Both the position numbers and the translations under genes were made by a program. Below are positions 1-64,000 of a stretch of DNA of 64,000 nt, in pieces (the first letter of the stretch is position 1; each line of letters begins with the position of its first letter). The notes beneath the pieces were generated by a model. That model was not told the origin of the DNA. It was given only the letters and a program-made list of their open reading frames with translations, and ran no database searches. The DNA is from an uncultured delta proteobacterium (GTDB taxonomy: Bacteria; Desulfobacterota; Binatia; UBA9968). The stretch lies in the NCBI GenBank assembly GCA_963804165.1, contig CAWDPO010000011.1:32001-96000 (forward strand), given 5' to 3'.

Positions 1-108
1 TTGGGCCAGGGATTTGTTCTTGCAGCCCAATTGCCGATGGACCAGAGCGGCAAATGCTTCGCGCATGAGAACGGCAAATTGGTGGATGAGTTGTCCAGAG
101 AAGGATGA
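1..108 (+). CDS. 3' end of an upstream gene (partial, unassigned)
   Basis: Frame 1 is open from base 1 to TGA at 106-108, same strand as the following gene. Confidence 0.4.
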   Translation: MGQGFVLAAQLPMDQSGKCFAHENGKLVDELSREG

Positions 109-111
109 AGA

Positions 112-139
112 AGGCGTGAGGCTTGAGGCGAGAGGCGCG
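112..139. repeat. 7-bp tandem repeat AGGCNNG x4
   Basis: aggcgtg aggcttg aggcgag aggcgcg in the intergenic region. Confidence 0.6.
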
Positions 140-156
140 AGTACGAGGGACGGAAG

Positions 157-1176
157 ATGACAGTGATCGATGCGGATGCGCATGTGATTGAGAATGAGTC
201 GACGTGGGATTACATGCTCGAATCCGAGCGGCAGTTCAAACCGAAAGTCGTTGGTGCTACCAACGCTAAAGATCCGTTCGATTACTGGATGGTGGATGGA
301 CGGGTCATTCCGCGCAATAACGTCGGCAGAGATCTGCCGGTGGCGGCGCGCGAAATGACCGACCTCACGGTACGCATCAAGCACATGGACGAGTTGGGGA
401 TCGATTGCCAGGTGATCTATCCGACATTTTTTATTACTCCGGTGAGCCGGCGGCCGGACATCGATCTCGCCGTAGCGCGCAGCTACAACCGCTGGATGGC
501 GGCTATCGTCAAAAAACAACCGGATCGTTTTCGTTGGGTCTTGGTGCCACCGTTGCAGAGCACGGAGCATCTTTCTGAAGAGTTGAAGTTCGGCAAGGAG
601 AATGGTGCCTGCGGTATCTACATGCGCGGCCTGGAAGTCGAGCGCATGCTCAGCGATCCGTATTTCTATCCGTTGTACGAGCAAGCGGCCGCGTTGGATT
701 TGCCGGTTTGTGTACATTCCGCCAACGGCGCCTTTACGACCTACGATTTCTTCGCCGACGACCCCGGCTTCTCTAAATTCAAGCTCGCGGTGATCGGCGC
801 ATTCCATTCACTGGTCTTTCACGGCATACCGCAGCGCTTCCCCAAGCTACGCATCGGTATCATCGAAGTGAGCGCGCAGTGGATTCCCTACGCGCTCCAT
901 GATTTATCGCGGCGCTTCGCTCGGCGCGGCCGACCGTTTCCAAAAAACGTTCTCAAAGAGAACAGAATCTATGTGACGTGCCAGACTGATGATGATCTTG
1001 ACCATGTGCTCGGCTACGCGGGGGAGGATAATCTGGTGATCGGCACCGATTACGGCCACGCGGATAACGCCGCGGAGATCGAGGCGCTGCGCAAGTTGCG
1101 CAACGATGGCAAGCTGCCCGGCCGGGTGATCGACAAGATTCTCGACGATAATCCGCGCGCGCTGTACGCGATATAG
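157..1176 (+). CDS. Amidohydrolase family protein (Amidohydro_2, LigW/ACMSD-like)
   Basis: IDADAH metal motif, YNRWMA, PVCVH, GTDYGH. Confidence 0.88.
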   Translation: MTVIDADAHVIENESTWDYMLESERQFKPKVVGATNAKDPFDYWMVDGRVIPRNNVGRDLPVAAREMTDLTVRIKHMDELGIDCQVIYPTFFITPVSRRPDIDLAVARSYNRWMAAIVKKQPDRFRWVLVPPLQSTEHLSEELKFGKENGACGIYMRGLEVERMLSDPYFYPLYEQAAALDLPVCVHSANGAFTTYDFFADDPGFSKFKLAVIGAFHSLVFHGIPQRFPKLRIGIIEVSAQWIPYALHDLSRRFARRGRPFPKNVLKENRIYVTCQTDDDLDHVLGYAGEDNLVIGTDYGHADNAAEIEALRKLRNDGKLPGRVIDKILDDNPRALYAI

Positions 1177-1209
1177 AGTCTGTGTAGAAATTGACGACAG
1201 TACCATTGG

Positions 1210-1292
1210 TGTCATGCTGAGCGCAGCGAAGCATCTTTTCTTTTCAGCGACTTTGCAAAATCGAGATTCTTCGGCTTCGCCTCAGAATGACA
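1210..1292. repeat. REP-like inverted pair (TGTCAT...GAGC...GCGAAG / CTTCG...CTCAGAATGACA)
   Basis: Imperfect inverted repeat; related sequence at 7899-7965. Confidence 0.7.
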
Positions 1293-1336
1293 GTTGCCGA
1301 CACAGTCTTCATCACTTGATTCTGGAGGTTTGAACC

Positions 1337-2374
1337 ATGTTCACCATCGACGCCGACGCGCACGTGATCGAGTGCGAGAAGACTTGGGACTATTTGGAAG
1401 GTAGCGACAAGCGCTACCGCCCGGTGCCCATTCAAGTAGATATGCCGACGGGTAAGAGGCAGAACTTTTGGATCATCGGCGGGCGCTTGATCGGTGGGCG
1501 CGACAACGTCGGGCAGGATACTGCGAAAGAGTCGCGCGAGATGGCGAACATCGATTCGCGCTTGAAGCACATGGACGAGATCGGCACGGGCGTTCAGGTG
1601 CTCTATCCGACGCTGTTCCTGCGGCCGGTCACCGACAATCCGCGCATCGAGCTGGCGCTCTGCCGTTCTTACAATCGTTGGATGGCCGATATCTGGTCGA
1701 AGGACAAAAAGCGTCTGCGCTGGGCGGTGCAGTTGCCGCTTTTGACCATGGACAAAGCGCTCGACGAGCTGCGCTGGTCGCACGGCAACGGTGCCTGCGC
1801 GGTTTTTGTCCGCGGCATCGAAACCCACCATACGCTGCACGATCCCTATTTTTTCCCGCTCTATGAGGAAGCCAGCCGGCTCAATATGCCGATCGGCATT
1901 CACTCCGGCATCGGTAACTTCACCGTCAATGAAATGCTCGGCGGCGAGCCGTTCCGCGTCGCCAAGCTGATCGTCATCGGCGGTTTTCACTCCATGATTC
2001 TGAACGGCATCCCGGAGAAGTTTCCCAAACTGCGCATCGGCGCGATTGAAGTTGCCGCGCAGTGGGTGCCGTATTTAGTGCATGATCTGAACTTGCGATT
2101 CCCAAAACTCGAAGGCAAGGAAGCGCGGCCTGATGTTCTCAGCGGCAGCCATCAATTATTCGTCGCCTGCCAGACCGACGATGACTTGCCTTATGTGCTC
2201 AAGTACGCCGGTGAGAATTGCCTGATGATCGGCTCTGACTACGGCCACGCCGACAACGCCAGCGAGTTGCTGGCATTGGCGAAACTCAAAGACAACGGCG
2301 AGATCGATCCGAAGGTGATTGACAAGATCCTTTACCAAAATCCGGCGAAGTTTTACGGGTTGGATCAGGATTAG
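1337..2374 (+). CDS. Amidohydrolase family protein, tandem paralog of 157..1176
   Basis: IDADAH, YNRWMA, CQTDDDL, GSDYGH; RBS GGAGG. Confidence 0.88.
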   Translation: MFTIDADAHVIECEKTWDYLEGSDKRYRPVPIQVDMPTGKRQNFWIIGGRLIGGRDNVGQDTAKESREMANIDSRLKHMDEIGTGVQVLYPTLFLRPVTDNPRIELALCRSYNRWMADIWSKDKKRLRWAVQLPLLTMDKALDELRWSHGNGACAVFVRGIETHHTLHDPYFFPLYEEASRLNMPIGIHSGIGNFTVNEMLGGEPFRVAKLIVIGGFHSMILNGIPEKFPKLRIGAIEVAAQWVPYLVHDLNLRFPKLEGKEARPDVLSGSHQLFVACQTDDDLPYVLKYAGENCLMIGSDYGHADNASELLALAKLKDNGEIDPKVIDKILYQNPAKFYGLDQD

Positions 2375-2433
2375 AGCCGTGTTCGTGACGCGTGATCGTG
2401 TGAGAATAATTCGGAGCGCAGGGTGCATTCCGA

Positions 2434-2525
2434 GCCTTTCCCCTCGATGGGGAAAGGTTGGATAGGGGTGCTGCCAGCAAATACAAATCACCCCTTCCTT
2501 TGTCTTCCCCGTCGAGGGGAAGGAT
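2434..2525. repeat. CCCTCCCC/GGGGAGG-type palindromic REP-like element
   Basis: tttcccctcgatggggaaagg...ttccccgtcgagggggaagg; similar element at 51846-51894. Confidence 0.6.
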
Positions 2526-2588
2526 CATCCGGCTCAGGGGCGCTGTGAAAATGCCAATCAAATGTAAACGATGGACTGAGGAAATTAG

Positions 2589-3734
2589 ATGAGCGATGCT
2601 TTTGATCTCTTACTGGCTGGCGGCACGGTTCTCAATCCGGCGACAAAGCTGAATCAGAAATTGGACGTCGGCGTCACCGGGGATCGGATCACGGCTATCC
2701 AAGCAAATCTTCCCCGCACCAACGCCAAGAAAACTTTGGATGTCACCGGATGCTACGTTACTCCTGGCCTCATCGATTTCCACGTGCACAGCTATTGGGG
2801 AGTGAATCCTTACGGCTGCAATCTAGACTCGCTCTGCCTCGCCACGGGCGTGACGACTACAATGGACGCCGGTTCCGCCGGCCCGGTAAATTTTCTTGGG
2901 TTCCGAAAATTGGTCTATGAGCAATCCAAGACTCGGATGCTCGGATTTGTCGCACTGGCGCAGCATGGCGTCTTGAATACTCCGGGCGAGTTGCTCAATC
3001 TCGGGTTTGCCGATTCGGACGGCGCCGCTGAATCCGTTGGCAATAACCGCGATATCGGCGTCGGTATCAAAGTTCGGCTGCATAAAAAATCCATCGGTGA
3101 TAACAGTCGGGAAGCGTTGCGGTTGGCGATCAAAGCCGGCGAAGCGACGCGCACGCCGATTATGGTTCACGTCGGCGACACGGCGATCGGCATGGATGAA
3201 ATCGCCGATACGCTACGGCCGGGCGATATCATCACGCACTGCTATACGCCGCAGCGCCCATCGATCATTGACGAGTCAGGCAAACTTCTGCCGTTGGTTC
3301 GCAAGGCCAAAGAGCGCGGCGTGATCTTCGATGTCGGCCACGCCGGTGGCCATTTTGATTTCAATCTCGTGCAGCGCGCCATGGGCGAGGGCATCATCCC
3401 CGACGTCATCAGCTCGGACCTGCATGGCCGGTTGGCGCAGCCGGGCTTCGGCGTCGTCGGGGATTTGCCGACGGTGCTGACCAAGTTTTTGCCGCTGGGT
3501 TTGAGCTTCGAGCAGATCATTGCCAACTGTACGATCAATGCCGCCCGATCGGTGGGTTGGCAAGATCGCATCGGTAGTCTCGAAGTCGGACGCGAGGCGG
3601 ACATTGCCGTGCTGCAGATTCTCGATGATCCGGTCACGCTGCGCGATTCGGTCGGCGCCGAGAAGTTGCACAGGCAGCGTATCGCGGCGAAGTGGACGCT
3701 GCGTGGCGGCGAGTTGTTTCAAGGGAGAGGATAG
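2589..3734 (+). CDS. Amidohydrolase/deacetylase family metallohydrolase (dihydroorotase-like)
   Basis: PGLIDFHVH, GIKVR, MVH, THC, DVGH, ISSDLH, ADIAVL. Confidence 0.88.
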   Translation: MSDAFDLLLAGGTVLNPATKLNQKLDVGVTGDRITAIQANLPRTNAKKTLDVTGCYVTPGLIDFHVHSYWGVNPYGCNLDSLCLATGVTTTMDAGSAGPVNFLGFRKLVYEQSKTRMLGFVALAQHGVLNTPGELLNLGFADSDGAAESVGNNRDIGVGIKVRLHKKSIGDNSREALRLAIKAGEATRTPIMVHVGDTAIGMDEIADTLRPGDIITHCYTPQRPSIIDESGKLLPLVRKAKERGVIFDVGHAGGHFDFNLVQRAMGEGIIPDVISSDLHGRLAQPGFGVVGDLPTVLTKFLPLGLSFEQIIANCTINAARSVGWQDRIGSLEVGREADIAVLQILDDPVTLRDSVGAEKLHRQRIAAKWTLRGGELFQGRG

Positions 3735-3812
3735 AGAACTTTCGTACGGTTTATTGACGCAATTTCAGTAAGGGCGCTGCCCATGTGCTTACATCGGTTT
3801 GGAGGGTATGAA

Positions 3813-4844
3813 ATGCGAAAAGCACTTCTTTTTTTGTTTGTAATCGTTATTGGAACGAGCGGCCGCGCTGCCGCGCAGACGCCTTATTATCAAGGCAAGG
3901 CAATTACCATCATAACCGGCAGCCAGACGGGCGACGTTTTCGATATTTATGCGCGGATGATCGCGACACACATGGGAAAGCATATTCCCGGCAATCCCAA
4001 CATCGTCGTGCAGAACATGACGGGCGCGGGCCATATCGTTGCGGCGAATTACGTCTACAGCGTCGCCAAACCCGACGGCATCACTCTGCTTGCTCCCAAT
4101 CCGAACCTTTACGTCGATCAACTGATCGGCCGATCTGAGATCAAATTCGATTGGGCAAAATTTTCCTGGCTTGGTAATGCGCAGCGCACGACGGACATGC
4201 TTTACATGCGCACCGATGCTCCCTTCAAAACCATGGAAGATGTGCGCAGCGCCAAGGAGCCGCCTAAATGCGGCGCCACCGGAACCGGAACCACCGGATT
4301 TATGGTACCGCGACTGTTGGAGGAAACCATCGGCGCGAAGTTCAATGTCATCACGGGCTATAAAGGCGGTAACGAAGTCGACCTGGCTGTCGAGCGAGGT
4401 GAGATTCAGTGCCGGGCGTTCAGTGTTACCGCGTTCTTCGCTCGTGAGCCGTTTCATACCTGGCGAAAAACTAACTTCGCTCGCGCCATCATCCAGCTCG
4501 GTAAAAGTAGGGATAGCCGGTTGCCCGACGTGGTGACGCTCAATGAATTGATGGAAAAGTATAAAACTCCTGAAATCGGCCGTCGGGTGGCTCTGGTGGT
4601 GACGGCGTCGGAAATCTTTCAACGCCCGTACACGGGACCGCCCGGCATGCGCCCAGACCTTGTCAAGATCCTTCGCGAAGCGTTTCAAAAGACTCTTAAG
4701 GACAGTGCATTCTTGGAGGAAGTGAAAAGCAAAAAGCTCGATGCCGAGTTCACATCCGGCGAAGAGATGGAATCTATGGCCAAGGAGATGATGTCGCAGC
4801 GGCCGGAGGTCATCGAACGACTCAAGAAAGTTTTGGGAAATTGA
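3813..4844 (+). CDS. Bug/TctC-family solute-binding protein (orphan)
   Basis: Signal peptide, PGNPNIVVQNMTGAG, KPDG, GYKGGNE; RBS GGAGG before ATG 3813. Confidence 0.85.
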   Translation: MRKALLFLFVIVIGTSGRAAAQTPYYQGKAITIITGSQTGDVFDIYARMIATHMGKHIPGNPNIVVQNMTGAGHIVAANYVYSVAKPDGITLLAPNPNLYVDQLIGRSEIKFDWAKFSWLGNAQRTTDMLYMRTDAPFKTMEDVRSAKEPPKCGATGTGTTGFMVPRLLEETIGAKFNVITGYKGGNEVDLAVERGEIQCRAFSVTAFFAREPFHTWRKTNFARAIIQLGKSRDSRLPDVVTLNELMEKYKTPEIGRRVALVVTASEIFQRPYTGPPGMRPDLVKILREAFQKTLKDSAFLEEVKSKKLDAEFTSGEEMESMAKEMMSQRPEVIERLKKVLGN

Positions 4845-4908
4845 GTGGCAAGTACAATTGTCGGTGTCGGGGCACCGCTTGTCCTGGTCTCACACTTGGA
4901 GGTTTATC

Positions 4909-5616
4909 ATGGGCTCATCTTGGGAAAATGTAGACGTCGATAACTCGAAGATGCGCGTCTACCTCAGCCAGCCGGAGAGTTCGCGGCCGGCGCCGGCGGT
5001 GATTGTCGTGCAAGGCCAGACCGGCGTCGATGATTTTCTTAAATTCTCGGATATGGTGGCACGCGAGGGATTCATTGCCGCGGCGCTGGACTTTTATCAT
5101 CGCGACCCGCCGGACTGTAAAGACGATCCGCCGACACGGCGTATGCGGCTGCGCGATTCAACCGTCGTTCAAGACGTCAATGCGACAGTGAGCTTTCTCA
5201 AGTCGCACAAGTCGGTCGATCCGGGCAAGATCGGCATCGTCGGCTTCTGCATGGGCGGGCGGGTCGTGTATCTGATGTCTTCGGTAAATCCGGATATTAA
5301 AGCCGGCGTGATGTACTACGGCGGGGATCCATTTTCGGCGTGGGGAGAGGGCTTATCTCCCTTTGACCGGACTAAAGAGATTCACTGCCCGATCATGGGT
5401 CACTTCGGTGAGGATGATCAGAATCCATCGCCGGCAGATATGAAAAAACTCGATGCCGAGTTGACGAAATTCCAAAAGCCGCATGAATTTTACTCCTATC
5501 CCAATGCCGCTCACGCTTTTGCCAATTTCGGCTCAGGCAATTACCGCGAGCATGCGGCGAACGCTTCCTGGCCGAGGACGTTTGGCTTTTTCGCGAAGCA
5601 GCTAAAGGGGGAGTGA
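4909..5616 (+). CDS. Dienelactone hydrolase family protein
   Basis: GFCMGG nucleophile motif, GEDD, AHAF; RBS GGAGG before ATG 4909. Confidence 0.9.
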   Translation: MGSSWENVDVDNSKMRVYLSQPESSRPAPAVIVVQGQTGVDDFLKFSDMVAREGFIAAALDFYHRDPPDCKDDPPTRRMRLRDSTVVQDVNATVSFLKSHKSVDPGKIGIVGFCMGGRVVYLMSSVNPDIKAGVMYYGGDPFSAWGEGLSPFDRTKEIHCPIMGHFGEDDQNPSPADMKKLDAELTKFQKPHEFYSYPNAAHAFANFGSGNYREHAANASWPRTFGFFAKQLKGE

Positions 5617-5628
5617 ACGGCCCAAAGT

Positions 5629-5664
5629 GCTCAAACAGTTCAAGCCGTCCAAAACGTTCAAGTC
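5629..5664. repeat. 9-bp tandem array (GTTCAAnnC family)
   Basis: GCTCAAACA GTTCAAGCC GTCCAAAAC GTTCAAGTC. Confidence 0.75.
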
Positions 5665-5724
5665 GTTGACATAGGTCGACAGAATGTACTAGACCAGCAC
5701 CTCACGAAGAGAGGAGGATCCGAG

Positions 5725-6768
5725 ATGAAACACTCGCTAGATTTTCCGTCTTCTTACCTGTCTATGAGGACCGGCCGTAAGCTAGCTCTCCTCATCATAA
5801 TAGCCGCTGCGCTTCTCTCGCCTGGCTTTCTCCAGGCGCAGGCGCTTAAGAAAGTTCCTTTCCCATTCTCGCCCATCGGTCTCAATTGTCTTCCGTGGTT
5901 TGTCGCCAAGGACGCGCGCCTTTCGGAAAAGTACGGTATCGATCTCGATCCGATTTTCATCGGCGCCTCGTCGGCGCTCTTCCAATCGATGTTGTCGGGA
6001 GCCGCGGAAATGTCCGGTTCCGGCGGACCGGCGATTATCGCTAATGTCCTTAGTGGCGGCGACGTGATTCATGTCACGGCGATGGTGCCGCGGTTTACCC
6101 AGTCTGTGATGGTCAAGTCGGAGATCAAACGGCCCGAAGATATGGCGAATAAAAAGATCGGCGTGAGCCGTCTGGGAACCGTCACCCATTTCGCGCTCCA
6201 GACGGCTTTGGACGGTTACGGGGTAAAAAACGTAACGATACTGCAGATGGGCGGGCAGCCTGAAGCCTACGCCGGTCTAGCGCGCGGCTCGGTCGACGGC
6301 GCGGTTTTCTCGCCGCCTTATAATTTTCAACTTAAGAAGCAAGGATACAATGAGCTGGTGTCGCCCAACGATCTCAAGAAGTTTACCGACTTCATTACCA
6401 ATGGCATTGTTGCGCGCCGCTCAGTGGTGGAGAAAGACAAGGACACGGTTATCCGAGTCATCAAAGTCACTGCGGAAGCCATTAAGCTTATTCAGAGGGA
6501 CAAGGAGTACACGAAGAAAGTCATCATGAAATGGATGCCGATGAAAGACCCGGACTTGCTCGAGCAGGCCTATCTCTTTGCCGCGGAAAATTATGCGAAA
6601 GAAGGAATAGTCAACGAAGGAGCACTGCGCTCTATGGTCAAGCAAATGGTGCAGAGCAATCTTGTCGACGCCAAATTGGCGGCCAGCACGCCTGTTACGG
6701 CCTATTACGACAATCGCTATGTCGATGAGGTGAAACGTTCCGGATTTTTCGATCAGTTGTGGAGATAG
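5725..6768 (+). CDS. NitT/TauT (NMT1-like) ABC substrate-binding protein
   Basis: Signal peptide, KKIGVSRLG, VDGAV; true start may be slightly downstream. Confidence 0.85.
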   Translation: MKHSLDFPSSYLSMRTGRKLALLIIIAAALLSPGFLQAQALKKVPFPFSPIGLNCLPWFVAKDARLSEKYGIDLDPIFIGASSALFQSMLSGAAEMSGSGGPAIIANVLSGGDVIHVTAMVPRFTQSVMVKSEIKRPEDMANKKIGVSRLGTVTHFALQTALDGYGVKNVTILQMGGQPEAYAGLARGSVDGAVFSPPYNFQLKKQGYNELVSPNDLKKFTDFITNGIVARRSVVEKDKDTVIRVIKVTAEAIKLIQRDKEYTKKVIMKWMPMKDPDLLEQAYLFAAENYAKEGIVNEGALRSMVKQMVQSNLVDAKLAASTPVTAYYDNRYVDEVKRSGFFDQLWR

Positions 6769-6832
6769 CCGGAAAGGGTTCCTGCCTTTTTTAAATCCTT
6801 AAATGGTTATTAACGGTCGTCTGCGAAATCGG

Positions 6833-7831
6833 TTATGGCTTATATAGCCTGTCGATAAATCCTTCCTTTTCCAGTTCCGTCACGATGGAGTCGTCGACGA
6901 TGTCGTCGACTTTCACCGTCGAACCGGGTTTCTTAGACAGCGCCTCTTTGAGCTGAATATCCATGCCCTCGCGGGTGACGTAGGGCACGCGGTCGAAGAG
7001 TTTGGCGTTGATCTCGTAGGCGGCTTCTAAGTAGGACCCGTCATTGTGACGCGAATATTTGGCAAGAATATTTTTGCTTTCTTCTTTGCGCGTCTTAAAA
7101 AAGTGCACGCCCTCAGTCAGGGCCATGACCAGGCGTTTCACCGTTGGACGGTTGCTTGCCAAGTAATTCTTGGTTGTCGTGCCGCAGATGTAGGGGAATG
7201 GATAAGGCTTTTGAAATTCCGCGGTACTCACCAAGACCCGTTGCGGCATGCCTTGCGTAAGATGAAGCACTCCTGGAGGGGCGGGGAACGCGGCGATCCT
7301 GCCGGTGCGGAAAGCTGCAGCCCGTTCACCTGAGCCGCCCACTTGTATGATCGCCACGTCTTTGTCCGGTTCCAATCCAAGATGTCTGAGAAATACTCGC
7401 GCGATCACGTCCGACGAACTGCCGATGCGGCTGATGCCGATGCTTTTGCCACGCAATTGCTCTTTGGTTTTGATCGACTCTTGAACGATCAGCTCATACG
7501 GCAATGTATTCATGAAGCAGGCGACAGCGACGAGATTCGCGCCGCTGACCGCAGCGCTGGCGATCGTGCCGCCCGTGCCGTTACCGAATTTCAGTTGACC
7601 CGCGACGAGAACGGCAACGTTGGTCGAGGAAGCCGGAATAAAAATTGACTCGACGTCCAAGCCGTATTTCTTATAGAGACCTTTTTCCTGGGCGATATAC
7701 CAGTTGGCGCTCGGCGCGTCGACGGAGCTGTAGGAGACAGTGAGTTTTTCCTGGGCAGAAAGATTTGAATGGACCGCAAAGACCGCAAAGATTACAAACA
7801 GGAAAACACATTGGGATTTGACCTTGGCCAT
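6833..7831 (-). CDS. NitT/TauT ABC substrate-binding protein
   Basis: AQEKGLYKKYGLDVE, LRGKSIGISRIGSSSD; RBS GGAGG before ATG 7831. Confidence 0.87.
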   Translation of the reverse strand: MAKVKSQCVFLFVIFAVFAVHSNLSAQEKLTVSYSSVDAPSANWYIAQEKGLYKKYGLDVESIFIPASSTNVAVLVAGQLKFGNGTGGTIASAAVSGANLVAVACFMNTLPYELIVQESIKTKEQLRGKSIGISRIGSSSDVIARVFLRHLGLEPDKDVAIIQVGGSGERAAAFRTGRIAAFPAPPGVLHLTQGMPQRVLVSTAEFQKPYPFPYICGTTTKNYLASNRPTVKRLVMALTEGVHFFKTRKEESKNILAKYSRHNDGSYLEAAYEINAKLFDRVPYVTREGMDIQLKEALSKKPGSTVKVDDIVDDSIVTELEKEGFIDRLYKP

Positions 7832-7898
7832 AAGTCCTCCCTCTTCGGCGTGGCATCGTAATGGAATCCGAACGAGATGGGAAGACATTTTAACTGCT

Positions 7899-7965
7899 AG
7901 ATCCTTCACTTCGTTCAGGATGACAATACAGGTCAAGTGTCATTCTGAGCAAAAGCGAAGAATCT
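7899..7965. repeat. REP-like TGTCAT-family pair in outward orientation
   Basis: agatccttcacttcgttcaggatgaca and tgtcattctgagcaaaagcgaagaatct. Confidence 0.65.
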
Positions 7966-8123
7966 TTCTTTCTTCGGTTTTAACGATTAAATAATTCACT
8001 ATCCGGTAAGTAAAAGGGGCATTTCTACGGCACTGTTGACGATGGTTTCACTTCGTCGGATACTCTTTTTGCCGTTGCTACTCATTGATCCTATAGCTCT
8101 CTGACAGCAAAAGGAGACTCGCT

Positions 8124-8408
8124 ATGCTTTCAGCCATCGTGCTTTTAAACACTGAAAGAGACCAAACGAACAAGGTTGCGGAAACCCTTGCCGACACGGA
8201 TGGCGTCACGGAAGTCTATTCAGTCGCCGGACGCTACGATCTCGCCGCGATCGTTCGCGCCAGCGACAACGATCAACTCGCGAAAATCGTGACTGAACAT
8301 ATTCGCGCGGTGCCGGGCATCACGACTTCGGAAACGCTGATCGCTTTTCGCGTTTACTCGCGCCACGACTTGGAGCGGATGTTTTCCATCGGCATGGAAA
8401 AAGTCTAG
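8124..8408 (+). CDS. Lrp/AsnC ligand-binding domain protein (no HTH)
   Basis: GVTEVYSVAGRYDL, PGITTSETLIAF; RBS AAGGAG. Confidence 0.88.
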   Translation: MLSAIVLLNTERDQTNKVAETLADTDGVTEVYSVAGRYDLAAIVRASDNDQLAKIVTEHIRAVPGITTSETLIAFRVYSRHDLERMFSIGMEKV

Positions 8409-8536
8409 CCAGCGACTGAAAAAGCCTCATCTACTTCGTTGCGCTTGATCTCTTCGCGTCAACGTACAAGAGTACGCCTCCGCTCGTCGATTCTTCGCGC
8501 GCCTCGTATCTGAATCTTTTTGAGTCGCTGGCTAAG
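8405..8536. mobile_element. MITE-like element, family 2 (TIR CTAGC..GC.ACTGAAAAAG)
   Basis: ctagccagcgactgaaaaag ... ctttttgagtcgctggctaag; interior similar to 46476-46632. Confidence 0.7.
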
Positions 8537-8542
8537 AAATGA

Positions 8543-10036
8543 TCAACGTTGACGGACGAGTTTAACGATCAGGGGCACGATGAGCAGAAGGAAGGAGATC
8601 GCGAGAATCGATGCCGAGATCGGCTGCGTGATGAATACCGAGGCGTCGCCCTGGCTAATGGCAAGAGCGCGGCGCGCCTGGGTTTCGGCGAGCGGGCCGA
8701 GAATCAGGCCGATCACGGCCGGGGCTACGGGGATGTTCCAGCGGCGCATGACGAAGCCGAGTAAACCGAAGACATAAAGAATCATCAGATCGACTACAGA
8801 CTGATGCAGGCTATAAGCACCCAGCGTCGCAAATACCAATATTCCACCGTAAAGCAGCGGCCGTGGAATCGCCAACACCTTCACCCAAATCCCAACGAGC
8901 GGCAGGTTGAGGATCAACAGCAAAACATTGCCGATATATAGACTCGCGAGCAGGCCCCAAACTAGATCAGCCTGGGCTTGAAAGAGCATCGGACCGGGTT
9001 GAATGCCGTAGTTTTGAAATGCGCTAAGTAGAATCGCGGCGGTCGCCGAGGTCGGAATGCCGAGCGTTAAGAGTGGCACCAGCGCGCCGGTGACCGAAGC
9101 ATTGTTCGCCGCTTCCGGCCCGGCTACGCCTTCAATCGCTCCTTTGCCGAACTCTTCCGGATGTTTGGTTAGTTTTCTTTCGGTTGCATAGGATAGAAAA
9201 GTTGGAATCTCCGCGCCGCCCGCCGGAATTGAGCCGAACGGAAAACCGATCGCGGTCGCGCGTAGCCAGGCCGGCCACGAGCGCTGCCAATCTTCTTTCG
9301 ACATCCAGAGAGAGCCTTTGAGTTGTTCCAGTTTTTCTTCGAGCCGGCTCGAGTAGGCCGCGACGTAGAGCGCTTCGCCGACCGCGAACAGTCCCACGGC
9401 GAGCACGACCACGTCGATGCCGTCGAGCAACTCGGGTACGCCGAATGCAAACCGCGACCTTCCCGTTTGGCTGTCGATACCGACCACGCCCAAGAGCAGA
9501 CCGAGAAATAAGCTCGTCAATCCACGCACGGTGGAGCTGCCGATGACTGCTGCAACGGTTGTAAATGCGAAGATCATCAGCGCGAAATATTCGGCCGGCC
9601 CGAATTTCAAAGCCAGTTCGACGACGATCGGCGCAAGCAGCGTAACGAGTATGGTCGCAATGGTGCCGGCGACGAAGGAGCCGATGGCGCTGGTGGCGAG
9701 CGCCGGACCGGCGCGGCCTTTTTTTGCCATCAAGTTACCTTCGAGGGCTGTGGCGATGGACGCGGATTCTCCAGGTGTGTTGAGCAGGATCGTCGTTGTC
9801 GAGCCGCCGTACATGGCGCCGTAGTAGATGCCCGCGAACATAATGAGCGCCCCGGTGGGATCCAGTTTAATGGTGAGAGGCATGAGCATGGCGACAGTGA
9901 GCGCCGGGCCGACCCCGGGGAGGACGCCGATGAAAGTGCCGAGCGTAACGCCGATGAAACCCCAGAGAAGATTGATCGGCGTCAGCGCGATGCTGAATCC
10001 ATGCAGCAATGAATTAAAGGCGTCGGGCATCGGCAA
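8543..10036 (-). CDS. tctA: Tripartite tricarboxylate transporter permease TctA
   Basis: [31 protein letters not shown]. Confidence 0.95.
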
Positions 10037-10537
10037 TCAAATGCCCGCGCCGCCGAGGAGTGGCTGCAGCCAGCCGGCGGGAAGATTGACGTTCAAAAAT
10101 TTTACGAAGAACAGAAATACCCCCAGACCCAGGATAAGGCCGATGGCGAAATCACGCGGCAACTTCGAGCTGCCGAATCCGCGCGCCACACAGGTAAAGA
10201 GCACTGCTTGCGCGAGCACGAATCCCGCGGTGTGGATCAGAAGGATTTGCGCGAACAGACCGGCGCTGACCCAGATAAACGCGCCGGCATGAAAGGGATG
10301 TTCGCCGCGCTCCGCGGCATCGTCCGGAATAGCATTACGCCAGCCGCCGGATAGAGCCTCGTAGGTTAACCATAGGCCGAGCAGAATTAAACCGCCGGCG
10401 ATCACTGCGGGCGCGGCATTTGGCCCCACGCGCGCGTAGCCGCCGGCGCTCGATAATTGTGACGCTCCCACGGCAACCCCAATCCCCAAGGCGAGTACGG
10501 CCAAGGAGAGAATGAGGTCCGCGGGTTTGGCTTTCAT
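10037..10537 (-). CDS. tctB: TctB family small membrane subunit
   Basis: Four TM segments, VGP, LNVNLPAG; lies between tctC and tctA. Confidence 0.9.
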   Translation of the reverse strand: MKAKPADLILSLAVLALGIGVAVGASQLSSAGGYARVGPNAAPAVIAGGLILLGLWLTYEALSGGWRNAIPDDAAERGEHPFHAGAFIWVSAGLFAQILLIHTAGFVLAQAVLFTCVARGFGSSKLPRDFAIGLILGLGVFLFFVKFLNVNLPAGWLQPLLGGAGI

Positions 10538-10545
10538 GTTGCTTC

Positions 10546-11503
10546 CTATTTTTTGCCTTTGATACCGAGCGAATCGATAATACCGGCGATGCGCTTGGTA
10601 TCTTCGTCGACGAATTTCTTATAGTCATCGCCGCTCAAAAAGATCGGCGACCAGCCGAGTTTTTCCAATGTTGTCTTCCACGCCGCCGATTCGGTCGCGC
10701 CGCGGATGATCTTGATCAGCGCATCGCGTTGCTGAGTGCTGATCCCTGGCCCACCAAAAGTACCGCGCCAATTGGACAGCTCGACATCGATAGCCTGTTC
10801 TTTGAGCGTTGGGTATCCCTCGATTTTCGACGAACTCGATACCCCGAGCGCGCGCATGCGCCCGCCTTTGATCTGCTCCGCAAATTCGCCTATACCTGAA
10901 ACACCTGCAGTCACATGGCCGCCAACGATCGCCGCGATCGCCTCGCCCCCGCCTTTAAAGGGCACGTAATTGATTTTTGCCGGATCGACGCCAGCCGCCT
11001 TGGCGATCAGACCAACGAGTATGTGATCGGTGCCGCCGGCTGAGCCGCCGCCCCAGGAAACGCCTCCAGGATTGGCTTTGAAGGCTTTGACTAAGTCGCC
11101 CATGCTTTTGTGCGGTGAACTCGACGGTACGACGATGATTTCATACTCGCCGGTGAGACGGGCAAGGGGAGTTACCATAGTTAGATTGACGGGGGAATTC
11201 TCCAAGATAGATCGCGCCGACCATGACCATGCCACCGATCATGATGGCGTTGGGATCGCCTTTCGCCGAGTTGACGAACTGGGCCAAGCCGATAGTGCCG
11301 CCGGCGCCGCCTTTGTTATCGAATTGCACCGACGAGACCAGTTTCGCGCTTTGCATCGCTGCCGCGAGATTACGCCCGGTCTGGTCCCAACCACCGCCGG
11401 GATTGGCGGGAATCATCATCTTCAGACTCGGCTGGGCGTGGACTGCGGATGCTGCCGTCAAAAATGCTATGAACAATATCAGACTGAAAAACTGCTTGCG
11501 CAT
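10546..11503 (-). CDS. tctC: TctC substrate-binding protein, frameshifted near 11203
   Basis: PANPGGGWDQTGR in ORF 11141..11503 continues as ENSPVNL...YVPFKGGGEA in ORF 10546..11235. Confidence 0.88.
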
Positions 11504-11607
11504 AGTGCCTCCTTGGATGGATTCTAATCAACTTCCACGTTCTCGGATGTATAGTAGACGATGGAAAAATTGACAAGCTTCAGTAAGTTTCAAAAACCTA
11601 TTGGGTC

Positions 11608-11643
11608 GTTCAAACAGTTCAAATCGTTCAAGCCGTTCAAATC
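11608..11643. repeat. 9-bp tandem array (GTTCAAnnC family)
   Basis: GTTCAAACA GTTCAAATC GTTCAAGCC GTTCAAATC. Confidence 0.8.
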
Positions 11644-11683
11644 GTTGTCGAAGTCGAATGACGAAACCATCCTTGCAACACCA

Positions 11684-12559
11684 TTAGCGACGTTTTATGT
11701 GACGGGTTTTCGGACCGGTGTATTTCCACAACAGATGGCGCGGTATCGGGCCTTTGTTGCGTTCGCCGGATTGGCTTTCTTCCCAGGCGTGGGCCAACAC
11801 CCCGACCGAGCGGGAAAGGACGAACAGGCCGCGGCAAAGCGGTGGCGGAAAGCCCAATTCCGCGAAAACGACACCAGTCGCGCCGTCGATGTTCATCGGA
11901 ATTTTTTTGCCCTTACGTTTCGCGAGCAGTGCCTCGATGCAACGGCCGATGGCGGCGAAGCGGCCGGAGACGTGGCCGGCAGCGGCGGCGGCATCGACGA
12001 GCTTTAATAATTTTGGCGCTCGGGGATCGACCGGATGAAAGCGGTGGCCGAAGCCGGGCACGTGACTGATGCGCTGCGCCGCTAAGGAATCCATTTCCGC
12101 CTCGACCGCTGCCTGGATCGCTTGCCCATTTTTTCCTTTGGTGCGCTTGGAATCGAGGCGGTTGGCAATGCGGTTGTAAAACACCACGCACTGCTCGCCT
12201 GCCCCGCCGTGGACGTCGCCCAGAACGTTGATCGCCGACGCCATGGCGTTGTTGATGCCGACGCCGCAGGTAATCGCCATGCGGGCTATCGCGATCGACG
12301 GCGCTTGAGGACCGTGGTCGACGGCCGCGACGAGAGCGGCTTCGAGAAGGTCTGCCTGACCGGAGCTCGGCAATTCGCCGCGAGTCAGCAACCAGACCAT
12401 TTCGGCGAAACCAACTTGCCCAATTAAATCCTCAATTGCGTAGCCGCGATAGCGGATCACGCCGGGGCGCATCTCGATGATCGAAGTGGACCACCACTGT
12501 TCAGGAGTTTTGGATACGCGGAGAGAATTTGGCTTCGGCTTCCGTAGTCTTTTATTCAT
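11684..12559 (-). CDS. Citryl-CoA lyase / citrate synthase-like protein
   Basis: DHGPQAPS, DVHGGAGE, PGFGHRFH, MNIDG. Confidence 0.88.
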   Translation of the reverse strand: MNKRLRKPKPNSLRVSKTPEQWWSTSIIEMRPGVIRYRGYAIEDLIGQVGFAEMVWLLTRGELPSSGQADLLEAALVAAVDHGPQAPSIAIARMAITCGVGINNAMASAINVLGDVHGGAGEQCVVFYNRIANRLDSKRTKGKNGQAIQAAVEAEMDSLAAQRISHVPGFGHRFHPVDPRAPKLLKLVDAAAAAGHVSGRFAAIGRCIEALLAKRKGKKIPMNIDGATGVVFAELGFPPPLCRGLFVLSRSVGVLAHAWEESQSGERNKGPIPRHLLWKYTGPKTRHIKRR

Positions 12560-13755
12560 ATGGCGTGCTGCTTTTTGAGTTCAGCAATAGCGGAGCTGTC
12601 GTAGCCGAGTTCTTCCAGGATCTTTTCCGTATCGGCGCCGAGCGCCGGCGGCGGAGTCGCAGGTTGAGGATCGCCACTCATCAAGCGGAATCCCGAACGA
12701 ACCAGCGATATCTCTCGCTCGACACTCGACGCGCTTGGGAATTTTTTAACCAGTTTGCGGCTGACGATTTGTGGGTGCTCTAGCACTTCCGGAATCGAGA
12801 GAACCTCACCGGCCGGTACGCCATGCTGATTCAATAGTGTGGACCAATCCTTGGCCGGCTTGGTTGCGAGGGCAACTTCCATCTCGGCCTTCAGTTCCTG
12901 GCGGAATTTTTTTCGGTCCTCGCGGTCAGCAAAACGCGGATCGGTGGCGAGCTCCTTTCGATCAATCAGGTGGCAAAGTTTTTCAAACTGCGCTTGCTGA
13001 TTGGCCGCGATATTGAGCAGGCCGTCGCCAGTCTTGAAAGTTCCCGAGGGACTCGCAGTCATGTTCTCATTGCCCAAAGGTTCCGGCCGCACGCCCGCGA
13101 TGAGCCAATTGGAAACCGCCCAACCCATTGTCACCAACGTTGATTCAAGCATGGATACGTCGATGAATTCGCCTTCGTTGCTGCGTTGTCGTCGAAATAG
13201 AGCTGCGGCGATGGCAAACGCTGCGGTGAGGCCGCCCATCGTGTCGGCGGCGGGAAACCCGACGCGGAGCGGCGCGGAATTTTTATCACCGGTTATGCTC
13301 ATCACGCCGGATAGACCCTGCACGATCTGGTCGTACGCCGGATTGTCTTTCAAGGGTCCACCTTGGCCGAAGCCAGAAATCGCGCAGTAGATTAGATCCG
13401 GTTTGGATTCTTTCAGCTGGTCATAACCGAGCCCCAGCCGCTCCATCACGCCCGGGCGAAAATTTTCCACGACAACGTCGGCGGTTTCGACCAGGCGCTG
13501 AAAAACTTCTTTGCCGCCGGGATTCTTGAGATTGATCGTCACCGATCTTTTGCCGGCATTCTGGGCTAGAAACGACGCACCCATCAGTTTCCGGTTCAGT
13601 TCGGCGTCGGCGCCCAGCTGGCGCGCGAGATCGCCGGTGCCGGGAACCTCAACCTTGATCACATCGGCGCCCAACTGGGCGAGTTGATAACAGCAGAAAG
13701 GTCCCGCCAACACGTTGGTGAGATCGAGCACGCGCACGCCTTCGAGCAGCTGCAT
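12556..13755 (-). CDS. CaiB/BaiF class III CoA-transferase
   Basis: LEGVRVLDLT, NAGKRS, ENFRPG, ISGFG, AYD. Confidence 0.93.
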   Translation of the reverse strand: MQLLEGVRVLDLTNVLAGPFCCYQLAQLGADVIKVEVPGTGDLARQLGADAELNRKLMGASFLAQNAGKRSVTINLKNPGGKEVFQRLVETADVVVENFRPGVMERLGLGYDQLKESKPDLIYCAISGFGQGGPLKDNPAYDQIVQGLSGVMSITGDKNSAPLRVGFPAADTMGGLTAAFAIAAALFRRQRSNEGEFIDVSMLESTLVTMGWAVSNWLIAGVRPEPLGNENMTASPSGTFKTGDGLLNIAANQQAQFEKLCHLIDRKELATDPRFADREDRKKFRQELKAEMEVALATKPAKDWSTLLNQHGVPAGEVLSIPEVLEHPQIVSRKLVKKFPSASSVEREISLVRSGFRLMSGDPQPATPPPALGADTEKILEELGYDSSAIAELKKQHAI

Positions 13756-13795
13756 GATCCCTCAATACCCCAAGGCCGGCAAAGATAAAACCGTT

Positions 13796-13866
13796 TGCAC
13801 TAAATCTGCACGAAGGTTCCGCAAAAGATTCACGAAAAGTCCATCAGGCTTGCATGAAGAGTTCCT
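13796..13866 (+). promoter_or_regulatory. 11-bp-phased direct-repeat array (cre-tag-like OmpR-family site) upstream of creD
   Basis: TGCAC/TGCAC/TCCGC/TTCAC/TCCAT/TGCAT/TTCCT starting at 13796, 13807, 13818, 13829, 13840, 13851, 13862. Confidence 0.55.
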
Positions 13867-13905
13867 AGACTGTTACCAGCGTAAAAACTTGAAAGGGGAA
13901 TTCTT

Positions 13906-15150
13906 GTGTCCAGACAGATTGCCGCGATCGTCATCATTTTTATCGGTGCCGCTATCGGCTGGTCGATTTTGGGAACCACAATCTTCACGCGAACCTACTC
14001 CTTCGACGAGTCTTTGAAGGGTCGGGTAGCATCCATATGGGGAGCGCCGCACGTACAGAAGCCACCGACAGCCACGACGACCAAAGAGATTGCCAAGAAA
14101 GTTGAAGTGAGCGAGAACGGCAAGACGGTTTTGCGCACGGAGAAAGATTACGTTGTGAAACCGCTCGAACTCGAGGGAAGCGAGATTGCGGTTGGGCTCG
14201 ATCTTGAGCATCGTCAAAAGGGACTTTTGTGGTACAGCACCTATAAAGTTGGTTTCGCCGCCGACTACCGGCTCAAGAATACGACGGACGAGGAGACCGT
14301 CGATCTTGTGGTGAATTTGCCTACCCCTCAAGCAAGCTACGATGAAGTTGTTATCACTGTGGATGGACAAGTAATTCCATTCACTAACGAGAAATCGTCG
14401 CTGCGCGGCACCGCGCGTATCTCGAAAGGGGATACCGTGGTTTTGACGGTCAGGTATCGATCCCAGGGCCTGGACAGCTGGCGTTATCACTTCGGAGGGG
14501 AAGTTGCCCAAGTCCGCAATTTCCAACTGAAGATGGTGACGAACTTCAAAGATATTGATTTTCCCGACAACACGCTGGCGCCGGCCATCAAAAAGGAAAC
14601 AGACAATGGCTGGGAGCTTACGTGGCAATCGAAAAACCTGCTCTCTGGTTTTCAGATCGGGATGATCTTGCCCGAGAAGCTGCAGCCCGGCCCGCTGGCC
14701 GGACGGATCAGCTACTTTGCTCCTGTATCCCTGCTGTTTTTCTTCTTCCTGATGTTTATCATCACCACCATGCGCAGGATCGACCTCCACCCAATGAACT
14801 ACTTCTTTTTGGCTTGCGCCTTCTTCTCATTTCATCTTTTGCTTGCTTATCTTGTCGATCACATTTCGATTCACGTTGCCTTTGTTATCTGTTCTTTAGT
14901 GTCACTCGGTTTGGTCATCAGTTACTTAAGGTTGGCGGTGGGTTTGCGCTTTGCCGCCGTTGAAGCTGGCCTGGCCCAGCTCATCTATCTTGTGTTGTTT
15001 TCCTACGCTTTCTTTTTCAAAGGATTTAGTGGTTTGGCGGTGACGATTGGATCGATCATTACTCTTTTTATAGTTATGCAGCTTACAGCGCGAATTCGCT
15101 GGTCGGAAAACTTTGCCGGTAAATCAACAGTCCAAGCACACGGCGGATGA
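13906..15150 (+). CDS. creD: CreD-family inner membrane protein
   Basis: N-terminal TM, periplasmic domain, LHPMNY..LLLAYLVDHI multi-TM C-terminus; adjacent two-component system. Confidence 0.72.
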   Translation: MSRQIAAIVIIFIGAAIGWSILGTTIFTRTYSFDESLKGRVASIWGAPHVQKPPTATTTKEIAKKVEVSENGKTVLRTEKDYVVKPLELEGSEIAVGLDLEHRQKGLLWYSTYKVGFAADYRLKNTTDEETVDLVVNLPTPQASYDEVVITVDGQVIPFTNEKSSLRGTARISKGDTVVLTVRYRSQGLDSWRYHFGGEVAQVRNFQLKMVTNFKDIDFPDNTLAPAIKKETDNGWELTWQSKNLLSGFQIGMILPEKLQPGPLAGRISYFAPVSLLFFFFLMFIITTMRRIDLHPMNYFFLACAFFSFHLLLAYLVDHISIHVAFVICSLVSLGLVISYLRLAVGLRFAAVEAGLAQLIYLVLFSYAFFFKGFSGLAVTIGSIITLFIVMQLTARIRWSENFAGKSTVQAHGG

Positions 15151-15194
15151 TTGGAGTTTCCTTTCCGAAGCGATTATCATTGGCCGTCGAATAT

Positions 15195-15887
15195 ATGCCG
15201 GACAAAATACTGGTTGTCGACGACGACGCGCATATTCGGGAAGTTGTCCAATTCGCATTGGAGAAGGCCGGCCTCGATGTGATCGAGGCCGGCGACGGTC
15301 AACGAGCTCTCGACTTGTTCGTTAGAACAAAGCCAGACTTGATCATTCTCGACATCGCCATGCCGGAAATGGACGGCCTGGCGGTATGCCGGGAAATTCG
15401 CAAGCGCTCGGAAGTCCCTATTCTTTTTTTATCGTCCCGCACGGATGAAGTGGATCGGATCGTCGGTCTTGAGATCGGCGGCGACGATTATGTAACAAAG
15501 CCGTTCAGCCCGCGCGAGCTGGTGGCGCGCGTGCAAACGATCTTGAAGCGCACGCGGGCCAAGATCGGTGATTCGTCCGAAGCGAAGGAGCTGCGGTATG
15601 GCTCGGTCAAAATGGACATACCGGGCCACACGGCATTCTGGAAAGACACCAAAGTTCCGCTCACGGCTACCGAATTCGCTCTCCTGAAACAATTTCTTGG
15701 CGCGCCCGAACGGGTGCTATCACGGGAGCAATTAATGGGTGCCGCCTATGACGCCAGGATCAATGTGAGTGATCGCACCATCGATAGCCACATCCGAAAT
15801 GTACGCGGGAAGTACGCCAAAGCCGGCTGCAAAGGGATCATCGAGACAATCCACGGGGTTGGCTACAAGTTGGGTCCATGCCGCTGA
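15195..15887 (+). CDS. OmpR-family response regulator (CreB-like)
   Basis: ILVVDDD, LDIAMP, DDYVTKPF, winged-helix RTIDSHI...GVGY. Confidence 0.93.
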   Translation: MPDKILVVDDDAHIREVVQFALEKAGLDVIEAGDGQRALDLFVRTKPDLIILDIAMPEMDGLAVCREIRKRSEVPILFLSSRTDEVDRIVGLEIGGDDYVTKPFSPRELVARVQTILKRTRAKIGDSSEAKELRYGSVKMDIPGHTAFWKDTKVPLTATEFALLKQFLGAPERVLSREQLMGAAYDARINVSDRTIDSHIRNVRGKYAKAGCKGIIETIHGVGYKLGPCR

Positions 15888-17473
15888 TCCTAAACGCGAG
15901 CACATGGCGCTTTAAACTGCGCAGCATCCTTCTAGCGGTAAGTCTTGTTGTTCTTGTCCTGCCGCTCGGAGGCATCTATTTTTTGCGTATTTATGAAAAC
16001 GAGTTGGTGAAGCAGACCGAACTCGAGCTGATTTCTCAAGCAGCGCTGATAGCGGCCGTTTACAAGCGGGAAATCGATATTTTGACGGCCGACAAAAATC
16101 CGCAGAGGTATGGGATCAAGGTAGCCGCGCCGCCGGCCGTCGACGATTACTACAGTCCCATTCGTGCCGAACTCAAGCTCGGCGCTTCGGAGATCAAACC
16201 GCGCCCGCAAGAAGCGCAAAGAACCGATGTTCGCGCCGATCCCATCGCGCTGGAATCGGGAAGCCGGATGTCGTCATTGTTGCTCGACGCGCAGCGGACG
16301 ACGTTGTCGGGTGTAAGAATCCTCGACCATCAAGGCATTGTGGTCGGCGGCCGGGCAGACATCGGACAATCCTTCGTGCATCTTGAAGAGGTTCAGCGAG
16401 CAAGATCCGGACGATATACGAGCTCGATTCGCGAGAGAACGATTCATCGTCCGACGCGCGCGTTCGCGTCTATCAGCCGAGGCACGGGAATTCGGGTCTT
16501 TGTGGCTTTTCCGATCTTGGCCGATGATCGGCTGTTGGGAGTGGTTCTTTTGTCGCGCACGCCGCAAAGCATTTTGGAACATCTCTATAATCAGAAAGAG
16601 AAAGTATTCGTACTTGCGTCTATCGTTCTGGTTCTAGCCGTCGTTCTTGTCATATTCACTTCTTATACGGTTGCGCGCCCGCTGCATGCCTTGATGCAGC
16701 AAACGAAACAGTTTGTTAAGGGGGAAAAGGAGTCGATCGAGCCACTAAAGGCGCCGGTTACGGAAGAGGTGGCTTTGCTGTCGGAGAGCTTTACGGAAAT
16801 GGCGCGCAGCTTGCAGTCCCGCGCGGAATATATTCGTAACTTCGCCGCGCAGGTGTCGCACGAGTTCAAGACGCCGCTAACGGGTATCAGAGGCGCCGTC
16901 GAATTGTTGCAGGAGCACCAGAACGACATGTCTCTCGAGCAGCGTACTCGCTTCCTGCGTAACGTTGCGCAAGACACGGACCGGCTACAACGGTTAACTG
17001 ATCGCTTGCTCGAAATGGCGCGAGCGGACGTCATCGAGCCTACGAGCGAAACGACGGAGCTTACCCCGGTCCTCCGCAATTTCGGCGAACGGTACAAGGA
17101 TCAGAACGTAACAATTTCATTCGCCGGTGCGGATCAAGCCAGGGCGGCGATCGCTCCGGAGATTTTCGAAACCGTGTTTACCAATCTACTGGATAATAGT
17201 CGGCAGAACGGAGCTACTCGAGTGGATATCGACTTGAGTCGAGACAACGGCTGCGTTCACCTCATCGTTGCCGACAACGGCACAGGGATCTCTCCGGCCA
17301 ACGCTGAGCACATATTCGACTCGTTTTTCACAACTCGCAGAAATGAGGGGGGCACCGGGCTGGGCCTGGGAATTGTCCGATCGTTACTCAAAGCTTACGA
17401 TGGCGCAATTTCGCTGGAGCCGAGCGCGAAAGGCGCGATCTTTCGCGTGATCGTTCCCGAAGCCGGCAGTTGA
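15878..17473 (+). CDS. Sensor histidine kinase (CreC-like)
   Basis: Two TM segments, HAMP, SHEFKTPL, NLLDN, DNGTG, GTGLGL. Confidence 0.92.
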   Translation: MPLILNASTWRFKLRSILLAVSLVVLVLPLGGIYFLRIYENELVKQTELELISQAALIAAVYKREIDILTADKNPQRYGIKVAAPPAVDDYYSPIRAELKLGASEIKPRPQEAQRTDVRADPIALESGSRMSSLLLDAQRTTLSGVRILDHQGIVVGGRADIGQSFVHLEEVQRARSGRYTSSIRERTIHRPTRAFASISRGTGIRVFVAFPILADDRLLGVVLLSRTPQSILEHLYNQKEKVFVLASIVLVLAVVLVIFTSYTVARPLHALMQQTKQFVKGEKESIEPLKAPVTEEVALLSESFTEMARSLQSRAEYIRNFAAQVSHEFKTPLTGIRGAVELLQEHQNDMSLEQRTRFLRNVAQDTDRLQRLTDRLLEMARADVIEPTSETTELTPVLRNFGERYKDQNVTISFAGADQARAAIAPEIFETVFTNLLDNSRQNGATRVDIDLSRDNGCVHLIVADNGTGISPANAEHIFDSFFTTRRNEGGTGLGLGIVRSLLKAYDGAISLEPSAKGAIFRVIVPEAGS

Positions 17474-19116
17474 CGTCGTTCCACTAGCGAGTGCGCAAAA
17501 TCGCCCACAGTGATTTTTTGCCCTGTCTGGGTAGCAACCTCTTTCATCTGAATGAAGACTCGCCGGAGCAGCCCTGAGTTGAAGTGGTTGTTTTCAACCT
17601 GCCCAATTTTGGTCCAGGCGTTCAAGGATCCTGTCAACTGAAGTTGACGTAACAGTTCAAAGCCGATGCTGGTTCGCGGATCGGACCGCGACCGGTCCAT
17701 CAGCTCTTCGAGCGATGCGTCGCCGGTGATCGGCAGGCCTTTGAGAAAGTTTATGATTCTCGTTGTGACGAACAGAGTGTAGATGTCATCGCGCGTAAAT
17801 TGATCCGTTTCGATCGCCAGCGCGGTCAGGCGGGCTTTGACGTAATCTTTTTCAGTCAGCTCTAACCCGCGCGCAATCGGCGCGTTCGGTGTTTGATAGA
17901 ACGGCGAGGCGCCGAGAAGCACCGGAAGACGCGCGTTGAAAGCGAGCGTCTGAATCATACTGTCCAAACTTTCGTTGGTTAAGCCGAGGATCTGATACGA
18001 AACGATTTTGAAACCGAGTTGGTGGGCTTTGTTCACGACTCTCACGTAAGCCTCGAGCGTGTGCGGCCGCTTCGTGGTTTCGCGCACGGTTTTGTCGGAC
18101 GACACCAAAGCGAGATTCAAATGAGAGAAACCCGCTTGGTGCATCAGCTCAAGCAACTCGTCGTCGAGACTTAAATAGCTGATGCCGTTCATGGCGACGT
18201 ATTCTAACTCGCGATTAGGAAAGCGGGCGATCAGCCGGCGGCAGATTTCTTTGAAAGTCTGTTTGTAATAAGTAAGGTTATCGTCTTCGAAGTCGATCAC
18301 GCGATAGCCTTGCTGATAACGCAGCTCGATTTCTTGCAGAACATTCTCCAGCGAGCGCCGCCGGTAACTCGTGCCAAAGGTCGTGTGCACCGAGCAAAAG
18401 GAACATTTATGGGGGCAACTGCGCGAGGTGATCATGAATGTCATGGCTTTGCCGGCGAGCGTGTAGTTCATTGGACAAAAATCGCTCAGATCGGGGATCG
18501 GCAAGTCGTCGATCGGAAAGTTGTCGTGAAGAGGGTTGAGGACGAATGCGCCGTCGCGCTTGTAGGCGAGATTGGGAATCGCTTCGACGGATGTCTGATT
18601 GTCGATGGCGCGCAGGAATTCAACGAACGGCTTTTCGCCTTCGCCGCGAATGACGTAATCGACATTGGCGGAAGCCAGCAAGGACTCCGGCACGGCGGAT
18701 GCGTGAGATCCGCCGATGACGACGGTGGCGTTAGTGCGCTTCTTCACGCGCGCTGCGACTTCGAGCGCTTCGCGATAATACGGCGTGAAAAGCGACGAGA
18801 TGCCGACGACATCGGGAGCGAGCTCAACGATTTCGTTTTCGATTGCGTCAAACGATTCACCGAAGTGATAGTATCGGTGAAAGGTCGAGAACGGCGATTT
18901 ATCGGCGACCTTATAGTAGTCGACCAAGTAGCCAAGCTCTTTTGGAATCGGCACGGTCCTTCGACCGCAGCCGCCGTGATAGTCTTTGATAATAACTTCA
19001 ATACTGGGCAGATGTTTTTTTACCGCCGCTTTGAGATATGCGAGCCCGATCGGCTGCAGGCGCACATCGGTGTCGTAAAAATCTTGAACCGGCGGTTGGA
19101 CGAGCAACACTTTCAA
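17395..19116 (-). CDS. B12-binding domain radical SAM protein
   Basis: VLLVQPP..QPIGLAYL, GGSHAS, GEGE, CPHKCSFC, FEDDN; start set at TTG 19116 because the ORF-track start abuts the divergent gene. Confidence 0.88.
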   Translation of the reverse strand: MKVLLVQPPVQDFYDTDVRLQPIGLAYLKAAVKKHLPSIEVIIKDYHGGCGRRTVPIPKELGYLVDYYKVADKSPFSTFHRYYHFGESFDAIENEIVELAPDVVGISSLFTPYYREALEVAARVKKRTNATVVIGGSHASAVPESLLASANVDYVIRGEGEKPFVEFLRAIDNQTSVEAIPNLAYKRDGAFVLNPLHDNFPIDDLPIPDLSDFCPMNYTLAGKAMTFMITSRSCPHKCSFCSVHTTFGTSYRRRSLENVLQEIELRYQQGYRVIDFEDDNLTYYKQTFKEICRRLIARFPNRELEYVAMNGISYLSLDDELLELMHQAGFSHLNLALVSSDKTVRETTKRPHTLEAYVRVVNKAHQLGFKIVSYQILGLTNESLDSMIQTLAFNARLPVLLGASPFYQTPNAPIARGLELTEKDYVKARLTALAIETDQFTRDDIYTLFVTTRIINFLKGLPITGDASLEELMDRSRSDPRTSIGFELLRQLQLTGSLNAWTKIGQVENNHFNSGLLRRVFIQMKEVATQTGQKITVGDFAHSLVERRQLPASGTITRKIAPFALGSSEIAPS

Positions 19117-19240
19117 ATTCGAAAGAGATTTGTGACTCGAAAAAGGATCGCTCGCCGCACTTTGCAGAAAACTTGTAACCCGATTTTCCGGAGAGTATAG
19201 TCCCGAACAGTTTTCGATTGAGTTCTTTGCAGTAGACATC

Positions 19241-20527
19241 GTGGAACTAGAGCTTTTCGATTTTCACATCGACGCGATTCAGTGGGGAGATCGAACCTCG
19301 CTTGCGGGAGGGCAACTTAGTGTCAGCCTTGCCGAGATTCAAGAGCAGATCAAGGACTTGACCAGAAATATAAAATTGACCGCTGAACTCGCCCGTCCCG
19401 GCGAATCCAAGAGAATCGTGCATGTCCTCGACACCCTGATCCCGATCAGGAAAGTTCATGACGACCTTTGCACGTTTCCCGGTATCGATGTGCCGGCGCG
19501 GCTCGTGGGAACGGGACAGACTCAGCGGCTGCGCAACGTGCTGGTTACCATCGCGGGAAGTTTTCCCCATCCGGAGGCGATGACTCCGATCGAGAAACCC
19601 CGTGAAGGTATAATCGACATGACAGGCGTCGGGGCGCGTTACTCGCATGGATCGGATTATTTTCATTTGGTTCTAACTCTCGACGGTGAACCAGCGCTTT
19701 CAAACATAGCATTTGACCAGGCGCTAAGGAACATTGGAGTGCGCATCGCCCGTTATCTTGCCGGAGCCGAAAAAAGTGGCGCGGCGCCGGAGCGAAAAAA
19801 AGTTCACCTTGCTCAAGTTCAGAAGAAGCTCCCGAAGATTGTTCTTATATACCAGGTTCAGAGCCAGATTCCTCTGGTTAGGACTTTTTACTACGGCGAA
19901 GAAATCTCGAAAACCCTTCCTTCATTCGTTCATCCGAATGAGTTCATCGATGGAGCGGTGGTGAGCGGCACCTATAAAAGCGAGCGAAAAATTCCCACTT
20001 CGCTGCATTGTGCGAACCCTTTTATCGAGGAGATGCTCAAGCGGCACGGCGGCGAGTTGGAGTTCCTCGGTGTGATTCTCTCGCGCGGATATAACGACAG
20101 CTTTGAGCAGAAAAAGAAAATGGGGCTGTGGAGCGCTCGCTTGGCCAGATGTTTGGGCGCTGACGGCGCCGTGGCGATGATGGAGGGAACCGGCAATACG
20201 ACCGTCGATTTTATGCAAACCGTCAAAGCTTGCGAAGCGGAAGGGATTAAGACCGTAGCGGTTCTGCACGAGGATAACGGCGCCAAAGGCTATGAAAGGC
20301 CGCTGGTCGATCATCCGCGCGAAGCCGACGCGATGATCAGCCGTGGCAACCGCTCCGAGAAATTGGTTCTTGCCCCACTCGACCAGGTCATCGGAGGAAA
20401 GGAGATCGACCTCCATCTTAAACTCAAACACGATCCGCATAAGCCACTGTTTTTCGACCCGACGATCTTTTTCGGTGCGCATTGTCAGATGGGAGCCAGC
20501 GGCTTTCGTGCTGCCTTTGAAAGCTGA
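19241..20527 (+). CDS. Glycine/sarcosine/betaine reductase component B alpha/beta-like subunit (GrdE/GrdI-like)
   Basis: ELARPGESKRI, GIIDMTG, HPNEFIDGAVVSG, LGADGA, EADAMIS; 428 aa. Confidence 0.85.
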   Translation: MELELFDFHIDAIQWGDRTSLAGGQLSVSLAEIQEQIKDLTRNIKLTAELARPGESKRIVHVLDTLIPIRKVHDDLCTFPGIDVPARLVGTGQTQRLRNVLVTIAGSFPHPEAMTPIEKPREGIIDMTGVGARYSHGSDYFHLVLTLDGEPALSNIAFDQALRNIGVRIARYLAGAEKSGAAPERKKVHLAQVQKKLPKIVLIYQVQSQIPLVRTFYYGEEISKTLPSFVHPNEFIDGAVVSGTYKSERKIPTSLHCANPFIEEMLKRHGGELEFLGVILSRGYNDSFEQKKKMGLWSARLARCLGADGAVAMMEGTGNTTVDFMQTVKACEAEGIKTVAVLHEDNGAKGYERPLVDHPREADAMISRGNRSEKLVLAPLDQVIGGKEIDLHLKLKHDPHKPLFFDPTIFFGAHCQMGASGFRAAFES

Positions 20528-20539
20528 GATGAAACCAAA

Positions 20540-21844
20540 ATGATCAAAGTTTTACACTATCTCAATCAATTTTTTGCCGGCATCGGCGGTGAGGAGAAAG
20601 CCGGACAGGAATTTTTCTTTCTGCCGAAGCCCGCCGGACCCGGTGTCCTGCTCCGCGACCTACTGAAGAACCAGGACATTGAGTATGCAACGGTGGTCTG
20701 CGGCGACAACTATTTTCATGAACATGAAGAAGCTGTTCTCGCTTCTTTGACGGAAGTGATGGCGCAGTTTGCGCCGGACCTGTTTGTCGCCGGTCCGGCT
20801 TTTCATGCGGGGAGATACGGGCTTGCCTGCGCCAAAACCGCCAGCTTCGTGCGCGAGCGTTGGGGCGTGCCGGCGCTGACAGGGCTCTATGAAGAAAATC
20901 CGGGAACGAAGGAAGTCGGCCGGCATGTCTTGGTGATCCAGACGGGTTCGTCGGCTGCTTCGATGCAAACCGCCATTAAGCGGTTCGCCGATCTGGCGGT
21001 GCTTTTGCTCCACAAGAACGTTGAAAACCTCGAGGCCTTCAAAGAGGAATTTTGTCTAAAGATCCCGCGGCGATTTACCGTTCAAGCCGCTGCTCCCGAC
21101 AGCGTACGAGCAGTGGAGATGCTGCTAGCTAAGCTGGGTGGCGCGGCTTTCGAGAGCGAGATCCCGCGAATCGAGGTGGCGCCCCATCCGGTTCCCGCCG
21201 CGATTCAAGATCTCTCTCAGGCAACTCTCGCCATGGTGACGGAAGGCGGTTTGGTGCCATTAGGCAATCCCGACCGGCTGGAAAGCTCGCGCGGAACGAA
21301 GTACTTCAAGTACTCGATCAAAGAACGCGACGACTTGAAACCGGGCGAGTTCGAAGCCATGCATACCGGTTACGACACCTCCACGGTCAACGCTGATCCC
21401 GACCGGCTTATTCCCGTAGACGCCATGCGGACATTGGAACGCGCCGGGAATTTCGGCAGACTTCACGATTACTATTATGTCACGACCGGAACCGGCGCCA
21501 TGCCTGCCAAGATGCAGGAGCTCGGCGCAGGGATCGCCCAGGAGCTTTCGGCCTCGGGTGTAAACGGAGTCGTTCTCACTGCGACGTGAGGGACCGGCAC
21601 GCGTAGCGGCGCTACGATCGCAAAAGAAATTGAGCGGAGAGGAATTCCGGTGGTGCTCATCACCTGTCTCGCCAATGTGGCAACGCAAGTCGGGGCATAC
21701 CGGATCATGAGCGGAAATAAATTTCACTACCCGGTGGGCAACCCGGATCTTCCGGCCGCCGAAGAAGCGAAGTGGCGCGCTGAGTTGCTGAGCGCGGCGC
21801 TGAAAATTTTACAAACCACAGTCGATGCCCCGACTGTCTTCTAA
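20540..21844 (+). CDS. GrdB/GrdH-like selenoprotein B with Sec at TGA 21587-21589
   Basis: HYLNQFFAGIGGEE, AGPAF..GRYG, EENP; in-frame TGA then GTGTRSGATIAKEIERRGIPVV...PVGNP to TAA 21844; SECIS-like hairpin. Confidence 0.88.
21590..21616 (+). promoter_or_regulatory. Putative bacterial SECIS element
   Basis: 12 nt after UGA: stem CGTAGC / loop GGC / GCTACG. Confidence 0.75.
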
Positions 21845-21996
21845 ATCGAATGCTGTCATGGAACGTCGAGCATTGTTGTTGCTAGTCGCCGGCTTTGTTT
21901 TTGCTGTTAATTTCCTTTCAGTCAACGCGACGACGCGCGCGAATACCAAGATCCGCGTTGGTCTTCCCGATTTCACCAGCTGCTCTGGTCTTCATC

Positions 21997-23131
21997 CTAT
22001 ATAGCCGGCATCGCACTGGCCACGCCACGTTTTCGCATCTCGTCTTCGTAGTGTTTGCGAATGTACGGGTCTTCATCGGCGTATTCGATCAAGGTGCCGC
22101 CTTCTTTCACGTCTATATAAACGCCGTCCTCACTCCGCTTGTCGGCAATCTTAAAGCCGATGGGGTGAATCCGGCTGCCATAGCGAAGCGCGAGATGTCG
22201 CGCCGGCTCGGGGCCGGTATTAAAATGTTGATGGAACCATCCCCCCGGCGGGCAATAGACACTGCCGGCTTTCCATTTCACCTCGACGATTTCGTCCCCG
22301 CGGCCCGCTTCATAGGGCCCGAGGACCGAGTTCCTTCGACCATAACAAAACATAACCCGACGACTGCAAGCCCAACAGAATCGCGCCGGAACCGTGATAG
22401 TGCGCCTTGTGGTACCGAGCCGCCGGCCACTGTGCTAGATGGCCGATCAAACTATTGCCGGATAGCTCGAACTGAGTAATCCGCACCCCCGCTCCCTTGA
22501 TCTCGCGTTGATCCAAATTCGCCGACTGAATGTCCATGATGAAATTGGTTTCCCAGATATGCTGCATTCCCGACTCGTAGCGCTTTTGTCCGACATGAAA
22601 AAAATCGTCTACCCCCGCGTAACGATCGGCAAAATTATAGGGGCAGTTAAAAATGAACTCCTCATTATGCACGATGTCCATCACCAGCGGGGCGTTAGTG
22701 ACCGCCAAAAATTTCACCGGCAGGCGCCCGCCGTTGATCAACCGATGCCAGGTGTTGAGCGGTGGCGCAAACAAGCTCCACGGCCCCCATTCGAACATCT
22801 GCTTGCGCCCACCCTCTTGCCATACTTCCGTGGCGCCTTGGCCGTCGAGTATGCAGATCACTTCTTCGTAAAAATGCTTCTCGGCTAGAAGCGCGCCGCC
22901 GGCGGGAATCTCGCCGACATACATTCCGGTAACGCCTTCCATGCCGTATAGATTAATGAACGTCGCCTTGCCGCCGGTGCGTGTCCAGGGCGCCATGGCG
23001 ACTTCCCGGACATCCTCGAGGCCGTAACCATCGATCACCGGAATCCCCTGGCAAGCCATCCACTTGAAGTAAGTGGTTTTGTGAAACGCCGCCATCAAAG
23101 CTTTGATTCGTTCGTCCTGCGACATAATCAT
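21997..23131 (-). CDS. Bicupin protein, frameshifted near 22325
   Basis: EKHFYEE..PLNTWH first cupin; KAHYH..PPGGWFHQHFN second cupin; RBS AGGAG. Confidence 0.8.
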
Positions 23132-23580
23132 CCGGCTCCTTCGCCGACGGAATTTTTTCTTAGTGAATGTTTCGATTGCAGATTGATTCGGCCATTGCAT
23201 CGAAACGGAACGAAAACCTACCACAGTTCGATGAGATCAGGAAGGTTTCCGATGCGCAACGAAAAAGAGCCGGATCTTAAGCGTCAACGGCGCAACAGGT
23301 GATTGATTGGGTGCTGAAAGCGAAGATGATCGGAAAGGAGTTCGAGGATCTGGCGCGGATGCGGGATGCGTTGACACGCGCCAAATCAGCTCTGGGCGGC
23401 GCTAGACGACACAGGGGGCGTTGGTTTCGACGTTCCGCTTTACATCGTGCATGCTCTCCGCTCTCTTAGCGAGATCAAAGCTATCAAGATGATGAGTGTC
23501 GGTGCACCCGAGGCGATGGCTGGTCGCTCAGGGCGAAATCATGATCGACATCGATCGCAATTTCGCTACCGCGCAGGCGG

Positions 23581-25116
23581 TCAGCGCAAAACGAATGTTC
23601 CGACACGGCCGAGTCCGTCGGAACCCATGTCGCTATTTTGAACCAATTCCCCGCGAACCAATGACCACGCCGAGGATCTTGAGGTAGGGCCGACATCGTC
23701 GACGACGGTCCAGCCGGTAAGAGTCGTGCGGTTGAAGTCATCCCAAAGCAACTCCGCACCAGTGGCGAGGTCGACGACTTTTACGTCGTCGAAAGCGCTT
23801 CCCTGATTGCGCGAAGAGTAAAGCGCGACGGTGCCGTTTCGAAAACTTTGATCGTGAACAGAGAAAACCGGTTTACCGTCGATGTTGACCTTCAGAGTCG
23901 TTCCCTGGGCGATAAGCTCGATCAAATAGTTGTGACCACTGACGTACGGGACAGTATCCTCAGCGATAACCTTGAAAATACCGTTTTCACGTTTTATGAG
24001 CTGACGTCCCGCGGGTTCTTGCGCCCATGAAAAGCGATAATAGTTGTCTCTGTCCTGATAGCGGAACATGACCCCTAACGTGTCATCGTCGGCAGAGCGC
24101 ATTTTTAGCGCGACGCGATAGTCTTTCCAGCTTGCTTGAGTGTACAAAGCGTAGGTTCCTAATTGCCCGCCTCGCGTTGAAGAGATATTGCTGCTTTGCA
24201 CCAGGGCGCCCGTGGCTGCGGACCAATGGGATGGGCCGGCGGAGTCTCCCTCGTCGATAATGGTCCAGCTTCGATGTATGCCGTCATTGAAGTTGGCAGA
24301 GAGTAAGGTATTACCGCCGTTGAGGTCATCAACCACGATGTCGTCGAAGGCACTTCCCTGGTTGGAATACGAATATAACGCAATCGTCCCTTCCGGGATG
24401 GCGCTGTCGGTCACGGAGAACACCGAGCGTCCATCGATCAAGACCTTCAAGGACGAGCCCTGGGTGACGATTTGTAAAGTATACGTTTGCCCCACTGTGT
24501 ACGGCACTGAGTCTTTCGCCAATACCTGGAACACACCGCCGACACGTTTCTCAAGTCGCCGAGAGCTATTCCCCGCAGACCAGCTGAAACGATAGTAGTT
24601 GTTTGGATCCTGATAGCGAAACATTGCTCCTATGGAGTCGCTATCGGTGGAGCGGATTTTCATTGTCAGGCGATAATTGTTCCACCGACCGGCGCCCTCT
24701 GCGCCGGGTGAGGGATTTGAGCCCAGAGCCGTGGAGCCAGTCGAGATCTGGGTGGTGGGAGTCAAGGTCGTAGGAGCCAGGTTCGTGGAAGTGGGCTGAG
24801 AATTACTCGAAACGGTGGCGCACGCGCTGTTGGAAGTCAGCGAATCTCCCGCCTTGTTAAACGCCCGCACGCGATAGCAGTAAGTTGATCCGGCGTTTAA
24901 TCCTGAATCCGTGTAGCTTTCCGTATTGGCGCCCACCCGGGCGATTTCAACATACTTACCTGAGATCTGGCGCTCGATCGTAAATCCGACTTCCGTGGCA
25001 GAATTGTCTCGCCAGTTCAGGAGTAGAGTAGCGGACTCACTGATGCTGGCCCATAGCGTCGTGAAACCGAGGGTGAACAAAACAAAGGCCAAGAACGGCA
25101 GTGGAATTCGGAGCAA
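23581..25116 (-). CDS. Secreted FN3 + duplicated thrombospondin-C-like (ConA/LamG-fold) domain protein
   Basis: Signal peptide; WRDNS..YTDSGL..YCYRVRAFN; Thr/Ser linker; two D(S/D)D..G.MFRYQD..NYYRFSW repeats. Confidence 0.75.
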   Translation of the reverse strand: MLRIPLPFLAFVLFTLGFTTLWASISESATLLLNWRDNSATEVGFTIERQISGKYVEIARVGANTESYTDSGLNAGSTYCYRVRAFNKAGDSLTSNSACATVSSNSQPTSTNLAPTTLTPTTQISTGSTALGSNPSPGAEGAGRWNNYRLTMKIRSTDSDSIGAMFRYQDPNNYYRFSWSAGNSSRRLEKRVGGVFQVLAKDSVPYTVGQTYTLQIVTQGSSLKVLIDGRSVFSVTDSAIPEGTIALYSYSNQGSAFDDIVVDDLNGGNTLLSANFNDGIHRSWTIIDEGDSAGPSHWSAATGALVQSSNISSTRGGQLGTYALYTQASWKDYRVALKMRSADDDTLGVMFRYQDRDNYYRFSWAQEPAGRQLIKRENGIFKVIAEDTVPYVSGHNYLIELIAQGTTLKVNIDGKPVFSVHDQSFRNGTVALYSSRNQGSAFDDVKVVDLATGAELLWDDFNRTTLTGWTVVDDVGPTSRSSAWSLVRGELVQNSDMGSDGLGRVGTFVLR

Positions 25117-25137
25117 ACTACACCTCCTAAAGCCGGT

Positions 25138-25235
25138 AAGATCCCGACCTGTGAAGGTGCGGGGAATCGTCTCGGGCAGTCTTTCAGTACTCAGTAGCGT
25201 CCCGCCAGCGCCTTTCAGGGTAGCGGGCTAATCGT
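25138..25235 (-). other. Candidate structured 5' leader RNA (class unknown)
   Basis: Three hairpins on the minus strand, two closed by C-UGAAA-G loops, between a sigma-54 promoter and the RBS AGGAGG. Confidence 0.4.
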
Positions 25236-25280
25236 CCATGTGCAGAGTGATTTAATTCTGGCGCGTCGCCGCACTGCAAC

Positions 25281-25296
25281 GCAATCGCGATGCCAA
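25281..25296 (-). promoter_or_regulatory. Sigma-54 -24/-12 promoter
   Basis: Minus strand TTGGCATCGCGATTGC fits TGGCA(C/T)-N5-TTGC. Confidence 0.65.
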
Positions 25297-25728
25297 GTAC
25301 GGATCATCGAAAAAATTTGCTAACCGCATTTTCTGACTCTGAAACAATGAAACCATCGACGGGACAAATGCATGATTTTTTGGAGGAACTGTCGCAAGAA
25401 AATTTTCGGTAACTGCGACTTCGCCAAAGCACTCCCGCTCTTTGTCGAGGAGCGATGTATGAAAAAGAAGTCAAAATAGTGACAAAAGAGTGCAGGGAGG
25501 TTCGGACACTTTGGGCTCATTCAATTCAGATAACTTTAGTCTCTCCCGGTGATGCTCATTCGGTAACGACGAGAGAGCATCGGTTCTGACGCGTCGATCT
25601 TGGTCGCCATTGTGATACTGTTGTTCGCTTGTCGAATTAGATATCCGTCTAGTTAGGCTGGCAGCTTATCATTAAGTTATGCTATCCATCGCTACAGTTT
25701 TATCATTTTGAGATCGAGGTAGGGCGTT

Positions 25729-26796
25729 ATGCAGATCGCGAAAATCGATACCAGGTTGCTCGAAATGCCCTATAACAAGCCGTTGGTTACGGCAACGAAT
25801 AATTTCACCGTCGCGCGCGGATTGCTCGTGAAGGTCGCTACGGACGGTGGCATCGAAGGTTACGGCTATTCCGATCTCTTCCCGCGCACCGGCGAGACGC
25901 CCCAGACGGCGCAGCATGTCATCGAAACAGTTCTAAAAGGTAAGGTGGTCGGCAAGGAGATCGAGGATCTGCCGCGGATACGCGCCGACATCGATCATAC
26001 TTTGACCGGAAACCCGCGGGCCAAGGCGGCTTTGGAAACCGCGATGTACGACGCGCTGGCGCGGGGCTATCACATGCCGCTATCCGTCATGCTCGGCGGG
26101 AAATATCGAAGCGAGATTAGAGTCATCAAGATGGTGAGCGTCGGCGATCCCGATGCGATGGCCGAAGAAGCGAAACAGCTTGTGCGTAGCGGACTGGCGC
26201 TGAAGCTCAAAGTCGGCGGGAAGATTGAGCAGGATTTGCCCCGGGTTGCGGCCGTACGCAAGGCGGTCGGCGCCGACGTCTTCATCAAAGTCGACGCCAA
26301 TGAATCGTACGATGCAAAAACCGCCATTCGCTTGGCCAAAGGGCTGGCCGATCACGGGGTGGAAGTCTTCGAACAGCCGGTGCCGCGCGATCAACTCGAC
26401 GCCTTGTGGGAAGTGAAAAAGCATTCGCCGATCAAGATCGAAGCGGACCAGTCGGCACGATCCTTCGCCGACGTACAGATGATGATTAAAAATCGCATGG
26501 TCGATTCGATCAACACGGGTATCGCTAAAGTCGGTAGCATTGGAGAGGTGCGCAAAATCGCTGATCTTTGTGAGCTGAACGGTATCCGCTGCGCCCTCTC
26601 GAACACGGCGGGCAGTATGGTTGGCGACGCTGCCGCGGTGCATCTCGCGGCGAGCACGCCCGGTATCTCACCGTTGTGCGAGCTGGGCGAGTTTGAAGTG
26701 ATCACCGGCGATCCATTTTTCGGCCTGACGGTCGAGAAGGGCATGATCAGCGTGCCGGAGGGCGAGGGATTGGGGGTGAGTCTCAGGGGATTCTAG
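25729..26796 (+). CDS. Mandelate racemase/muconate lactonizing enzyme (enolase superfamily)
   Basis: KLKVG, VDAN, FEQP, ADQS. Confidence 0.88.
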   Translation: MQIAKIDTRLLEMPYNKPLVTATNNFTVARGLLVKVATDGGIEGYGYSDLFPRTGETPQTAQHVIETVLKGKVVGKEIEDLPRIRADIDHTLTGNPRAKAALETAMYDALARGYHMPLSVMLGGKYRSEIRVIKMVSVGDPDAMAEEAKQLVRSGLALKLKVGGKIEQDLPRVAAVRKAVGADVFIKVDANESYDAKTAIRLAKGLADHGVEVFEQPVPRDQLDALWEVKKHSPIKIEADQSARSFADVQMMIKNRMVDSINTGIAKVGSIGEVRKIADLCELNGIRCALSNTAGSMVGDAAAVHLAASTPGISPLCELGEFEVITGDPFFGLTVEKGMISVPEGEGLGVSLRGF

Positions 26797-26813
26797 GAAG
26801 AGTGGAAGCAATC

Positions 26814-26924
26814 GTTGCAGACGTTCCAATCGTTCAAGTCGTTTCGAACGGACTCCGGACTCGATCCCGGCGATTGAACGTTTTGAACGGAGCGTAGCGG
26901 TTGAACGGTTTGAACCATTTGAAC
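26814..26924. repeat. Inverted 9-bp array pair (GTTCAAnnC ... GnnTTGAAC)
   Basis: GTTGCAGAC GTTCCAATC GTTCAAGTC, then TTGAAC units with a GGAGCGTAGC insert. Confidence 0.75.
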
Positions 26925-26948
26925 TCTTAATCTTGAGGAAAGATACCT

Positions 26949-28382
26949 ATGCCGGATTTACGCACATGGCTTAACGATGTCGACAAGCTCGGTCAGCTGA
27001 TGACCGTGGAAAACGTTCACTGGGATCTCGAGCTTTCGACCTTGACGGAAATTATCAACGAGCGCTCGAAGACGCGACCGGCGATCATTTTCGATCGCAT
27101 CAAAGACTACCCGCAAGGTTATCGCGTTGCCGCCAATCTGGTGTCATCTGTCGGTCGCTTGGCTCTCACGCTCGGCATGAAGGCCGACATGAGCGATATG
27201 GATTTCGTCCAAGCTTGGCGCCAGCAGGTTAAGAAGATCACACCGCTGCCGACAGAGACAGTTGCGACGGGACGGCTGTTTGAAAACGTCAAGAAAGGTA
27301 AAGACATTAACGTACTGCAATTTCCCGTGCCACGCTGGCACGAGCTGGATGGCGGGCGCTACATCGGCACCGACGATCTCGTGATCACGCGCGATCCGGA
27401 GGAGGACTGGGTCAACGTCGGCACCTACCGAGTCATGGTTCACGGCCCCGATCGCCTGGGGTTACACATGTCGCCCGGTAAACATGGCCGCGTGCACAGG
27501 GACAAATATCACGCGTGGGGAAAACCGTTGCCGATCGCGGTTTCTTTCGGTCATCATCCGATCAACTTCGTCGTGGCGTCCACCGACGTACCGAATCGCG
27601 TCAACGAGTACGAGTACACCGGCGGCATTCTCGGCAAACCGCTGCAGGTCGTTAAAGGACCGCTGACGGGTTTGCCGATCCCCGCCGACGCGGAGATCGC
27701 CATCGAAGGCGAAGTGGCGGTTGACGATGTCATGCCCGAAGGTCCGTTCGGAGAATGGACCGGCTACTACGCAAGCAATCAGCCGGCGGTACCCGTGATT
27801 CAAATCAAAGCGCTCTACTTCCGCAACGATCCGATCCTCTGCGGCTTTCCACTGCTCAAACCCTCCGCAGGCGACAATATTCATTTCTCGCTGATGCGCT
27901 CGTCCTTGGTCTGGAACGCCCTGGATGAAGCCGGCGTGCCCGATGTCAGAGGCGTGTGGTGTCATCCCTCGGCGGGCCGCTTCCTTACCGTGGTTTCGAT
28001 CAAGCAGCGCTACCCCGGTCATGCGCGCCAAGCCGGCATGATCGCTAGCCAATGCCGATCCGGCGCTTATCTTGGCCGTTACGTCGTCGTGGTCGATGAC
28101 GACGTCGACATAACCGATTCCGAAGAATTTCTCTGGGTGCTGAGCAGCCGTTCTGATCCGGCTGAGTCGATCGAGATTCTCCGGCGCGCCTGGAGCGGCC
28201 CGCTCGATCCGCGCATCGCGCGCGACCAGGTGGGTCACAGCTCGCGCGCGGTGATCGATGCGACGCGGCCGTACGAATGGCGCGAGAAGTTTCCCAAAGT
28301 CAGCGGCGCGAGCCGAGAATTAAAAGACAAAGTCGCGGGCGATTGGCGTGAGTTTCTCGATCAGAAGGTCGCCGGAAAATAG
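26949..28382 (+). CDS. UbiD-family (prFMN-dependent) decarboxylase
   Basis: DGGRY, NVGTYR, EGPFGEWTGYY, VVDDDVD, IDATRP. Confidence 0.92.
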   Translation: MPDLRTWLNDVDKLGQLMTVENVHWDLELSTLTEIINERSKTRPAIIFDRIKDYPQGYRVAANLVSSVGRLALTLGMKADMSDMDFVQAWRQQVKKITPLPTETVATGRLFENVKKGKDINVLQFPVPRWHELDGGRYIGTDDLVITRDPEEDWVNVGTYRVMVHGPDRLGLHMSPGKHGRVHRDKYHAWGKPLPIAVSFGHHPINFVVASTDVPNRVNEYEYTGGILGKPLQVVKGPLTGLPIPADAEIAIEGEVAVDDVMPEGPFGEWTGYYASNQPAVPVIQIKALYFRNDPILCGFPLLKPSAGDNIHFSLMRSSLVWNALDEAGVPDVRGVWCHPSAGRFLTVVSIKQRYPGHARQAGMIASQCRSGAYLGRYVVVVDDDVDITDSEEFLWVLSSRSDPAESIEILRRAWSGPLDPRIARDQVGHSSRAVIDATRPYEWREKFPKVSGASRELKDKVAGDWREFLDQKVAGK

Positions 28383-28445
28383 CGCAGCGTTTACGCGCTT
28401 CTAAGGGCGCGTGTCGCCCGTTGGAGTTCCGCAAACGCCGCAGCC

Positions 28446-28479
28446 CGTAGGTCGGGTTGGCTCAGCGTAACCCGACGAC
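28446..28479. repeat. GTAG-class REP
   Basis: cgtaggtcgggttggctcagcgtaacccgacgac hairpin. Confidence 0.75.
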
Positions 28480-28492
28480 TCCGATCGTACCG

Positions 28493-28801
28493 ATGCAATA
28501 TCGCCGCCCTTTCGTTCCTGGTGGCACTTTCTTTTTCACGGTGGTGACAGCGGACCGTAAACCGGTGTTCGCCGAGCAAAAGAACGTCACTACGTTGCGG
28601 GAGGCCTTTCGCACGATTCGGTTGCGGCGGCCATTTAAACTGGATGCGGCCGTGGTTTTACGGGATCACTTGCATTGTATCTGGACGCTACCTTCCGGCG
28701 ACGCAGATTTCGCGACTCGTTGGCGGTTGATCAAGACGTGGTTTACCAAGCATTGCGGTTCCGATACGTCGTCGGGGTACGCGAAGCTAACCCGAAGCTA
28801 A
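28493..28801 (+). pseudogene. Truncated REP-associated tyrosine transposase (RAYT)
   Basis: YRR..PGGTFFFTVVT, DHLHCIWTLP (HUH), RWRLIK; C-terminal catalytic Tyr region absent. Confidence 0.85.
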
Positions 28802-28814
28802 CCCGAAGCTAACC
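28768..28814. repeat. Inverted REP copy with 11-bp triplication (CGAAGCTAACC x3)
   Basis: gtcgtcggggtacgcgaagctaacccga is close to the reverse complement of the REP at 28446. Confidence 0.7.
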
Positions 28815-28841
28815 TTTTTTTAGCAACCTGCCAGGGCTAGC

Positions 28842-29032
28842 CTAGTGTCCTGTTCAGAAGTTCGCTGCATAATTGCCGCGCCACCAGTAGCCACAAATCT
28901 CCCTTGCCCTCTTTTGCAAAGAGGGTTAAGACGTTCGGAGAAAATTCCCAGAGGAACGGAAGGATTTGAGCGCGACTCCAGCCGCCATTCACTATTTGTA
29001 CTTTTAAATGAACTTCTGGGTCAGAACACTAG
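28842..29032. mobile_element. MITE-like element, family 1 (TIR CTAGTGTCCTG..CAGAAG)
   Basis: ctagtgtcctgttcagaagttc ... gaacttctgggtcagaacactag; internal CCCTCTTT/AAAGAGGG palindrome. Confidence 0.7.
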
Positions 29033-29430
29033 ACGGTTTCTCCGATCGGGCCCGTGTGCATCGGCTCGTTGACGGCATCGTCCGGAACCTCACTGCGTAG
29101 GGCCTGAAGAATGTTGCGCGCAGCGCGAAGCTCTATCTGGCGCCGAACCTCGTCCACCGCGGAGCCAAGGTGCGGTGTAAATAGCGTTTGAGACGGGTTA
29201 TTGAGAAGGGTTTGCGGAATCGACTTGAGGTGGTCTTGCCGTTGCACGTCTTCGAGAATACGCCCGCGGTATAGCCCGCGAGCTTACCCGACTCCAGAGC
29301 CCGTGCCACGGCACCTTCGTCGACCACTGATCCGCGACCGATGTTCACGAGACAACTGCCGGGCTTCATGGCAGCAAGCGTCACATCATTGATCAAGTGG
29401 AAGGTGCCGTCGAGCAGCGGCGCCGCCAGA
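29029..29430 (-). pseudogene. ptxD: Phosphite dehydrogenase (PtxD)-like C-terminal remnant
   Basis: [23 protein letters not shown] and [20 protein letters not shown] in two frames; N-terminal two-thirds missing. Confidence 0.7.
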
Positions 29431-29499
29431 AATCCTTGTCTTAAAGCAAGCGGATCCGCATCAATACATGGTGGAAATATACCTGCTCGTCAGGATTCT

Positions 29500-30768
29500 C
29501 TAGCGCTCGGTGACAAGTATTTTCCCGCTCATATAGGGGTGGATTGAACAGAGATAATCATAAGCGCCGGGGCGATCGAAATTCGCGCTGTAACTGGAGC
29601 CCGGCATCACTGTGTCCGAGGCATGCGCCATTCTTCACGGCGATGCTGTGCGGCGCGCCATCGTCATTGAGCCAAGTCACCGTTTCTCCTGAGGTCACTT
29701 CGAGAAGCGCGGGATTAAAAGCGAACCCACTGATCGTCACCCGCCGACTCGAAGATCGTTGCTGCGGTCGCTGCCGTTTGCACCACAATCTTTCGCGGCG
29801 CATTGCCGACTGGCGATATTGGTCACTGTGCCGCTCTCGAGATCGACGATGGACACATCGTTGGAGTCTTCGTTGGTCGTAAGCGCGGTTTTTCCGCCAG
29901 GCCCGCCCGCCACCCAATGGGGCCGCGAGCCGACTTTGATCGATTTCTCAACGCTGTTTGTCTGCGGATTGAAAACGGCGAGCAGGCTCGGGCCTTGAAC
30001 CGCGGTGAGACCGCGTTTGCCATCCGCCGTGAAGTTCGCGTAATGCGGCGAGACGCCCACAGGGATTTCGCCGACGATTTTATTGCCTGCTCGGATCGAC
30101 CACGACCACGGAATCAATGCCCGCCTGGGTGATATATAGGTGTCTTCCGCCGGGGCCGAACTCCAATCCGCGCGGGGTCTTTTCCAGAGGTACGCGTATT
30201 CGTGAGCTTGCGATCCGCCAGGTCGATGATCGCGAGCGAGAACTTGCCCGGTGATTGTGATCCAACATAGGCGAGCCGTCCATTTGGATGGACGGCGATG
30301 TTGTGCGGCTTGCCCACTGCAACGCTGCCGACCACTTTGCGAGTGGTGGTATCGATGAGAGCGACTGAATCGGTGTCGTACACCCCGACCAGGACAAACT
30401 TGCCGTCCGGGCTCGACTGCAACGCCGTGGGGGTTTTTGCCCACTTCGATGTTTTCGACCAGCTTGTCCGTCGCCGTATCGATGACGCTGACGGTCGATG
30501 CGCCGTCGCTGGCAACATAGACCCAGCGGTTATCGGCCGTAATGGCGATGCCATGGGGGCCGGGCGGAACCGGGATGGTTGCCGTGACTCGCTTCAGCTC
30601 AACGTCAATGACGCTGATCGTATTGTCCTTAAAATTGCCGACGTAAGCTTTAGGTCCGGCGGCGATGGCGGCACTGGCGGTGAGAAATATCGCTGCCAGT
30701 AACAGAATTGTAACCGAGCAGCCATTGCGAAAAAATGGGATTTGGTCAAAGTTGGCTTTTTGCGACAT
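29500..30768 (-). CDS. YVTN/YncE beta-propeller protein with C-terminal cupredoxin domain, multiply frameshifted
   Basis: Repeated VGxxPHG/SVID blades across frames; C-terminal AFNP..VTWLN..PH and YDYLCSIHPYMSG, TAG at 29500-29502. Confidence 0.78.
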
Positions 30769-30810
30769 GTCATCTACCTCAATGTAACTTAGAATTTGCA
30801 TGAGCTACTG

Positions 30811-30882
30811 GTAGGACTAGGGCAGAAATATTTTATTCCATGGCGTAATTTCGGGAATAATATCGTTTCCCGAATGGTCTAC
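30811..30882. promoter_or_regulatory. Back-to-back ECF sigma promoters
   Basis: + strand GGAATAA-N16-GTCTAC (30854-30882); - strand GGAATAA-N15-GTCCTAC (30839-30811). Confidence 0.6.
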
Positions 30883-30902
30883 ATTATAATAGGGGAATCG
30901 GG

Positions 30903-31510
30903 TTGGATTCGGACAACAAGAAAGCTCGTTTCGAGAATAGCGTGTCGCCGCATGTCGATGCCGCGTACAATTTAGCCCGCTGGCTCACCCGCAACGAGCA
31001 CGATGCGCAGGATGTGGTCGCAAGAGGCGATGCTCCGCGCGTTTAAATTTTTCGATGGTTTTCGCGGCGCGGATGCGCGTTCATGGGTGCTCAAGATCGT
31101 CCGAAATACATGCTTCACATGGCTTCAGGCCAACCGTCCCAATGAGATCGTCGGAACCGTCCCGAATGAGTTGGACGAATTGCCAGACGTTACTGCCGCC
31201 GCCGTTCTGTTCCGGGTCGGCCGATGATCCGGAGACCCTCGCGCTGCGCCGGACTACGGCTGCACAGATCGATAAGGCGCTATCCGCATTGTCGGCCCCG
31301 TTGCTCGAAGTCGTCGTTTTGCGGGAGTTGGAAGGGCTCTCGTACAAGGAGATTGCAACGGTGATCGATGCGCCGATAGGGACAGTGATGTCACGGCTGG
31401 CGCGGGCTCGAGCGGAATCTGCGGCGTATTCTCGCCGGCTCGCAGTGTTTCGTGGGAGCAAGAAAATGACGCCGGAGACGAATGTGCGTGCTATTGCACG
31501 CCTATATTGA
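30903..31510 (+). CDS. ECF sigma-70 factor, frameshifted near 31020 and 31210
   Basis: AYNLARWLT..DAQDVV / QEAMLRA..WVLKIVRN / EGLSYKEIA..GTVMSRLARAR in successive frames; end uncertain. Confidence 0.85.
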
Positions 31511-32234
31511 CGGCGAACTCGATGCCGCCTCGACCATCGAGTTGGAGTCTCGGCTTAAGGCGTCCACGGCATTGCGGCAGGAATTGGCGCGCTTGACCGC
31601 TTTACAGCGGTCCGTGCAGAATCACGCCACGCGTTTCAACGCTCCGTCCGGCCTTACTGAAGGTTCGTTTGCGGAGATCCCCGCGGTTCAACCCAAAGCA
31701 ATTCCTGTCGGCGTTCCGCCTTGGTGGCGTACGCTCGCGATCGGAACGAGCATCGCTGCTGTGGCGCTTTTGGTTTGGAGTCTCTCTTCGATCTTTGTCG
31801 GTCGTGAAACGAATTCTGTCCAATTGGAGGAGGTCGTCAGCGCGCACGTCCGCTCTCTGCTCGCGGATCATCTGACGGATCTTGCGTCCGCGGAACGCCA
31901 CTCGGTCAAGCCGTGGCTGTCCAACCGTCTCGATTTCGCGCCGCCGGTTCTCGATCTCGCAAACGAAGGCTTTTCGCTCGCGGGCGGCCGGTTGGATTAT
32001 CTTGGAGGAAAGCCGGCGGCGGCAATCGTCTACCGTTATCGGCAGCACATTATCAATGTTTTTGTCTCGCCATCGCTAACAAACGACAGCTCGATTCGAG
32101 CTTTGACTCACCGCGGTTATAATACGGCCAAATTCGAGTCCAATGGCATGAGTTACTGGGCTGTATCCGACTTGAATCCGGACGACCTGGGCAAACTCGC
32201 CAACCTGCTCCAACACCCACCGGTCACGAAGTAA
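31482..32234 (+). CDS. Transmembrane anti-sigma factor
   Basis: LLHAYIDGELD, TM segment, HSVKPW..LDFAPPV..GGRLDY, WAVSDLN. Confidence 0.88.
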   Translation: MCVLLHAYIDGELDAASTIELESRLKASTALRQELARLTALQRSVQNHATRFNAPSGLTEGSFAEIPAVQPKAIPVGVPPWWRTLAIGTSIAAVALLVWSLSSIFVGRETNSVQLEEVVSAHVRSLLADHLTDLASAERHSVKPWLSNRLDFAPPVLDLANEGFSLAGGRLDYLGGKPAAAIVYRYRQHIINVFVSPSLTNDSSIRALTHRGYNTAKFESNGMSYWAVSDLNPDDLGKLANLLQHPPVTK

Positions 32235-32249
32235 AGCCGCGTCGGCAGT

Positions 32250-32582
32250 TTATTGGAAATGCGCGTTCGACCCCGACGATTCCGTTTCCCAAACTCGCAA
32301 GCATTTGCGTATGCTCTGAGCGTCCAAACCGAGCACCGCGCAGATCGACTCGAAGGAAAATAATCCGTCACGATCGTTGCCAAAAAACCATTCTCGATCG
32401 TCAATCAATGATTTTTTTGGGTTGCGCAGGCGTTTCCGATAATTCAGCAAAGCATCCTTTAAAACCGCCAGCATGAGATCTTGTTCCGGGTGCCCGTGGT
32501 CGTTGCGCTTGACGGTGTCCCAATAATTGGCGTTGGCGCAGTCGTCGATATCCGGACGATGAATCGTCGATTCGAAGTCCAT
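32250..32582 (-). CDS. Conserved hypothetical protein
   Basis: LMLAVL.DA...WF...FSFESICAVLGLD..IR motif; RBS AAGGAG. Confidence 0.7.
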   Translation of the reverse strand: MDFESTIHRPDIDDCANANYWDTVKRNDHGHPEQDLMLAVLKDALLNYRKRLRNPKKSLIDDREWFFGNDRDGLFSFESICAVLGLDAQSIRKCLRVWETESSGSNAHFQ

Positions 32583-32915
32583 GGGTTGCTCCTTTCAATC
32601 GAGTTCGGATGCCGCGTTCAAAATCCCGGCGGCGCTGAATCTTAGACCGGCGCAATCTTGAACGTTCAGCAAGGGCGACACTATGTGCGGCGGAAGGTTA
32701 AGCGGAGATTAAGCGAATGCAAAATTTTGGCCTTGGCAATTGACCTTGCGGTTCTGGGCGTCACCCGGCGTGAATCTTCCAACGAGCGGCCATCAGCGAA
32801 CCTGTATGACTGAATCGCCTCCAAGCCGACCGGATTGCCGATCGGGAAAAATCCATTGGCTCCGATCCGGTTGTTGGCGCTGAAATCAATCCGGCGGTCC
32901 ATGGTTCCGGAGCGC

Positions 32916-32943
32916 TTCAAGAACATTTCACACGCTGTTAAAT
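32916..32943 (+). promoter_or_regulatory. 11-bp-phased Pho-box-like repeats upstream of PAP2
   Basis: TTCAAG (32916), TTCACA (32927), TTAAAT (32938). Confidence 0.4.
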
Positions 32944-32992
32944 AAAATGAAATTTTAGATCTTTAGTGTGTCCCTGAAAGAGGGAAAGTCAC

Positions 32993-33529
32993 GTGAGCAA
33001 AGATCAACTCATCCTGTCGGTCAGGTGGATGGCGGATCGCGAGATTGCCGTCTGTGGAATTCTCAATCGCATATCCCACCCGCCCAAGGTCAAGAAGTTT
33101 TTTGTCGTCATCAGTTGGCTTGGTGACGGCGGGGCTTGGTACGCGCTGATTCTGGCGCTGCCGTTAATTTACGGCCAGAGCGGCTTACCGACATCCTTCG
33201 CTATGGTCAAGGTCGGTGTGGTTAATCTGCTGCTTTACAAAGTCATCAAACATCTCACCGGTCGTCCGCGACCCTGCGCGATTAGCCCGAACATCACGGT
33301 TGGAACAGCGCCGCTCGATCAATACAGCTTTCCTTCGGGCCACACGATGCACGCGGTGGCTTTCTCTATCGTTGTAACAGCGGATCATGCGGAGCTGGCC
33401 TGGGTGCTCGTCCCATTCAGCAGTCTGATTGCGTTGTCGCGCATTGTGCTCGGTCTGCATTACCCGACCGACGTGATTGCCGGCGGCCTAATCGGCGGAT
33501 ACGTCGTATCAGTTTTGATGACGGCGTAG
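32993..33529 (+). CDS. PAP2-family membrane phosphatase
   Basis: KxxxxRPRP, SFPSGH, SRIVLGLHYPTDV. Confidence 0.93.
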   Translation: MSKDQLILSVRWMADREIAVCGILNRISHPPKVKKFFVVISWLGDGGAWYALILALPLIYGQSGLPTSFAMVKVGVVNLLLYKVIKHLTGRPRPCAISPNITVGTAPLDQYSFPSGHTMHAVAFSIVVTADHAELAWVLVPFSSLIALSRIVLGLHYPTDVIAGGLIGGYVVSVLMTA

Positions 33530-33808
33530 AGCCGGAAGGGGGAAATGTATGCTAGACGCAGCGGATCTACTCGATCAATCCGCGGGCAGAGCGCTACTTT
33601 CGTCTGATGATTTTCCACTTCATCCACCGCGCGACGGTGGCGCCGCGAAATTCGACGCCCCATGCGGTGCCTGACAGCAGTCCGCCGAAGCGGACTTGCC
33701 AACGTCGGCGCCGATGCCGATCGGCACTGAGATTAAGGTGTCGGGGAAATATCATAATGGTCCTGTCGAATGTGTCGGGCGCATGGGGATGCCGGCAAAA
33801 GTTAGAAA

Positions 33809-34345
33809 TTAGCGCTCCAAGTACGCGCCGAGGATGTAATAAACGGTCTCAAGAGCCGGAACCAGATACCAATCGTCATGCGGGAATCGCATGACCAAGA
33901 AAAAGCCCCAGATGGAAAGTAATGTGCCGATGTATTGCGGATGATCGAGCAGCGAGAAGGGAAACTTTTGGCACCAGCGAACGGCGTAGCCGAACTTGTC
34001 ACCGTAGAACACTCCGACTTTGCCGAGTCGATAGAACACTCCGATGTTTAGAATTTGGCCCGTGACGATCAAGACCCCTCCTAAAGCAAGGGACGACACG
34101 CTTCCAGCGAGCGGCAAAATTGATCCGTTGCCAAAGACAAAGCACCAGCCGATGAACACCGCGCCTTGAAGCACCTTGAAGCAAAAAAAGAGGAACCGTA
34201 ACGCATCGACCGGATCCTCGATGCGTGCGAGCGCGGGACGCGCGCAAAGGACGCGAAAATCCGCGGGCTTGCGCCAGATCCATAGGTAGCAGATCCGCTC
34301 AAGGCTCAATAATATCGCGGCGCCGAAAAAGACCCATGGATTCAC
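33809..34345 (-). CDS. PEMT/PEM2-family phospholipid N-methyltransferase
   Basis: GQILN..V...LG..GVFYG.KFG, FPFS..HPQYIG; multiple TM segments. Confidence 0.8.
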   Translation of the reverse strand: MNPWVFFGAAILLSLERICYLWIWRKPADFRVLCARPALARIEDPVDALRFLFFCFKVLQGAVFIGWCFVFGNGSILPLAGSVSSLALGGVLIVTGQILNIGVFYRLGKVGVFYGDKFGYAVRWCQKFPFSLLDHPQYIGTLLSIWGFFLVMRFPHDDWYLVPALETVYYILGAYLER

Positions 34346-34384
34346 TGGACAGAGCTGCTTCGATCCAAGGATGTCGAAACCGTG

Positions 34385-36649
34385 TTAGGCGCTCTGGCGC
34401 CGGGGGAAATAGGCGACGATATCGGTCAATGGATCGGTGATCAGCTTGATGAACCAAATCATCGAAATGCGAAAGTCGTGCTTCCACACCAGATAAACCA
34501 CGCGCCCGAGGACCACCGCCAGGGTCCACAGAAACCAATTCAGCGCCACTGCGGCGATCGTCGAGGTGAAGCCGTCCACCGTCCAATCGCCGGCTTGCGC
34601 CACATGGAACACTGGAATCAACAGATAGCCGAGGACGATCAGCGTCTTGTTGCGCGTGTTGTATCCTAAGAGTAATTTTTCCTTGTCATGACACGCGGGC
34701 TCCAAGATCGCATGACCGAACTGCCGCACAAAAAGGGCCGCCAACCCCAAACACATCGCGATGGTGAGATCGGAAAACGCCAGAACATAGCAGTAGATGA
34801 AGACACTCGAGCTCAACAGATGGAAGAATTGGTTTACGCCGTTGCTATGGGACGCGTGATGATCATCATGTTTTCGTTGCATCACTTCGGCATAAAACGT
34901 CCGTAGGGGTTCTGGAGTTCGTACCAGACTGCCTAACATTTCTCGCATAAGACGAGCGCGCATAATTTTCTCCCTTCCCGGATATTGATCCGCGGTCAAC
35001 CACCACGCGTCGATCTTCATCGAGTGCGCGGCGTTGAGCAGCTTTGCCTGCAAGTCATTGTAGTCTGCCACAGTAAAATCCATGCTGCTTAAGCATCGGC
35101 CGGTGCCCACCCAACTAAGCGTCACGCCTTCGGCGCGGAGATAATACTGCAGCAGCCAGTTATAGCGACTCGGTTCCTTGAAGAGCACGGTCCATACCGT
35201 CGCGAGATTCACGACGCGCAAGGGTAACGCCGCGTCGGCGAGTTTCTGATTGGTCGAGTGCACCCATTCCGCGCAACGCTGATTGGACTCGTCATACAGT
35301 TTCACCGTGGCAGGCTCTACCACCCAGCGCAAAAATTCGTTCATCGCTCCCATCACCGCCGGATGCCCGGAAAACGTGCCGACAACGTAAGCGATGCGCA
35401 TGGGATGCGCGGGATCGAAACGGCGCATGAGAGTTTTATTGCCGCACACCACGCCGATGGGCAGGCCGCCGGCCACCGTTTTGCCGTACACGACCATATC
35501 CGCGCGCACGCCGAAGTATTCCTGTGCGCCACCCGGTGAGAGGCGAAAGCCGGTATAAACTTCGTCGAAGATCAGTGGAATATCGCAGGCGCTGCACACC
35601 TCGCGTAGTTGGCGCAGCCACTGAGCGTAGCGCTCGGTGGAATCCTGGGTTTTACGCACGTCGCTGGTGAGTAACACCGCATCATTGGGCGGTGGGGAAT
35701 TAGGATGGAACGACTGCACCGGGTTGACCAGCACCCCGGCGATTTCTTTTGCCCGCCGGCGAATGACGGCGAGCGAGGCCGGATTGACGTCCTTGAGCGT
35801 GAGGCAATCATCGAGGGGGCGTTCACTCCCCAGTCCTGGCTGCACGCCGTCCCACCAGCCATGATAAGCCCCGGAAAAACAGACGACCAGTTTTCTCCGC
35901 GTATTGAACCGCGCCATGCGCACCGCGGCCATTACGGCTTCAGTGCCGCTCATATGAAACGACACTTCGTCCAGGTGCGAAACATTCTTGAGCATAGCGA
36001 TGTTGTCGGCGACGACCGGATGCACCGGGCCCAGGACCGGACCGAGATCTTTCACGCGTTCCCAGCCCTTCTGTATCCATTCTTTATAGCGGTCGAACCC
36101 GGCCACGTTGACGCCATAGGAGCCACTGACATCGATGGTCCAATGGCCATCGAGAGTTTGCAGGCGCGGGCCTTTTGAAGCCGTCACCACCGAGCAAAGA
36201 TTGAATTTTTCCCGCATGACGCGCACAAACGGGAACGGTACGCGATTGGCGTCGGTGAAGCGCAGATCCGAGAAGCTCTCGCGGACCGCATTCGCCCAGG
36301 CGATGGACTGGTGATGCTGCGTTTGCAGAAACGTCGCCAGGCGATCAAGAGCTTTCTTGCGACGGTCAACCCAACTGTCTCCCGCTCCGTCAGCGCGCAA
36401 GAATTCTTCCTCCGTGTAATCGCGCGATTTCACCCAGTGCGACAGTTGCCGCGAAAGCGCCGGCATCCATGCCAGCGCCGGCAAAGTCATGAGAAATCGA
36501 ATCAGCCTTTGCCCGGCGTAAGTTAGGAAAAACAGACAAAGAATAATTCCGAAGAAAAGCCAGCCGTCGAACAAAGCGAGCCGGCACGCCGCTGTCGAGC
36601 TCGCGTCAAGGCACACCGTCCATCTTTGCAAAGCTTCGTCGAAAATCAT
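34385..36649 (-). CDS. Class III (GSA-like) PLP aminotransferase fused to a C-terminal Mpo1/DUF962-like membrane domain
   Basis: SGTEA, YHGW, LIFDEVYTGFR, YGKTVAGG, GTFSG; C-terminal HHASHSN..N...H...RQFGH..LE with TM helices. Confidence 0.78.
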   Translation of the reverse strand: MIFDEALQRWTVCLDASSTAACRLALFDGWLFFGIILCLFFLTYAGQRLIRFLMTLPALAWMPALSRQLSHWVKSRDYTEEEFLRADGAGDSWVDRRKKALDRLATFLQTQHHQSIAWANAVRESFSDLRFTDANRVPFPFVRVMREKFNLCSVVTASKGPRLQTLDGHWTIDVSGSYGVNVAGFDRYKEWIQKGWERVKDLGPVLGPVHPVVADNIAMLKNVSHLDEVSFHMSGTEAVMAAVRMARFNTRRKLVVCFSGAYHGWWDGVQPGLGSERPLDDCLTLKDVNPASLAVIRRRAKEIAGVLVNPVQSFHPNSPPPNDAVLLTSDVRKTQDSTERYAQWLRQLREVCSACDIPLIFDEVYTGFRLSPGGAQEYFGVRADMVVYGKTVAGGLPIGVVCGNKTLMRRFDPAHPMRIAYVVGTFSGHPAVMGAMNEFLRWVVEPATVKLYDESNQRCAEWVHSTNQKLADAALPLRVVNLATVWTVLFKEPSRYNWLLQYYLRAEGVTLSWVGTGRCLSSMDFTVADYNDLQAKLLNAAHSMKIDAWWLTADQYPGREKIMRARLMREMLGSLVRTPEPLRTFYAEVMQRKHDDHHASHSNGVNQFFHLLSSSVFIYCYVLAFSDLTIAMCLGLAALFVRQFGHAILEPACHDKEKLLLGYNTRNKTLIVLGYLLIPVFHVAQAGDWTVDGFTSTIAAVALNWFLWTLAVVLGRVVYLVWKHDFRISMIWFIKLITDPLTDIVAYFPRRQSA

Positions 36650-36686
36650 CTCTCAATTCCTCCCGCGAATGTAGATCTTGACCATT

Positions 36687-37925
36687 TCAGTAGCTAACCG
36701 GCGTCGCATCGAAGGCGTCATCGGCGACAGCAGCGTGAACTTCATGATCCTCGTCGAGAGCGCCGATCAACAACTCGGCAAATCTTTCGACTACACGCTG
36801 CCAATCCAAAGAGGCGGCGTACTCGCGTGCCCGGCGCCGCATTTCCGCCAGCGATGGCGGTTCGTTGGCGAGCTTGGCCGCCGCTTCCACGAACGCTCGT
36901 GGATTTCCATTTGGTACTAACACTCCCGTCCTGCCGTCCGCGATGTGTGTCCGCGCCGCGGCGTAGTTGAAGGCAACGACGATCAGACCGCTCGCCATGG
37001 CTTCCAACGTCACGTTGCCGAACGTTTCCGTTTCGCTGGGGAAGAGAAAAATATCCGCCGAGGCGTAGCGCTTGGCCAGCTCTTCGCCTGTGTGTACGCC
37101 GCAGTAGATCAGGTCGGGATGTTTTTCCTGGAGGTTTGCGCGCAGCGGCCCGTCTCCAACGAGCACAAATTTTACCCGGCTGCTGACCTGTTGCATGGCG
37201 CGGTAAGCCTCGATGGCGAGCGTCAAGTTTTTTTCCGCCGCGATCCGTCCGACGTAGAGCGCGACCCGATCCTGGTCCGTTGCCCGCCACATGCGCCGCA
37301 CGGCGGCGGAGCGGCGGCCCGGATTGAACAGGCGGCTGTCCACCCCGCGACCGAGAACGCTGACGTTTTTTATTCCCAGCGCTTGCAACCGATCACGCAG
37401 GTCAGGGCTGGCGACCAACGTGCCGTGCGCACGGTTGTGGAATTTGTGTAGGTAGCAGGCGATCAAGGGCCGCGACCATCCCGCATGATAATACCTGGAG
37501 TAGCTATCGAAGTTTGTGTGAAAGCCACTGAAGACGGGAATCTTCAGGCGCCGCGCGGCGCGCAGCGCAGACCAGCCGAGCGGCCCTTCAGTGGCTACGT
37601 ACACGACGTCCGGACGACAAATCGACCAGCGCCGCCGCAGCGCTGCGCCGGATGGTAAACCCAAGTGCAATCCCTGATAGCCAACCAGCGGTAAGCCGGG
37701 AACCAGCGTGTCCATCGAACGATCCTTGCGCTCCGCCGAGTCGCTATTCGATTGGCGCGGGCGGACCACAGATACCGCGTGACCGTGCAGGCGCAAACCC
37801 TCGACCAAGCGTGCCAAGGTCAAAGCCACGCCGTTGAGCTCAGGAGGATAAGTCTCGGTGACAATACAGAAATGGCGCCGACGGTTGGCGTCGTGATCGG
37901 ACCAAGTTTGATGTGTTGTGCGCAT
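36687..37925 (-). CDS. GT4 glycosyltransferase (PimA/MgtA/Agt-like)
   Basis: VTETYPPELNGV, ATEGPLG, FHTNF, VGRIAAEKN, ETFGNVTLEAMASG. Confidence 0.9.
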   Translation of the reverse strand: MRTTHQTWSDHDANRRRHFCIVTETYPPELNGVALTLARLVEGLRLHGHAVSVVRPRQSNSDSAERKDRSMDTLVPGLPLVGYQGLHLGLPSGAALRRRWSICRPDVVYVATEGPLGWSALRAARRLKIPVFSGFHTNFDSYSRYYHAGWSRPLIACYLHKFHNRAHGTLVASPDLRDRLQALGIKNVSVLGRGVDSRLFNPGRRSAAVRRMWRATDQDRVALYVGRIAAEKNLTLAIEAYRAMQQVSSRVKFVLVGDGPLRANLQEKHPDLIYCGVHTGEELAKRYASADIFLFPSETETFGNVTLEAMASGLIVVAFNYAAARTHIADGRTGVLVPNGNPRAFVEAAAKLANEPPSLAEMRRRAREYAASLDWQRVVERFAELLIGALDEDHEVHAAVADDAFDATPVSY

Positions 37926-38176
37926 CACCACGTGGTCTGTATGGGCGTGATCGGTTAACTTGTTAAAGAAGTAACGGGCCGGGCATAAAACCAATTTTCT
38001 TAGAGACAACTTAGTCGGGAAATGTGTCGGTTGAGTTACCGATGAACTAAGACTATGTAAACGCCGCGCGATTTCCGGGAATCAGATCGTCGGGTCTTTA
38101 ACAGAAGTTTATCCAAACGTCGCGGTTATGTAACGTGTGTTGGAGATGAAGATCCATCAAATTTCAGAACGAAAGG

Positions 38177-39506
38177 ATGGTCTCCATGAATCTTCATCAG
38201 CAACTCAAGCTAGCGCACGGGGTTTTGCGACGGAATATCGGGTGCGATGTCGCCGCGCCAACCACAACACGAACGAAGCCTTTTCTCGGCGGCATCGTTG
38301 AACTGCTCATGCTACTCGCGGGTGCAGCGCCGGCTGGCGCTGATCCTCACGGCGATTCCCTGCCCAAGCCCCTGGTCATTGGCCCATCGCGGCGCTGCGG
38401 GTTATCTGCCCGATCACACACTGGAAGGATATGCGCTCGCCGTAGAGCTCGGCGCCGATTTTATCGAGCCCGATCTCGTGGCGACCAAAGACGGCCACTT
38501 GATCGCGCGCCACGAGCCAAATTTGATCGCCACGACGGACGTAAGCAAGCGCGCGGAGTTTGCTGATCGCAAACGCATCGCGATCGTCGATGGGTTTCCC
38601 GAGGAAGGATTCTTTGCGTCTGATTTCACACTGGCTGAAATCAAGAAACTGCGCGCCGTGCAGCCGCTCGGATCCGAACGCCCGGTATATTTCGACGGTT
38701 TGTTCCAGATTCCGACATTCGAAGAAGTGATCGCTCTCGCGAAACGGAAGTCGAAAGAGCAGGGACGGACCATAGGCATTTACCCCGAAACCAAGCACCC
38801 CACCTATCATAAGAATCTCGGCCTGCCGTTAGAGCCCAGATTAGTAAAAATCTTGCGGGCCGAAGGCTGGGATAAATACGATTCGCCCGTGTTCATCCAG
38901 TCCTTCGAGCAAGGCAACTTGAAGGAACTGCGTAAGATGACGCGCAACAAGCTCGTCCAGCTGGTGGACGCCAACGACGTCAAGGACGACGGCACACTGG
39001 ATTACACGGCGCCGTTTGACCGTCCCTACGACTGGACCGCTTCAAACGATCCGGCGCTCCTCAGCCGGACATTCGGATTCTTCGCGACCGATGCAGGCTT
39101 GAAGGAGATCAAGAGTTACGCGGACGGCATCGGTCCGTGGAAACGCTACATCGTGAGCTGCGTCGTAGCGAACCTAGCCGGTCCCGGCGAGGCAAGCCGC
39201 ACGTTGTTGCCGGCTAACGATCTGATCGATCGCGCGCACAAGGCCGGCCTCCTAGTCCACACCTGGACCTTTCGCAATGAACAGCGCCGTTTGGTAAGCG
39301 ATTATGCCGGCAATCCGGTGGAAGAATACTTGCAGTTTTATGATCTCGGCATCGACGGCGTGTTCTCCGATTTCCCCGATACCGCAGTCGCTGCCCGGGT
39401 TTTATTCAAGATCGACGAGCCCGGTTTTGCCCGTTGCTTTACTGAAGGATCTGGCAAACAAAACTCTAAGCACTTTGACATCACGCAATGTTTCAATCTC
39501 GAATAG
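38177..39506 (+). CDS. glpQ: Glycerophosphodiester phosphodiesterase, frameshifted near 38380
   Basis: Signal peptide..KPLVI in frame 38177 joins [35 protein letters not shown]. Confidence 0.88.
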
Positions 39507-39705
39507 TTCGCGATTGAAAGATTCATGCACGTTTGATCTTGATGAGGAGAACGTTGCGAGACGTGGCGGAGGTGCATTTGTCCGTTACGGTCTGAAGGAA
39601 TTTGCCTTTGTCATTGTCCGGCTTTTTCCCTAAGTTAGAGTGGCAGTTATTCGCATGGTTGTTGATATGTCGCGTTTGTAAGGAGGATATTGGTCCGTCA
39701 GCGGC

Positions 39706-39720
39706 TGGCATAGTCTTTGA
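39706..39720 (+). promoter_or_regulatory. Possible sigma-54 promoter
   Basis: TGGCAT-AGTCT-TTGA (one mismatch at -12). Confidence 0.35.
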
Positions 39721-39753
39721 TTCTGCATCTTTCTAAAGAAAGGAGTAGAAATC

Positions 39754-40437
39754 ATGAACCCATTAAATCGATGCCGGCTCTCGTATGTTTTCCCGGTTGC
39801 CGTACTCGCGACCGGACTGACTTGGTTGGCTGGCTGCGTTCCATTGGAGACGGTCCAAAGACCGAGCTTGCCCGAGGTCCGTTCCGGTATTGCGCGAGGT
39901 CCATCCGCGGAGGACACAAGACTACGACCGGGTGAAATCCAGGGAGAAGTCGATGCCGTCGACCGAGCCAGACGTGAGATTCGAGTGATCGCGGAAGACG
40001 GTCGCAGCAACGTGTTGCGTTATGACGTCGACCGTACCAGAGTCACTTACCACGGCTGGGATTATGCTGTGGCCGACCTTGAGGCGGGCGATCGCATTGC
40101 GTACCAATCGGTACCGCGCAGTAGCGCATACGTCGAAACCATACGCGTCCTGGAACCGGTGCAAGCCCGGTCGGCTCCGAGCATTGCACGGCCCGGTCCA
40201 GCGCGACCTCGACCGGACATCGTCGAAGGCACAGTGGACCGAGTGGATCATAGTCTCGGCGTATTCGACATCAGACCGCGCACGGGCCGAACCGTTACAG
40301 TCTCCGTTCCCTACAATGCCAGGGCAGCCGACGTTGACAACTTCCGCGCTTTGCGTCGCGGCGATCCGGTGCGAGTCGAGGGTGAGTTCGTGAGCCCGGA
40401 CAGCTTTCAACTTCTAGCCTTTCTATCGTCGCGATAA
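39754..40437 (+). CDS. Hypothetical lipoprotein with two OB-fold-like (DUF5666-like) repeats
   Basis: Lipobox LAGC; GEVDAVD..LEAGDRI and GTVDRVD..LRRGDPV repeats; RBS AAGGAG. Confidence 0.7.
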   Translation: MNPLNRCRLSYVFPVAVLATGLTWLAGCVPLETVQRPSLPEVRSGIARGPSAEDTRLRPGEIQGEVDAVDRARREIRVIAEDGRSNVLRYDVDRTRVTYHGWDYAVADLEAGDRIAYQSVPRSSAYVETIRVLEPVQARSAPSIARPGPARPRPDIVEGTVDRVDHSLGVFDIRPRTGRTVTVSVPYNARAADVDNFRALRRGDPVRVEGEFVSPDSFQLLAFLSSR

Positions 40438-40820
40438 TTGCCGAGTAATTTCGAGCGCGGGCTGGCCGCGACCTATCGCTGAGACCACGGGCAGCTCGCG
40501 CAAACCGATCACGCCTCGACCGTCGCCTTCATTCGCGTGAAAATCCTTTCAGCGCTAGAGCGCGCAGAGTGACACTTGCTCGGAGCTGTCATCCTGGCCA
40601 AGTGAAGGAGGATCTCGCTTACTTCCTGCCTAACGATTCCACTCGTTTGACACGACGCTTGCTCTTCGGCTAGCGTCCGTCGACACATCATCGAGGGCAA
40701 GCTTGATCAACATTAGCCGATCATTCGCGACTCTGAAGTTCATGACGGCCAGCATCGCGGGTACCCAGTGCAACGAATTGAGCGACGTGAATCGAACTCA
40801 ACGTCTCCCTATGGCGATTC

Positions 40821-42326
40821 ATGCTTGATTCTCTGGCCAGCCTGGCCTTCGGTTTTTCGGTTGCCCTACAAGCGCAAAATCTTTTTTATTGCTTCATCGG
40901 GGTAACAATGGGGACCCTGGTTGGGGTTCTCCCCGGACTGGGTCCGACGGTGACGATTGCGTTGCTCCTGCCGGCCACCTTCCAACTCAATCCTGTTTCT
41001 GCCATTATCATGCTCTCGGGCATCTGTTATGGCGCCATGTACGGCGGCTCGACGACTTCGATCTTACTCAACATCCCCGGCGAAGCAGCTTCAGTGGTGA
41101 CCTGCCTTGATGGCTATCAAATGGCCCGTCAAGGCCGCGGCGGTCCGGCTCTTGGAATCTCGGCCTTCGGCTCCTTTATCGCGGGGACCATCAGCATCTT
41201 CGGCCTAGTCTTTCTCGCGCCGACCTTGGCCGAGCTTGGCCTCAAGTTCGGCCCGCCGGAGTACTTTGCCCTCATGGTCATGGGATTGACGGTCGTTGCG
41301 TACCTCGCGCGTAGGTCCATGGCTAAAGCTCTCGTGATGACTGTGTTCGGCATTGTTCTCGGATGCATCGGTTTAGATCCGGTGACTGCGACGCCGCGTT
41401 TTACTTTCGGCATGCTCGGGCTCGCCGACGGGATCAGTTTGCCGGCGATGGTCATGGGACTGTTCGGCATCGCCGAAGTTTTAGAGAATCTCGGCGTGCG
41501 CGCCAAGGCAGAAGTTTATTCCGGGAAGATTCAAGGACTCTTTCCCGACCGGGAAGACTGGCGGCGATCCGCGGGACCGATAGCGCGGGGCTCTCTTTTG
41601 GGATTCTTTCTCGGCCTGGTGCCCGGCGTCGGCGCGATCGTGCCGCAGTTTTTGAGCTACGCGTTGGAAAAAAAGCTCTCGGCCCATCCAGAGCGTTTCG
41701 GCAGCGGGGAAATCGAGGGTGTCGCGGCACCCGAAGCGTGCAATAACGCCGCCATGGGCGGAACTTTCATTCCGCTCTTGAGTCTGGGTATTCCTTCGAG
41801 CGCCACCACCGCCGTGCTGCTCGGCGCTTTGATGATCTACGGCCTGACCCCCGGACCTTTGCTGATCAAAAACTCGCCGGATCTTTTCTGGGGTGTCATT
41901 GCGAGCATGTATATCGGTAATGCGCTGCTGTTGGTTCTTAACCTGCCGCTTATTCCTCTGTGGGTGAAAATTTTGCAGATCCCCTATGCTTACCTCGCGT
42001 CTTTTATTATTTTGTTCTGCTTGATCGGCGCCTATAGTCTCAACAACAGCACCGCGGATATTTTTGTTGCCGTCCTGTTCAGTTTGATCGGGCTATTGTT
42101 AAAAAAATTTGATTTCGAGCCGGCGCCTTTGGTGCTGGCTTTTGTTTTGGGTCCCATGCTCGAGACCGCTCTAAGGCGCTCCCTGATATTATCGGACGGC
42201 AGCTTTGAGATCTTTCTCACGCGACCGATATCGGCCGCTTTTATACTGTTGGCTCTGGTTGCATTGACGGCGCCGCTGCTTGGCAAGAAGGTGAGGGTGG
42301 GACGTGGACTCAGTGAAGAAGATTAA
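40821..42326 (+). CDS. tctA: TctA permease
   Basis: [30 protein letters not shown]. Confidence 0.95.
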   Translation: MLDSLASLAFGFSVALQAQNLFYCFIGVTMGTLVGVLPGLGPTVTIALLLPATFQLNPVSAIIMLSGICYGAMYGGSTTSILLNIPGEAASVVTCLDGYQMARQGRGGPALGISAFGSFIAGTISIFGLVFLAPTLAELGLKFGPPEYFALMVMGLTVVAYLARRSMAKALVMTVFGIVLGCIGLDPVTATPRFTFGMLGLADGISLPAMVMGLFGIAEVLENLGVRAKAEVYSGKIQGLFPDREDWRRSAGPIARGSLLGFFLGLVPGVGAIVPQFLSYALEKKLSAHPERFGSGEIEGVAAPEACNNAAMGGTFIPLLSLGIPSSATTAVLLGALMIYGLTPGPLLIKNSPDLFWGVIASMYIGNALLLVLNLPLIPLWVKILQIPYAYLASFIILFCLIGAYSLNNSTADIFVAVLFSLIGLLLKKFDFEPAPLVLAFVLGPMLETALRRSLILSDGSFEIFLTRPISAAFILLALVALTAPLLGKKVRVGRGLSEED

Positions 42327-42774
42327 AAGAACGCTCGACACGGTCGGCGCGCTTTTCTGGTTTGTCTTGGCACTGGCAATATGTTACCGAGCCAGCTTAC
42401 TCGGCATCGGCAGCGCCAGCGAGCCGGGCTCCGGGTTTATCTTTTTTTGGTCCGGAGTGATCATGGCATTTCTCGCGCTGCTGATTTTTGCCGATTCTCT
42501 GCGGGTAGGCGGCGAAGATGGCGCGAAGTTTATTGGAATAAATTGGCCGAAAGTGTTGCTCGTTCTGGGGGCTATCCTCCTATATGGACTTTTACTGGAA
42601 AAGGTCGGCTTCGTCTTGACAACCTTTGCGCTGATGAGCTTTCTACTTTGGATCAGCGACGATACGAAGTGGCCGATTGCCCTCGCTGTTGCAGGTGCCG
42701 CCGCGTTGGGCAGTTTCGCGCTATTCGACCTTTGGTTACAGATCAGGCTTCCCAAAGGGATCTTCGGCATTTGA
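42304..42774 (+). CDS. tctB: TctB family protein
   Basis: EPGSGF, four TM segments, LQIRLPKG. Confidence 0.88.
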   Translation: MDSVKKIKRTLDTVGALFWFVLALAICYRASLLGIGSASEPGSGFIFFWSGVIMAFLALLIFADSLRVGGEDGAKFIGINWPKVLLVLGAILLYGLLLEKVGFVLTTFALMSFLLWISDDTKWPIALAVAGAAALGSFALFDLWLQIRLPKGIFGI

Positions 42775-42792
42775 CTCGAAACGGAGGAAACC

Positions 42793-43779
42793 ATGCGGTC
42801 GTCAGACAAAAGAATTTTGCTCATCTTAACTCTGGTTCTGGGTATTTCTTTGTTGCCGGCGATGGCTCGGGCGCAGGACAAATATCCCTCCCGGCCGATC
42901 GAAATGGTCGTCGCCTTTCCGGCGGGCGGCTTCGCCGATCTGACGGGAAGGATCTTCGCCGACGAAATGTCGAAGCTGCTCAACGTTACTTTTGCTCCCG
43001 TGAACAAAGGCGGAGCCACCGGCAGTCTCGCCGCCAGTGGTGTCCTGCGCGCGCCCAAGGACGGCTACAATCTGCTCGTCAATACCCTGGGGGGCATGGT
43101 GCTGGCGCCGATCGTCCTGAAAGATGTCGCCTACGATGCCCAGAAGGATTTTTATCCGGTTGCGTATATTACTTCCGCGCCGGACGGGCTTACGGTGCGC
43201 GCCGACTCTCCGTTCAAATCTATTCATGATTTGATCGACGCGGCCAAAAAGAACCCGGCAAAATTATCCTACGGCACGGCGGGGACCGGAGTCGGGGGTC
43301 ACTTCAACGCGGCGATCTTTGCGCACAGCGCCGCTATCAAAATTAAACACGTGCCGTTCAAAGGCGGCGGCGAGTATGTTCCATCGCTCTTGGGAGGACA
43401 CATCGATTTCGTCGTCGGCACCGCGATCGCTACGCTGCCCCAAGAGCAGGCGGGCAAACTGAGAACTTTGGCGTTTCTTAGCGACAATAAAATGCCCGCT
43501 CTACCCGGCGTCTCGACGGCTTCTCAACTCGGTATCAAGGGAGATTTTCTCGATAGCTGGGCGGGTTGTTTCGTCGCGACGGGGACACCGAAGGCCGCGA
43601 TCGACGCGCTCGTGACCGCCGCCGATAAAGTGCTCAAGTCCAAACCGTTCGCCGAACGGATCGAAAAGACCGGCGGCATCGTGCAGTACCTTTCGCCGTC
43701 TCAGTTTCAGTCGATGATCGAGAAAAACAAAAACAGCGCCATGGAAACAGCCAAGAGGGAGGGGCTGCTACCGCAGTAA
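42793..43779 (+). CDS. tctC: TctC/Bug substrate-binding protein
   Basis: YPSRPI..FPAGG..D, NKGGA, DGY, HVPFKGGGE. Confidence 0.92.
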   Translation: MRSSDKRILLILTLVLGISLLPAMARAQDKYPSRPIEMVVAFPAGGFADLTGRIFADEMSKLLNVTFAPVNKGGATGSLAASGVLRAPKDGYNLLVNTLGGMVLAPIVLKDVAYDAQKDFYPVAYITSAPDGLTVRADSPFKSIHDLIDAAKKNPAKLSYGTAGTGVGGHFNAAIFAHSAAIKIKHVPFKGGGEYVPSLLGGHIDFVVGTAIATLPQEQAGKLRTLAFLSDNKMPALPGVSTASQLGIKGDFLDSWAGCFVATGTPKAAIDALVTAADKVLKSKPFAERIEKTGGIVQYLSPSQFQSMIEKNKNSAMETAKREGLLPQ

Positions 43780-44021
43780 GAATAGTTTCAGAATGATTCA
43801 CGCGAAAAAACAGATTTCCAGGTGATTCTGTCTATGAGGGAAATAACTTGCCATCGCATGATTCGGTGCTGATCTCACGGAGGAACTGTGGACGATCCAG
43901 ACAGAAATCTTAGTGGTGAGGCGCAACCTTGAGTATATTTTCGAAGTAAGCCGTCGGGCGAACCACAAATATGAAAATTTTCTTGGCCGCGCGCTTGTGA
44001 CGTGTTAGTCTCCGAGGAGAA

Positions 44022-44747
44022 ATGGTTCCAAAGAAAATTTTTTACACCAAAGGAGTCGGGGTTCATAAGGAAAAGCTGGCTTCTTTTGAAATGGCGCTGA
44101 GGGTTGCCGGCCTGGCCCACTGTAATTTGGTCCTGGTTTCGAGCATCTTTCCGCCAGACTGCAAGATTGTTCCCAAGGAGGAAGGCTTAAAGCTGTTACG
44201 ACCCGGCGAGATCGTATTTGCCGTTTATGATCGAGAAAGTAACAACGAGCCGAATCGCCTCATTGCAGCTTCGGTCGGCGTGGCGATCCCCGCAGATTCG
44301 TCCGTGCATGGGTATCTTTCCGAGCATCATTCGTTTGGTGAAACGGACGAAAAAGCCGGCGAATATGCCGAAGACCTTGCCGCTAGCATGTTGGCGACCA
44401 CCTTGGGGATCGAATTTGATCCTGAATTGGATTGGGACGAGCGAGAGCAGATTTTTAAGATGTCGGGAAAGATCGTCCGTACCACCAATATCACTCAGTC
44501 TGCGGTTGGCAATAAGGATGGTCTCTGGACCACGGTGTTTGCAGCTGCGGTTTTTATCAATGACGAAAGCCTATCTTTTGACATCGGAAAGTCCGTCACT
44601 GTTAGCAATAAGGCTCCGCTTCAGGAAGAAGTCTTGAGGCAAACGTTACAGAGCCAGTCTAAAACGATCCAAGCCAACGACAAACTAGCGCAGCGTAACA
44701 TAGAGCAGCCTAGACTCGCTCCGGCGACAAAAAAGAGCCTTTCGTAA
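44022..44747 (+). CDS. pdaD: Pyruvoyl-dependent arginine decarboxylase
   Basis: SFEMALR.AG..CNLV.VSSIFPP self-cleavage site, GYLSEHH; about 60-aa C-terminal extension. Confidence 0.9.
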
Positions 44748-44950
44748 ACTCCTTCTACTTACGTTCTAAGTCGTTTGACTTTGAGAATTCTCAAGGTCGA
44801 AAAGGTTCTGAGCAAGAAGCTAAGCCGTTAACCTATTGGATTGCTGTGCAGCCCGCTGTTCGGCGAGAAGTTGCGTCAAGAAGTACCAAGAGAATCGTGC
44901 TAGCGTGATTTCGCAAGGCGGTAAACCGGAACCGATCGAAGAGATGACCT

Positions 44951-45535
44951 GTGGCTAGGAACGAGCAAACAGTTTATTTATTGCGCCATGGGGAGACCGA
45001 GTGGAGTCTCAATGGACAACACACCGGCGTCACCGATATTCCACTGACCGAGAACGGCCGCAGGGCCGCGCGCCTCCTCAAAACCATTCTAGCCAAGGTG
45101 ACCTTTGCATTGGTCCTCACCAGTCCGCTCCAGCGCGCTCGCGAAACCAGCGAGTTGGCCGGGCTTGGCCAACTCGCTAACGTCGAGCCCGACTTAATCG
45201 AGTGGAACTATGGCGAGTACGAGGGACTCAAGACGGAACAAATCCGCCTGACGAGACCCGCTTGGTCGGTGTTTCGAGACGGCTGCCCCGGCGGCGAGAC
45301 ACCGGAGCAGGTGGGCGCGCGCGCCGATCGCGTCATCACGAAGGTTCGCGCCGCAGAGGGAGACGTTGCCCTATTCGCGCACGGCCATATCCTGCGCGTT
45401 CTCGCGGTGCGCTGGATCAACCTATCGCCAGGCTATGGCGAGAACTTCTTGCTCGACACGGCGACCCTGAACGTCCTCGGTTACTACCGCGAGTCTCCAG
45501 CCTTCAAGATTTGGAACGCGCCGCTGGCGCGCTGA
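44951..45535 (+). CDS. Histidine phosphatase (PGM family)
   Basis: LRHGETEWS, SPLQRA, EWNYG, AHG. Confidence 0.92.
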   Translation: MARNEQTVYLLRHGETEWSLNGQHTGVTDIPLTENGRRAARLLKTILAKVTFALVLTSPLQRARETSELAGLGQLANVEPDLIEWNYGEYEGLKTEQIRLTRPAWSVFRDGCPGGETPEQVGARADRVITKVRAAEGDVALFAHGHILRVLAVRWINLSPGYGENFLLDTATLNVLGYYRESPAFKIWNAPLAR

Positions 45536-45561
45536 ACGTCGAACATAGACGTTGCTCAGCC

Positions 45562-46254
45562 TCATCCTTCCAGCGCCAATCTAACGGCTTCGTTTACGTG
45601 AAGTGCCATCGTATCGAACAGCCTGACCGGGGTATCTTCAACGTGAATAAGTAAGGGGAGCTCCGTACACGCAAGGACCACCGCTTCTGCGCCCGCTCGT
45701 TGGAGATCCAGAATCATTGCTTTAATCTTTTGTTTGGATTCGGGAATCAGCTTTCCCGCGCACAGCTCGTTAAATATCACGTTGTGGACATAGTCGCGCG
45801 CTACCCGGTCGGGGACCACAACATCTATTCCCCTAGCGCGAAACCGTTCCTTATAGAAATCCTGTTCCATCACGAAACGGGTGCCCAAAAGGCCAACCCT
45901 GGAGATCTCAGCCTTGGTGACCTCCTCCGCAGTGACATCGGCGATGTGCAACAACGGGACGTGGATCGATCGCTGCACTGCATCCGCGACCTTGTGGGCT
46001 GTATTCGACGCCATGATTGCAAACTCCGCGCCGGCTTTTTCAACGCGGGCAATTGCGTCAATTAGAATTGTCGCTAGTTCCTCCCAACGTTCCTCCAGTT
46101 CGAGTTGTGCGGCTCGCTGGAAATCCATGCTGTACATGACCAGCTCTGCGGAATGAGCCGGCCCTAATCTTGATTTGATGCTCTCATTGATCAAACGGTA
46201 ATACTCGGCTGAGGACTCCCAGCTCATGCCGCCAATAATGCCGATGGTTTTCAT
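45562..46254 (-). CDS. Aspartate/glutamate racemase family (RacX/YgeA-like)
   Basis: MKTIGIIGGMSWES, SNTAH, GLLGT, ACTEL; start at ATG 46254. Confidence 0.9.
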   Translation of the reverse strand: MKTIGIIGGMSWESSAEYYRLINESIKSRLGPAHSAELVMYSMDFQRAAQLELEERWEELATILIDAIARVEKAGAEFAIMASNTAHKVADAVQRSIHVPLLHIADVTAEEVTKAEISRVGLLGTRFVMEQDFYKERFRARGIDVVVPDRVARDYVHNVIFNELCAGKLIPESKQKIKAMILDLQRAGAEAVVLACTELPLLIHVEDTPVRLFDTMALHVNEAVRLALEG

Positions 46255-46272
46255 GGTTCTCTCCGTTCTTGT

Positions 46273-46479
46273 CCAGTGTCCTGTCTCAGAAGGTTTGCGA
46301 CATAATTCTCGCGTCATTCCGTCGGAAAATCTCCCCTTCCCCTCTTTGGCAAAGAGGGGTGAGAATCGCACGGAGAAAATTCCCCCTTTGAAAAAGGGGG
46401 ACAAAGGGGGATTTGAGTTCAACTTCAGAGGCTGCCATCGTTTGGACTTTTTAAACGAACTTCTGAGACGCCACACTAG
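46273..46479. mobile_element. MITE-like element, family 1
   Basis: ccagtgtcctgtctcagaag ... cttctgagacgccacactag; internal CCCCTCTTT/AAAGAGGGG and CCCCCTTT/AAAGGGGG palindromes. Confidence 0.72.
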
Positions 46480-46632
46480 CAGTCTACTGAAAAAGACTCA
46501 TAGGCTTCGTTGCGCTCAATCGCCTCGCGTCAAGGTACTGCCGATGTACGCCTCCGCTCCCCGATTTTTCGCGCGCCTCGCCTCTAAGTCTTTTTGAGCA
46601 GCCTGCAATCCGGGTTTTCAGCAACCTACTGG
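46476..46632. mobile_element. MITE-like element, family 2, abutting family 1 at a shared CTAG
   Basis: ctagcagtctactgaaaaag ... ctttttgagcagcctgc ... ttttcagcaacctact; interior similar to 8405-8536. Confidence 0.68.
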
Positions 46633-46636
46633 AACC

Positions 46637-46891
46637 CTAAGACAGACGTGTTACGCGAGTGAAAAATCCCGGAATAAGACAGATGAAAAACTTTTTCAGA
46701 TATCGTTTGGCGCGCCCTGTTGAGGCGCCGTAACGCTGACGCCACTCTTCCTGCGCCCACAGCTCCCGCTGCACTCTCATGCGATCCGCCCTGGTTAAGC
46801 GTTGCTCACAGACCGGGCCACGGCAGCAGCGACAGATCAGAGAGAGGCCGCAATCCTCTGTGTGAAATAAATGGTTCATGGTCAGTTCCAT
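46637..46891 (-). CDS. Small Cys-rich hypothetical protein divergent from the MocR regulator
   Basis: 84-aa ORF in the position typical of MocR target genes. Confidence 0.45.
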   Translation of the reverse strand: MELTMNHLFHTEDCGLSLICRCCRGPVCEQRLTRADRMRVQRELWAQEEWRQRYGASTGRAKRYLKKFFICLIPGFFTRVTRLS

Positions 46892-47047
46892 CGATCCGGA
46901 TGGAAATTAACCACTATCCGCATTAGAGTACAGATTCAGTTACATGAAATTAGAACCATAACAGTTTTAATTTCTTGCAACTGTACCGGCGCAGTTTCAC
47001 CACTGCTGTATCTGCCAAAAAAGCGAAGGGAGCGTTAGTATCGGCTC

Positions 47048-48490
47048 ATGCTTAAGCAAGACTCTCGAAGTGTGGACCTGCTTTACGAGCGAGTCGCGGA
47101 TCACATCACCCAGCTTATCGAAAGGGCACTTTGCACGCAGGTGAGCGGCTTCCATCGATCCGTAAACTGAGCTCGCAGATGGACGTCAGCATTTCCACGG
47201 TGCTCCAGGCCTACATGACTCTCGAAGATAGGAACTGGATCGAGGCCAAACCGCAATCGGGATTTTACGTGAGGCCAGCGCGCAATCTTCCGCCTGAGCC
47301 GAAGGCATCGACCCCGTCACCGCTTGTCACGCGCGTCGGCGTGAGCGAGCTCGTCGCGCAGGTTTTTCAGTCCGCGCATGACCCGGAGATGATTCAACTG
47401 GCGCTATCCACGCCAAGCCCGGATCATCTTCCGGTCAAAAGATTGAACCGACTGATGGCCGCCGCCACGGCGAGGTCGGGCGCCCGCGCCTTGAGTTACG
47501 ATTTTCCTCCCGGCTACGCCCCGCTCAGACATGAGATTGCCAAGCGGTCGATCGACTGCAGGATGCCGGCTCTCCGAAAATGAGATCGTCACGACCCATG
47601 GAACGATGGAGGCGCTGAATCTCTGCCTTCGCGCAGTTGCGAAGGCGGGTGATATCGTTGCGATCGAATCGCCCGCGTTCTACGGAACCTTACAAATTAT
47701 CGAAAGCCTCGGAATGAAGGCGTTGGAGATCCCTGCCGATCCGAGGGATGGAATTATTCTCGATGCCTTGGCTTCGGCAATTCGGCGACAAAAGGTTAAA
47801 GCCTGCCTGTTCGTTCTGAATTTCAGCAATCCCCTGGGGAGTTGCATGCCGGACGCCAACAAGAAGGAGTTGGTCGAATTACTCGCGCGGCGTGAAATTC
47901 CGCTGATCGAAGACGACATCTACGGTGACTTGTGTTTTGGCTCGGTTCGACCCAGAACTGCAAAAGCCTACGACAAACAAGGACTCGTGCTTTTGTGCTC
48001 TTCGTTCTCGAAGACCCTGGCTCCGGGATATCGGGTTGGCTGGACGGCGCCGGGCCGGTTCAAGCCGCAAGTCGAAAGCCTCAAGTTTACGAGCTCCATG
48101 GCGACCGTCACTGCGCCACAGATGGCGATCGCGGATTTTTTGCAAAGCGGCGGCTACGATCGTTACCTGAGAAAGCTTCGCCGGATCCTAATGGCCCAAG
48201 TTCAGCAGATGAGCAATGCCGTTGGCCGATACTTTCCCGCCGGTACGAAAGTCACGAGACCGCAAGGCGGATATGTTCTCTGGGTCGAACTGCCGCGATC
48301 TGTCGATTCGCTCGACTTGCATCGCCGAGCGTTACAGCAAAAGATCAGCATCGCACCCGGCCCGATCTTTTCCGCCAAGCAGAAATATAAGAACTTTATT
48401 CGGCTAAGTTGCGGTCTGCCGTGGTCGGACAAGATCGATCGAGCGGTTCAAACTCTAGCGGAGTTGGCGCGGAAGTCTGATTCTTCGTAG
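47048..48490 (+). CDS. MocR/GntR PLP-dependent transcriptional regulator, frameshifted near 47122 and 47565
   Basis: LYERVA../GERLPSIR..STV.QAY wHTH; NFSNPLG, IEDDIY, SSFSKTLAPGYRVGW. Confidence 0.9.
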
Positions 48491-48590
48491 AGCACGGTAG
48501 GTAGATGACAGGCTCTCGATGGTCGTCTTGATCGAAAAGCAATCTGGTTCGCGCACGGACCATTTTTTCCCGCGTTTTTGCCGTGCGGAC

Positions 48591-48845
48591 TCAGTTGTTT
48601 CTATAGGCTAAGACTTTCTCAAGCACAGGGTCTCGTCCAGCGAAATAGTCGGTAGCCGTAACCTGCACAGGAATGTCTCGGACGAGGGTGGGCGGGTCGT
48701 TTTGAATTCGCTTGAAGTGCTGTGTCGAATAAGAAACGGATATGCCTGAATTTGGCAATGTGAAGTGTCTGTAGTCACCATACATATTTGGTCGAGATCC
48801 TGTCGGTTCGCCAATGGCTAGACTGGCATAGAAGTAACGCTTCAT
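48591..48845 (-). pseudogene. C-terminal fragment of an S41-like peptidase
   Basis: IGEPTG..PN.YG...FTLPNSG..V.YST, GRDPVL; no intact N-terminus. Confidence 0.55.
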
Positions 48846-49000
48846 TCTGTGTGGAATTTTGCCCTAGGAAGGTTTCGCTTTACGGTCGTAATGACGAACA
48901 TTGGAGTGTCCGTCCATGGGCTTGTGTGGCGTTGCCGAATTGGGAAAAGGTGTTCGCAATCACAGGCCAAATTTGGTTTGAAAGGCATTTGGCAGGTGTT

Positions 49001-49464
49001 CTACCTTTGTTGCCGTCTAGTTTTCTCTAAGAGCTTGATATCTCCAAGATCCTTGTTTCGGTTGGCGGCGCGTTTATTCTTGATTAGAAGATCTCGGCTA
49101 ATAATGTAAACCGAAACTTCTGATATACTTCCGTGCTCCCGGCTATCCCAGGCATCCTCAAAGCTAACTCCGCTGATTCCTGTCAGTATGTCGATACGAT
49201 TGGGCTCCCGCCCGAGTTGAATAACATGATCCACTTGCAGGAAATCGGTTCGTGTGATGCCGGTCTGTCCGAAGCCGAAGGCTTCGATGACTTCCATCAA
49301 TCTTTCGGCATTAGTGTCTTCCCGGAAACAAAGATATCAAGGTCGCCGGTATAACGCGGGCGGCCGTGAAAAGCCACGGCCCAGGCGCCGACGATCACGT
49401 ACTTAACACTCTTGGTGTTGAGTAAGCGGATGAATTCGCGCAGATCGCTCGACAACGGCCGCAT
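49001..49464 (-). CDS. Minimal nucleotidyltransferase, frameshifted near 49320
   Basis: MRPLSSDLREFI..IVGAWAVAFHGRPRYTGDLDI joins RIDIL..NK.A.NR.KD..D. Confidence 0.8.
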
Positions 49465-49594
49465 CAGGGTTCTCGGGCATGATCAATTCAAGGAGGATTT
49501 GGAGCTTCTCATTTCCGGAGAGCATCCGGTAATACTCACAGTCGGCATCATCGGCTTCATCAAATGAGTCGAATTTTCGGACGACGATTTCCAT
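49403..49594 (-). CDS. Small hypothetical protein overlapping the nucleotidyltransferase start
   Basis: MEIVVRKFDSFDEAD..D.EYY..LS..EKL, 63 aa. Confidence 0.65.
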   Translation of the reverse strand: MEIVVRKFDSFDEADDADCEYYRMLSGNEKLQILLELIMPENPDAAVVERSARIHPLTQHQEC

Positions 49595-49733
49595 GAAATT
49601 TCCGCGTGTACCGCTTCGAATGGCCTTTAGGATAGCACACTCGTCAGACAATCGACAGTCGCGTCGCGTCAACCCACCCGGTAATTCAAATGCTGCCACG
49701 AGCAGGTTAGGCCCGAACAAATTACCGACCGAC

Positions 49734-50418
49734 CTAGTTCACCGCGAAGCAGTAAAACAAACCGTTTCCACCTGAGCTGCGCAACCCTTCTTGGCTGCAT
49801 CCGCCGCTGGCATCTGTCCCGCGGGATGGGTGAGACGAGTTCCACGATTTGGAAGATTCGCCCTCGCCGCGTCCTTGGCGGTCGTGGTGACCGAGCATCG
49901 CCGAGCCTGTGGTGCTGCTCGTCCAGTTGCGGCAGGTTCTGTCCTCACTCGCCGGAGAAGGCACGGCCGTCGGGTTGAGAGCCGGTGAGTATATCGTGCA
50001 TGTTCGGCTTGTCGCCGCGCGCGTTGATGGTTTCACCTTTCTCGCTAAGGGCGTTTTCTTTGTTGATCTTATTGTTGTTGCTGTGCAGATCATCGACGTC
50101 TTTGGCGATGACGACGCCTTTGGCGTTTTGCCAGGGACCTTTGCCGATGCGATCACGGGCGTTGACGGCGGGCTTGCCATCGGCTGCGCTGGTGCTCAAG
50201 TAGGCGTGCCAGGTGCGGTTGCCGGCACCGGCCGCTTGCGCAAGCGCTTGACAATGTTTGTCCGCGCCGGCCAAGCCGCCGAGATCGGCGCCCTTTCCGG
50301 AACCGGCGCTGGTGATGAAAAACGTCATGCTGCCTTTTTGTTCCTGCGAGCTGGCGACCCAGCTTAGCGAAAGCAGCACCAGCAGAACGGCCAGTGACAT
50401 CCAGACTTTGTTTTTCAT
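49734..50418 (-). CDS. Secreted endostatin/C-type-lectin-like protein, frameshifted near 49950
   Basis: GADLGGLAGAD..C..LA..AG..WHAYLS, HDILTGS; TC.NWTS..GHHDR..LFYCF in the second frame. Confidence 0.8.
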
Positions 50419-50727
50419 GCTTTCCTCCTTGATTGAGCTCGTGCGGGCATGACTCCCATCGTTTGGCGGACGATTCTATATCACACGAGCCGTGGGCGAG
50501 TGAAGATGGAGATAGAAAGAATGGCGCAAGGTCAGATAGAGCGGGAAACTCGTGGCGCACCTTAATTCATATTTGCCCGTCTTGGATATCGGCGACTACG
50601 GTCTGGTTAGGTGATAGTGTGCTCAGATATGACTCGTGATAAGTTGACGCTCGCTTCGGTGATTTGTTAAACGGATGTCAGCTACCATCGGACTTTGAAA
50701 GTCGACGCGACAAATAGGAATCGAGCC

Positions 50728-51802
50728 ATGAGTCGAATCGTTCAATATATTTTCGGGTGCTTTACTTTTTTGATTTTCCTCTTTACGGGCGTGTCGCCGT
50801 CGGTTTTCGCAGCGACCATCGCCGAAGTCGCGGCCAAAGTAAAATCGCTCAAGCCGCAAGAACAGACTCAACTATCTTTTCAAGGGCGCGCAGGCCGAAG
50901 GAGAATTGGTTTACTACGGCACGCTGCCGATCGACGAGTTTTTGCCGCTCGCGCGCGTTTTCAACTCTCGCTATCGGTCGATTGCGCTGCAGCATTACTT
51001 TTCACCGCGCGATGGCATACTCAGCCGCACTTTGACCGAGGCGCGGGCGGGACGCCACGCGGTCGATGTGATTCAGGTCGACCTGAGTTACGGTTATCAA
51101 TTGCTGACCGCCAATCTGGTACAGCCCTATGCGGTCCCCGGTGCGAAACGTTTTTACGAGGGCACTTACGATCCGGAGGGTTACTGGCACAGCATGTACT
51201 ATTTGACCACAGCGCTGATTTACAACACCAACGCCGTCAAGCCGGAACAGGCGCCGAAAAGCTATGACGAGCTACTTAGCTCCGCTTGGAAAGGCAAGAT
51301 GCTATTCGATCCGGAGGCGGGCTATATTCTGGCGGCTCTGGAAGAAAGCTGGGGGCGAGAAAAGGCAGTCGCTTACTTGTCGAAGCTTGCCAAACAAGAC
51401 TTGAGCTATCGACGCGGCGGCACACTGACGACACAAGTGGTGACCTCGGGCGAATATCCTCTCGGCATCGCGATCAACGGTGAAACTTCGGCGGCGATTC
51501 GCGAGAAGGGAGCTCCGCTGGGATTCAAAGTGCTGGCACCGACCATCGTCAAACCTGAAGGGCTGTTCTCGGCGAAGAACGCGCCCCATCCGCACGCCGC
51601 TTTGCTCTTTGTCGATTGGGTGCTCTCGGATGAAGCTCAGTCTTTTCTGGCGACGACGTTGGGCAAAGGCAGCGCGATGAAAGGGGTGCGCAGCAAGTTT
51701 AAGGATTTTCAAGTCAAGCCGGACTTCGTCGTGAGCCCCAAGCTCGGCGCCAATCTGCAAAACTATATTCAGGACTTCCGCAAGATTATGGGGGCGCCTT
51801 AA
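50728..51802 (+). CDS. ABC substrate-binding protein (AfuA/SBP_bac_6-like), frameshifted near 50880
   Basis: Signal peptide in frame 50695; YNT..V..P.SYDELL..WKGK, APHPHAA.LF.DW.LS. Confidence 0.82.
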
Positions 51803-51810
51803 TTTATCGG

Positions 51811-51924
51811 ATTCAAATAGTTCAAGCCGTTCAAAACGTTCCAACCCCCTTCTTCATCCTCCCCCGCGTCGCGGGGGAGGAAAGAGGTGGGGGAGTTGAA
51901 CTTCTGAACGATTGGAACTTTGAA
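51811..51924. repeat. Inverted 9-bp arrays enclosing a CCCTCCCC-type palindrome
   Basis: ATTCAAATA GTTCAAGCC GTTCAAAAC GTTCCAACC [cctcccccgcgtcgcgggggagg] gttgaac..tgaac..ggaac. Confidence 0.75.
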
Positions 51925-51932
51925 AAGGGATC

Positions 51933-53240
51933 ATGAAACTCGAATTAGCTGAATTTCCGGTAAGCAAAATTCGTCTGGGGCATCGTTTCCGCTACGACAA
52001 CGAAATCCTCGATGTCGACGAGGACGGGTTGATCGCCCTGGTGCTCGAGGATTCGCGAATCACGAATGCGACGCTCGCCGTGGCGGCGCCGGGTGAAAAG
52101 ACGCGCATCACCGGGATACGAGATATCGTCGAGCCGAGATGCAAAGTATCGGGCAGCGGGCAGGTTTTCCCCGGCATATTGGGTCCCGTCGAGAATGTCG
52201 GCGATGGACGAACCCATCGTCTTTCGGGCATGACCGTCATTGCCGCTGCGGAGTACGAAGGCACGATCCGGGCGGGAACGACAGTACAGCGAAGCGCGAT
52301 CCTCGACATGTCGGGGCCCGGCGCGGAAGTTTCCCGGTTCAGCTCGTACTTGCATTTGGTGTTGAGCTTTAAAATCGCTCCGGGCCTCGGTGAACTGGAC
52401 GCCCACAGCGCGATTCAATTAGCTGAGTATAAAGTCGCCCAGCGGCTGGCCCAGGGCACCGAAGGATTGTCGCCGGGAAGGATTGTCGTCTACGATCTCA
52501 GCGGGAAAGATCCGCAGCTCCCCAATGTGATGCTGATACAAGGGTGCATCACCGATCCGCAGCATGTTCATTCGGGCATCGGTTACTATGGGCTCTCGCT
52601 GCGCAATTCCATGGCCACGTTTGTCCATCCCAACGAGCTTTTTGACGGCGCGGTAACGGTGGATACGACGCGCTCGGGACGCGGCTACTATCCGACGACT
52701 TGGGACTGGCAGAACCATCCGTTGATTCTGGAGTTGTATGCGGCGCATGGCAAAAGCTTGAACTTCGGCGGGGTCATCATGCAGCGCATTCGCTTCGAGA
52801 CCCATCACGGCAAAGAAGTCGGCGCGCAGAACGCGGCGCGCTTGGCCAAAGCCATGGGCGCTGACGGCGCGCTGGTGACCTGGATCGGCGGCGGCAATGC
52901 ATTTGTCGACGTGATGCTGACCGTGCGCGCCTGCGAGCGCAACGGCATCAAAACGACGCTGGTGACCTATGAAAACGGCGGCAAGGAAGGCAAAGATAGC
53001 CCGGTGCTGTTCTATCTTCCCCAGGCCGACGCGGTGGTGAGCACGGGCAGTCTCGATAAAACGTTGGAATTACCGGCGATGGACCGAGTGGTCGGTCCCT
53101 ATGAACGGATCAAAATTTTTCCTTATCCCGGCGCCGCGACAGTGCCCGCAAGTGATGCGTTGTCGCTGGAAGCGCGAGACGTCATGATGGGCGGCGCGGA
53201 TATCTGGGGACAAGGACAATTTAGATGCGCGGAGTACTAA
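51933..53240 (+). CDS. Glycine/sarcosine/betaine reductase component B alpha/beta-like subunit (GrdE/GrdI-like)
   Basis: MKLEL, PGEKTRI..DIVEPR.K, G.GRTH.L, LDMSGPG, HPNELFDGA, QNHP, GADG, ADAVVSTG. Confidence 0.88.
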   Translation: MKLELAEFPVSKIRLGHRFRYDNEILDVDEDGLIALVLEDSRITNATLAVAAPGEKTRITGIRDIVEPRCKVSGSGQVFPGILGPVENVGDGRTHRLSGMTVIAAAEYEGTIRAGTTVQRSAILDMSGPGAEVSRFSSYLHLVLSFKIAPGLGELDAHSAIQLAEYKVAQRLAQGTEGLSPGRIVVYDLSGKDPQLPNVMLIQGCITDPQHVHSGIGYYGLSLRNSMATFVHPNELFDGAVTVDTTRSGRGYYPTTWDWQNHPLILELYAAHGKSLNFGGVIMQRIRFETHHGKEVGAQNAARLAKAMGADGALVTWIGGGNAFVDVMLTVRACERNGIKTTLVTYENGGKEGKDSPVLFYLPQADAVVSTGSLDKTLELPAMDRVVGPYERIKIFPYPGAATVPASDALSLEARDVMMGGADIWGQGQFRCAEY

Positions 53241-53250
53241 TTTTATAGGT

Positions 53251-53330
53251 GTTCAAAACGTTCAAGCCGTTCAAGCGCTTCGCTCCGTTCAAGACGTTTT
53301 GAACGAATTGAACGGCTTGAACGTTTGAAC
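53251..53330. repeat. Inverted 9-bp array pair between the grdE-like and grdB-like genes
   Basis: GTTCAAAAC GTTCAAGCC GTTCAAGC gcttcgctcc GTTCAAGAC | GTTTTGAAC GAATTGAAC GGCTTGAAC GTTTGAAC. Confidence 0.8.
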
Positions 53331-53345
53331 GCAGGAGTTTAATCC

Positions 53346-54686
53346 ATGATCAAGATCGCTCATGTCGTCAATCAATTTTTTGCCGGCCTCGGCGGTGAAG
53401 AAAAAGCCGATCTGCCCGTGGGCGTGCTCGAAGGCAGCGCCGGCGCCGCGCGGGCTTTGGAGTTGAAGCTCAACGGAGAAGCAGAGATCGCTTGCACGAT
53501 TTATGTCGGCGACAATTACTTCCATGAGCACAAGGACGAAGCGATTCCGGCGATATTGAATGCAGTGCGGGCAGCGGATCTGCAGATTGTTGTTGCTGGG
53601 CCGGCTTTCAATTCCGGGCGGTACGGTATGACTTGCGTCGAGGTCTGCAATGCGGTTGCCAACGAACTGGCAATTCCTTGCGTGACCGCCATGCACGAAG
53701 AGAATCCGGGCGTCGATGCGTATCGCGAGTTCAGCAATGCTCGGTTGTATTGCTTGCCGACGGCGGAGACGATAGCGGGAATGAATGATGCGCTGACGCG
53801 CTTGGCCGTGTTTGCGATTCGTCTCGCGTGCGCTGAGCAAATCGGTTCGGCAAGCAAGGAAGGCTACATTGGCCGCGGTATTCGACGCATCGAGAAAATC
53901 GATCAGCGTGGCGCGACACGCGCCCTCGACATGCTGCTCAAAAAACTAAAAGACCAGCCGTTTGAAAGCGAACTGCCGATGGAAGTTTGGGATGATGCCG
54001 TGGCTGCGGCGCCGCTGGCGCGGGTCAAGGACAGCAATATCGCCGTGGTGACAACGAGCGGCGTTGTCCCGTTCGGCAATCCGGATAAATTCAAGACCTA
54101 CCGCAATACCTACTGGCGCAAATACAATATCGCCGAGCTCAAAGAGCTCGAAGCGGGAAAATGGGAGGCGGTTCATGGCGGCTACAACGTCGCTTATATG
54201 AATCAGAACCCGCACTACGGCGTACCGCTCGACGCACTGCGCGCGCTGGAAGCGGAAGGAGCGATCGGCGCGGGTAAACTTTATCCCGCCTATTATGTCA
54301 TCCCGGGAAACCAGGGTTCGCCCACGGTCATGCGCCGCATGGGTCAAGAAATTGCCGCGGACTTGAAAAGAGACGGCGTCGAAGGAGTTCTTTTTGTCGC
54401 CACGTGAGGGACCTGCAGTCGCAGCGGCGCTGTGATGAGCAAGGAACTTGAGAGGGCGGGATTGCCGGTGGCGTTAATCAGCGCGATGTTTCCCGTGGCG
54501 CAGCAGGTGCGCGCCAACCGCATCATCAAAGGCGTCAGTATCCCACATCCATGCGGTGATCCGAATTTGTCCAAAGAGCTAGATGCGCGCCTGCGCAAAG
54601 AAATTATCCAAACCGCGCTTAAAGCTCTCGAATCAAAGGTTGAAGGGCCGACAGTGTTTTCTCCGCCAGTGGCTATAGGCGGGTAA
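53346..54686 (+). CDS. GrdB/GrdH-like selenoprotein B with Sec at TGA 54405-54407
   Basis: NQFFAGLGGEEKA, AGPAFNSGRYG, MHEENPG, HGGY; TGA then GTCSRSGAVMSKELERAGLPV..IPHPCGDP to TAA 54686. Confidence 0.9.
54408..54434 (+). promoter_or_regulatory. Putative bacterial SECIS element
   Basis: 12 nt after UGA: stem CGCAGC / loop GGC / GCTGTG (one G-U pair); same geometry as 21590-21616. Confidence 0.75.
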
Positions 54687-54947
54687 AATAATTGGCGGTT
54701 TTAATCCGTATGGGAAAATCCGATCAGCAGAACGGCGAGTTGGATCGAACAAGTTATTGCGGATTTGCAGAATCAGAGTGAAGTCATGCCGGCGTTTCGG
54801 CGATGAGGCAGATGGCCGAGTGCGCAGCTGCAGATGATCCTTTGTTTCACCAAAGTCGACGTGCCGTTTAATGCCGTTGACGACAACTTGGGTGGTCTGT
54901 TATGTCGGATTTCGATAACGCAGGCGTTCTAACAGAAGGGAGAAGTT

Positions 54948-55751
54948 ATGTCGGCTAAAATTAGACATCTCGCTCTGTATACCGAGAATCAAGAAGGAAT
55001 GGCGAATTTCTACAAAACCGTATTCGGCATGAAACGAATCACAGAGAGCTTTAACCAACCCAATCACGGGCATATCAGCGATGGCGTGATCGGTCTCGCG
55101 GTTTTGCGAAGGCGCCCCGGTTTTCACTCCGCCCTGGATCACTTCGGCTTCGAGGTGGACGACGTCGGCGTCATTCTTGAAAAACTCAAGGAGAAATATC
55201 CAAAAGTTTTGGTCACCAAAGGTCTGGAGCAAGTTGCCTTTGCGGTCTTCAGAAGTCATGATCCGGCGGGAACGCAATTCGATATTTCATGGAAGCAACA
55301 TCCGAAAGTGCAGGAAGGCTACAAGAGCGACGGCTGGAAGCAGCCGCGGCAGATCAATCATATCGCGATGCGATCTGCGGAGCCTGAACGCGTTGCCGAA
55401 TTTTATCATGAGGTATTCGATCTCAAGGAAGGGAAAAATTTCTACGATGAAGACGCGCTCAGCGTGACCGACGGCACGGTCGATCTCGTGATCCGACGCA
55501 CGAGCAATCACTCCTATATGAGCATGCGGGAAGGCATCGACCACTTCGGCTACGCAGTGGAGAGCATCGAAGAGGTCAAGAAAGACCTCGATGAATTCGG
55601 CCGCGCCAATCCCGGCTCCGCGCCGAAAGAATTAGCCGGTGGCGTATTCGGACATATCACACAAGAAGACATCGACGGCTGCAAGATCGGCGAATACGCA
55701 ATCGCCGACCCGGACGGCCTGCTCTTGGATCTTTCGACGCGTCCCGCGTAG
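54948..55751 (+). CDS. VOC/glyoxalase family protein (two domains)
   Basis: IRHLAL..FY..VFG..DHFGF..DP.G repeated twice. Confidence 0.85.
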   Translation: MSAKIRHLALYTENQEGMANFYKTVFGMKRITESFNQPNHGHISDGVIGLAVLRRRPGFHSALDHFGFEVDDVGVILEKLKEKYPKVLVTKGLEQVAFAVFRSHDPAGTQFDISWKQHPKVQEGYKSDGWKQPRQINHIAMRSAEPERVAEFYHEVFDLKEGKNFYDEDALSVTDGTVDLVIRRTSNHSYMSMREGIDHFGYAVESIEEVKKDLDEFGRANPGSAPKELAGGVFGHITQEDIDGCKIGEYAIADPDGLLLDLSTRPA

Positions 55752-55830
55752 TCTAAACTGGACCGTGCGCACAGCACGGTCCAATTGGAACGGATCGAGC
55801 CTTTAGAATTGCATCGAAACGGCGGCACCC

Positions 55831-56793
55831 ATGCGCAACGCCAAACATATTATCTGTTGCTTCATCGTGGTTGTTGTTTTTCTTGGCAACCACGACGGCG
55901 GCCTCGCCCAAACGTTGACACCTATCCACATTGGCGTTTCAACCAACTCAGCAACTTGGTTTCCACTCTATGTAGCATGGAAGAAAGGGCTGTTCCGCGA
56001 GCAGGGTCTCGAGTTGTTGCCCGTCTATATGCAAGCGCGCACGTCTCTGGCGGCTCTGGCGTCAAAGCAGATCGGCTACATAACCCAGACGGGCTCTTCA
56101 CTCACGGCGATCGCGCGTGGCTTGCCGGCGCGACTCGTTATGGTATTTACCGACAAAACTCATCATGTTCTGGTCGTCAAACCTGAGATAACTTCTCCGG
56201 CGCAGCTACGCGGCCGCGTGGTGGCCATCAGCCAGCCAGGAGGGACAATCCATCGCGAATTGCTGATGATCCTGGAGAAGTTCAAAATTGATCCGAACGA
56301 AGTAAGGACTGCCAGTTTAGGAGACGCGCGAACCAGCCTGGCGGGCCTCAAGGCGGGCAATGTCGACGGCGCGATGTTGATGACTCCTCTTGAATTGTAC
56401 CTCGAGAAGGATGGCTTCAGGCCGCTGGTATATCTCAAAGACATTTTGGAATTCCCTCTCCTCGGTATTATCGTTAACAACGACTTGCTCCGCGAAAAAC
56501 CCGATCAAGTAAAGAGAGTTCTTGCCGGCGCTCTCAAGGGAATTGCCTTTACTAAATCGCGTCGGGACGAGGTGGTTCCGCTGCTGAAAGATTTCATTGG
56601 CCTAGAGAGTCTAGAGATGGCGCAAAAGGCCTATGACAGATTGAGAGACATCTGGCCTGACAACGGACTGCCAACCGAGAAGGGCCTAAGAAACGTTGCG
56701 AGCATGGCGGAAGTTCCTTCTGGCGTCCCTATGGAAAAAATCGTCGACTGGTCGCTTATCAAAGAAATATCGTCATCCCCCAAAGCAAAATAG
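55831..56793 (+). CDS. NitT/TauT ABC substrate-binding protein
   Basis: LYVA..KGLF..QGL, LRGR.VAIS, VDGA. Confidence 0.85.
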   Translation: MRNAKHIICCFIVVVVFLGNHDGGLAQTLTPIHIGVSTNSATWFPLYVAWKKGLFREQGLELLPVYMQARTSLAALASKQIGYITQTGSSLTAIARGLPARLVMVFTDKTHHVLVVKPEITSPAQLRGRVVAISQPGGTIHRELLMILEKFKIDPNEVRTASLGDARTSLAGLKAGNVDGAMLMTPLELYLEKDGFRPLVYLKDILEFPLLGIIVNNDLLREKPDQVKRVLAGALKGIAFTKSRRDEVVPLLKDFIGLESLEMAQKAYDRLRDIWPDNGLPTEKGLRNVASMAEVPSGVPMEKIVDWSLIKEISSSPKAK

Positions 56794-56973
56794 CGCGAGC
56801 CGCATCAATGGTGGTTTGATCCCACAGTTGTCTTTTGTAATTCCAAAAATCCAATCGACGTTCGGCAAGAGTGACCCCTTAAAGGGTCGAGCCTGCAGCG
56901 GAATGCCTTCGATCTAGAATCGCTGGCATAAGAGCCGGCTTGAATTTCGCGGCGGGAGTGTTAATTCCCAGGG

Positions 56974-57825
56974 ATGCATTATAAAGCCGGACTCATCGCA
57001 CTATCCCTGCTGTTTCTGTCTGCTTGCAACAGCGTTCGAGTAGTTCCCCATGAGCAGGTAGGCGCGCTCGAAGCTGAGCAAACCGTTCGTTTCTTTTACC
57101 CGAGCGCGCGGGCAAACATCGAAGCTTATGTCACCCGGCCGCGCGGCGCGGGTCCGTTTCCTTTGGTCATTCTGCTCCATGGTCATAGCATCAGAGGTCG
57201 AGGCGCCGAACAGGTTCTGTCAACCGCGGAAGCTCTTGCAAGTGAGCTTTGTTTCGCGAGCGTGGCGATCTCGCTGCCGGGTTACGGTTCGACGGAAGTC
57301 GCCGAGGGATCGGTGGAGGAAATCACTCGCCAGGCTGTGAAAGACGGTCTCGCGTTCGCCAAGCAACTCAGTTGGGTCGATAAACGTCGCTTATTTTTTT
57401 ACGGAGTTTCGCGCGGGGCGATTGTCGCAGCCGCGATGTTAAACGATCTGGAAGACGTGAGCGGGGCGGTACTTTACTCCGGCGCGTATGATCTCGACAA
57501 GCTCTACCGGGAGACGCCGAGCTTCTGGGTGCGGCAGATACTCAACCCGAACCATGACGCCAATCCCAAGCTGTTCAGCCTTCTTGGTCAGGGATCGAGA
57601 TGGCGCGCGCCAACGCTAATCCTCCATGGCGAGCAGGATAAGTTAATACCTGTGAGCCAAGCCTTTGCGCTGCGGGATTGGCTCGACGCGGGCGGAACCG
57701 ATCACCGCCTCGTCCTGTACCCGGATCACGGCCATTTCCTGCCGAGGGCAAATGTTAGAGAACGAACCCTAGGTTTCCTTAAAGAAATTACCGCTTCGGC
57801 ATGCCCTGCTGTCAGAAATCCGTAG
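56974..57825 (+). CDS. Alpha/beta hydrolase (S9-like) lipoprotein
   Basis: Lipobox LSAC, GVSRG, LHGEQD, YP..GH. Confidence 0.85.
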   Translation: MHYKAGLIALSLLFLSACNSVRVVPHEQVGALEAEQTVRFFYPSARANIEAYVTRPRGAGPFPLVILLHGHSIRGRGAEQVLSTAEALASELCFASVAISLPGYGSTEVAEGSVEEITRQAVKDGLAFAKQLSWVDKRRLFFYGVSRGAIVAAAMLNDLEDVSGAVLYSGAYDLDKLYRETPSFWVRQILNPNHDANPKLFSLLGQGSRWRAPTLILHGEQDKLIPVSQAFALRDWLDAGGTDHRLVLYPDHGHFLPRANVRERTLGFLKEITASACPAVRNP

Positions 57826-58025
57826 TTGCTCGGACGCTCGTTGGTCGCTGGTATACTTCACGCCGTGCGGTTCCCGCATTCCTCCCTTTGCAAAGGGAGC
57901 CAGGAGGGATTTTTAGAGTTCCACAGAGGGATCAAATTCCCCTTGATTCCCTTTTGAAAAAAAGGAGGACGCCAGCCATTATCTGTGGCAGAATTCTCCA
58001 GCCAACTTTCAGGTCAGGACACTGG
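57802..58025. mobile_element. Degenerate MITE family 1 copy
   Basis: Right end aactttcaggtcaggacactgg; internal CCCTTT/AAAGGG palindromes; left end uncertain. Confidence 0.45.
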
Positions 58026-58106
58026 CCTAGCGTCTCTGAATAGCGTCCGCGCATTGTTTGAGCATTAGTTTGCCCTGGCGAATGGACTAATCGAGCTGAC
58101 TTAAGA

Positions 58107-60004
58107 TCAAGTTCCGATCACGTCGGCTTTGGTTATCGCTACGACGCTCGGTTTGGGGAAATCGCCATCGGGCCACCGGCTCGTGAGAGCAGCGGCATCG
58201 AGGCTCTTACTGCCTTCGCCCGGATGTTGAATGGCCGCGAACAGCGAGCGGTCATCCGGCGTCATCGCGAGACTCGCGACTTCGGCGCCAACGACACCGC
58301 TCAGGAATTGCCGGACGTAGCCGCGGTCCGGACCCTGCACCGGCACCGCATAGATGCCGTCGTTTTTCTTCAAAGAACCCGGCTGGCCGTCGGTGGCGAT
58401 CCAGAGATTCCCCTTGCGATCGAAGACGATGTTGTCGGGGCAGGAAAGCGCGCTCACTTTGGTCTTGTCGCAGCCGGCGAAGTAGCTGTTGTGTTCGTCC
58501 TTCGCCGGGTCACCGCAGCGCATAAAAATGTCCCATTTGAATTCCCTTGCGGTGTGATTGTTATTCTCTTCGGTGATTTCGATGAGGTGACCGTGGGCAT
58601 TTTTCGCCACCGCGTTCGCCGGATCGGTACCGGGCTGTCCCGCGGTTCCGCGCAGACTGTTATTCGTACACACAACGAAGACTTTTCCTGTGACAGGATT
58701 CGCTTCGATGTCCTCGGGCCGGTCCATTTTGGTCGCGCCGACAAGGTCGGCGGCGCCGCGCGTGTTGATCAACACATGGCCGGTGTCCAATCTGCCAATG
58801 GGCCTTGTCCGGCCGAGAGCGGAATCCATCGACCCACGCCGTTGCCGGAGTCGTCTACGTCAAACTTGGCGACGTACAACGTGCCTTCGTCGAGTAACGA
58901 AAGGTTGTCCTCGCGTCGCTGGCTCATGCGCTTCTGGCTGATAAATTTATAAACGTAATCGAAGCGCTCGTCGTCGCCGGTGTACACGACGACCCGTCGG
59001 TCGGGCGCGACGACGACCGTCGCCGCCTCGTGTTTGAGCCGTCCCAGTGCCGTGCGTTTGCGCGGCGTAAACTTCGGATTAAAGGGATCGATTTCGACGA
59101 CCCAGCCGAAGCGGAAGGGTTCATTCGGGTCTTTGGCAAGATCGAAGCGAGAGTGAAAGGTTTCCCAGCGCCGCTCGCTGTTGCCCGCTGGAAGACCGTA
59201 ACGTGCGTGAACGGCTTTGCGCGGGTCGGAATCCGGCAAACTGTTGCGATTGGCGAAGTACTGATTGAAATTCTCCTCCGCGGTCAAAAGCGTACCCCAG
59301 GGTGTCACGCCACCGCCGCAATTGTTCAGCGTGCCGCGAACTTTCTTTCCGGTCGAATCGTAGGTCGATTTAAGCAGCGCGTGCCCGGCGGCCGCACCAT
59401 GAATCGTCATCTCACTTTCGCCGGTGAGTCGGCGGTTATAGCGCGAGTTGCGCACCCATTGCCATTTTCCGCCGATGAATTCAACTTCGACGAACGCCAA
59501 ACCGTGCGCGGCGAGCTGAACGTCCACTTGGTTCTTCGTCGGCGACTTGGAATTGTAGTCGGCGAACATCAATTCCGGGTTGGTGTATTCGTGATTCGCC
59601 GCGAGAATACCGCGCTTTGCCGAATTCGCAGAGCCCAACGGAAAGAAATGCACGAAGTCGCAATTGTAACCGAACTGCACTGCCTGCGCGGCCGCGGATT
59701 GATTATTGATATCGAATGCCGGCGCGCCGGGCATGATCGGATCGCCCCAGCGGAGCAAGACATCGGCGCTATAACCCGGCGGCACGCGGACTTGGTCTTC
59801 ATTGTTTAGACCTATCGGTTGGAAGCGGATTTGGTCGATCTCGGCGGCGGCGCCGGTTCGTGCATCGAAAACTGAGGCGGATAATCCTGCTACGGATACC
59901 GCCAGCGCGCCCTTGAGGAATGTCCGGCGCGCTATTTTGCGATCGACGATTTCGTGAAAGGTGTCGTTTCCATTTTTACACGTTCCTTCAGTGCTCATGG
60001 GCAT
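58107..60004 (-). CDS. phoX: PhoX alkaline phosphatase (Tat-exported), frameshifted near 58775
   Basis: RRTFLKG Tat motif, GYNCD, NHEY, NNCGGG.TPWGT.LT.EEN, GR.KHE, DRPED, PDN, TDG, IQHPG. Confidence 0.92.
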
Positions 60005-60060
60005 CTCCTTTGATCAGAAGTGTCTTAGCCCATCAGCCTGCGCGAGCTGTGTTGTGCTGG

Positions 60061-60110
60061 GATTACGCGACGGTTAGCCGACCGTGAACCTTCGATTACA
60101 AAAAGATGAA
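60061..60110 (-). promoter_or_regulatory. 11-bp-phased Pho-box-like array upstream of phoX
   Basis: Minus strand TTCATC, GTAATC, TTCACG, CTAACC, GTAATC at exact 11-bp spacing. Confidence 0.55.
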
Positions 60111-60275
60111 CAATGGGTTTGCGGCGAATTGTTGCTCTGGTCGGAAGAAGGGTTTACACGATCGTTGTCGATCCGGAGCGGCGGTTGGAAACGAAATTCA
60201 GCGATTTTTAACGCGGTAGGATATTTCTAAGTACGGCTCGAGAATGATTCTCGTACAGGGTGAGAAGTCCGCTGA

Positions 60276-61400
60276 TCACTTTCCGCCGAACAACCGTTTG
60301 AACGTGGAGCCGACGCCTTCGACCACGCCGCCGGCGCCCTCTGCGCCTTTGCGGCCGAGCGTGCCCAGTCCTTCGGCGACGCTCCTGATGCTTACCCCGA
60401 GTTGGTTGGCCATGGACATGGCGATGCGAGTGGATAGATTCTCGTTGAGCGAGAAGCTCGGATTACGGGTGTCGCCTTTGAGCGTAAAGTCGACGTCGAT
60501 GGCGTTGTGATTATCCTTGAGAAAATTGATCACCGCATCGCGCGGCAGCCCCATGAAGGTATCGAAGTATCCGCCGGAGCGCGCCAGCTCCAAGTCTTGG
60601 AGAACGACTTTGCCTTTGCCGTCCAAATTATTGTTGCGCACCTCGGAGGCGAGATCTAAATCGAGAGCTCCCCTGGTGACCCGAGCCTCGTTCTTTTTGA
60701 TGAGATAGGGCTGGAGCGCCACTAGATCGACCGCTTCCAGTACAACGCGCGACGACGAGTCCCTGGCGCCCGGACCGACCCAACCGCTCAGCTTGACGCG
60801 GCCGTCGCGCTTCACTCCCTTTACAATGTCCGCAATCTCGAAACGAGTTTTCTCGGCGGCCGGCACTGCTACATCGCGAATCATCGCCTCGATCTCTTCC
60901 ATCCTGACTCTCAGCGGCGGCCGGCTCACGGTTGCATCATAGAGATCCAAGCTCCCCCCTTTGAGCTCGATGGTCGAGATTTTCAGGGCGCGAGCGGCGC
61001 CTGATTCTGATGCGGCGGCCTGAGCTTGTTTTTCTTTTTCCGTCAGGCTGGGAACTATGATCAATTTTCCTGGATTGCGCAGCATCGATATATACGGCTT
61101 GTCGACGACGATGGAAGCGATGCGAATTTGATCGGAAAAAAGGGTGCGCAGATCGGGCACGATCGTTATGCGCTCCGCTTCTAAAGTGCGGGCCGTCGAC
61201 CAGGCTTTGGGCGCGTCGATGCTAAGCCCCAATAGCTCGATCGAAAACCAGTTGACCTTGAGCTCGGTCAAACGGCTGCCGGGGCCGAGTGCATCGACCA
61301 CTCTCGCTTGCAGGATCCGCACCCCCATGCGGTATCCGGCGACCACGGCGATGCCCAAGAGAACCACCGCGGCGACAGCGATGACTTGCCAGCGCTTCAT
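60276..61400 (-). CDS. DUF748/AsmA-like protein
   Basis: N-terminal TM, beta-rich, LQPY..G.LDL, L.G...NP.FS. Confidence 0.75.
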   Translation of the reverse strand: MKRWQVIAVAAVVLLGIAVVAGYRMGVRILQARVVDALGPGSRLTELKVNWFSIELLGLSIDAPKAWSTARTLEAERITIVPDLRTLFSDQIRIASIVVDKPYISMLRNPGKLIIVPSLTEKEKQAQAAASESGAARALKISTIELKGGSLDLYDATVSRPPLRVRMEEIEAMIRDVAVPAAEKTRFEIADIVKGVKRDGRVKLSGWVGPGARDSSSRVVLEAVDLVALQPYLIKKNEARVTRGALDLDLASEVRNNNLDGKGKVVLQDLELARSGGYFDTFMGLPRDAVINFLKDNHNAIDVDFTLKGDTRNPSFSLNENLSTRIAMSMANQLGVSIRSVAEGLGTLGRKGAEGAGGVVEGVGSTFKRLFGGK

Positions 61401-61749
61401 AAAAGATTCGATTGGAAAGACATTTTACGAGCAGCGCTGTCGCGCTGCAAACGGGTGGGGCGAGGAACGCGCAGTTTGGCGTTTTTCTTTGGCTCTTGTC
61501 GGTGGCGCTGACCGAGTGGTGGAGTTGAGCACAAATCATATCTGCGGCGACAACAGCATCGTCCATCCGGCGCCTCCATTGAGAATTTCCGTCCAGGAAG
61601 TATCAGACTGACCAAGTTAACTAAGGCAATTGACAGATCGGGAACTAAAGTGCGAATCGTCGTTGAAGAATATTGTTGATGTCGATCACTCCTTTTTCGA
61701 CTCTTCAAGTCACGAGAGCTCCGGTTGACGGAGCGGATTCCTTTCGGCT

Positions 61750-62409
61750 ATGCCATTGAGAACAGGAAGGGAGGCGAACGACATGACCTCGTTAAATTTT
61801 CCCAGGAAGATGGATGTGCCGAGCGAGCATTGGGATCGGCTCTTCGCGCCGAGCGCGTGTCTGGTCATGATCACCACGGTGGACAACGAAGGCCGGATCA
61901 ACGCGGCATCCTTCGGCACCTGCGTGCGCGTGTGCCACGACCCGGTGTTCATCGCCTTCACAGTCGGCGCGACCAAGGACACCTGCAACAATGTTTTGGC
62001 GACCGGCGAATTCGTCGTCAACGTGCCGCCGTTCGAGCGCGAGATTCTTGAGAAGGTCAGAGTGGTGGGCCTGGAATTTCCGCCGCGCGTCAACGAGCTT
62101 GAAAAAGCCGGGTTGACGGCGCTCCCGGCCAAGACTATCAAACCGCCGCGCATCGCTGAGTGCCGGAGCCATTTCGAGTGCGAAGTCGAGTGGACCAAGC
62201 AATGGTTGCACCGGGTCATGGTCGTCGGCAAGGTCGTCGGGGCATCGGTCGACGAGGGGTGCGTGGACCAGAACGGCTACATCGTGTGGGACAGGCTTAA
62301 GCCGGCGCACTATTCCGGTCACGAATATAAAAACGGCTTTGTTGCGGCTTACGAGAAGATGGACGTAGATATGATCTACAAAGAGCCCGTCGGTCCGCGC
62401 AACGTGTAG
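61750..62409 (+). CDS. Flavin reductase family protein
   Basis: ITT....G..NAA, KDT..N...TGEFVVN, PPRIAEC..HFEC; true start probably slightly downstream. Confidence 0.88.
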   Translation: MPLRTGREANDMTSLNFPRKMDVPSEHWDRLFAPSACLVMITTVDNEGRINAASFGTCVRVCHDPVFIAFTVGATKDTCNNVLATGEFVVNVPPFEREILEKVRVVGLEFPPRVNELEKAGLTALPAKTIKPPRIAECRSHFECEVEWTKQWLHRVMVVGKVVGASVDEGCVDQNGYIVWDRLKPAHYSGHEYKNGFVAAYEKMDVDMIYKEPVGPRNV

Positions 62410-62479
62410 TATTCTATTTCAGGAGTTCTTTAAGGAATTTCACAAGCGTCTTTAAGCGTGTCATCCAATTACATGGGAC

Positions 62480-62516
62480 AAAAAAAGGGCGGGGTCTAAC
62501 GACCCCGCCCTTTTTT
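62480..62516. terminator. Bidirectional intrinsic terminator
   Basis: aaaaaaagggcggggtc-taac-gaccccgccctttttt between convergent genes. Confidence 0.9.
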
Positions 62517-62533
62517 AACTGAGCGCGCTCGTG

Positions 62534-62800
62534 TTAGCGCGGATTGATCTCGCTGGCTCTCATTTGGCCATCTTTCTCTGTGTACTTAATGGTTACCTTG
62601 GAGCCCTCTTTAGCGTTCTCAAGGCCCTTCGTCTTGCTGCCAACCAGGATGGTCTTTTCCTCATCCTTGGTTTTAACCTTGATGTCCTTTTCGCCCTTGG
62701 ACACCACGGTGGCTTTCAGCTCCATATCTTGCGCGGCCACATAGGCCGGAGCCAACGTCAAAGCCAAAAAAGCGGTCCCGATGGTTCTTTTCAAATTCAT
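62534..62800 (-). CDS. Small secreted OB-fold-like protein
   Basis: Signal peptide, Lys-rich, KEGSKVTIKY; RBS GAGGAGG. Confidence 0.75.
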   Translation of the reverse strand: MNLKRTIGTAFLALTLAPAYVAAQDMELKATVVSKGEKDIKVKTKDEEKTILVGSKTKGLENAKEGSKVTIKYTEKDGQMRASEINPR

Positions 62801-63286
62801 TCTGTTTCACCTCCTCTCATGTTGATTTAGACGTTCGACGGCTGGAAATCTAATGTCATTGACGGCATTGTCAATAAAAAAACTAAAATTAAGAATCGAA
62901 TCGCACCAGAATACGCAATTCGTCGTACTAGATTTCATACAGAAGAAGGAATTTGCATCCTACTTTAGCATGGTCATTACCTACACTTGATGTGGTTATT
63001 CAATTTTTCCCTGTGAAAATAGCCGGCTCAAGTAATTCGCGACTGTATATACGCAAAGTGAATTCCACTTCTGCTCGGCGGAGGCGGCACGCTGATTTCA
63101 AGGACCGCTAACTGGTCTATGTTGATAAGTTTCATCGTCTACTGCCCGATAACCCTGGCTCTGTGAGCCGTGCCTTGGCAATCGGCAGCGAGAATACGCG
63201 CTGCGTTGACGATAGGATCGTTGTTTTGTTAAGGGAGATCGGGTTTTATCGCTACTGGATAGCGATAGACCAACAGGAGAGTCCCG

Positions 63287-64000
63287 ATGAAAGCATTCTT
63301 CGGTTTGCTCATTGTTTTGGTGACAGCCGGCGGCACGTTGGCGCAGGGCAGCGCCGAGCGGATACGCATCAGCTATTCGAGCGGCGGCGTGACGTCGATC
63401 GATTTGTCATCGCCCGCGACAAGAAATATTTCCAGGAGCAGAAACTGAACGCCGAACTGATTCGCATGTCGGCCAATTTAGCGATCAGCGCCGGGATCGC
63501 CGGTGAGGTCGATGTGTTAGGCTCCATCGGCAGCGCGATTCGTTCGATCCAACGCGGGGCGCCGCTCAGGGTGATATCCGTGACGTTGCGCCGCCCGTTG
63601 TTTTTTCTCGTCGCGCGCCCGGAGTACGGCAGCATCAAGGATCTCAAGGGCAAAACGATGGGGATCGTCACTTTCGGCGGTAGCCAGCACACCACGGCAA
63701 AACGAATGCTCGCGCTCGGCGGGCTCAACGCCGACAAGGAACTCACGGCGATCCAGGTCGGCGAAGAATCGGTGCTTCTCCAAGCGCTGACGGCGAATTC
63801 GATCCAAGTGGCCGCGATCAGCCCGCCCTACGCCCAGATCGCCAAAGAAAAGTTCAGCATGAAAATTCTCGAGACCTCCACGGACAAGTTCGCCAGCATT
63901 CAAAACGGCGCGGCGGTGAATCTAAAAACGCTTCAAGATAAGCCGGATTTCTTGAAACGATTTCTGCGCGCCCGCGCGCAAGCCAATAAATATTTCATGG
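63287..64000 (+). CDS. NitT/TauT ABC substrate-binding protein (partial, frameshift near 63405)
   Basis: MKAFFGLL signal, RIRISYS; then IARDKKYFQEQ..IKDLKGK.MG; RBS AGGAG; runs off the window. Confidence 0.8.

Follow-up and report, generated by a model that had tools for sequence, protein, structure and literature searches.

The closest described relatives of the gene pair analyzed here are the selenoenzymes of the glycine reductase type. The B components GrdB, GrdF and GrdH carry their selenocysteine (Sec) in a UxxCxxC motif (PMC6778437), and in the partner subunit GrdE of Clostridium difficile, Cys242 is the precursor of the pyruvoyl group, the peptide concerned spanning residues 242-266 (PMC9908766). 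The partner subunit of the betaine enzyme GrdH/GrdI lacks Cys242 and has an aromatic residue in its place, the substrate needs no Schiff base, and both GrdA and GrdC are used. PrdB of D-proline reductase (TIGR04483) is smaller (about 240 residues), keeps only the first cysteine (UGTCHRT), pairs with PrdA and makes no use of GrdA or GrdC. Two GrdB-like proteins without the cysteines following Sec are already in print. One is FarB of Cloacibacillus porcorum MFA1, a Sec protein without CxxC, the partner of which, FarE, has no processing cysteines and is not a proprotein; this system feeds the shared GrdA system, and the far operon includes a radical SAM gene (PMC10838667). The other is a paralogue from strain DCMF, a B component lacking UxxCxxC which was called "likely a pseudogene" by its authors (PMC6778437).

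The window, a 64,000-nucleotide stretch of the genome of an uncultured member of the Binatia, carries a gene pair of this family and a second pair at a distance from it. The closest precedents of the first pair are FarB/FarE and GrdH/GrdI, yet it belongs to neither. The features discussed below are as follows:

17395..19239, minus strand, B12-binding radical SAM gene (PF04055 and PF02310), divergent from the GrdE-like gene
19241..20527, plus strand, GrdE-like partner subunit gene (PF09338, E 1.3e-93; 428 aa, GTG start, TGA stop)
20540..21844, plus strand, GrdB-family selenoprotein B gene (PF07355 and TIGR01918; 434 residues, predicted Sec at residue 350, stop at 21842-21844)
21587..21589, plus strand, predicted UGA selenocysteine codon, aligned with the in-frame TGA of related loci
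21590..21627, plus strand, predicted SECIS element resembling Rfam RF01990 SECIS_4 (stem 21602-21607 with 21611-21616, loop GGC at 21608-21610)
22310..23224, minus strand, cupin-domain gene (weak Cupin_2 match)
51933..53240, plus strand, second GrdE-like gene, a paralogue (GrdG model 237.2 bits, cut-off 780)
53346..54686, plus strand, second GrdB-family selenoprotein gene (TGA at 54405-54407; motif UGTCSRSG, in which only the first cysteine is kept)

The first-pass annotation of this DNA had proposed that two open reading frames form a single GrdB-like gene read through UGA. The letters of the window agree: ORF 20540-21589 is separated from the rest of the same frame, which runs to 21842-21844, only by TGA 21587-21589, and the translation around this codon is VVLTAT-U-GTGTRSGATIAKEIERRGIPVV, as had been reported. 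The resulting protein matches TIGR01918 at full length (residues 3-434, model positions 1-430 of 431; 402.9 bits, cut-off 65.45) as well as PF07355 (384.1 bits, cut-off 22, E 9.1e-115), while a PDB sequence search gave no match at E 0.01 or better. Alignment with homologues, which had been suggested as a check, places the UGA at the Sec position: all 79 homologous loci reaching this site carry an in-frame TGA there, with no sense codon or other stop codon (locus L062, the sequence of which ends before the Sec position, was left out of this count). The homologues do not end at this point, the frame beyond it being open and conserved. In comparisons with 12 relatives of equal length, the 84 codons located 3' of the TGA showed 64-90% identity versus 60-85% upstream, and many of the changes in these codons are synonymous (33 synonymous versus 8 non-synonymous in the case of locus L039, for example). 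As regards the suggestion that reads might show a sense codon at 21587, no other letter was found at 21587-21589 in the two public contigs bridging the site, one of which comes from a DNA run and the other from an RNA library; a record with only 16 nt 5' of the TGA was excluded from this set.

In the public runs, every holder accounted for at most a 0.20 share of the sampled words, and the contig cover of the selenoprotein gene was patchy. The contig spanning the TGA site in an RNA library is a single one, and RNA libraries can contain DNA. The close database entries of the GrdB-like protein are almost all 349-residue fragments ending at the UGA; at the Sec site, protein P0049 has a W, and P0066, which is cut at a contig end, has an R. 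Global recoding of TGA (codes 4 and 25), which was prompted by the W in P0049, was rejected because TGA is a stop codon elsewhere in the genome: it closes 667 of the 1578 open frames of at least 400 codons, and also the GrdE-like gene 19241-20527.

The 6-bp hairpin CGTAGC-GGC-GCTACG described by the first-pass annotation does start 12 nt 3' of the TGA, at 21602-21616. A permissive 141-nt search with RF01990 (SECIS_4) aligned the entire model (1-38 of 38) to this region with 32.1 bits (E 4.9e-6), just below the gathering score of 38; at gathering thresholds, Rfam gave no matches in the whole window. Since a single-sequence fold of 21581-21650 was no better than those of shuffles (z -0.39), the case for the hairpin has to be made by comparison. 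In the set of 82 homologous sites (70 of them distinct), 98.1% of the stem cells pair; three of the six stem pairs are altered on both sides, and the covariation score observed was reached by none of 500 shuffles. At pair 19-27, 39 of the 70 distinct sequences have U:A and the remaining 31 have A:U, none being unpaired, so that the Cys-to-Ser change (TGC>AGC) is matched by a change in the wobble position of an Ala codon (GCA>GCT). The corresponding hairpin in the second selenoprotein gene is CGCAGC-GGC-GCTGTG. The Sec machinery, which was to be looked for in the genome, is present: selD (384.7 bits), selA (610.3 bits) and selB (357.2 bits) all score above their cut-offs, and there is a tRNA-Sec (76 bits), for which ARAGORN gives the anticodon tca. 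The fact that the TGA is kept in every locus, together with the conservation downstream, the compensatory changes in the hairpin and the presence of selA, selB, selD and tRNA-Sec, indicates that gene 20540-21844 is a genuine selenocysteine-encoding gene and that its TGA is neither a stop nor a sequence error.

The protein resembles GrdB in its fold family, its length, its aligned Sec position and its SECIS_4-type element, and the order of the two genes, E then B, is also the same as in C. sticklandii and C. difficile. Ala replaces Ser two residues before Sec (TATU here versus TSTU in GrdB), and the motif after Sec is U-G-T-G-T-R-S(G), UxxCxxC being absent. The earlier reading that Gly and Ser have replaced both cysteines of the canonical U-x-x-C-x-x-C was borne out by the comparison of 79 related loci: UGTCTRCG occurs in 41 of them, and UG[TS]GTRSG, without either cysteine, in 36 (Binatia, Dehalococcoidia, Rokubacteria and others). 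The double loss is not peculiar to gene 20540-21844 but characterises a large, deep and widespread set of lineages. The DCMF paralogue (UGTGTRSG) groups with gene 20540-21844 in a conserved clade (18 rows, SH-aLRT 94), whereas GrdH, which keeps UGTCTRCG, sits inside the UxxCxxC clade of the tree, away from this gene. PrdB (locus L126) is homologous in its C-terminal half and has Sec at the same position, but its model, TIGR04483, gives the GrdB-like protein only 88.4 bits (cut-off 300). When the tree is rooted on PrdB, the textbook UxxCxxC enzymes form a nested, derived clade among the Cys-less forms; this rooting is unreliable, the PrdB end branch measuring 6.28, and if it is right, the clostridial UxxCxxC would be a later addition and not the ancestral state.

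The partner gene ends 12 nt 5' of the start codon of the selenoprotein gene, and an upstream partner on the same strand was found for 67 of the 79 loci. The best NCBIfam model for this partner is GrdG, with 209.5 bits (cut-off 780). In the alignment, Tyr245 ("SGTY") stands in the column of the canonical GrdE Cys242, and there is no Cys in the Cys246 column. The Cys242 site is occupied by Cys in all 38 partners of UxxCxxC genes and by other residues in all 29 partners of Cys-less genes, including the present one (Tyr in 22, Phe in 6 and Asn in 1). Judging from these alignments, both subunits have lost their hallmark cysteines together. Another residue, Cys257 (SLHC), lies 12 residues past the Cys242 site; it is conserved in the partner's own clade and absent from the Dehalococcoidia partners, and could be an alternative processing site. 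The first-pass annotation had suggested, based on the selenoprotein alone, that the chemistry differs from that of glycine reductase. This suggestion is supported, and the loss of Cys242 from the partner provides, at the sequence level, stronger evidence for it than the loss of CxxC. The Paraclostridium locus L124 encodes a true GrdH (823.1 bits, cut-off 775), the GrdI partner of which has a Phe at the Cys242 site; since GrdH keeps UxxCxxC alongside a partner without Cys242, the loss of CxxC is not a simple consequence of the absence of Schiff-base chemistry. The GrdE-like paralogue 51933-53240 is likewise without an equivalent of Cys242 ("VDTT").

The genes surrounding the pair vary from one locus to another. 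A homologue of the radical SAM gene 17395-19239 occurs at the equivalent position in only the three nearest of 35 loci (WINA, L038 and L039), and this gene is a possible accessory gene, weakly linked to the pair. In 7 of the 35 loci, the pair has a homologue of the cupin gene next to it, which makes this gene a recurrent neighbour in the clade. The other neighbours include PhnS-like and SsuA-like solute-binding proteins, cupin, glyoxalase and amidohydrolase genes; since all these matches are below their cut-offs and vary with the locus, no substrate can be named from the context.

The genome also encodes GrdA (182.8 bits, with a TGA within the CFVU motif), and grdA adjoins grdC on contig C24. 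GrdC scored 451.5 bits (cut-off 450), and the frameshift near its 3' end may be real or an assembly error; the assembly is only 81% complete. Among the 26 genomes of the order, 18 carry both a GrdB-family gene and GrdA, one carries a GrdB-family gene only, one GrdA only, and six neither. In three relatives, grdC, grdA, the grdE-like and the grdB-like gene occur in a row, and their GrdB is Cys-less (UGTSTRSG). In five Dehalococcoidia loci, a grdC gene is located 3' of the Cys-less grdB-like gene; the one scanned with the GrdC model, that of L075, scored 655 bits. In the case of GrdD, the alpha subunit of canonical protein C (NF040747), the best match in the genome reached 22.7 bits, and none of the 26 genomes of the order had a match above the cut-off of 350 bits, so that the final steps may be unlike those of the textbook pathway.

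What the sequences show directly is that Sec is encoded, that the gene belongs to the family, that three cysteines have been lost, and that GrdA and GrdC are present, co-occur with these genes and are linked to them in operons of relatives. Taking the gene pair as a whole, we think it probable that it encodes a Sec-containing, Cys-less protein B module which is free of pyruvoyl and operates by direct displacement via GrdA and GrdC. Genes 19241-20527 and 20540-21844 would be the two subunits of the protein B module of a glycine-reductase-type selenoenzyme, and the UGA at 21587 would be decoded as Sec by means of the GrdB-type SECIS hairpin and the genome's own selA, selB, selD and tRNA-Sec. The partner would be no proprotein and have no pyruvoyl cofactor, and the substrate would not be held as a Schiff base. 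The target of Sec might then be the alpha-carbon of an X-CH2-COO- compound with a leaving group that needs no imine activation. Betaine reductase offers a quaternary ammonium or sulfonium group as a candidate, and fluoroacetate reductase a halide. Selenoprotein A (GrdA) would take over the carboxymethyl group and hand it on to GrdC, where an acetyl unit or acetyl phosphate would be formed. The enzyme probably reduces something other than glycine, which is an unlikely substrate.

That the pair might be an ordinary glycine reductase, GrdE and GrdB proper, converting glycine into acetyl phosphate and ammonia, is what its family, its gene pairing and the GrdA and GrdC of the genome would lead one to expect, and some sources give this name to close homologues. 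The glycine reductase model TIGR01917, however, gives the GrdB-like protein 376.1 bits (cut-off 602.2), as compared with 610-804 bits in five UxxCxxC or UxxDxxC relatives, and UxxCxxC is missing. A primary amine requires the Schiff-base cofactor, which a partner without Cys242 is unable to generate at the known site; compared by eye, the published GrdB motif AHGGxD..RV[IL]PxD..TxGNxTxV (PMC9751293) reads MHTGYDT..RLIPVD..TTGTGA here, and searches of the lineage turned up no GrdD. We therefore regard an ordinary glycine reductase as very unlikely. The sarcosine reductase model (GrdF, NF040794) scores 403 bits (cut-off 800). A betaine-type reductase cleaving a quaternary ammonium or sulfonium acetate, such as glycine betaine or dimethylsulfonioacetate, is a sub-case of the displacement reading that we hold to be possible without favouring it. 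It is consistent with the Phe at the Cys242 site of the true GrdH's partner and with the Tyr or Phe found in 28 of the 29 partners in the Cys-less clade, where an aromatic residue might help to hold an onium group through cation-pi interactions; the Binatota have been described as methylotrophs using methylamines (PMC8262859), so that the amine product would be usable. On the other hand, the GrdH model NF040795 gives 389.2 bits (cut-off 775), the true GrdH keeps UxxCxxC, and the genes next to the pair include no recognised betaine transporter (OpuD/BCCT).

The loss of CxxC from FarB and of the processing cysteines from FarE (PMC10838667) matches the double loss observed here, and the radical SAM gene of the far operon (PMC10838667) has a counterpart in the divergent one upstream of the pair, which suggests a haloacetate (fluoroacetate) reductase orthologous to FarB/FarE. 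The partner nevertheless scores only 108.4 bits with the FarE equivalog model NF053623 (cut-off 675), which is lower than its GrdG score; FarB and FarC were compared by description only. The radical SAM protein is of another, B12-binding type and is poorly conserved across the loci, there is no oxalate/formate-type antiporter such as farA adjacent to the pair, and FarB/FarE come from Synergistota, whereas the Cys-less branch occurs here in Binatia and others. An orthologue of FarB/FarE thus seems highly improbable. Lastly, translation might end at TGA 21587, giving a 349-residue product and making the gene a pseudogene or a truncated form; this is how nearly all the close database entries present it, and it is also the published verdict on the DCMF protein (PMC6778437). 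We give this reading scarcely any credence: purifying selection acts on the open frame downstream, the TGA is at its position in every locus, changes on the two sides of the SECIS stem compensate each other, the genome has a full Sec machinery, and the DCMF paralogue itself belongs to the conserved clade.

A literature search for selenocysteine together with Binatia found no paper, and the main text of the Binatota genome paper contains no mention of selen-, glycine, betaine or sarcosine. The genes of the Cys-less GrdB type are cut at the UGA in databases, and in at least one paper a member of this family was dismissed for want of UxxCxxC; such genes nonetheless encode Sec, are conserved and have ties to GrdA and GrdC. 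It is a tentative suggestion that the Cys-less GrdB/GrdE pairs may make up a class of selenium reductases that is independent of pyruvoyl, large, old and unrecognised. Its members would work with GrdA and with GrdC in the absence of GrdD, and would cleave acetates bearing an onium group or another alpha-substituent. The soil and subsurface lineages in question (Binatia, Dehalococcoidia, Rokubacteria and Methylomirabilota) are not known for Stickland chemistry. If the suggestion is right, the candidate substrates would be betaine-like osmolytes, sulfonium acetates and possibly sulfo- or halo-acetates, and their cleavage would give an acetyl unit together with a methylated amine or sulfide, which methylotrophs such as Binatia could oxidise. 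The purpose of the CxxC, displacement by Sec without imine activation, and the environmental compounds reduced by soil bacteria are thereby made testable, and a selenium-dependent, supposedly strictly anaerobic energy metabolism would be placed in a phylum the genome paper of which omits it from its main text.

The region starting at position 19241 of the window holds a distinct upstream gene in addition to the one interrupted by TGA:

19241-20527, + strand, GrdE-like partner gene (PF09338)
20540-21844, + strand, GrdB-family selenoprotein gene (Pfam GRDB, TIGR01918)

The first-pass annotation described the second gene exactly. The TGA at 21587-21589 is in frame with the ORF 20540-21589, and the same frame is open to the stop at 21842-21844; when TGA is read as U, 20540-21844 yields 434 residues with the context ...VVLTAT-U-GTGTRSGATIAKEIERRGIPVV..., and the hairpin CGTAGC-GGC-GCTACG (21602-21616) starts 12 nt past the TGA. 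Read through, the gene product hits Pfam GRDB (E 9.1e-115) and aligns along its entire length with TIGR01918, an NCBIfam subfamily model (402.9 bits against 65.45 required), while falling far under the equivalog cut-offs for GrdB (376.1 vs 602.2 bits), GrdF (403 vs 800 bits), GrdH (389.2 vs 775 bits) and PrdB (88.4 vs 300 bits). The partner belongs to the GrdE/G/I family (PF09338, E 1.3e-93) and is likewise under all the specific cut-offs (GrdG 209.5 vs 780 bits, FarE 108.4 vs 675 bits). The focal gene is a GrdB-family member at the subfamily level, which falls outside GrdB proper, GrdF, GrdH, PrdB and, through its partner, FarE on the criteria tested. A PDB sequence search returned no solved structure among the relatives of the protein.

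The Sec machinery that the first-pass annotation proposed to look for was found in the source genome (7.5 Mb, 46 contigs, 81% complete): selD, selB and selA, each over its cut-off, are clustered on contig C16, and a tRNA-Sec gene (76 bits; ARAGORN anticodon tca) is present on contig C24.

G000:C16:139949-144339, - strand, selA-selB-selD cluster of the source genome (G000)

Since selD contains an in-frame TGA, it is a selenoprotein gene too. TGA is otherwise an ordinary stop in this genome, terminating 667 of the 1578 open frames of at least 400 codons and the GrdE-like gene 19241-20527 itself. Scanning a single genome for each species yielded 80 related loci, 79 of which are long enough to cover the Sec site, and all 79 carry the in-frame TGA, which places the UGA at the Sec position, as had been proposed, by alignment to GrdB homologues. 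Across the 84 post-TGA codons, 12 relatives of equal length show 64-90% protein identity (60-85% upstream), and many of the substitutions are synonymous. Two public contigs (a DNA run and an RNA library supplied one each) span the site with at least 31 letters on either side, and neither has an alternative letter at 21587-21589, so the sense codon that would have spoken against read-through was not seen in them.

The Rfam model SECIS_4, the consensus of which is the canonical GrdB element, aligns end to end with 21590-21627 at 32.1 bits, slightly under its gathering score of 38. Over 82 aligned sites (70 distinct), the stem is paired in 98.1% of cells and three of the six stem pairs show changes on both sides; the observed covariation score was reached by none of 500 shuffles, and slid controls collapse. 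The most telling pair is 19-27, formed by the first base of a Cys/Ser codon (TGC/AGC) and the wobble base of the next Ala codon (GCA/GCT). Since this pair is U:A in 39 sequences, A:U in 31 and unpaired in none, the Cys/Ser replacement is compensated in the RNA stem. The focal gene genuinely encodes a selenoprotein, its family is a known one, and the reading of it as a GrdB-type gene with both downstream Cys lost holds.

The motif UG[TS]CTRCG occurs in 41 of the 79 loci, mostly from Bacillota, also from Syntrophorhabdus and others; five profile-scanned representatives, including locus L067, score 610-804 bits, over the GrdB equivalog cut-off. UG[TS]GTRSG occurs in 36 loci (by record title Binatia, 'delta proteobacterium', Dehalococcoidia, Rokubacteria and Methylomirabilota); the three of them that were profile-scanned (L064, L065, L082) score 355-427 bits on TIGR01917. 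The second Cys alone is kept in the remaining two, L067 and L107. The focal gene and all 36 UG[TS]GTRSG loci have Ala for Ser two residues before Sec (TATU vs TSTU); the Ser is retained in a Cys-less paralogue on contig C45. In the partner, the canonical GrdE processing site reads SGN-C242-VSA-C246, and a C. difficile GrdE peptide (aa242-266) is described in a passage of PMC9908766 as bearing an N-terminal cysteine-derived pyruvoyl group. The Cys242 column is Cys in 38/38 partners of UxxCxxC GrdB; the 29 partners of Cys-less GrdB have Tyr (22), Phe (6) or Asn (1) there. These counts omit 12 of the 79 loci, for which no same-strand upstream partner covering the site was found, and they describe a pattern rather than amount to a statistical test, since the related sequences are not independent. 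The focal partner has Tyr ('SGTY'). The Cys loss is a clade trait and is double, the partner echoing the loss of the GrdB-like subunit more sharply. The focal gene is a member of an uncharacterised variant in which the hallmark Cys were jointly lost from both subunits.

In the trees, a branch (SH-aLRT 91) sets apart the UxxCxxC genes, among them a true GrdH and a GrdF-like gene, and the Cys-less genes form several deep lineages; rooting with PrdB, a very long outgroup branch, nests the UxxCxxC clade among the latter, a root which we do not trust. A paralogue lacking UxxCxxC in strain DCMF was judged a likely pseudogene in the relevant passage of PMC6778437; a DCMF paralogue with UGTGTRSG and a 'GNY' partner belongs to the same clade as the focal gene. 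GrdB homologues were selected by Nobu et al., as a passage of PMC9751293 has it, using motifs that the focal protein does not fit. Close homologues in Binatia MAGs are named 'glycine/betaine/sarcosine/D-proline family reductase selenoprotein B' at NCBI, and our literature search found no paper containing both 'selenocysteine' and 'Binatia'.

The same genome carries further pairs:

51933-53240 of the window, + strand, second GrdE-like gene
53346-54686 of the window, + strand, second GrdB-like gene (TGA 54405-54407, UGTCSRSG)
G000:C45:201640-204278, third pair, intact (UGTSTRSG)
G000:C10:43551-46093, fourth pair, broken by frameshifts and a TAA

The second pair retains the first Cys and has lost the second, its SECIS stem being CGCAGC/GCTGTG; glyoxalase, SsuA-like-binding-protein and hydrolase genes lie 3' of it. 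The breaks in the fourth reflect either pseudogenization or an error of assembly. Short ORFs (~150-250 aa) matching GRDB profile positions ~200-345 alone, present in 34 of the 81 class genomes (G000:C6:112670-113032 in the focal genome), make up a putative small family resembling the C-terminal part of GrdB.

Upstream of the focal pair lies one gene on the opposite strand:

17395-19239, - strand, B12-binding radical SAM gene

The longest ORF begins 1 nt from the GrdE-like start, so the gene probably starts further in; it is kept at this position in only the two nearest loci from Binatia. A radical SAM gene is also part of the far operon; the present one is B12-binding and on the opposite strand. 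At four loci from 'uncultured delta proteobacterium' and kin (L051, L053, L057, L058), cupin and EutA-like genes lie 5' of the pair on the same strand, the latter resembling ethanolamine ammonia-lyase reactivase (326.7 bits; cut-off 598). Further genes at 11684-13755 (-) and 25729-28382 (+) have no evident tie to the reductase; those of the window include citrate-synthase-like, family III CoA-transferase, CreD-like with a two-component system, enolase-superfamily and UbiD-family decarboxylase genes.

The other components are located on contig C24:

G000:C24:33480-35700, - strand, grdC directly upstream of grdA (CFVU selenoprotein)

The grdA gene, with one TGA, adjoins grdC, which in the assembly as given shifts frame near its 3' end, the final part being in frame with grdA. 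A full GrdB-family gene and GrdA occur together in 18 of 26 genomes of the order, the former alone in one, GrdA alone in one and neither in six; across the class, full-length GrdB-family genes occur in 8 of 81 genomes searched. In three relatives, grdC, grdA, grdE-like and grdB-like (UGTSTRSG, without Cys242) form one row, and a fourth has them in a different order. In five Dehalococcoidia loci, grdC lies directly 3' of the Cys-less grdB-like gene (655 bits on the GrdC model in L075, the single one scanned). The search for GrdD (protein C alpha subunit, model NF040747) was negative: its best match in the focal genome was 22.7 bits, and nothing passed the 350-bit cut-off in any of the 26 genomes (best 28.8 bits), most of which have GrdC and GrdA; protein C may be GrdC alone in this lineage.

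Betaine reductase and fluoroacetate reductase, the latter as described in part of PMC10838667 (FarB has no CxxC, and FarE no processing Cys), are published systems working without a pyruvoyl group. For the former, the partner gene of a locus with a GrdH-model score of 823.1 bits encodes Phe at the Cys242 column. The predicted working of the focal pair is closest to FarB/FarE and GrdH/GrdI. The partner, lacking Cys242, would be uncleaved and have no pyruvoyl group, so that no imine would hold the substrate; in that case a leaving group would be displaced directly from X-CH2-COO- by the selenolate, and the carboxymethyl group would be handed first to GrdA, then to GrdC. With an aromatic residue where the pyruvoyl would otherwise form, the substrate may be an onium compound. 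Since GrdH, although pyruvoyl-free, keeps the CxxC which the focal selenoprotein does not, the loss of CxxC needs a separate explanation. As no internal thiol is near Sec, its resolution or protection would have to come from outside, most simply from the Cys-x-x-Sec of GrdA. What these genomes show is a conserved Sec-containing B module without the three Cys, tied to GrdA and GrdC.

What the first reader, a model, noticed from the sequence alone, without database searches (positions are those of the whole stretch)
19241..54686. Candidate undescribed system: stand-alone, non-pyruvoyl selenoenzyme B modules outside the Stickland operon
Seen: two separate two-gene modules 32 kb apart with no grdA, grdC, grdD, trxA/B or prd genes in the window. 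They sit instead among solute-binding proteins, a VOC protein, a bicupin and a B12-radical SAM gene. Both partner subunits lack the Cys that in GrdE/GrdG (GAIVSGN-C) is cleaved to the pyruvoyl group; here the segments read DGAVVSGTYKS and DGAVTVDTTRS. Established: the betaine reductase subunit GrdI is uncleaved because betaine needs no Schiff base. Inference: these are a diversified family of Sec-dependent C-N or C-S cleaving/dealkylating enzymes for onium-type or unknown substrates, possibly with a different acceptor than GrdA.
Basis: partly seen in the sequence, partly recalled or inferred. Interest (0 to 1): 0.8.

Follow-up and report, generated by a model that had tools for sequence, protein, structure and literature searches.

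The report
Extra selenoenzyme B modules, GrdD-less host
The window holds two real, selenocysteine-containing relatives of the substrate-binding part of glycine/betaine reductase that lack the usual self-cleaving cysteine; they belong to a large uncharacterised soil-bacterial expansion, most likely feed the genome's single GrdA-GrdC pair, and their substrates are unknown.

Summary
Two GrdE-like/GrdB-like gene pairs lie at 19241-21844 and 51933-54686. Each B gene has an in-frame TGA followed by a hairpin. Both partner subunits lack the Cys of the SGN-C processing site.

Neither pair falls in a characterised clade. Their scores against the NCBIfam GrdB, GrdH and GrdF models are 376-426 bits, and the cut-offs are 602-800.

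"Stand-alone" holds only for the window. The genome has four such modules, none with the Cys, and one grdC-grdA pair on another contig. No grdD was found.

In 121 genomes of the same order, E-like genes occur in 87, with up to 14 matches per genome. GrdA occurs in 87, almost always as one copy. Both occur in 77. GrdD occurs in 0. In relatives, grdC-grdA sits directly beside such modules.

The only recurrent neighbours are genes for exported solute-binding proteins (23 of 75 neighbouring ORFs).

Across the whole family, 138 of the 150 best cluster representatives lack the Cys.

Published precedents are the uncleaved GrdI and the far (fluoroacetate) operon. My reading is that these are uncharacterised, substrate-specific, non-pyruvoyl protein-B modules that feed a GrdD-less GrdA/GrdC core. 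The substrates remain unknown.

The parts
19241..20527 (+). E1: GrdE/GrdI-like alpha subunit of module 1, 428 aa. It has Tyr at the position of the processing Cys (DGAVVSGTYKS).
   Evidence: PF09338, 314 bits; GrdG 209.5 vs 780; FarE 108.4 vs 675.
20540..21844 (+). B1: GrdB-like selenoprotein of module 1, 434 aa. Sec codon at 21587-21589. The motif is TATUGTGTRSG, with neither Cys of the canonical UxxCxxC.
   Evidence: PF07355, 384 bits; GrdB 376.1 vs 602.2; GrdH 389.2 vs 775; GrdF 403 vs 800; TIGR01918 402.9 vs 65.45.
21602..21616 (+). SECIS-like hairpin 15 nt after the UGA of B1: 6-bp stem, GGC loop.
   Evidence: The same hairpin, with a U-A to C-G change, follows the UGA of B2 and of the C45 B3 gene. 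The individual z-scores are not significant.
17395..19239 (-). B12-binding radical SAM gene, divergent from module 1.
   Evidence: Radical_SAM, B12-binding; all NCBIfam equivalogs far below cut-off. This neighbour is conserved only beside the closest E1 orthologues: 4 of 5 loci at 83% identity or more, 0 of 8 at 68-72%.
50728..51802 (+). Exported solute-binding protein (SBP_bac_8 / PotD-PhnS type) upstream of module 2. In this assembly it is interrupted by a frameshift at about 50863-50870.
   Evidence: Intact orthologues with signal-peptide-like N-termini lie directly upstream of E2 in 11 of 13 assessable close loci.
51933..53240 (+). E2: GrdE/GrdI-like alpha subunit of module 2, 435 aa. It has Thr at the position of the processing Cys (DGAVTVDTTRS).
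   Evidence: 322 bits; GrdG 237.2 vs 780. More than 120 database clusters are 81-94% identical to it.
53346..54686 (+). B2: GrdB-like selenoprotein of module 2, 446 aa. Sec codon at 54405-54407. The motif is VATUGTCSRSG, keeping only the first Cys of UxxCxxC.
   Evidence: 379 bits; TIGR01918 453.2; GrdF 425.8 vs 800; GrdB 408.5 vs 602.2; GrdH 407.2 vs 775.
54418..54436 (+). SECIS-like hairpin after the UGA of B2: 8-bp stem, GGC loop.
54948..55751 (+). VOC/glyoxalase-fold protein downstream of module 2. It is linked to the module only in the nearest relatives.
   Evidence: It is present beside the module only in L030 and, in another order, in L006.
55831..56793 (+). NMT1/SsuA-type exported solute-binding protein.
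   Evidence: (SsuA_fam 55.7 vs 163.5). This family is the commonest neighbour of E/B modules in relatives.

Best explanation
Each pair encodes a substrate-specific 'protein B' of the glycine-reductase family. It combines an uncleaved, non-pyruvoyl alpha subunit (E1, E2) with a selenocysteine-containing beta subunit (B1, B2).

Shown:
- Both B genes carry a recoded UGA, followed by a hairpin.
- The genome has tRNA-Sec and SelB.
- The alpha subunits lack the Cys that canonical GrdE proteins carry at the SGN-C site.
- The proteins form clades of their own, outside GrdB, GrdF and GrdH.
- The family is expanded in this order of (by the titles of the closest records) Candidatus Binatia.
- The genome has four modules but only one grdC-grdA pair and no grdD.
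- The one recurrent neighbour of the modules is a gene for an exported solute-binding protein.

Inferred mechanism:
1. The binding protein captures a compound outside the cell, which is taken up by a transporter encoded elsewhere.
2. The compound is an alpha-substituted acetate whose leaving group needs no Schiff base, as with betaine or fluoroacetate.
3. The Sec of the B subunit attacks the alpha-carbon and becomes Se-carboxymethylated.
4. The carboxymethyl group passes to the Sec of the shared GrdA (CFVU motif).
5. GrdC processes it further, and a thiol-disulfide system re-reduces GrdA.

Because GrdD is missing, the last step may differ from the textbook one. In the textbook scheme (recalled) GrdD forms acetyl phosphate.
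For: Family and recoding.

No Cys in any of the four E-like proteins of the genome.

GrdA (189.7 vs 130) and GrdC (451.5 vs 450) lie on C24.

Adjacency of grdC-grdA to E/B modules in relatives:
- G047: grdC-grdA-E3-B3.
- G055: B, grdC, grdA.
- G409:C30: grdC, grdA region, B, E.
- G418:C122: grdA lies inside an array of modules.
Several Desulfobacterota loci also carry non-Cys E, B and GrdC side by side (L051-L054).

Co-occurrence:
- E-like genes in 87 of 121 order genomes and GrdA in 87 of 121, with both in 77 (my comparison of the tables).
- For E1 orthologues at 64% identity or more, 28 of 32 genomes have GrdA.
- GrdA was found in 13 of 14 Desulfobacterota carriers of B-like genes and in 4 of 5 genomes holding B2 orthologues.

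Copy numbers: up to 14 E-like matches per genome against one GrdA.

SBP linkage:
-.
- 23 of 75 neighbouring ORFs are binding proteins: NMT1 15, SBP_bac_6/8 8. No other family occurs more than twice.
- Signal-peptide-like N-termini were judged by eye.

Precedent: many substrate-specific B complexes feed one A/C system. FarE and GrdI lack the Cys and FarB lacks CxxC (PMC10838667, passages).
Against: No biochemical evidence exists, and the substrate is unknown. The binding proteins match no specific NCBIfam family.

Ten of the 87 order genomes with E-like genes show no GrdA. Nine of these also show no GrdC, although all ten have B-like genes.
- Most are fragmented MAGs (60-95% complete), and grdC-grdA is a single locus that one assembly gap could remove.
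- G348 is the exception. It is 98% complete in 7 contigs and has one E/B module plus a binding-protein gene, but neither GrdA nor GrdC.
- G348's module is of the type-4 kind. It is not of the B1 or B2 clade.

One MAG with B2- and B3-type modules (G061) also shows neither GrdA nor GrdC.

[quoted passage not shown] B1 has neither Cys and B2 has only the first.

In the textbook scheme GrdD is needed for acetyl-phosphate formation (recalled), and it was not found in 0 of 121 order genomes. The model did find GrdD in 4 of 18 other genomes.

Thr at the Cys position is kept in every E2-clade protein I extracted. Some other form of processing is therefore not excluded.

G000 is a MAG (81% complete, 5% contamination).
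Confidence: 0.6

Rival explanations
1. The modules work without GrdA and GrdC. They would resemble D-proline reductase PrdAB: Sec attacks the substrate and a nearby thiol or an external dithiol resolves the selenoether, giving a reduced product and no acyl transfer. Alternatively they use another acceptor.
For: B2 keeps a Cys three residues after Sec (UGTC), which could act as a resolving thiol.

G348 (98% complete, 7 contigs) has an E/B module plus a binding-protein gene with no GrdA or GrdC.

Nine further genomes with E/B-like genes, and G061, show neither.

GrdD was found in none of 121 order genomes, so the textbook downstream path is incomplete in any case.

B1 lacks both Cys of the UxxCxxC motif, which is said to meet GrdA.
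Against: GrdA is present in 77 of 87 order genomes with E-like genes, and in 28 of 32 with E1 orthologues.

grdC-grdA is physically adjacent to non-Cys modules in several relatives.

The one near-closed exception carries a different module type (type 4), not B1 or B2.

B1 and B3 have no Cys near Sec with which to resolve a selenoether on their own.

Scores against PrdA and PrdB are far below cut-off.
Confidence: 0.17
2. They are ordinary betaine reductases (GrdHI) or sarcosine or glycine reductases that merely diverged in a distant phylum. Function would be conventional and only the sequence unusual.
For: The alpha subunit without the Cys is what is described for GrdI (PMC10838667, passage).

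The Pfam families match fully.

B1 has TTGTGA where a published GrdF motif has TTGTGT.

Acetate kinase is present (365.5 vs 293.4).
Against: Scores against NCBIfam GrdH are 389 and 407 (cut-off 775), against GrdF 403 and 426 (cut-off 800), and against GrdB 376 and 408 (cut-off 602).

The three scores are nearly equal, which fits separate clades.

The published GrdB and GrdF motifs fail at several positions.

B1 and B2 each sit on a long, fully supported branch of their own in a quick ML tree.

A genome with four modules, and relatives with up to 14, cannot all serve three substrates.

No OpuAC-type betaine-binding protein was seen among 75 neighbouring ORFs.
Confidence: 0.1
3. The modules are decaying relics or assembly artefacts without function.
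For: This assembly has frameshifts in the neighbouring binding-protein gene, in grdC, in the fourth module on C10 and in a second ackA copy.
Against: All four window ORFs are intact.

E2 has more than 120 database clusters at 81-94% identity.

E1 and B1 have orthologues at 64-87% identity in about 32 genomes.

The TGA and the clade-specific motifs around it are kept in all 51 B sequences extracted. The extraction required a TGA there, and partial or frameshifted loci were left out.
Confidence: 0.03

Closest known systems
Betaine reductase protein B (GrdH selenoprotein + uncleaved GrdI), Peptoclostridium/Eubacterium acidaminophilum
   Same: It is a two-gene B module with Sec in the GrdB-like subunit. 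The partner subunit has no processing Cys, so no pyruvoyl group is expected. It is one of several B complexes sharing one GrdA and protein C (PMC10838667, passages).
   Different: B1 and B2 score 389 and 407 bits against the NCBIfam GrdH model, whose cut-off is 775. There is no grdD in the genome or the order. The associated binding proteins are of the NMT1/SsuA and PotD/PhnS types.
Fluoroacetate reductase far operon (farA-farC-farE-farB), Cloacibacillus porcorum
   Same: It is a B/E pair encoded away from grdA/C. FarE lacks the processing cysteines and FarB lacks the CxxC after Sec. It is predicted to hand a carboxymethyl-selenoether to the shared GrdA/C. It has a radical SAM gene next door and lies in a genome with eight grdB genes (PMC10838667, passages).
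   Different: E1 and E2 score 108 and 124 bits against NCBIfam FarE, whose cut-off is 675. The far operon has an MFS antiporter rather than binding proteins. Its radical SAM protein is not described as B12-binding, whereas here the radical SAM neighbour is kept only in the closest orthologues. The host is an anaerobic Synergistota bacterium with grdD shown in its figure legend.
Glycine reductase protein B (GrdB + GrdE proprotein)
   Same: The Pfam families are the same (PF07355, PF09338) and the Sec lies in the same place (..TUG..). Both depend on GrdA and protein C.
   Different: Canonical partners read DGAI[VIT]SGN-C, and canonical B subunits read UGTCTRC (L041-L046). Here the alpha subunits have Tyr or Thr at the Cys position, and the B subunits read UGTGTRS and UGTCSRS. 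GrdB model scores are 376 and 408 against a cut-off of 602.2. The published GrdB motif is not met.
D-proline reductase PrdA/PrdB
   Same: It is a distant homologue: PrdB matches the C-terminal half of the B proteins and PrdA matches part of the E proteins. It is a Sec-dependent reductive C-N cleavage.
   Different: Scores are 85-88 bits against 300 (PrdB) and 18-24 bits against 700 (PrdA). PrdA is pyruvoyl-dependent. By recall, Prd needs no GrdA or protein C.

Membership tests
Pfam GRDB (PF07355) / Gly_reductase (PF09338) | Score above the gathering cut-off (22 / 22.2 bits). | tested here: met
   B1 384.1, B2 378.7; E1 314.3, E2 321.6.
NCBIfam TIGR01918, 'glycine/betaine/sarcosine/D-proline family reductase selenoprotein B' (subfamily) | Score of 65.45 bits or more. 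| tested here: met
   B1 402.9, B2 453.2. This is the only model with a curated cut-off that they pass.
Glycine reductase selenoprotein B, GrdB (TIGR01917) | Score of 602.2 bits or more. | tested here: not met
   B1 376.1, B2 408.5. Positive controls L041 (628.3) and L042 (611.6) pass.
Glycine reductase selenoprotein B, GrdB | UxxCxxC around Sec (PMC13188914, passage) and the GrdB motif AHGGxD[QTAP]x8RV[IL]PxD...TxGNxTxV (bioRxiv 10.1101/2021.04.20.440570, Methods passage). | tested here: not met
   B1 reads UGTGTRS and MHTGYDT..DRLIPVD..TTGTGAMP. B2 reads UGTCSRS and VHGGYNV..HYGVPLD..IPGNQGSP. L042 fits the motif.
Glycine/sarcosine reductase alpha proprotein (GrdE/GrdG) | Cys at the processing site, which becomes the pyruvoyl group (SGN-C). 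| tested here: not met
   E1 has Tyr and E2 has Thr at that column. Five reference E proteins have SGNC. GrdG model scores are 209.5 and 237.2 against 780.
Betaine reductase GrdH (NF040795) | Score of 775 bits or more. | tested here: not met
   B1 389.2, B2 407.2.
Betaine reductase GrdH/GrdI | Partner subunit is not a proprotein (no processing Cys). | tested here: met
   The feature is not specific to this family: 138 of the 150 best family representatives also lack the Cys.
Sarcosine reductase GrdF (NF040794) | Score of 800 bits or more. | tested here: not met
   B1 403, B2 425.8.
Fluoroacetate reductase FarE (NF053623) | Score of 675 bits or more. | tested here: not met
   E1 108.4, E2 124.3.
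D-proline reductase PrdA/PrdB (TIGR04480/TIGR04483) | Scores of 700 / 300 bits or more. | tested here: not met
   E1 24, E2 17.6; B1 88.4, B2 85.1.
Glycine-reductase-type system (proteins A, B, C) | Selenoprotein A (GrdA, CxxU) encoded in the genome. | tested here: met
   C24:33480-33917, 189.7 bits against 130, CFVU motif with in-frame TGA.
Glycine-reductase-type system (proteins A, B, C) | Protein C beta subunit, GrdC. | tested here: met
   451.5 bits against 450, next to grdA. In this assembly the match breaks at model position 414 of 477 and continues in another frame. Relatives score 486-615.
Glycine-reductase-type system (proteins A, B, C) | Protein C alpha subunit, GrdD. | tested here: not met
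   No match above 23 bits in G000. None in 5 relatives, including two single-contig genomes. None in 121 order genomes. The model finds GrdD at 478-544 bits in 4 of 18 other genomes.
Glycine-reductase-type system (proteins A, B, C) | Carboxymethyl transfer from B to GrdA; thioredoxin-dependent turnover. | not testable with these tools
   This needs biochemistry.
Bacterial selenoprotein | In-frame UGA with conserved downstream coding sequence and a hairpin; tRNA-Sec and SelB in the genome. | tested here: met
   hairpin 15 nt after the UGA; tRNA-Sec on C24; SelB 357.2 against 242.25. The TGA is kept in the orthologues.

The most novel reading that the evidence does not exclude
Soil Binatia may carry a plug-in catabolic network built from cassettes of an exported binding protein plus a non-pyruvoyl Sec enzyme. 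There are up to 14 E-like matches per genome, and arrays of three or four modules on one contig. Each cassette would serve a different alpha-substituted acetate: onium, sulfonio, sulfo, halo or something unforeseen.

All cassettes would feed a minimal GrdA-GrdC core that has no GrdD. That core would therefore end in something other than the textbook acetyl-phosphate step, for example acetyl transfer to CoA by the FabH-like GrdC.

At least one cassette type would work with no GrdA or GrdC at all, as suggested by G348.
Probability: 0.2. Interest if true: 0.8.

Novelty: new variant of a known kind. Interest (0 to 1): 0.58.

Why it matters
The glycine-reductase family is known almost entirely from strict anaerobes that ferment amino acids, and only a handful of substrates are established: glycine, sarcosine, betaine, proline and, by prediction, fluoroacetate.

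Most of the family's sequence diversity lacks the pyruvoyl-forming Cys. Of the 150 best representatives of 548 clusters at E <= 1e-30, 138 lack it.

One order of common soil bacteria has multiplied such modules next to dedicated binding proteins, on a background that lacks GrdD.

If the modules have distinct substrates, this is a sizeable unexplored set of selenium-dependent C-X bond-cleaving enzymes in soils. The adjacent binding proteins offer a direct experimental handle, through ligand screening, for finding those substrates.

The lack of GrdD also asks how the carboxymethyl group on GrdA is finally released.

Tried and rejected
- **PDB sequence searches.** E2 and B2 found no solved relative.
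- **Sequencing runs.** Only small shares were found in soil metagenomes, and no RNA holder is listed. I laid no reads.
- **Promoter and terminator scans.** Results around both modules were at chance level.
- **NCBIfam scans of neighbours.** The binding proteins, the VOC protein, the radical SAM protein and the downstream ORFs gave no specific name.
- **Cluster look-up.** Ten family representatives gave only generic names.
- **ESM Atlas.** It returned only PF09338 clusters, the first one Binatota.
- **Tree.** The careful tree search did not finish, so only the quick tree is used.
- **Reference sequences.** Placement against those clades therefore rests on NCBIfam scores and published motifs.
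- **Literature.** Searches found no paper on these modules in Binatia or on GrdD-less systems. The library is limited and supplements were closed. Supplementary Fig. S4 of the bioRxiv preprint 10.1101/2021.04.20.440570 (a complete COG1978 tree) and the supplements of PMC10838667 may bear on this.
- **Readings considered and rejected.**
  - Canonical GrdBE or GrdHI.
  - Pseudogenes.
  - A functional link to the VOC protein or to the radical SAM gene, because each is conserved only in the nearest relatives.
  - A GrdD substitute next to grdC-grdA, because none is conserved.

Full report
**What is in the window**

There are two gene pairs on the + strand.
- Module 1 is an E-like ORF at 19241-20527 (428 aa), followed after 12 nt by a B-like ORF at 20540-21844. 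The B-like ORF is complete (434 aa) only if TGA at 21587-21589 is read as selenocysteine.
- Module 2 is an E-like ORF at 51933-53240 (435 aa) and a B-like ORF at 53346-54686 (446 aa). Its TGA lies at 54405-54407.

Pfam assigns the E proteins to PF09338 (314 and 322 bits) and the B proteins to PF07355 (384 and 379 bits).

A short hairpin with a GGC loop starts 15 nt after the UGA in both genes. The same hairpin is found in the third B gene of the genome, with a U-A to C-G exchange in the stem. The single-sequence z-scores are not significant.

The genome has a tRNA-Sec and SelB (357 bits against 242). The recoding is therefore real.

**The missing Cys**

To obtain references without typing sequences, I searched 251 genomes of another phylum with the NCBIfam GrdB model.
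- Two loci pass its cut-off: L041 at 628 bits and L042 at 612 bits.
- Others score 367-581 bits.

In an alignment of the adjacent E proteins, the five E partners that could be read, of B proteins scoring 520 bits or more, have DGAI[VIT]SGN-C. Those with lower-scoring B partners do not.
- E1 reads DGAVVSGTYKS, with Tyr at the Cys column.
- E2 reads DGAVTVDTTRS, with Thr at the Cys column.

These states are clade-specific and conserved. E1 orthologues have Tyr, or Phe in one case. Every E2-clade protein extracted has Thr.

The B proteins also differ next to Sec. Canonical B proteins read UGTCTRC. B1 reads UGTGTRS and B2 reads UGTCSRS.

**Membership**

Against the NCBIfam models, only the broad subfamily model TIGR01918 is passed.

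| Protein | Model | Score (bits) | Cut-off |
|---|---|---|---|
| B1 / B2 | GrdB | 376 / 408 | 602 |
| B1 / B2 | GrdH | 389 / 407 | 775 |
| B1 / B2 | GrdF | 403 / 426 | 800 |
| E1 / E2 | GrdG | 209 / 237 | 780 |
| E1 / E2 | FarE | 108 / 124 | 675 |

The GrdB and GrdF motifs printed in the Methods of a preprint (10.1101/2021.04.20.440570, passages) fail at several positions in B1, B2 and B3.

In a quick ML tree of 51 B proteins, the groups are as follows. The careful search did not finish, and no characterised GrdH, GrdF or FarB sequences were available.
- The B1 clade has 9 rows and the B2 clade has 25 rows. Each sits on a long branch with 100% support.
- Both are apart from the group that holds the Cys-type references.

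**The rest of the genome**

G000 is a MAG of 7.5 Mb in 46 contigs, 81% complete. It has four E/B modules:
- the two in the window;
- one on C45, whose B3 scores 437-486 bits against the three models and also passes none of them;
- one on C10, which is broken by several frameshifts.

None of the four E proteins has the Cys.

There is one GrdA (189.7 bits against 130, CFVU motif). It lies directly after GrdC (451.5 bits against 450, with a frame break near its end) on C24. No GrdD was found. Acetate kinase is present.

**Relatives**

The closest loci to B2 (63-87% identity, 29 loci) come from MAGs titled Candidatus Binatia, 'uncultured delta proteobacterium' and similar.
- An SBP_bac_8-type binding-protein gene lies directly upstream of E2 in 11 of 13 assessable loci with B2 identity of 69% or more.
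- In the 63-68% group an NMT1-type binding-protein gene precedes B in 10 of 14 loci.

In 61 genomes sampled across the class, only 6 have GrdB-like genes. In 121 genomes of the order:
- 87 have E-like genes at E <= 1e-30 to E1, with up to 14 matches (G418), 11 (G409) and 8 (G380). This query misses E3-type proteins, so these counts are low.
- GrdA is found in 87 (85 over cut-off), as a single copy in all but three.
- Comparing the two tables by hand, 77 genomes have both, 10 have E-like genes only, and 10 have GrdA only.
- GrdD is found in 0 of 121. The same model finds it in 4 of 18 other genomes, so the blank is meaningful.

Three genomes flagged as unpublished (G401, G411, G378) enter only these tallies.

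grdC-grdA lies directly beside E/B modules in several relatives:
- G047 (a single-contig genome): grdC-grdA-E3-B3, with E3 and B3 67-73% identical to the C45 module of G000;
- G055;
- G409:C30;
- G418:C122, where it sits inside a module array.

**Exceptions**

Of the ten genomes with E-like genes only, nine also lack GrdC, and all ten have B-like genes.
- Most are fragmented. grdC-grdA is one locus, so an assembly gap would explain the joint loss.
- G348 is different. It is 98% complete in 7 contigs and has one module (the same type as the broken C10 module, UGSSTRC) plus a binding-protein gene, with neither GrdA nor GrdC.
- Some module types may therefore work without GrdA. This is not shown for the B1 or B2 clades: 28 of 32 genomes with E1 orthologues at 64% identity or more have GrdA.

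**Neighbourhood**

I fetched 20 loci around E-like genes in three genomes: 11 from G418, 7 from G409 and 2 from G351. One locus gave no E/B ORF in my ORF set. I then scanned the 75 ORFs lying within two positions of an E or B ORF.
- 15 match NMT1 and 8 match SBP_bac_6/8.
- No other family occurs more than twice.
- No ABC permease or ATPase was seen.
- The loci are paralogues from few genomes and so are not independent.

The binding proteins have hydrophobic, signal-peptide-like N-termini. I judged this by eye and ran no predictor. The window's own copy at 50728-51802 is frameshifted near 50863-50870.

The other neighbours are not consistently linked:
- The VOC gene accompanies the module only in the nearest relatives.
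- The B12 radical SAM gene accompanies module 1 in 4 of 5 loci at 83% identity or more, and in none of 8 loci at 68-72%.

**Family-wide view**

A profile of 14 E proteins, five of them Cys-type, found 2007 cluster representatives (50% identity) at E <= 0.001, 1361 at <= 1e-10 and 548 at <= 1e-30.

Among the best 150, the residue at the processing column is distributed as follows:

| Residue | Count |
|---|---|
| Cys | 12 |
| Tyr | 60 |
| Phe | 16 |
| Gap | 22 |
| Other | 40 |

The non-pyruvoyl state is therefore the majority state of the family's diversity. It is not a peculiarity of this window.

**Comparison with what is in print**

The far operon paper (PMC10838667, passages) makes the following points:
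- Many bacteria have several substrate-specific B complexes feeding a common reductase system.
- FarB lacks the CxxC.
- The operon contains a radical SAM gene.
- The genome has eight grdB genes.

The concept of extra, non-pyruvoyl B modules encoded away from grdA/C is thus known. The new elements here are:
- the clades themselves;
- their expansion in a soil lineage;
- the tight pairing with exported binding proteins;
- the complete lack of a pyruvoyl-type module in this genome;
- the GrdD-less core.

My searches found no paper on these points. Supplements were closed.

**Verdict**

The most likely reading (0.6) is that these are substrate-specific, uncleaved protein-B modules that hand a carboxymethyl group to the single GrdA-GrdC pair, with their substrates delivered by dedicated binding proteins. 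The substrate class and the last step without GrdD are inferences.

GrdA-independent action is the main rival (0.17).

Noticed in passing
G000:C24:33480-35322 (locus L002 9481-11626); order-wide: grdC-grdA occurs without any grdD. GrdD was found in none of 121 genomes of the order, and in 4 of 18 other genomes carrying Grd genes. One of those without GrdD is G236, which has a cut-off-passing GrdB, a Cys-type GrdE, GrdC and GrdA in a row. GrdD-less systems therefore seem common outside the classical anaerobes.
   Followed up: partly
L089 (G348:C2:2818000-2837900), 9278-12956: A near-complete genome (98%, 7 contigs) has one E/B module (E site DGALMFSYS, B motif UGSSTRC) and a divergent binding-protein gene. 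It has no GrdA or GrdC anywhere. The module is of the same type as the frameshifted fourth module of G000 on C10.
   Followed up: partly
L073 (G418:C122:1-19900) and L074 (G418:C237:1-17156): These are arrays of three or four E and B genes interleaved with NMT1-type and SBP_bac_8-type binding-protein genes. In L073 a second grdA copy lies inside the array.
   Followed up: partly
L003 6909-8408 (-); L034 13349-14848 (+); L039 1574-3088 (+): A 499-aa thioredoxin-fold protein (Thioredox_DsbH/DUF255) lies next to the E3/B3 'core' module in three genomes of three families of the order. It is a candidate redox partner.
   Followed up: no
window 50863-50870; G000:C24 near 34126-34166; G000:C10:43551-46093; G000:C43:239738-240950: Frame breaks occur in the binding-protein gene, in grdC, throughout the fourth E/B module and in a second ackA copy. 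These may be indel errors of the assembly or real decay. Split ORFs are also seen in several related MAG loci (L008, L027, L028, L030, L031).
   Followed up: no
window 51933-53240 and all E2-clade loci: Thr occupies the column of the processing Cys in every E2-clade protein extracted, followed by Arg or Lys. Whether it supports any self-processing is unknown.
   Followed up: no
window 44022-44747: This is a pyruvoyl-dependent arginine decarboxylase gene (PvlArgDC, 204 bits). It sits beside a histidine phosphatase, an Asp/Glu racemase and a split GntR/aminotransferase gene. It is unrelated to the modules.
   Followed up: no
window 40821-43779: These are the TctA (552 bits) and TctC (170 bits) parts of a tripartite tricarboxylate transporter. 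TctC-type binding proteins also appear near some modules in G418 (L075, L077).
   Followed up: no
L034 6680-7642 (+): A radical SAM / DUF3641 protein lies two genes downstream of the grdC-grdA-E3-B3 operon of G047.
   Followed up: no
L035 9927-11090 (+): In G029 an FMN-dependent alpha-hydroxy-acid dehydrogenase gene (373 bits) directly follows grdC-grdA.
   Followed up: no
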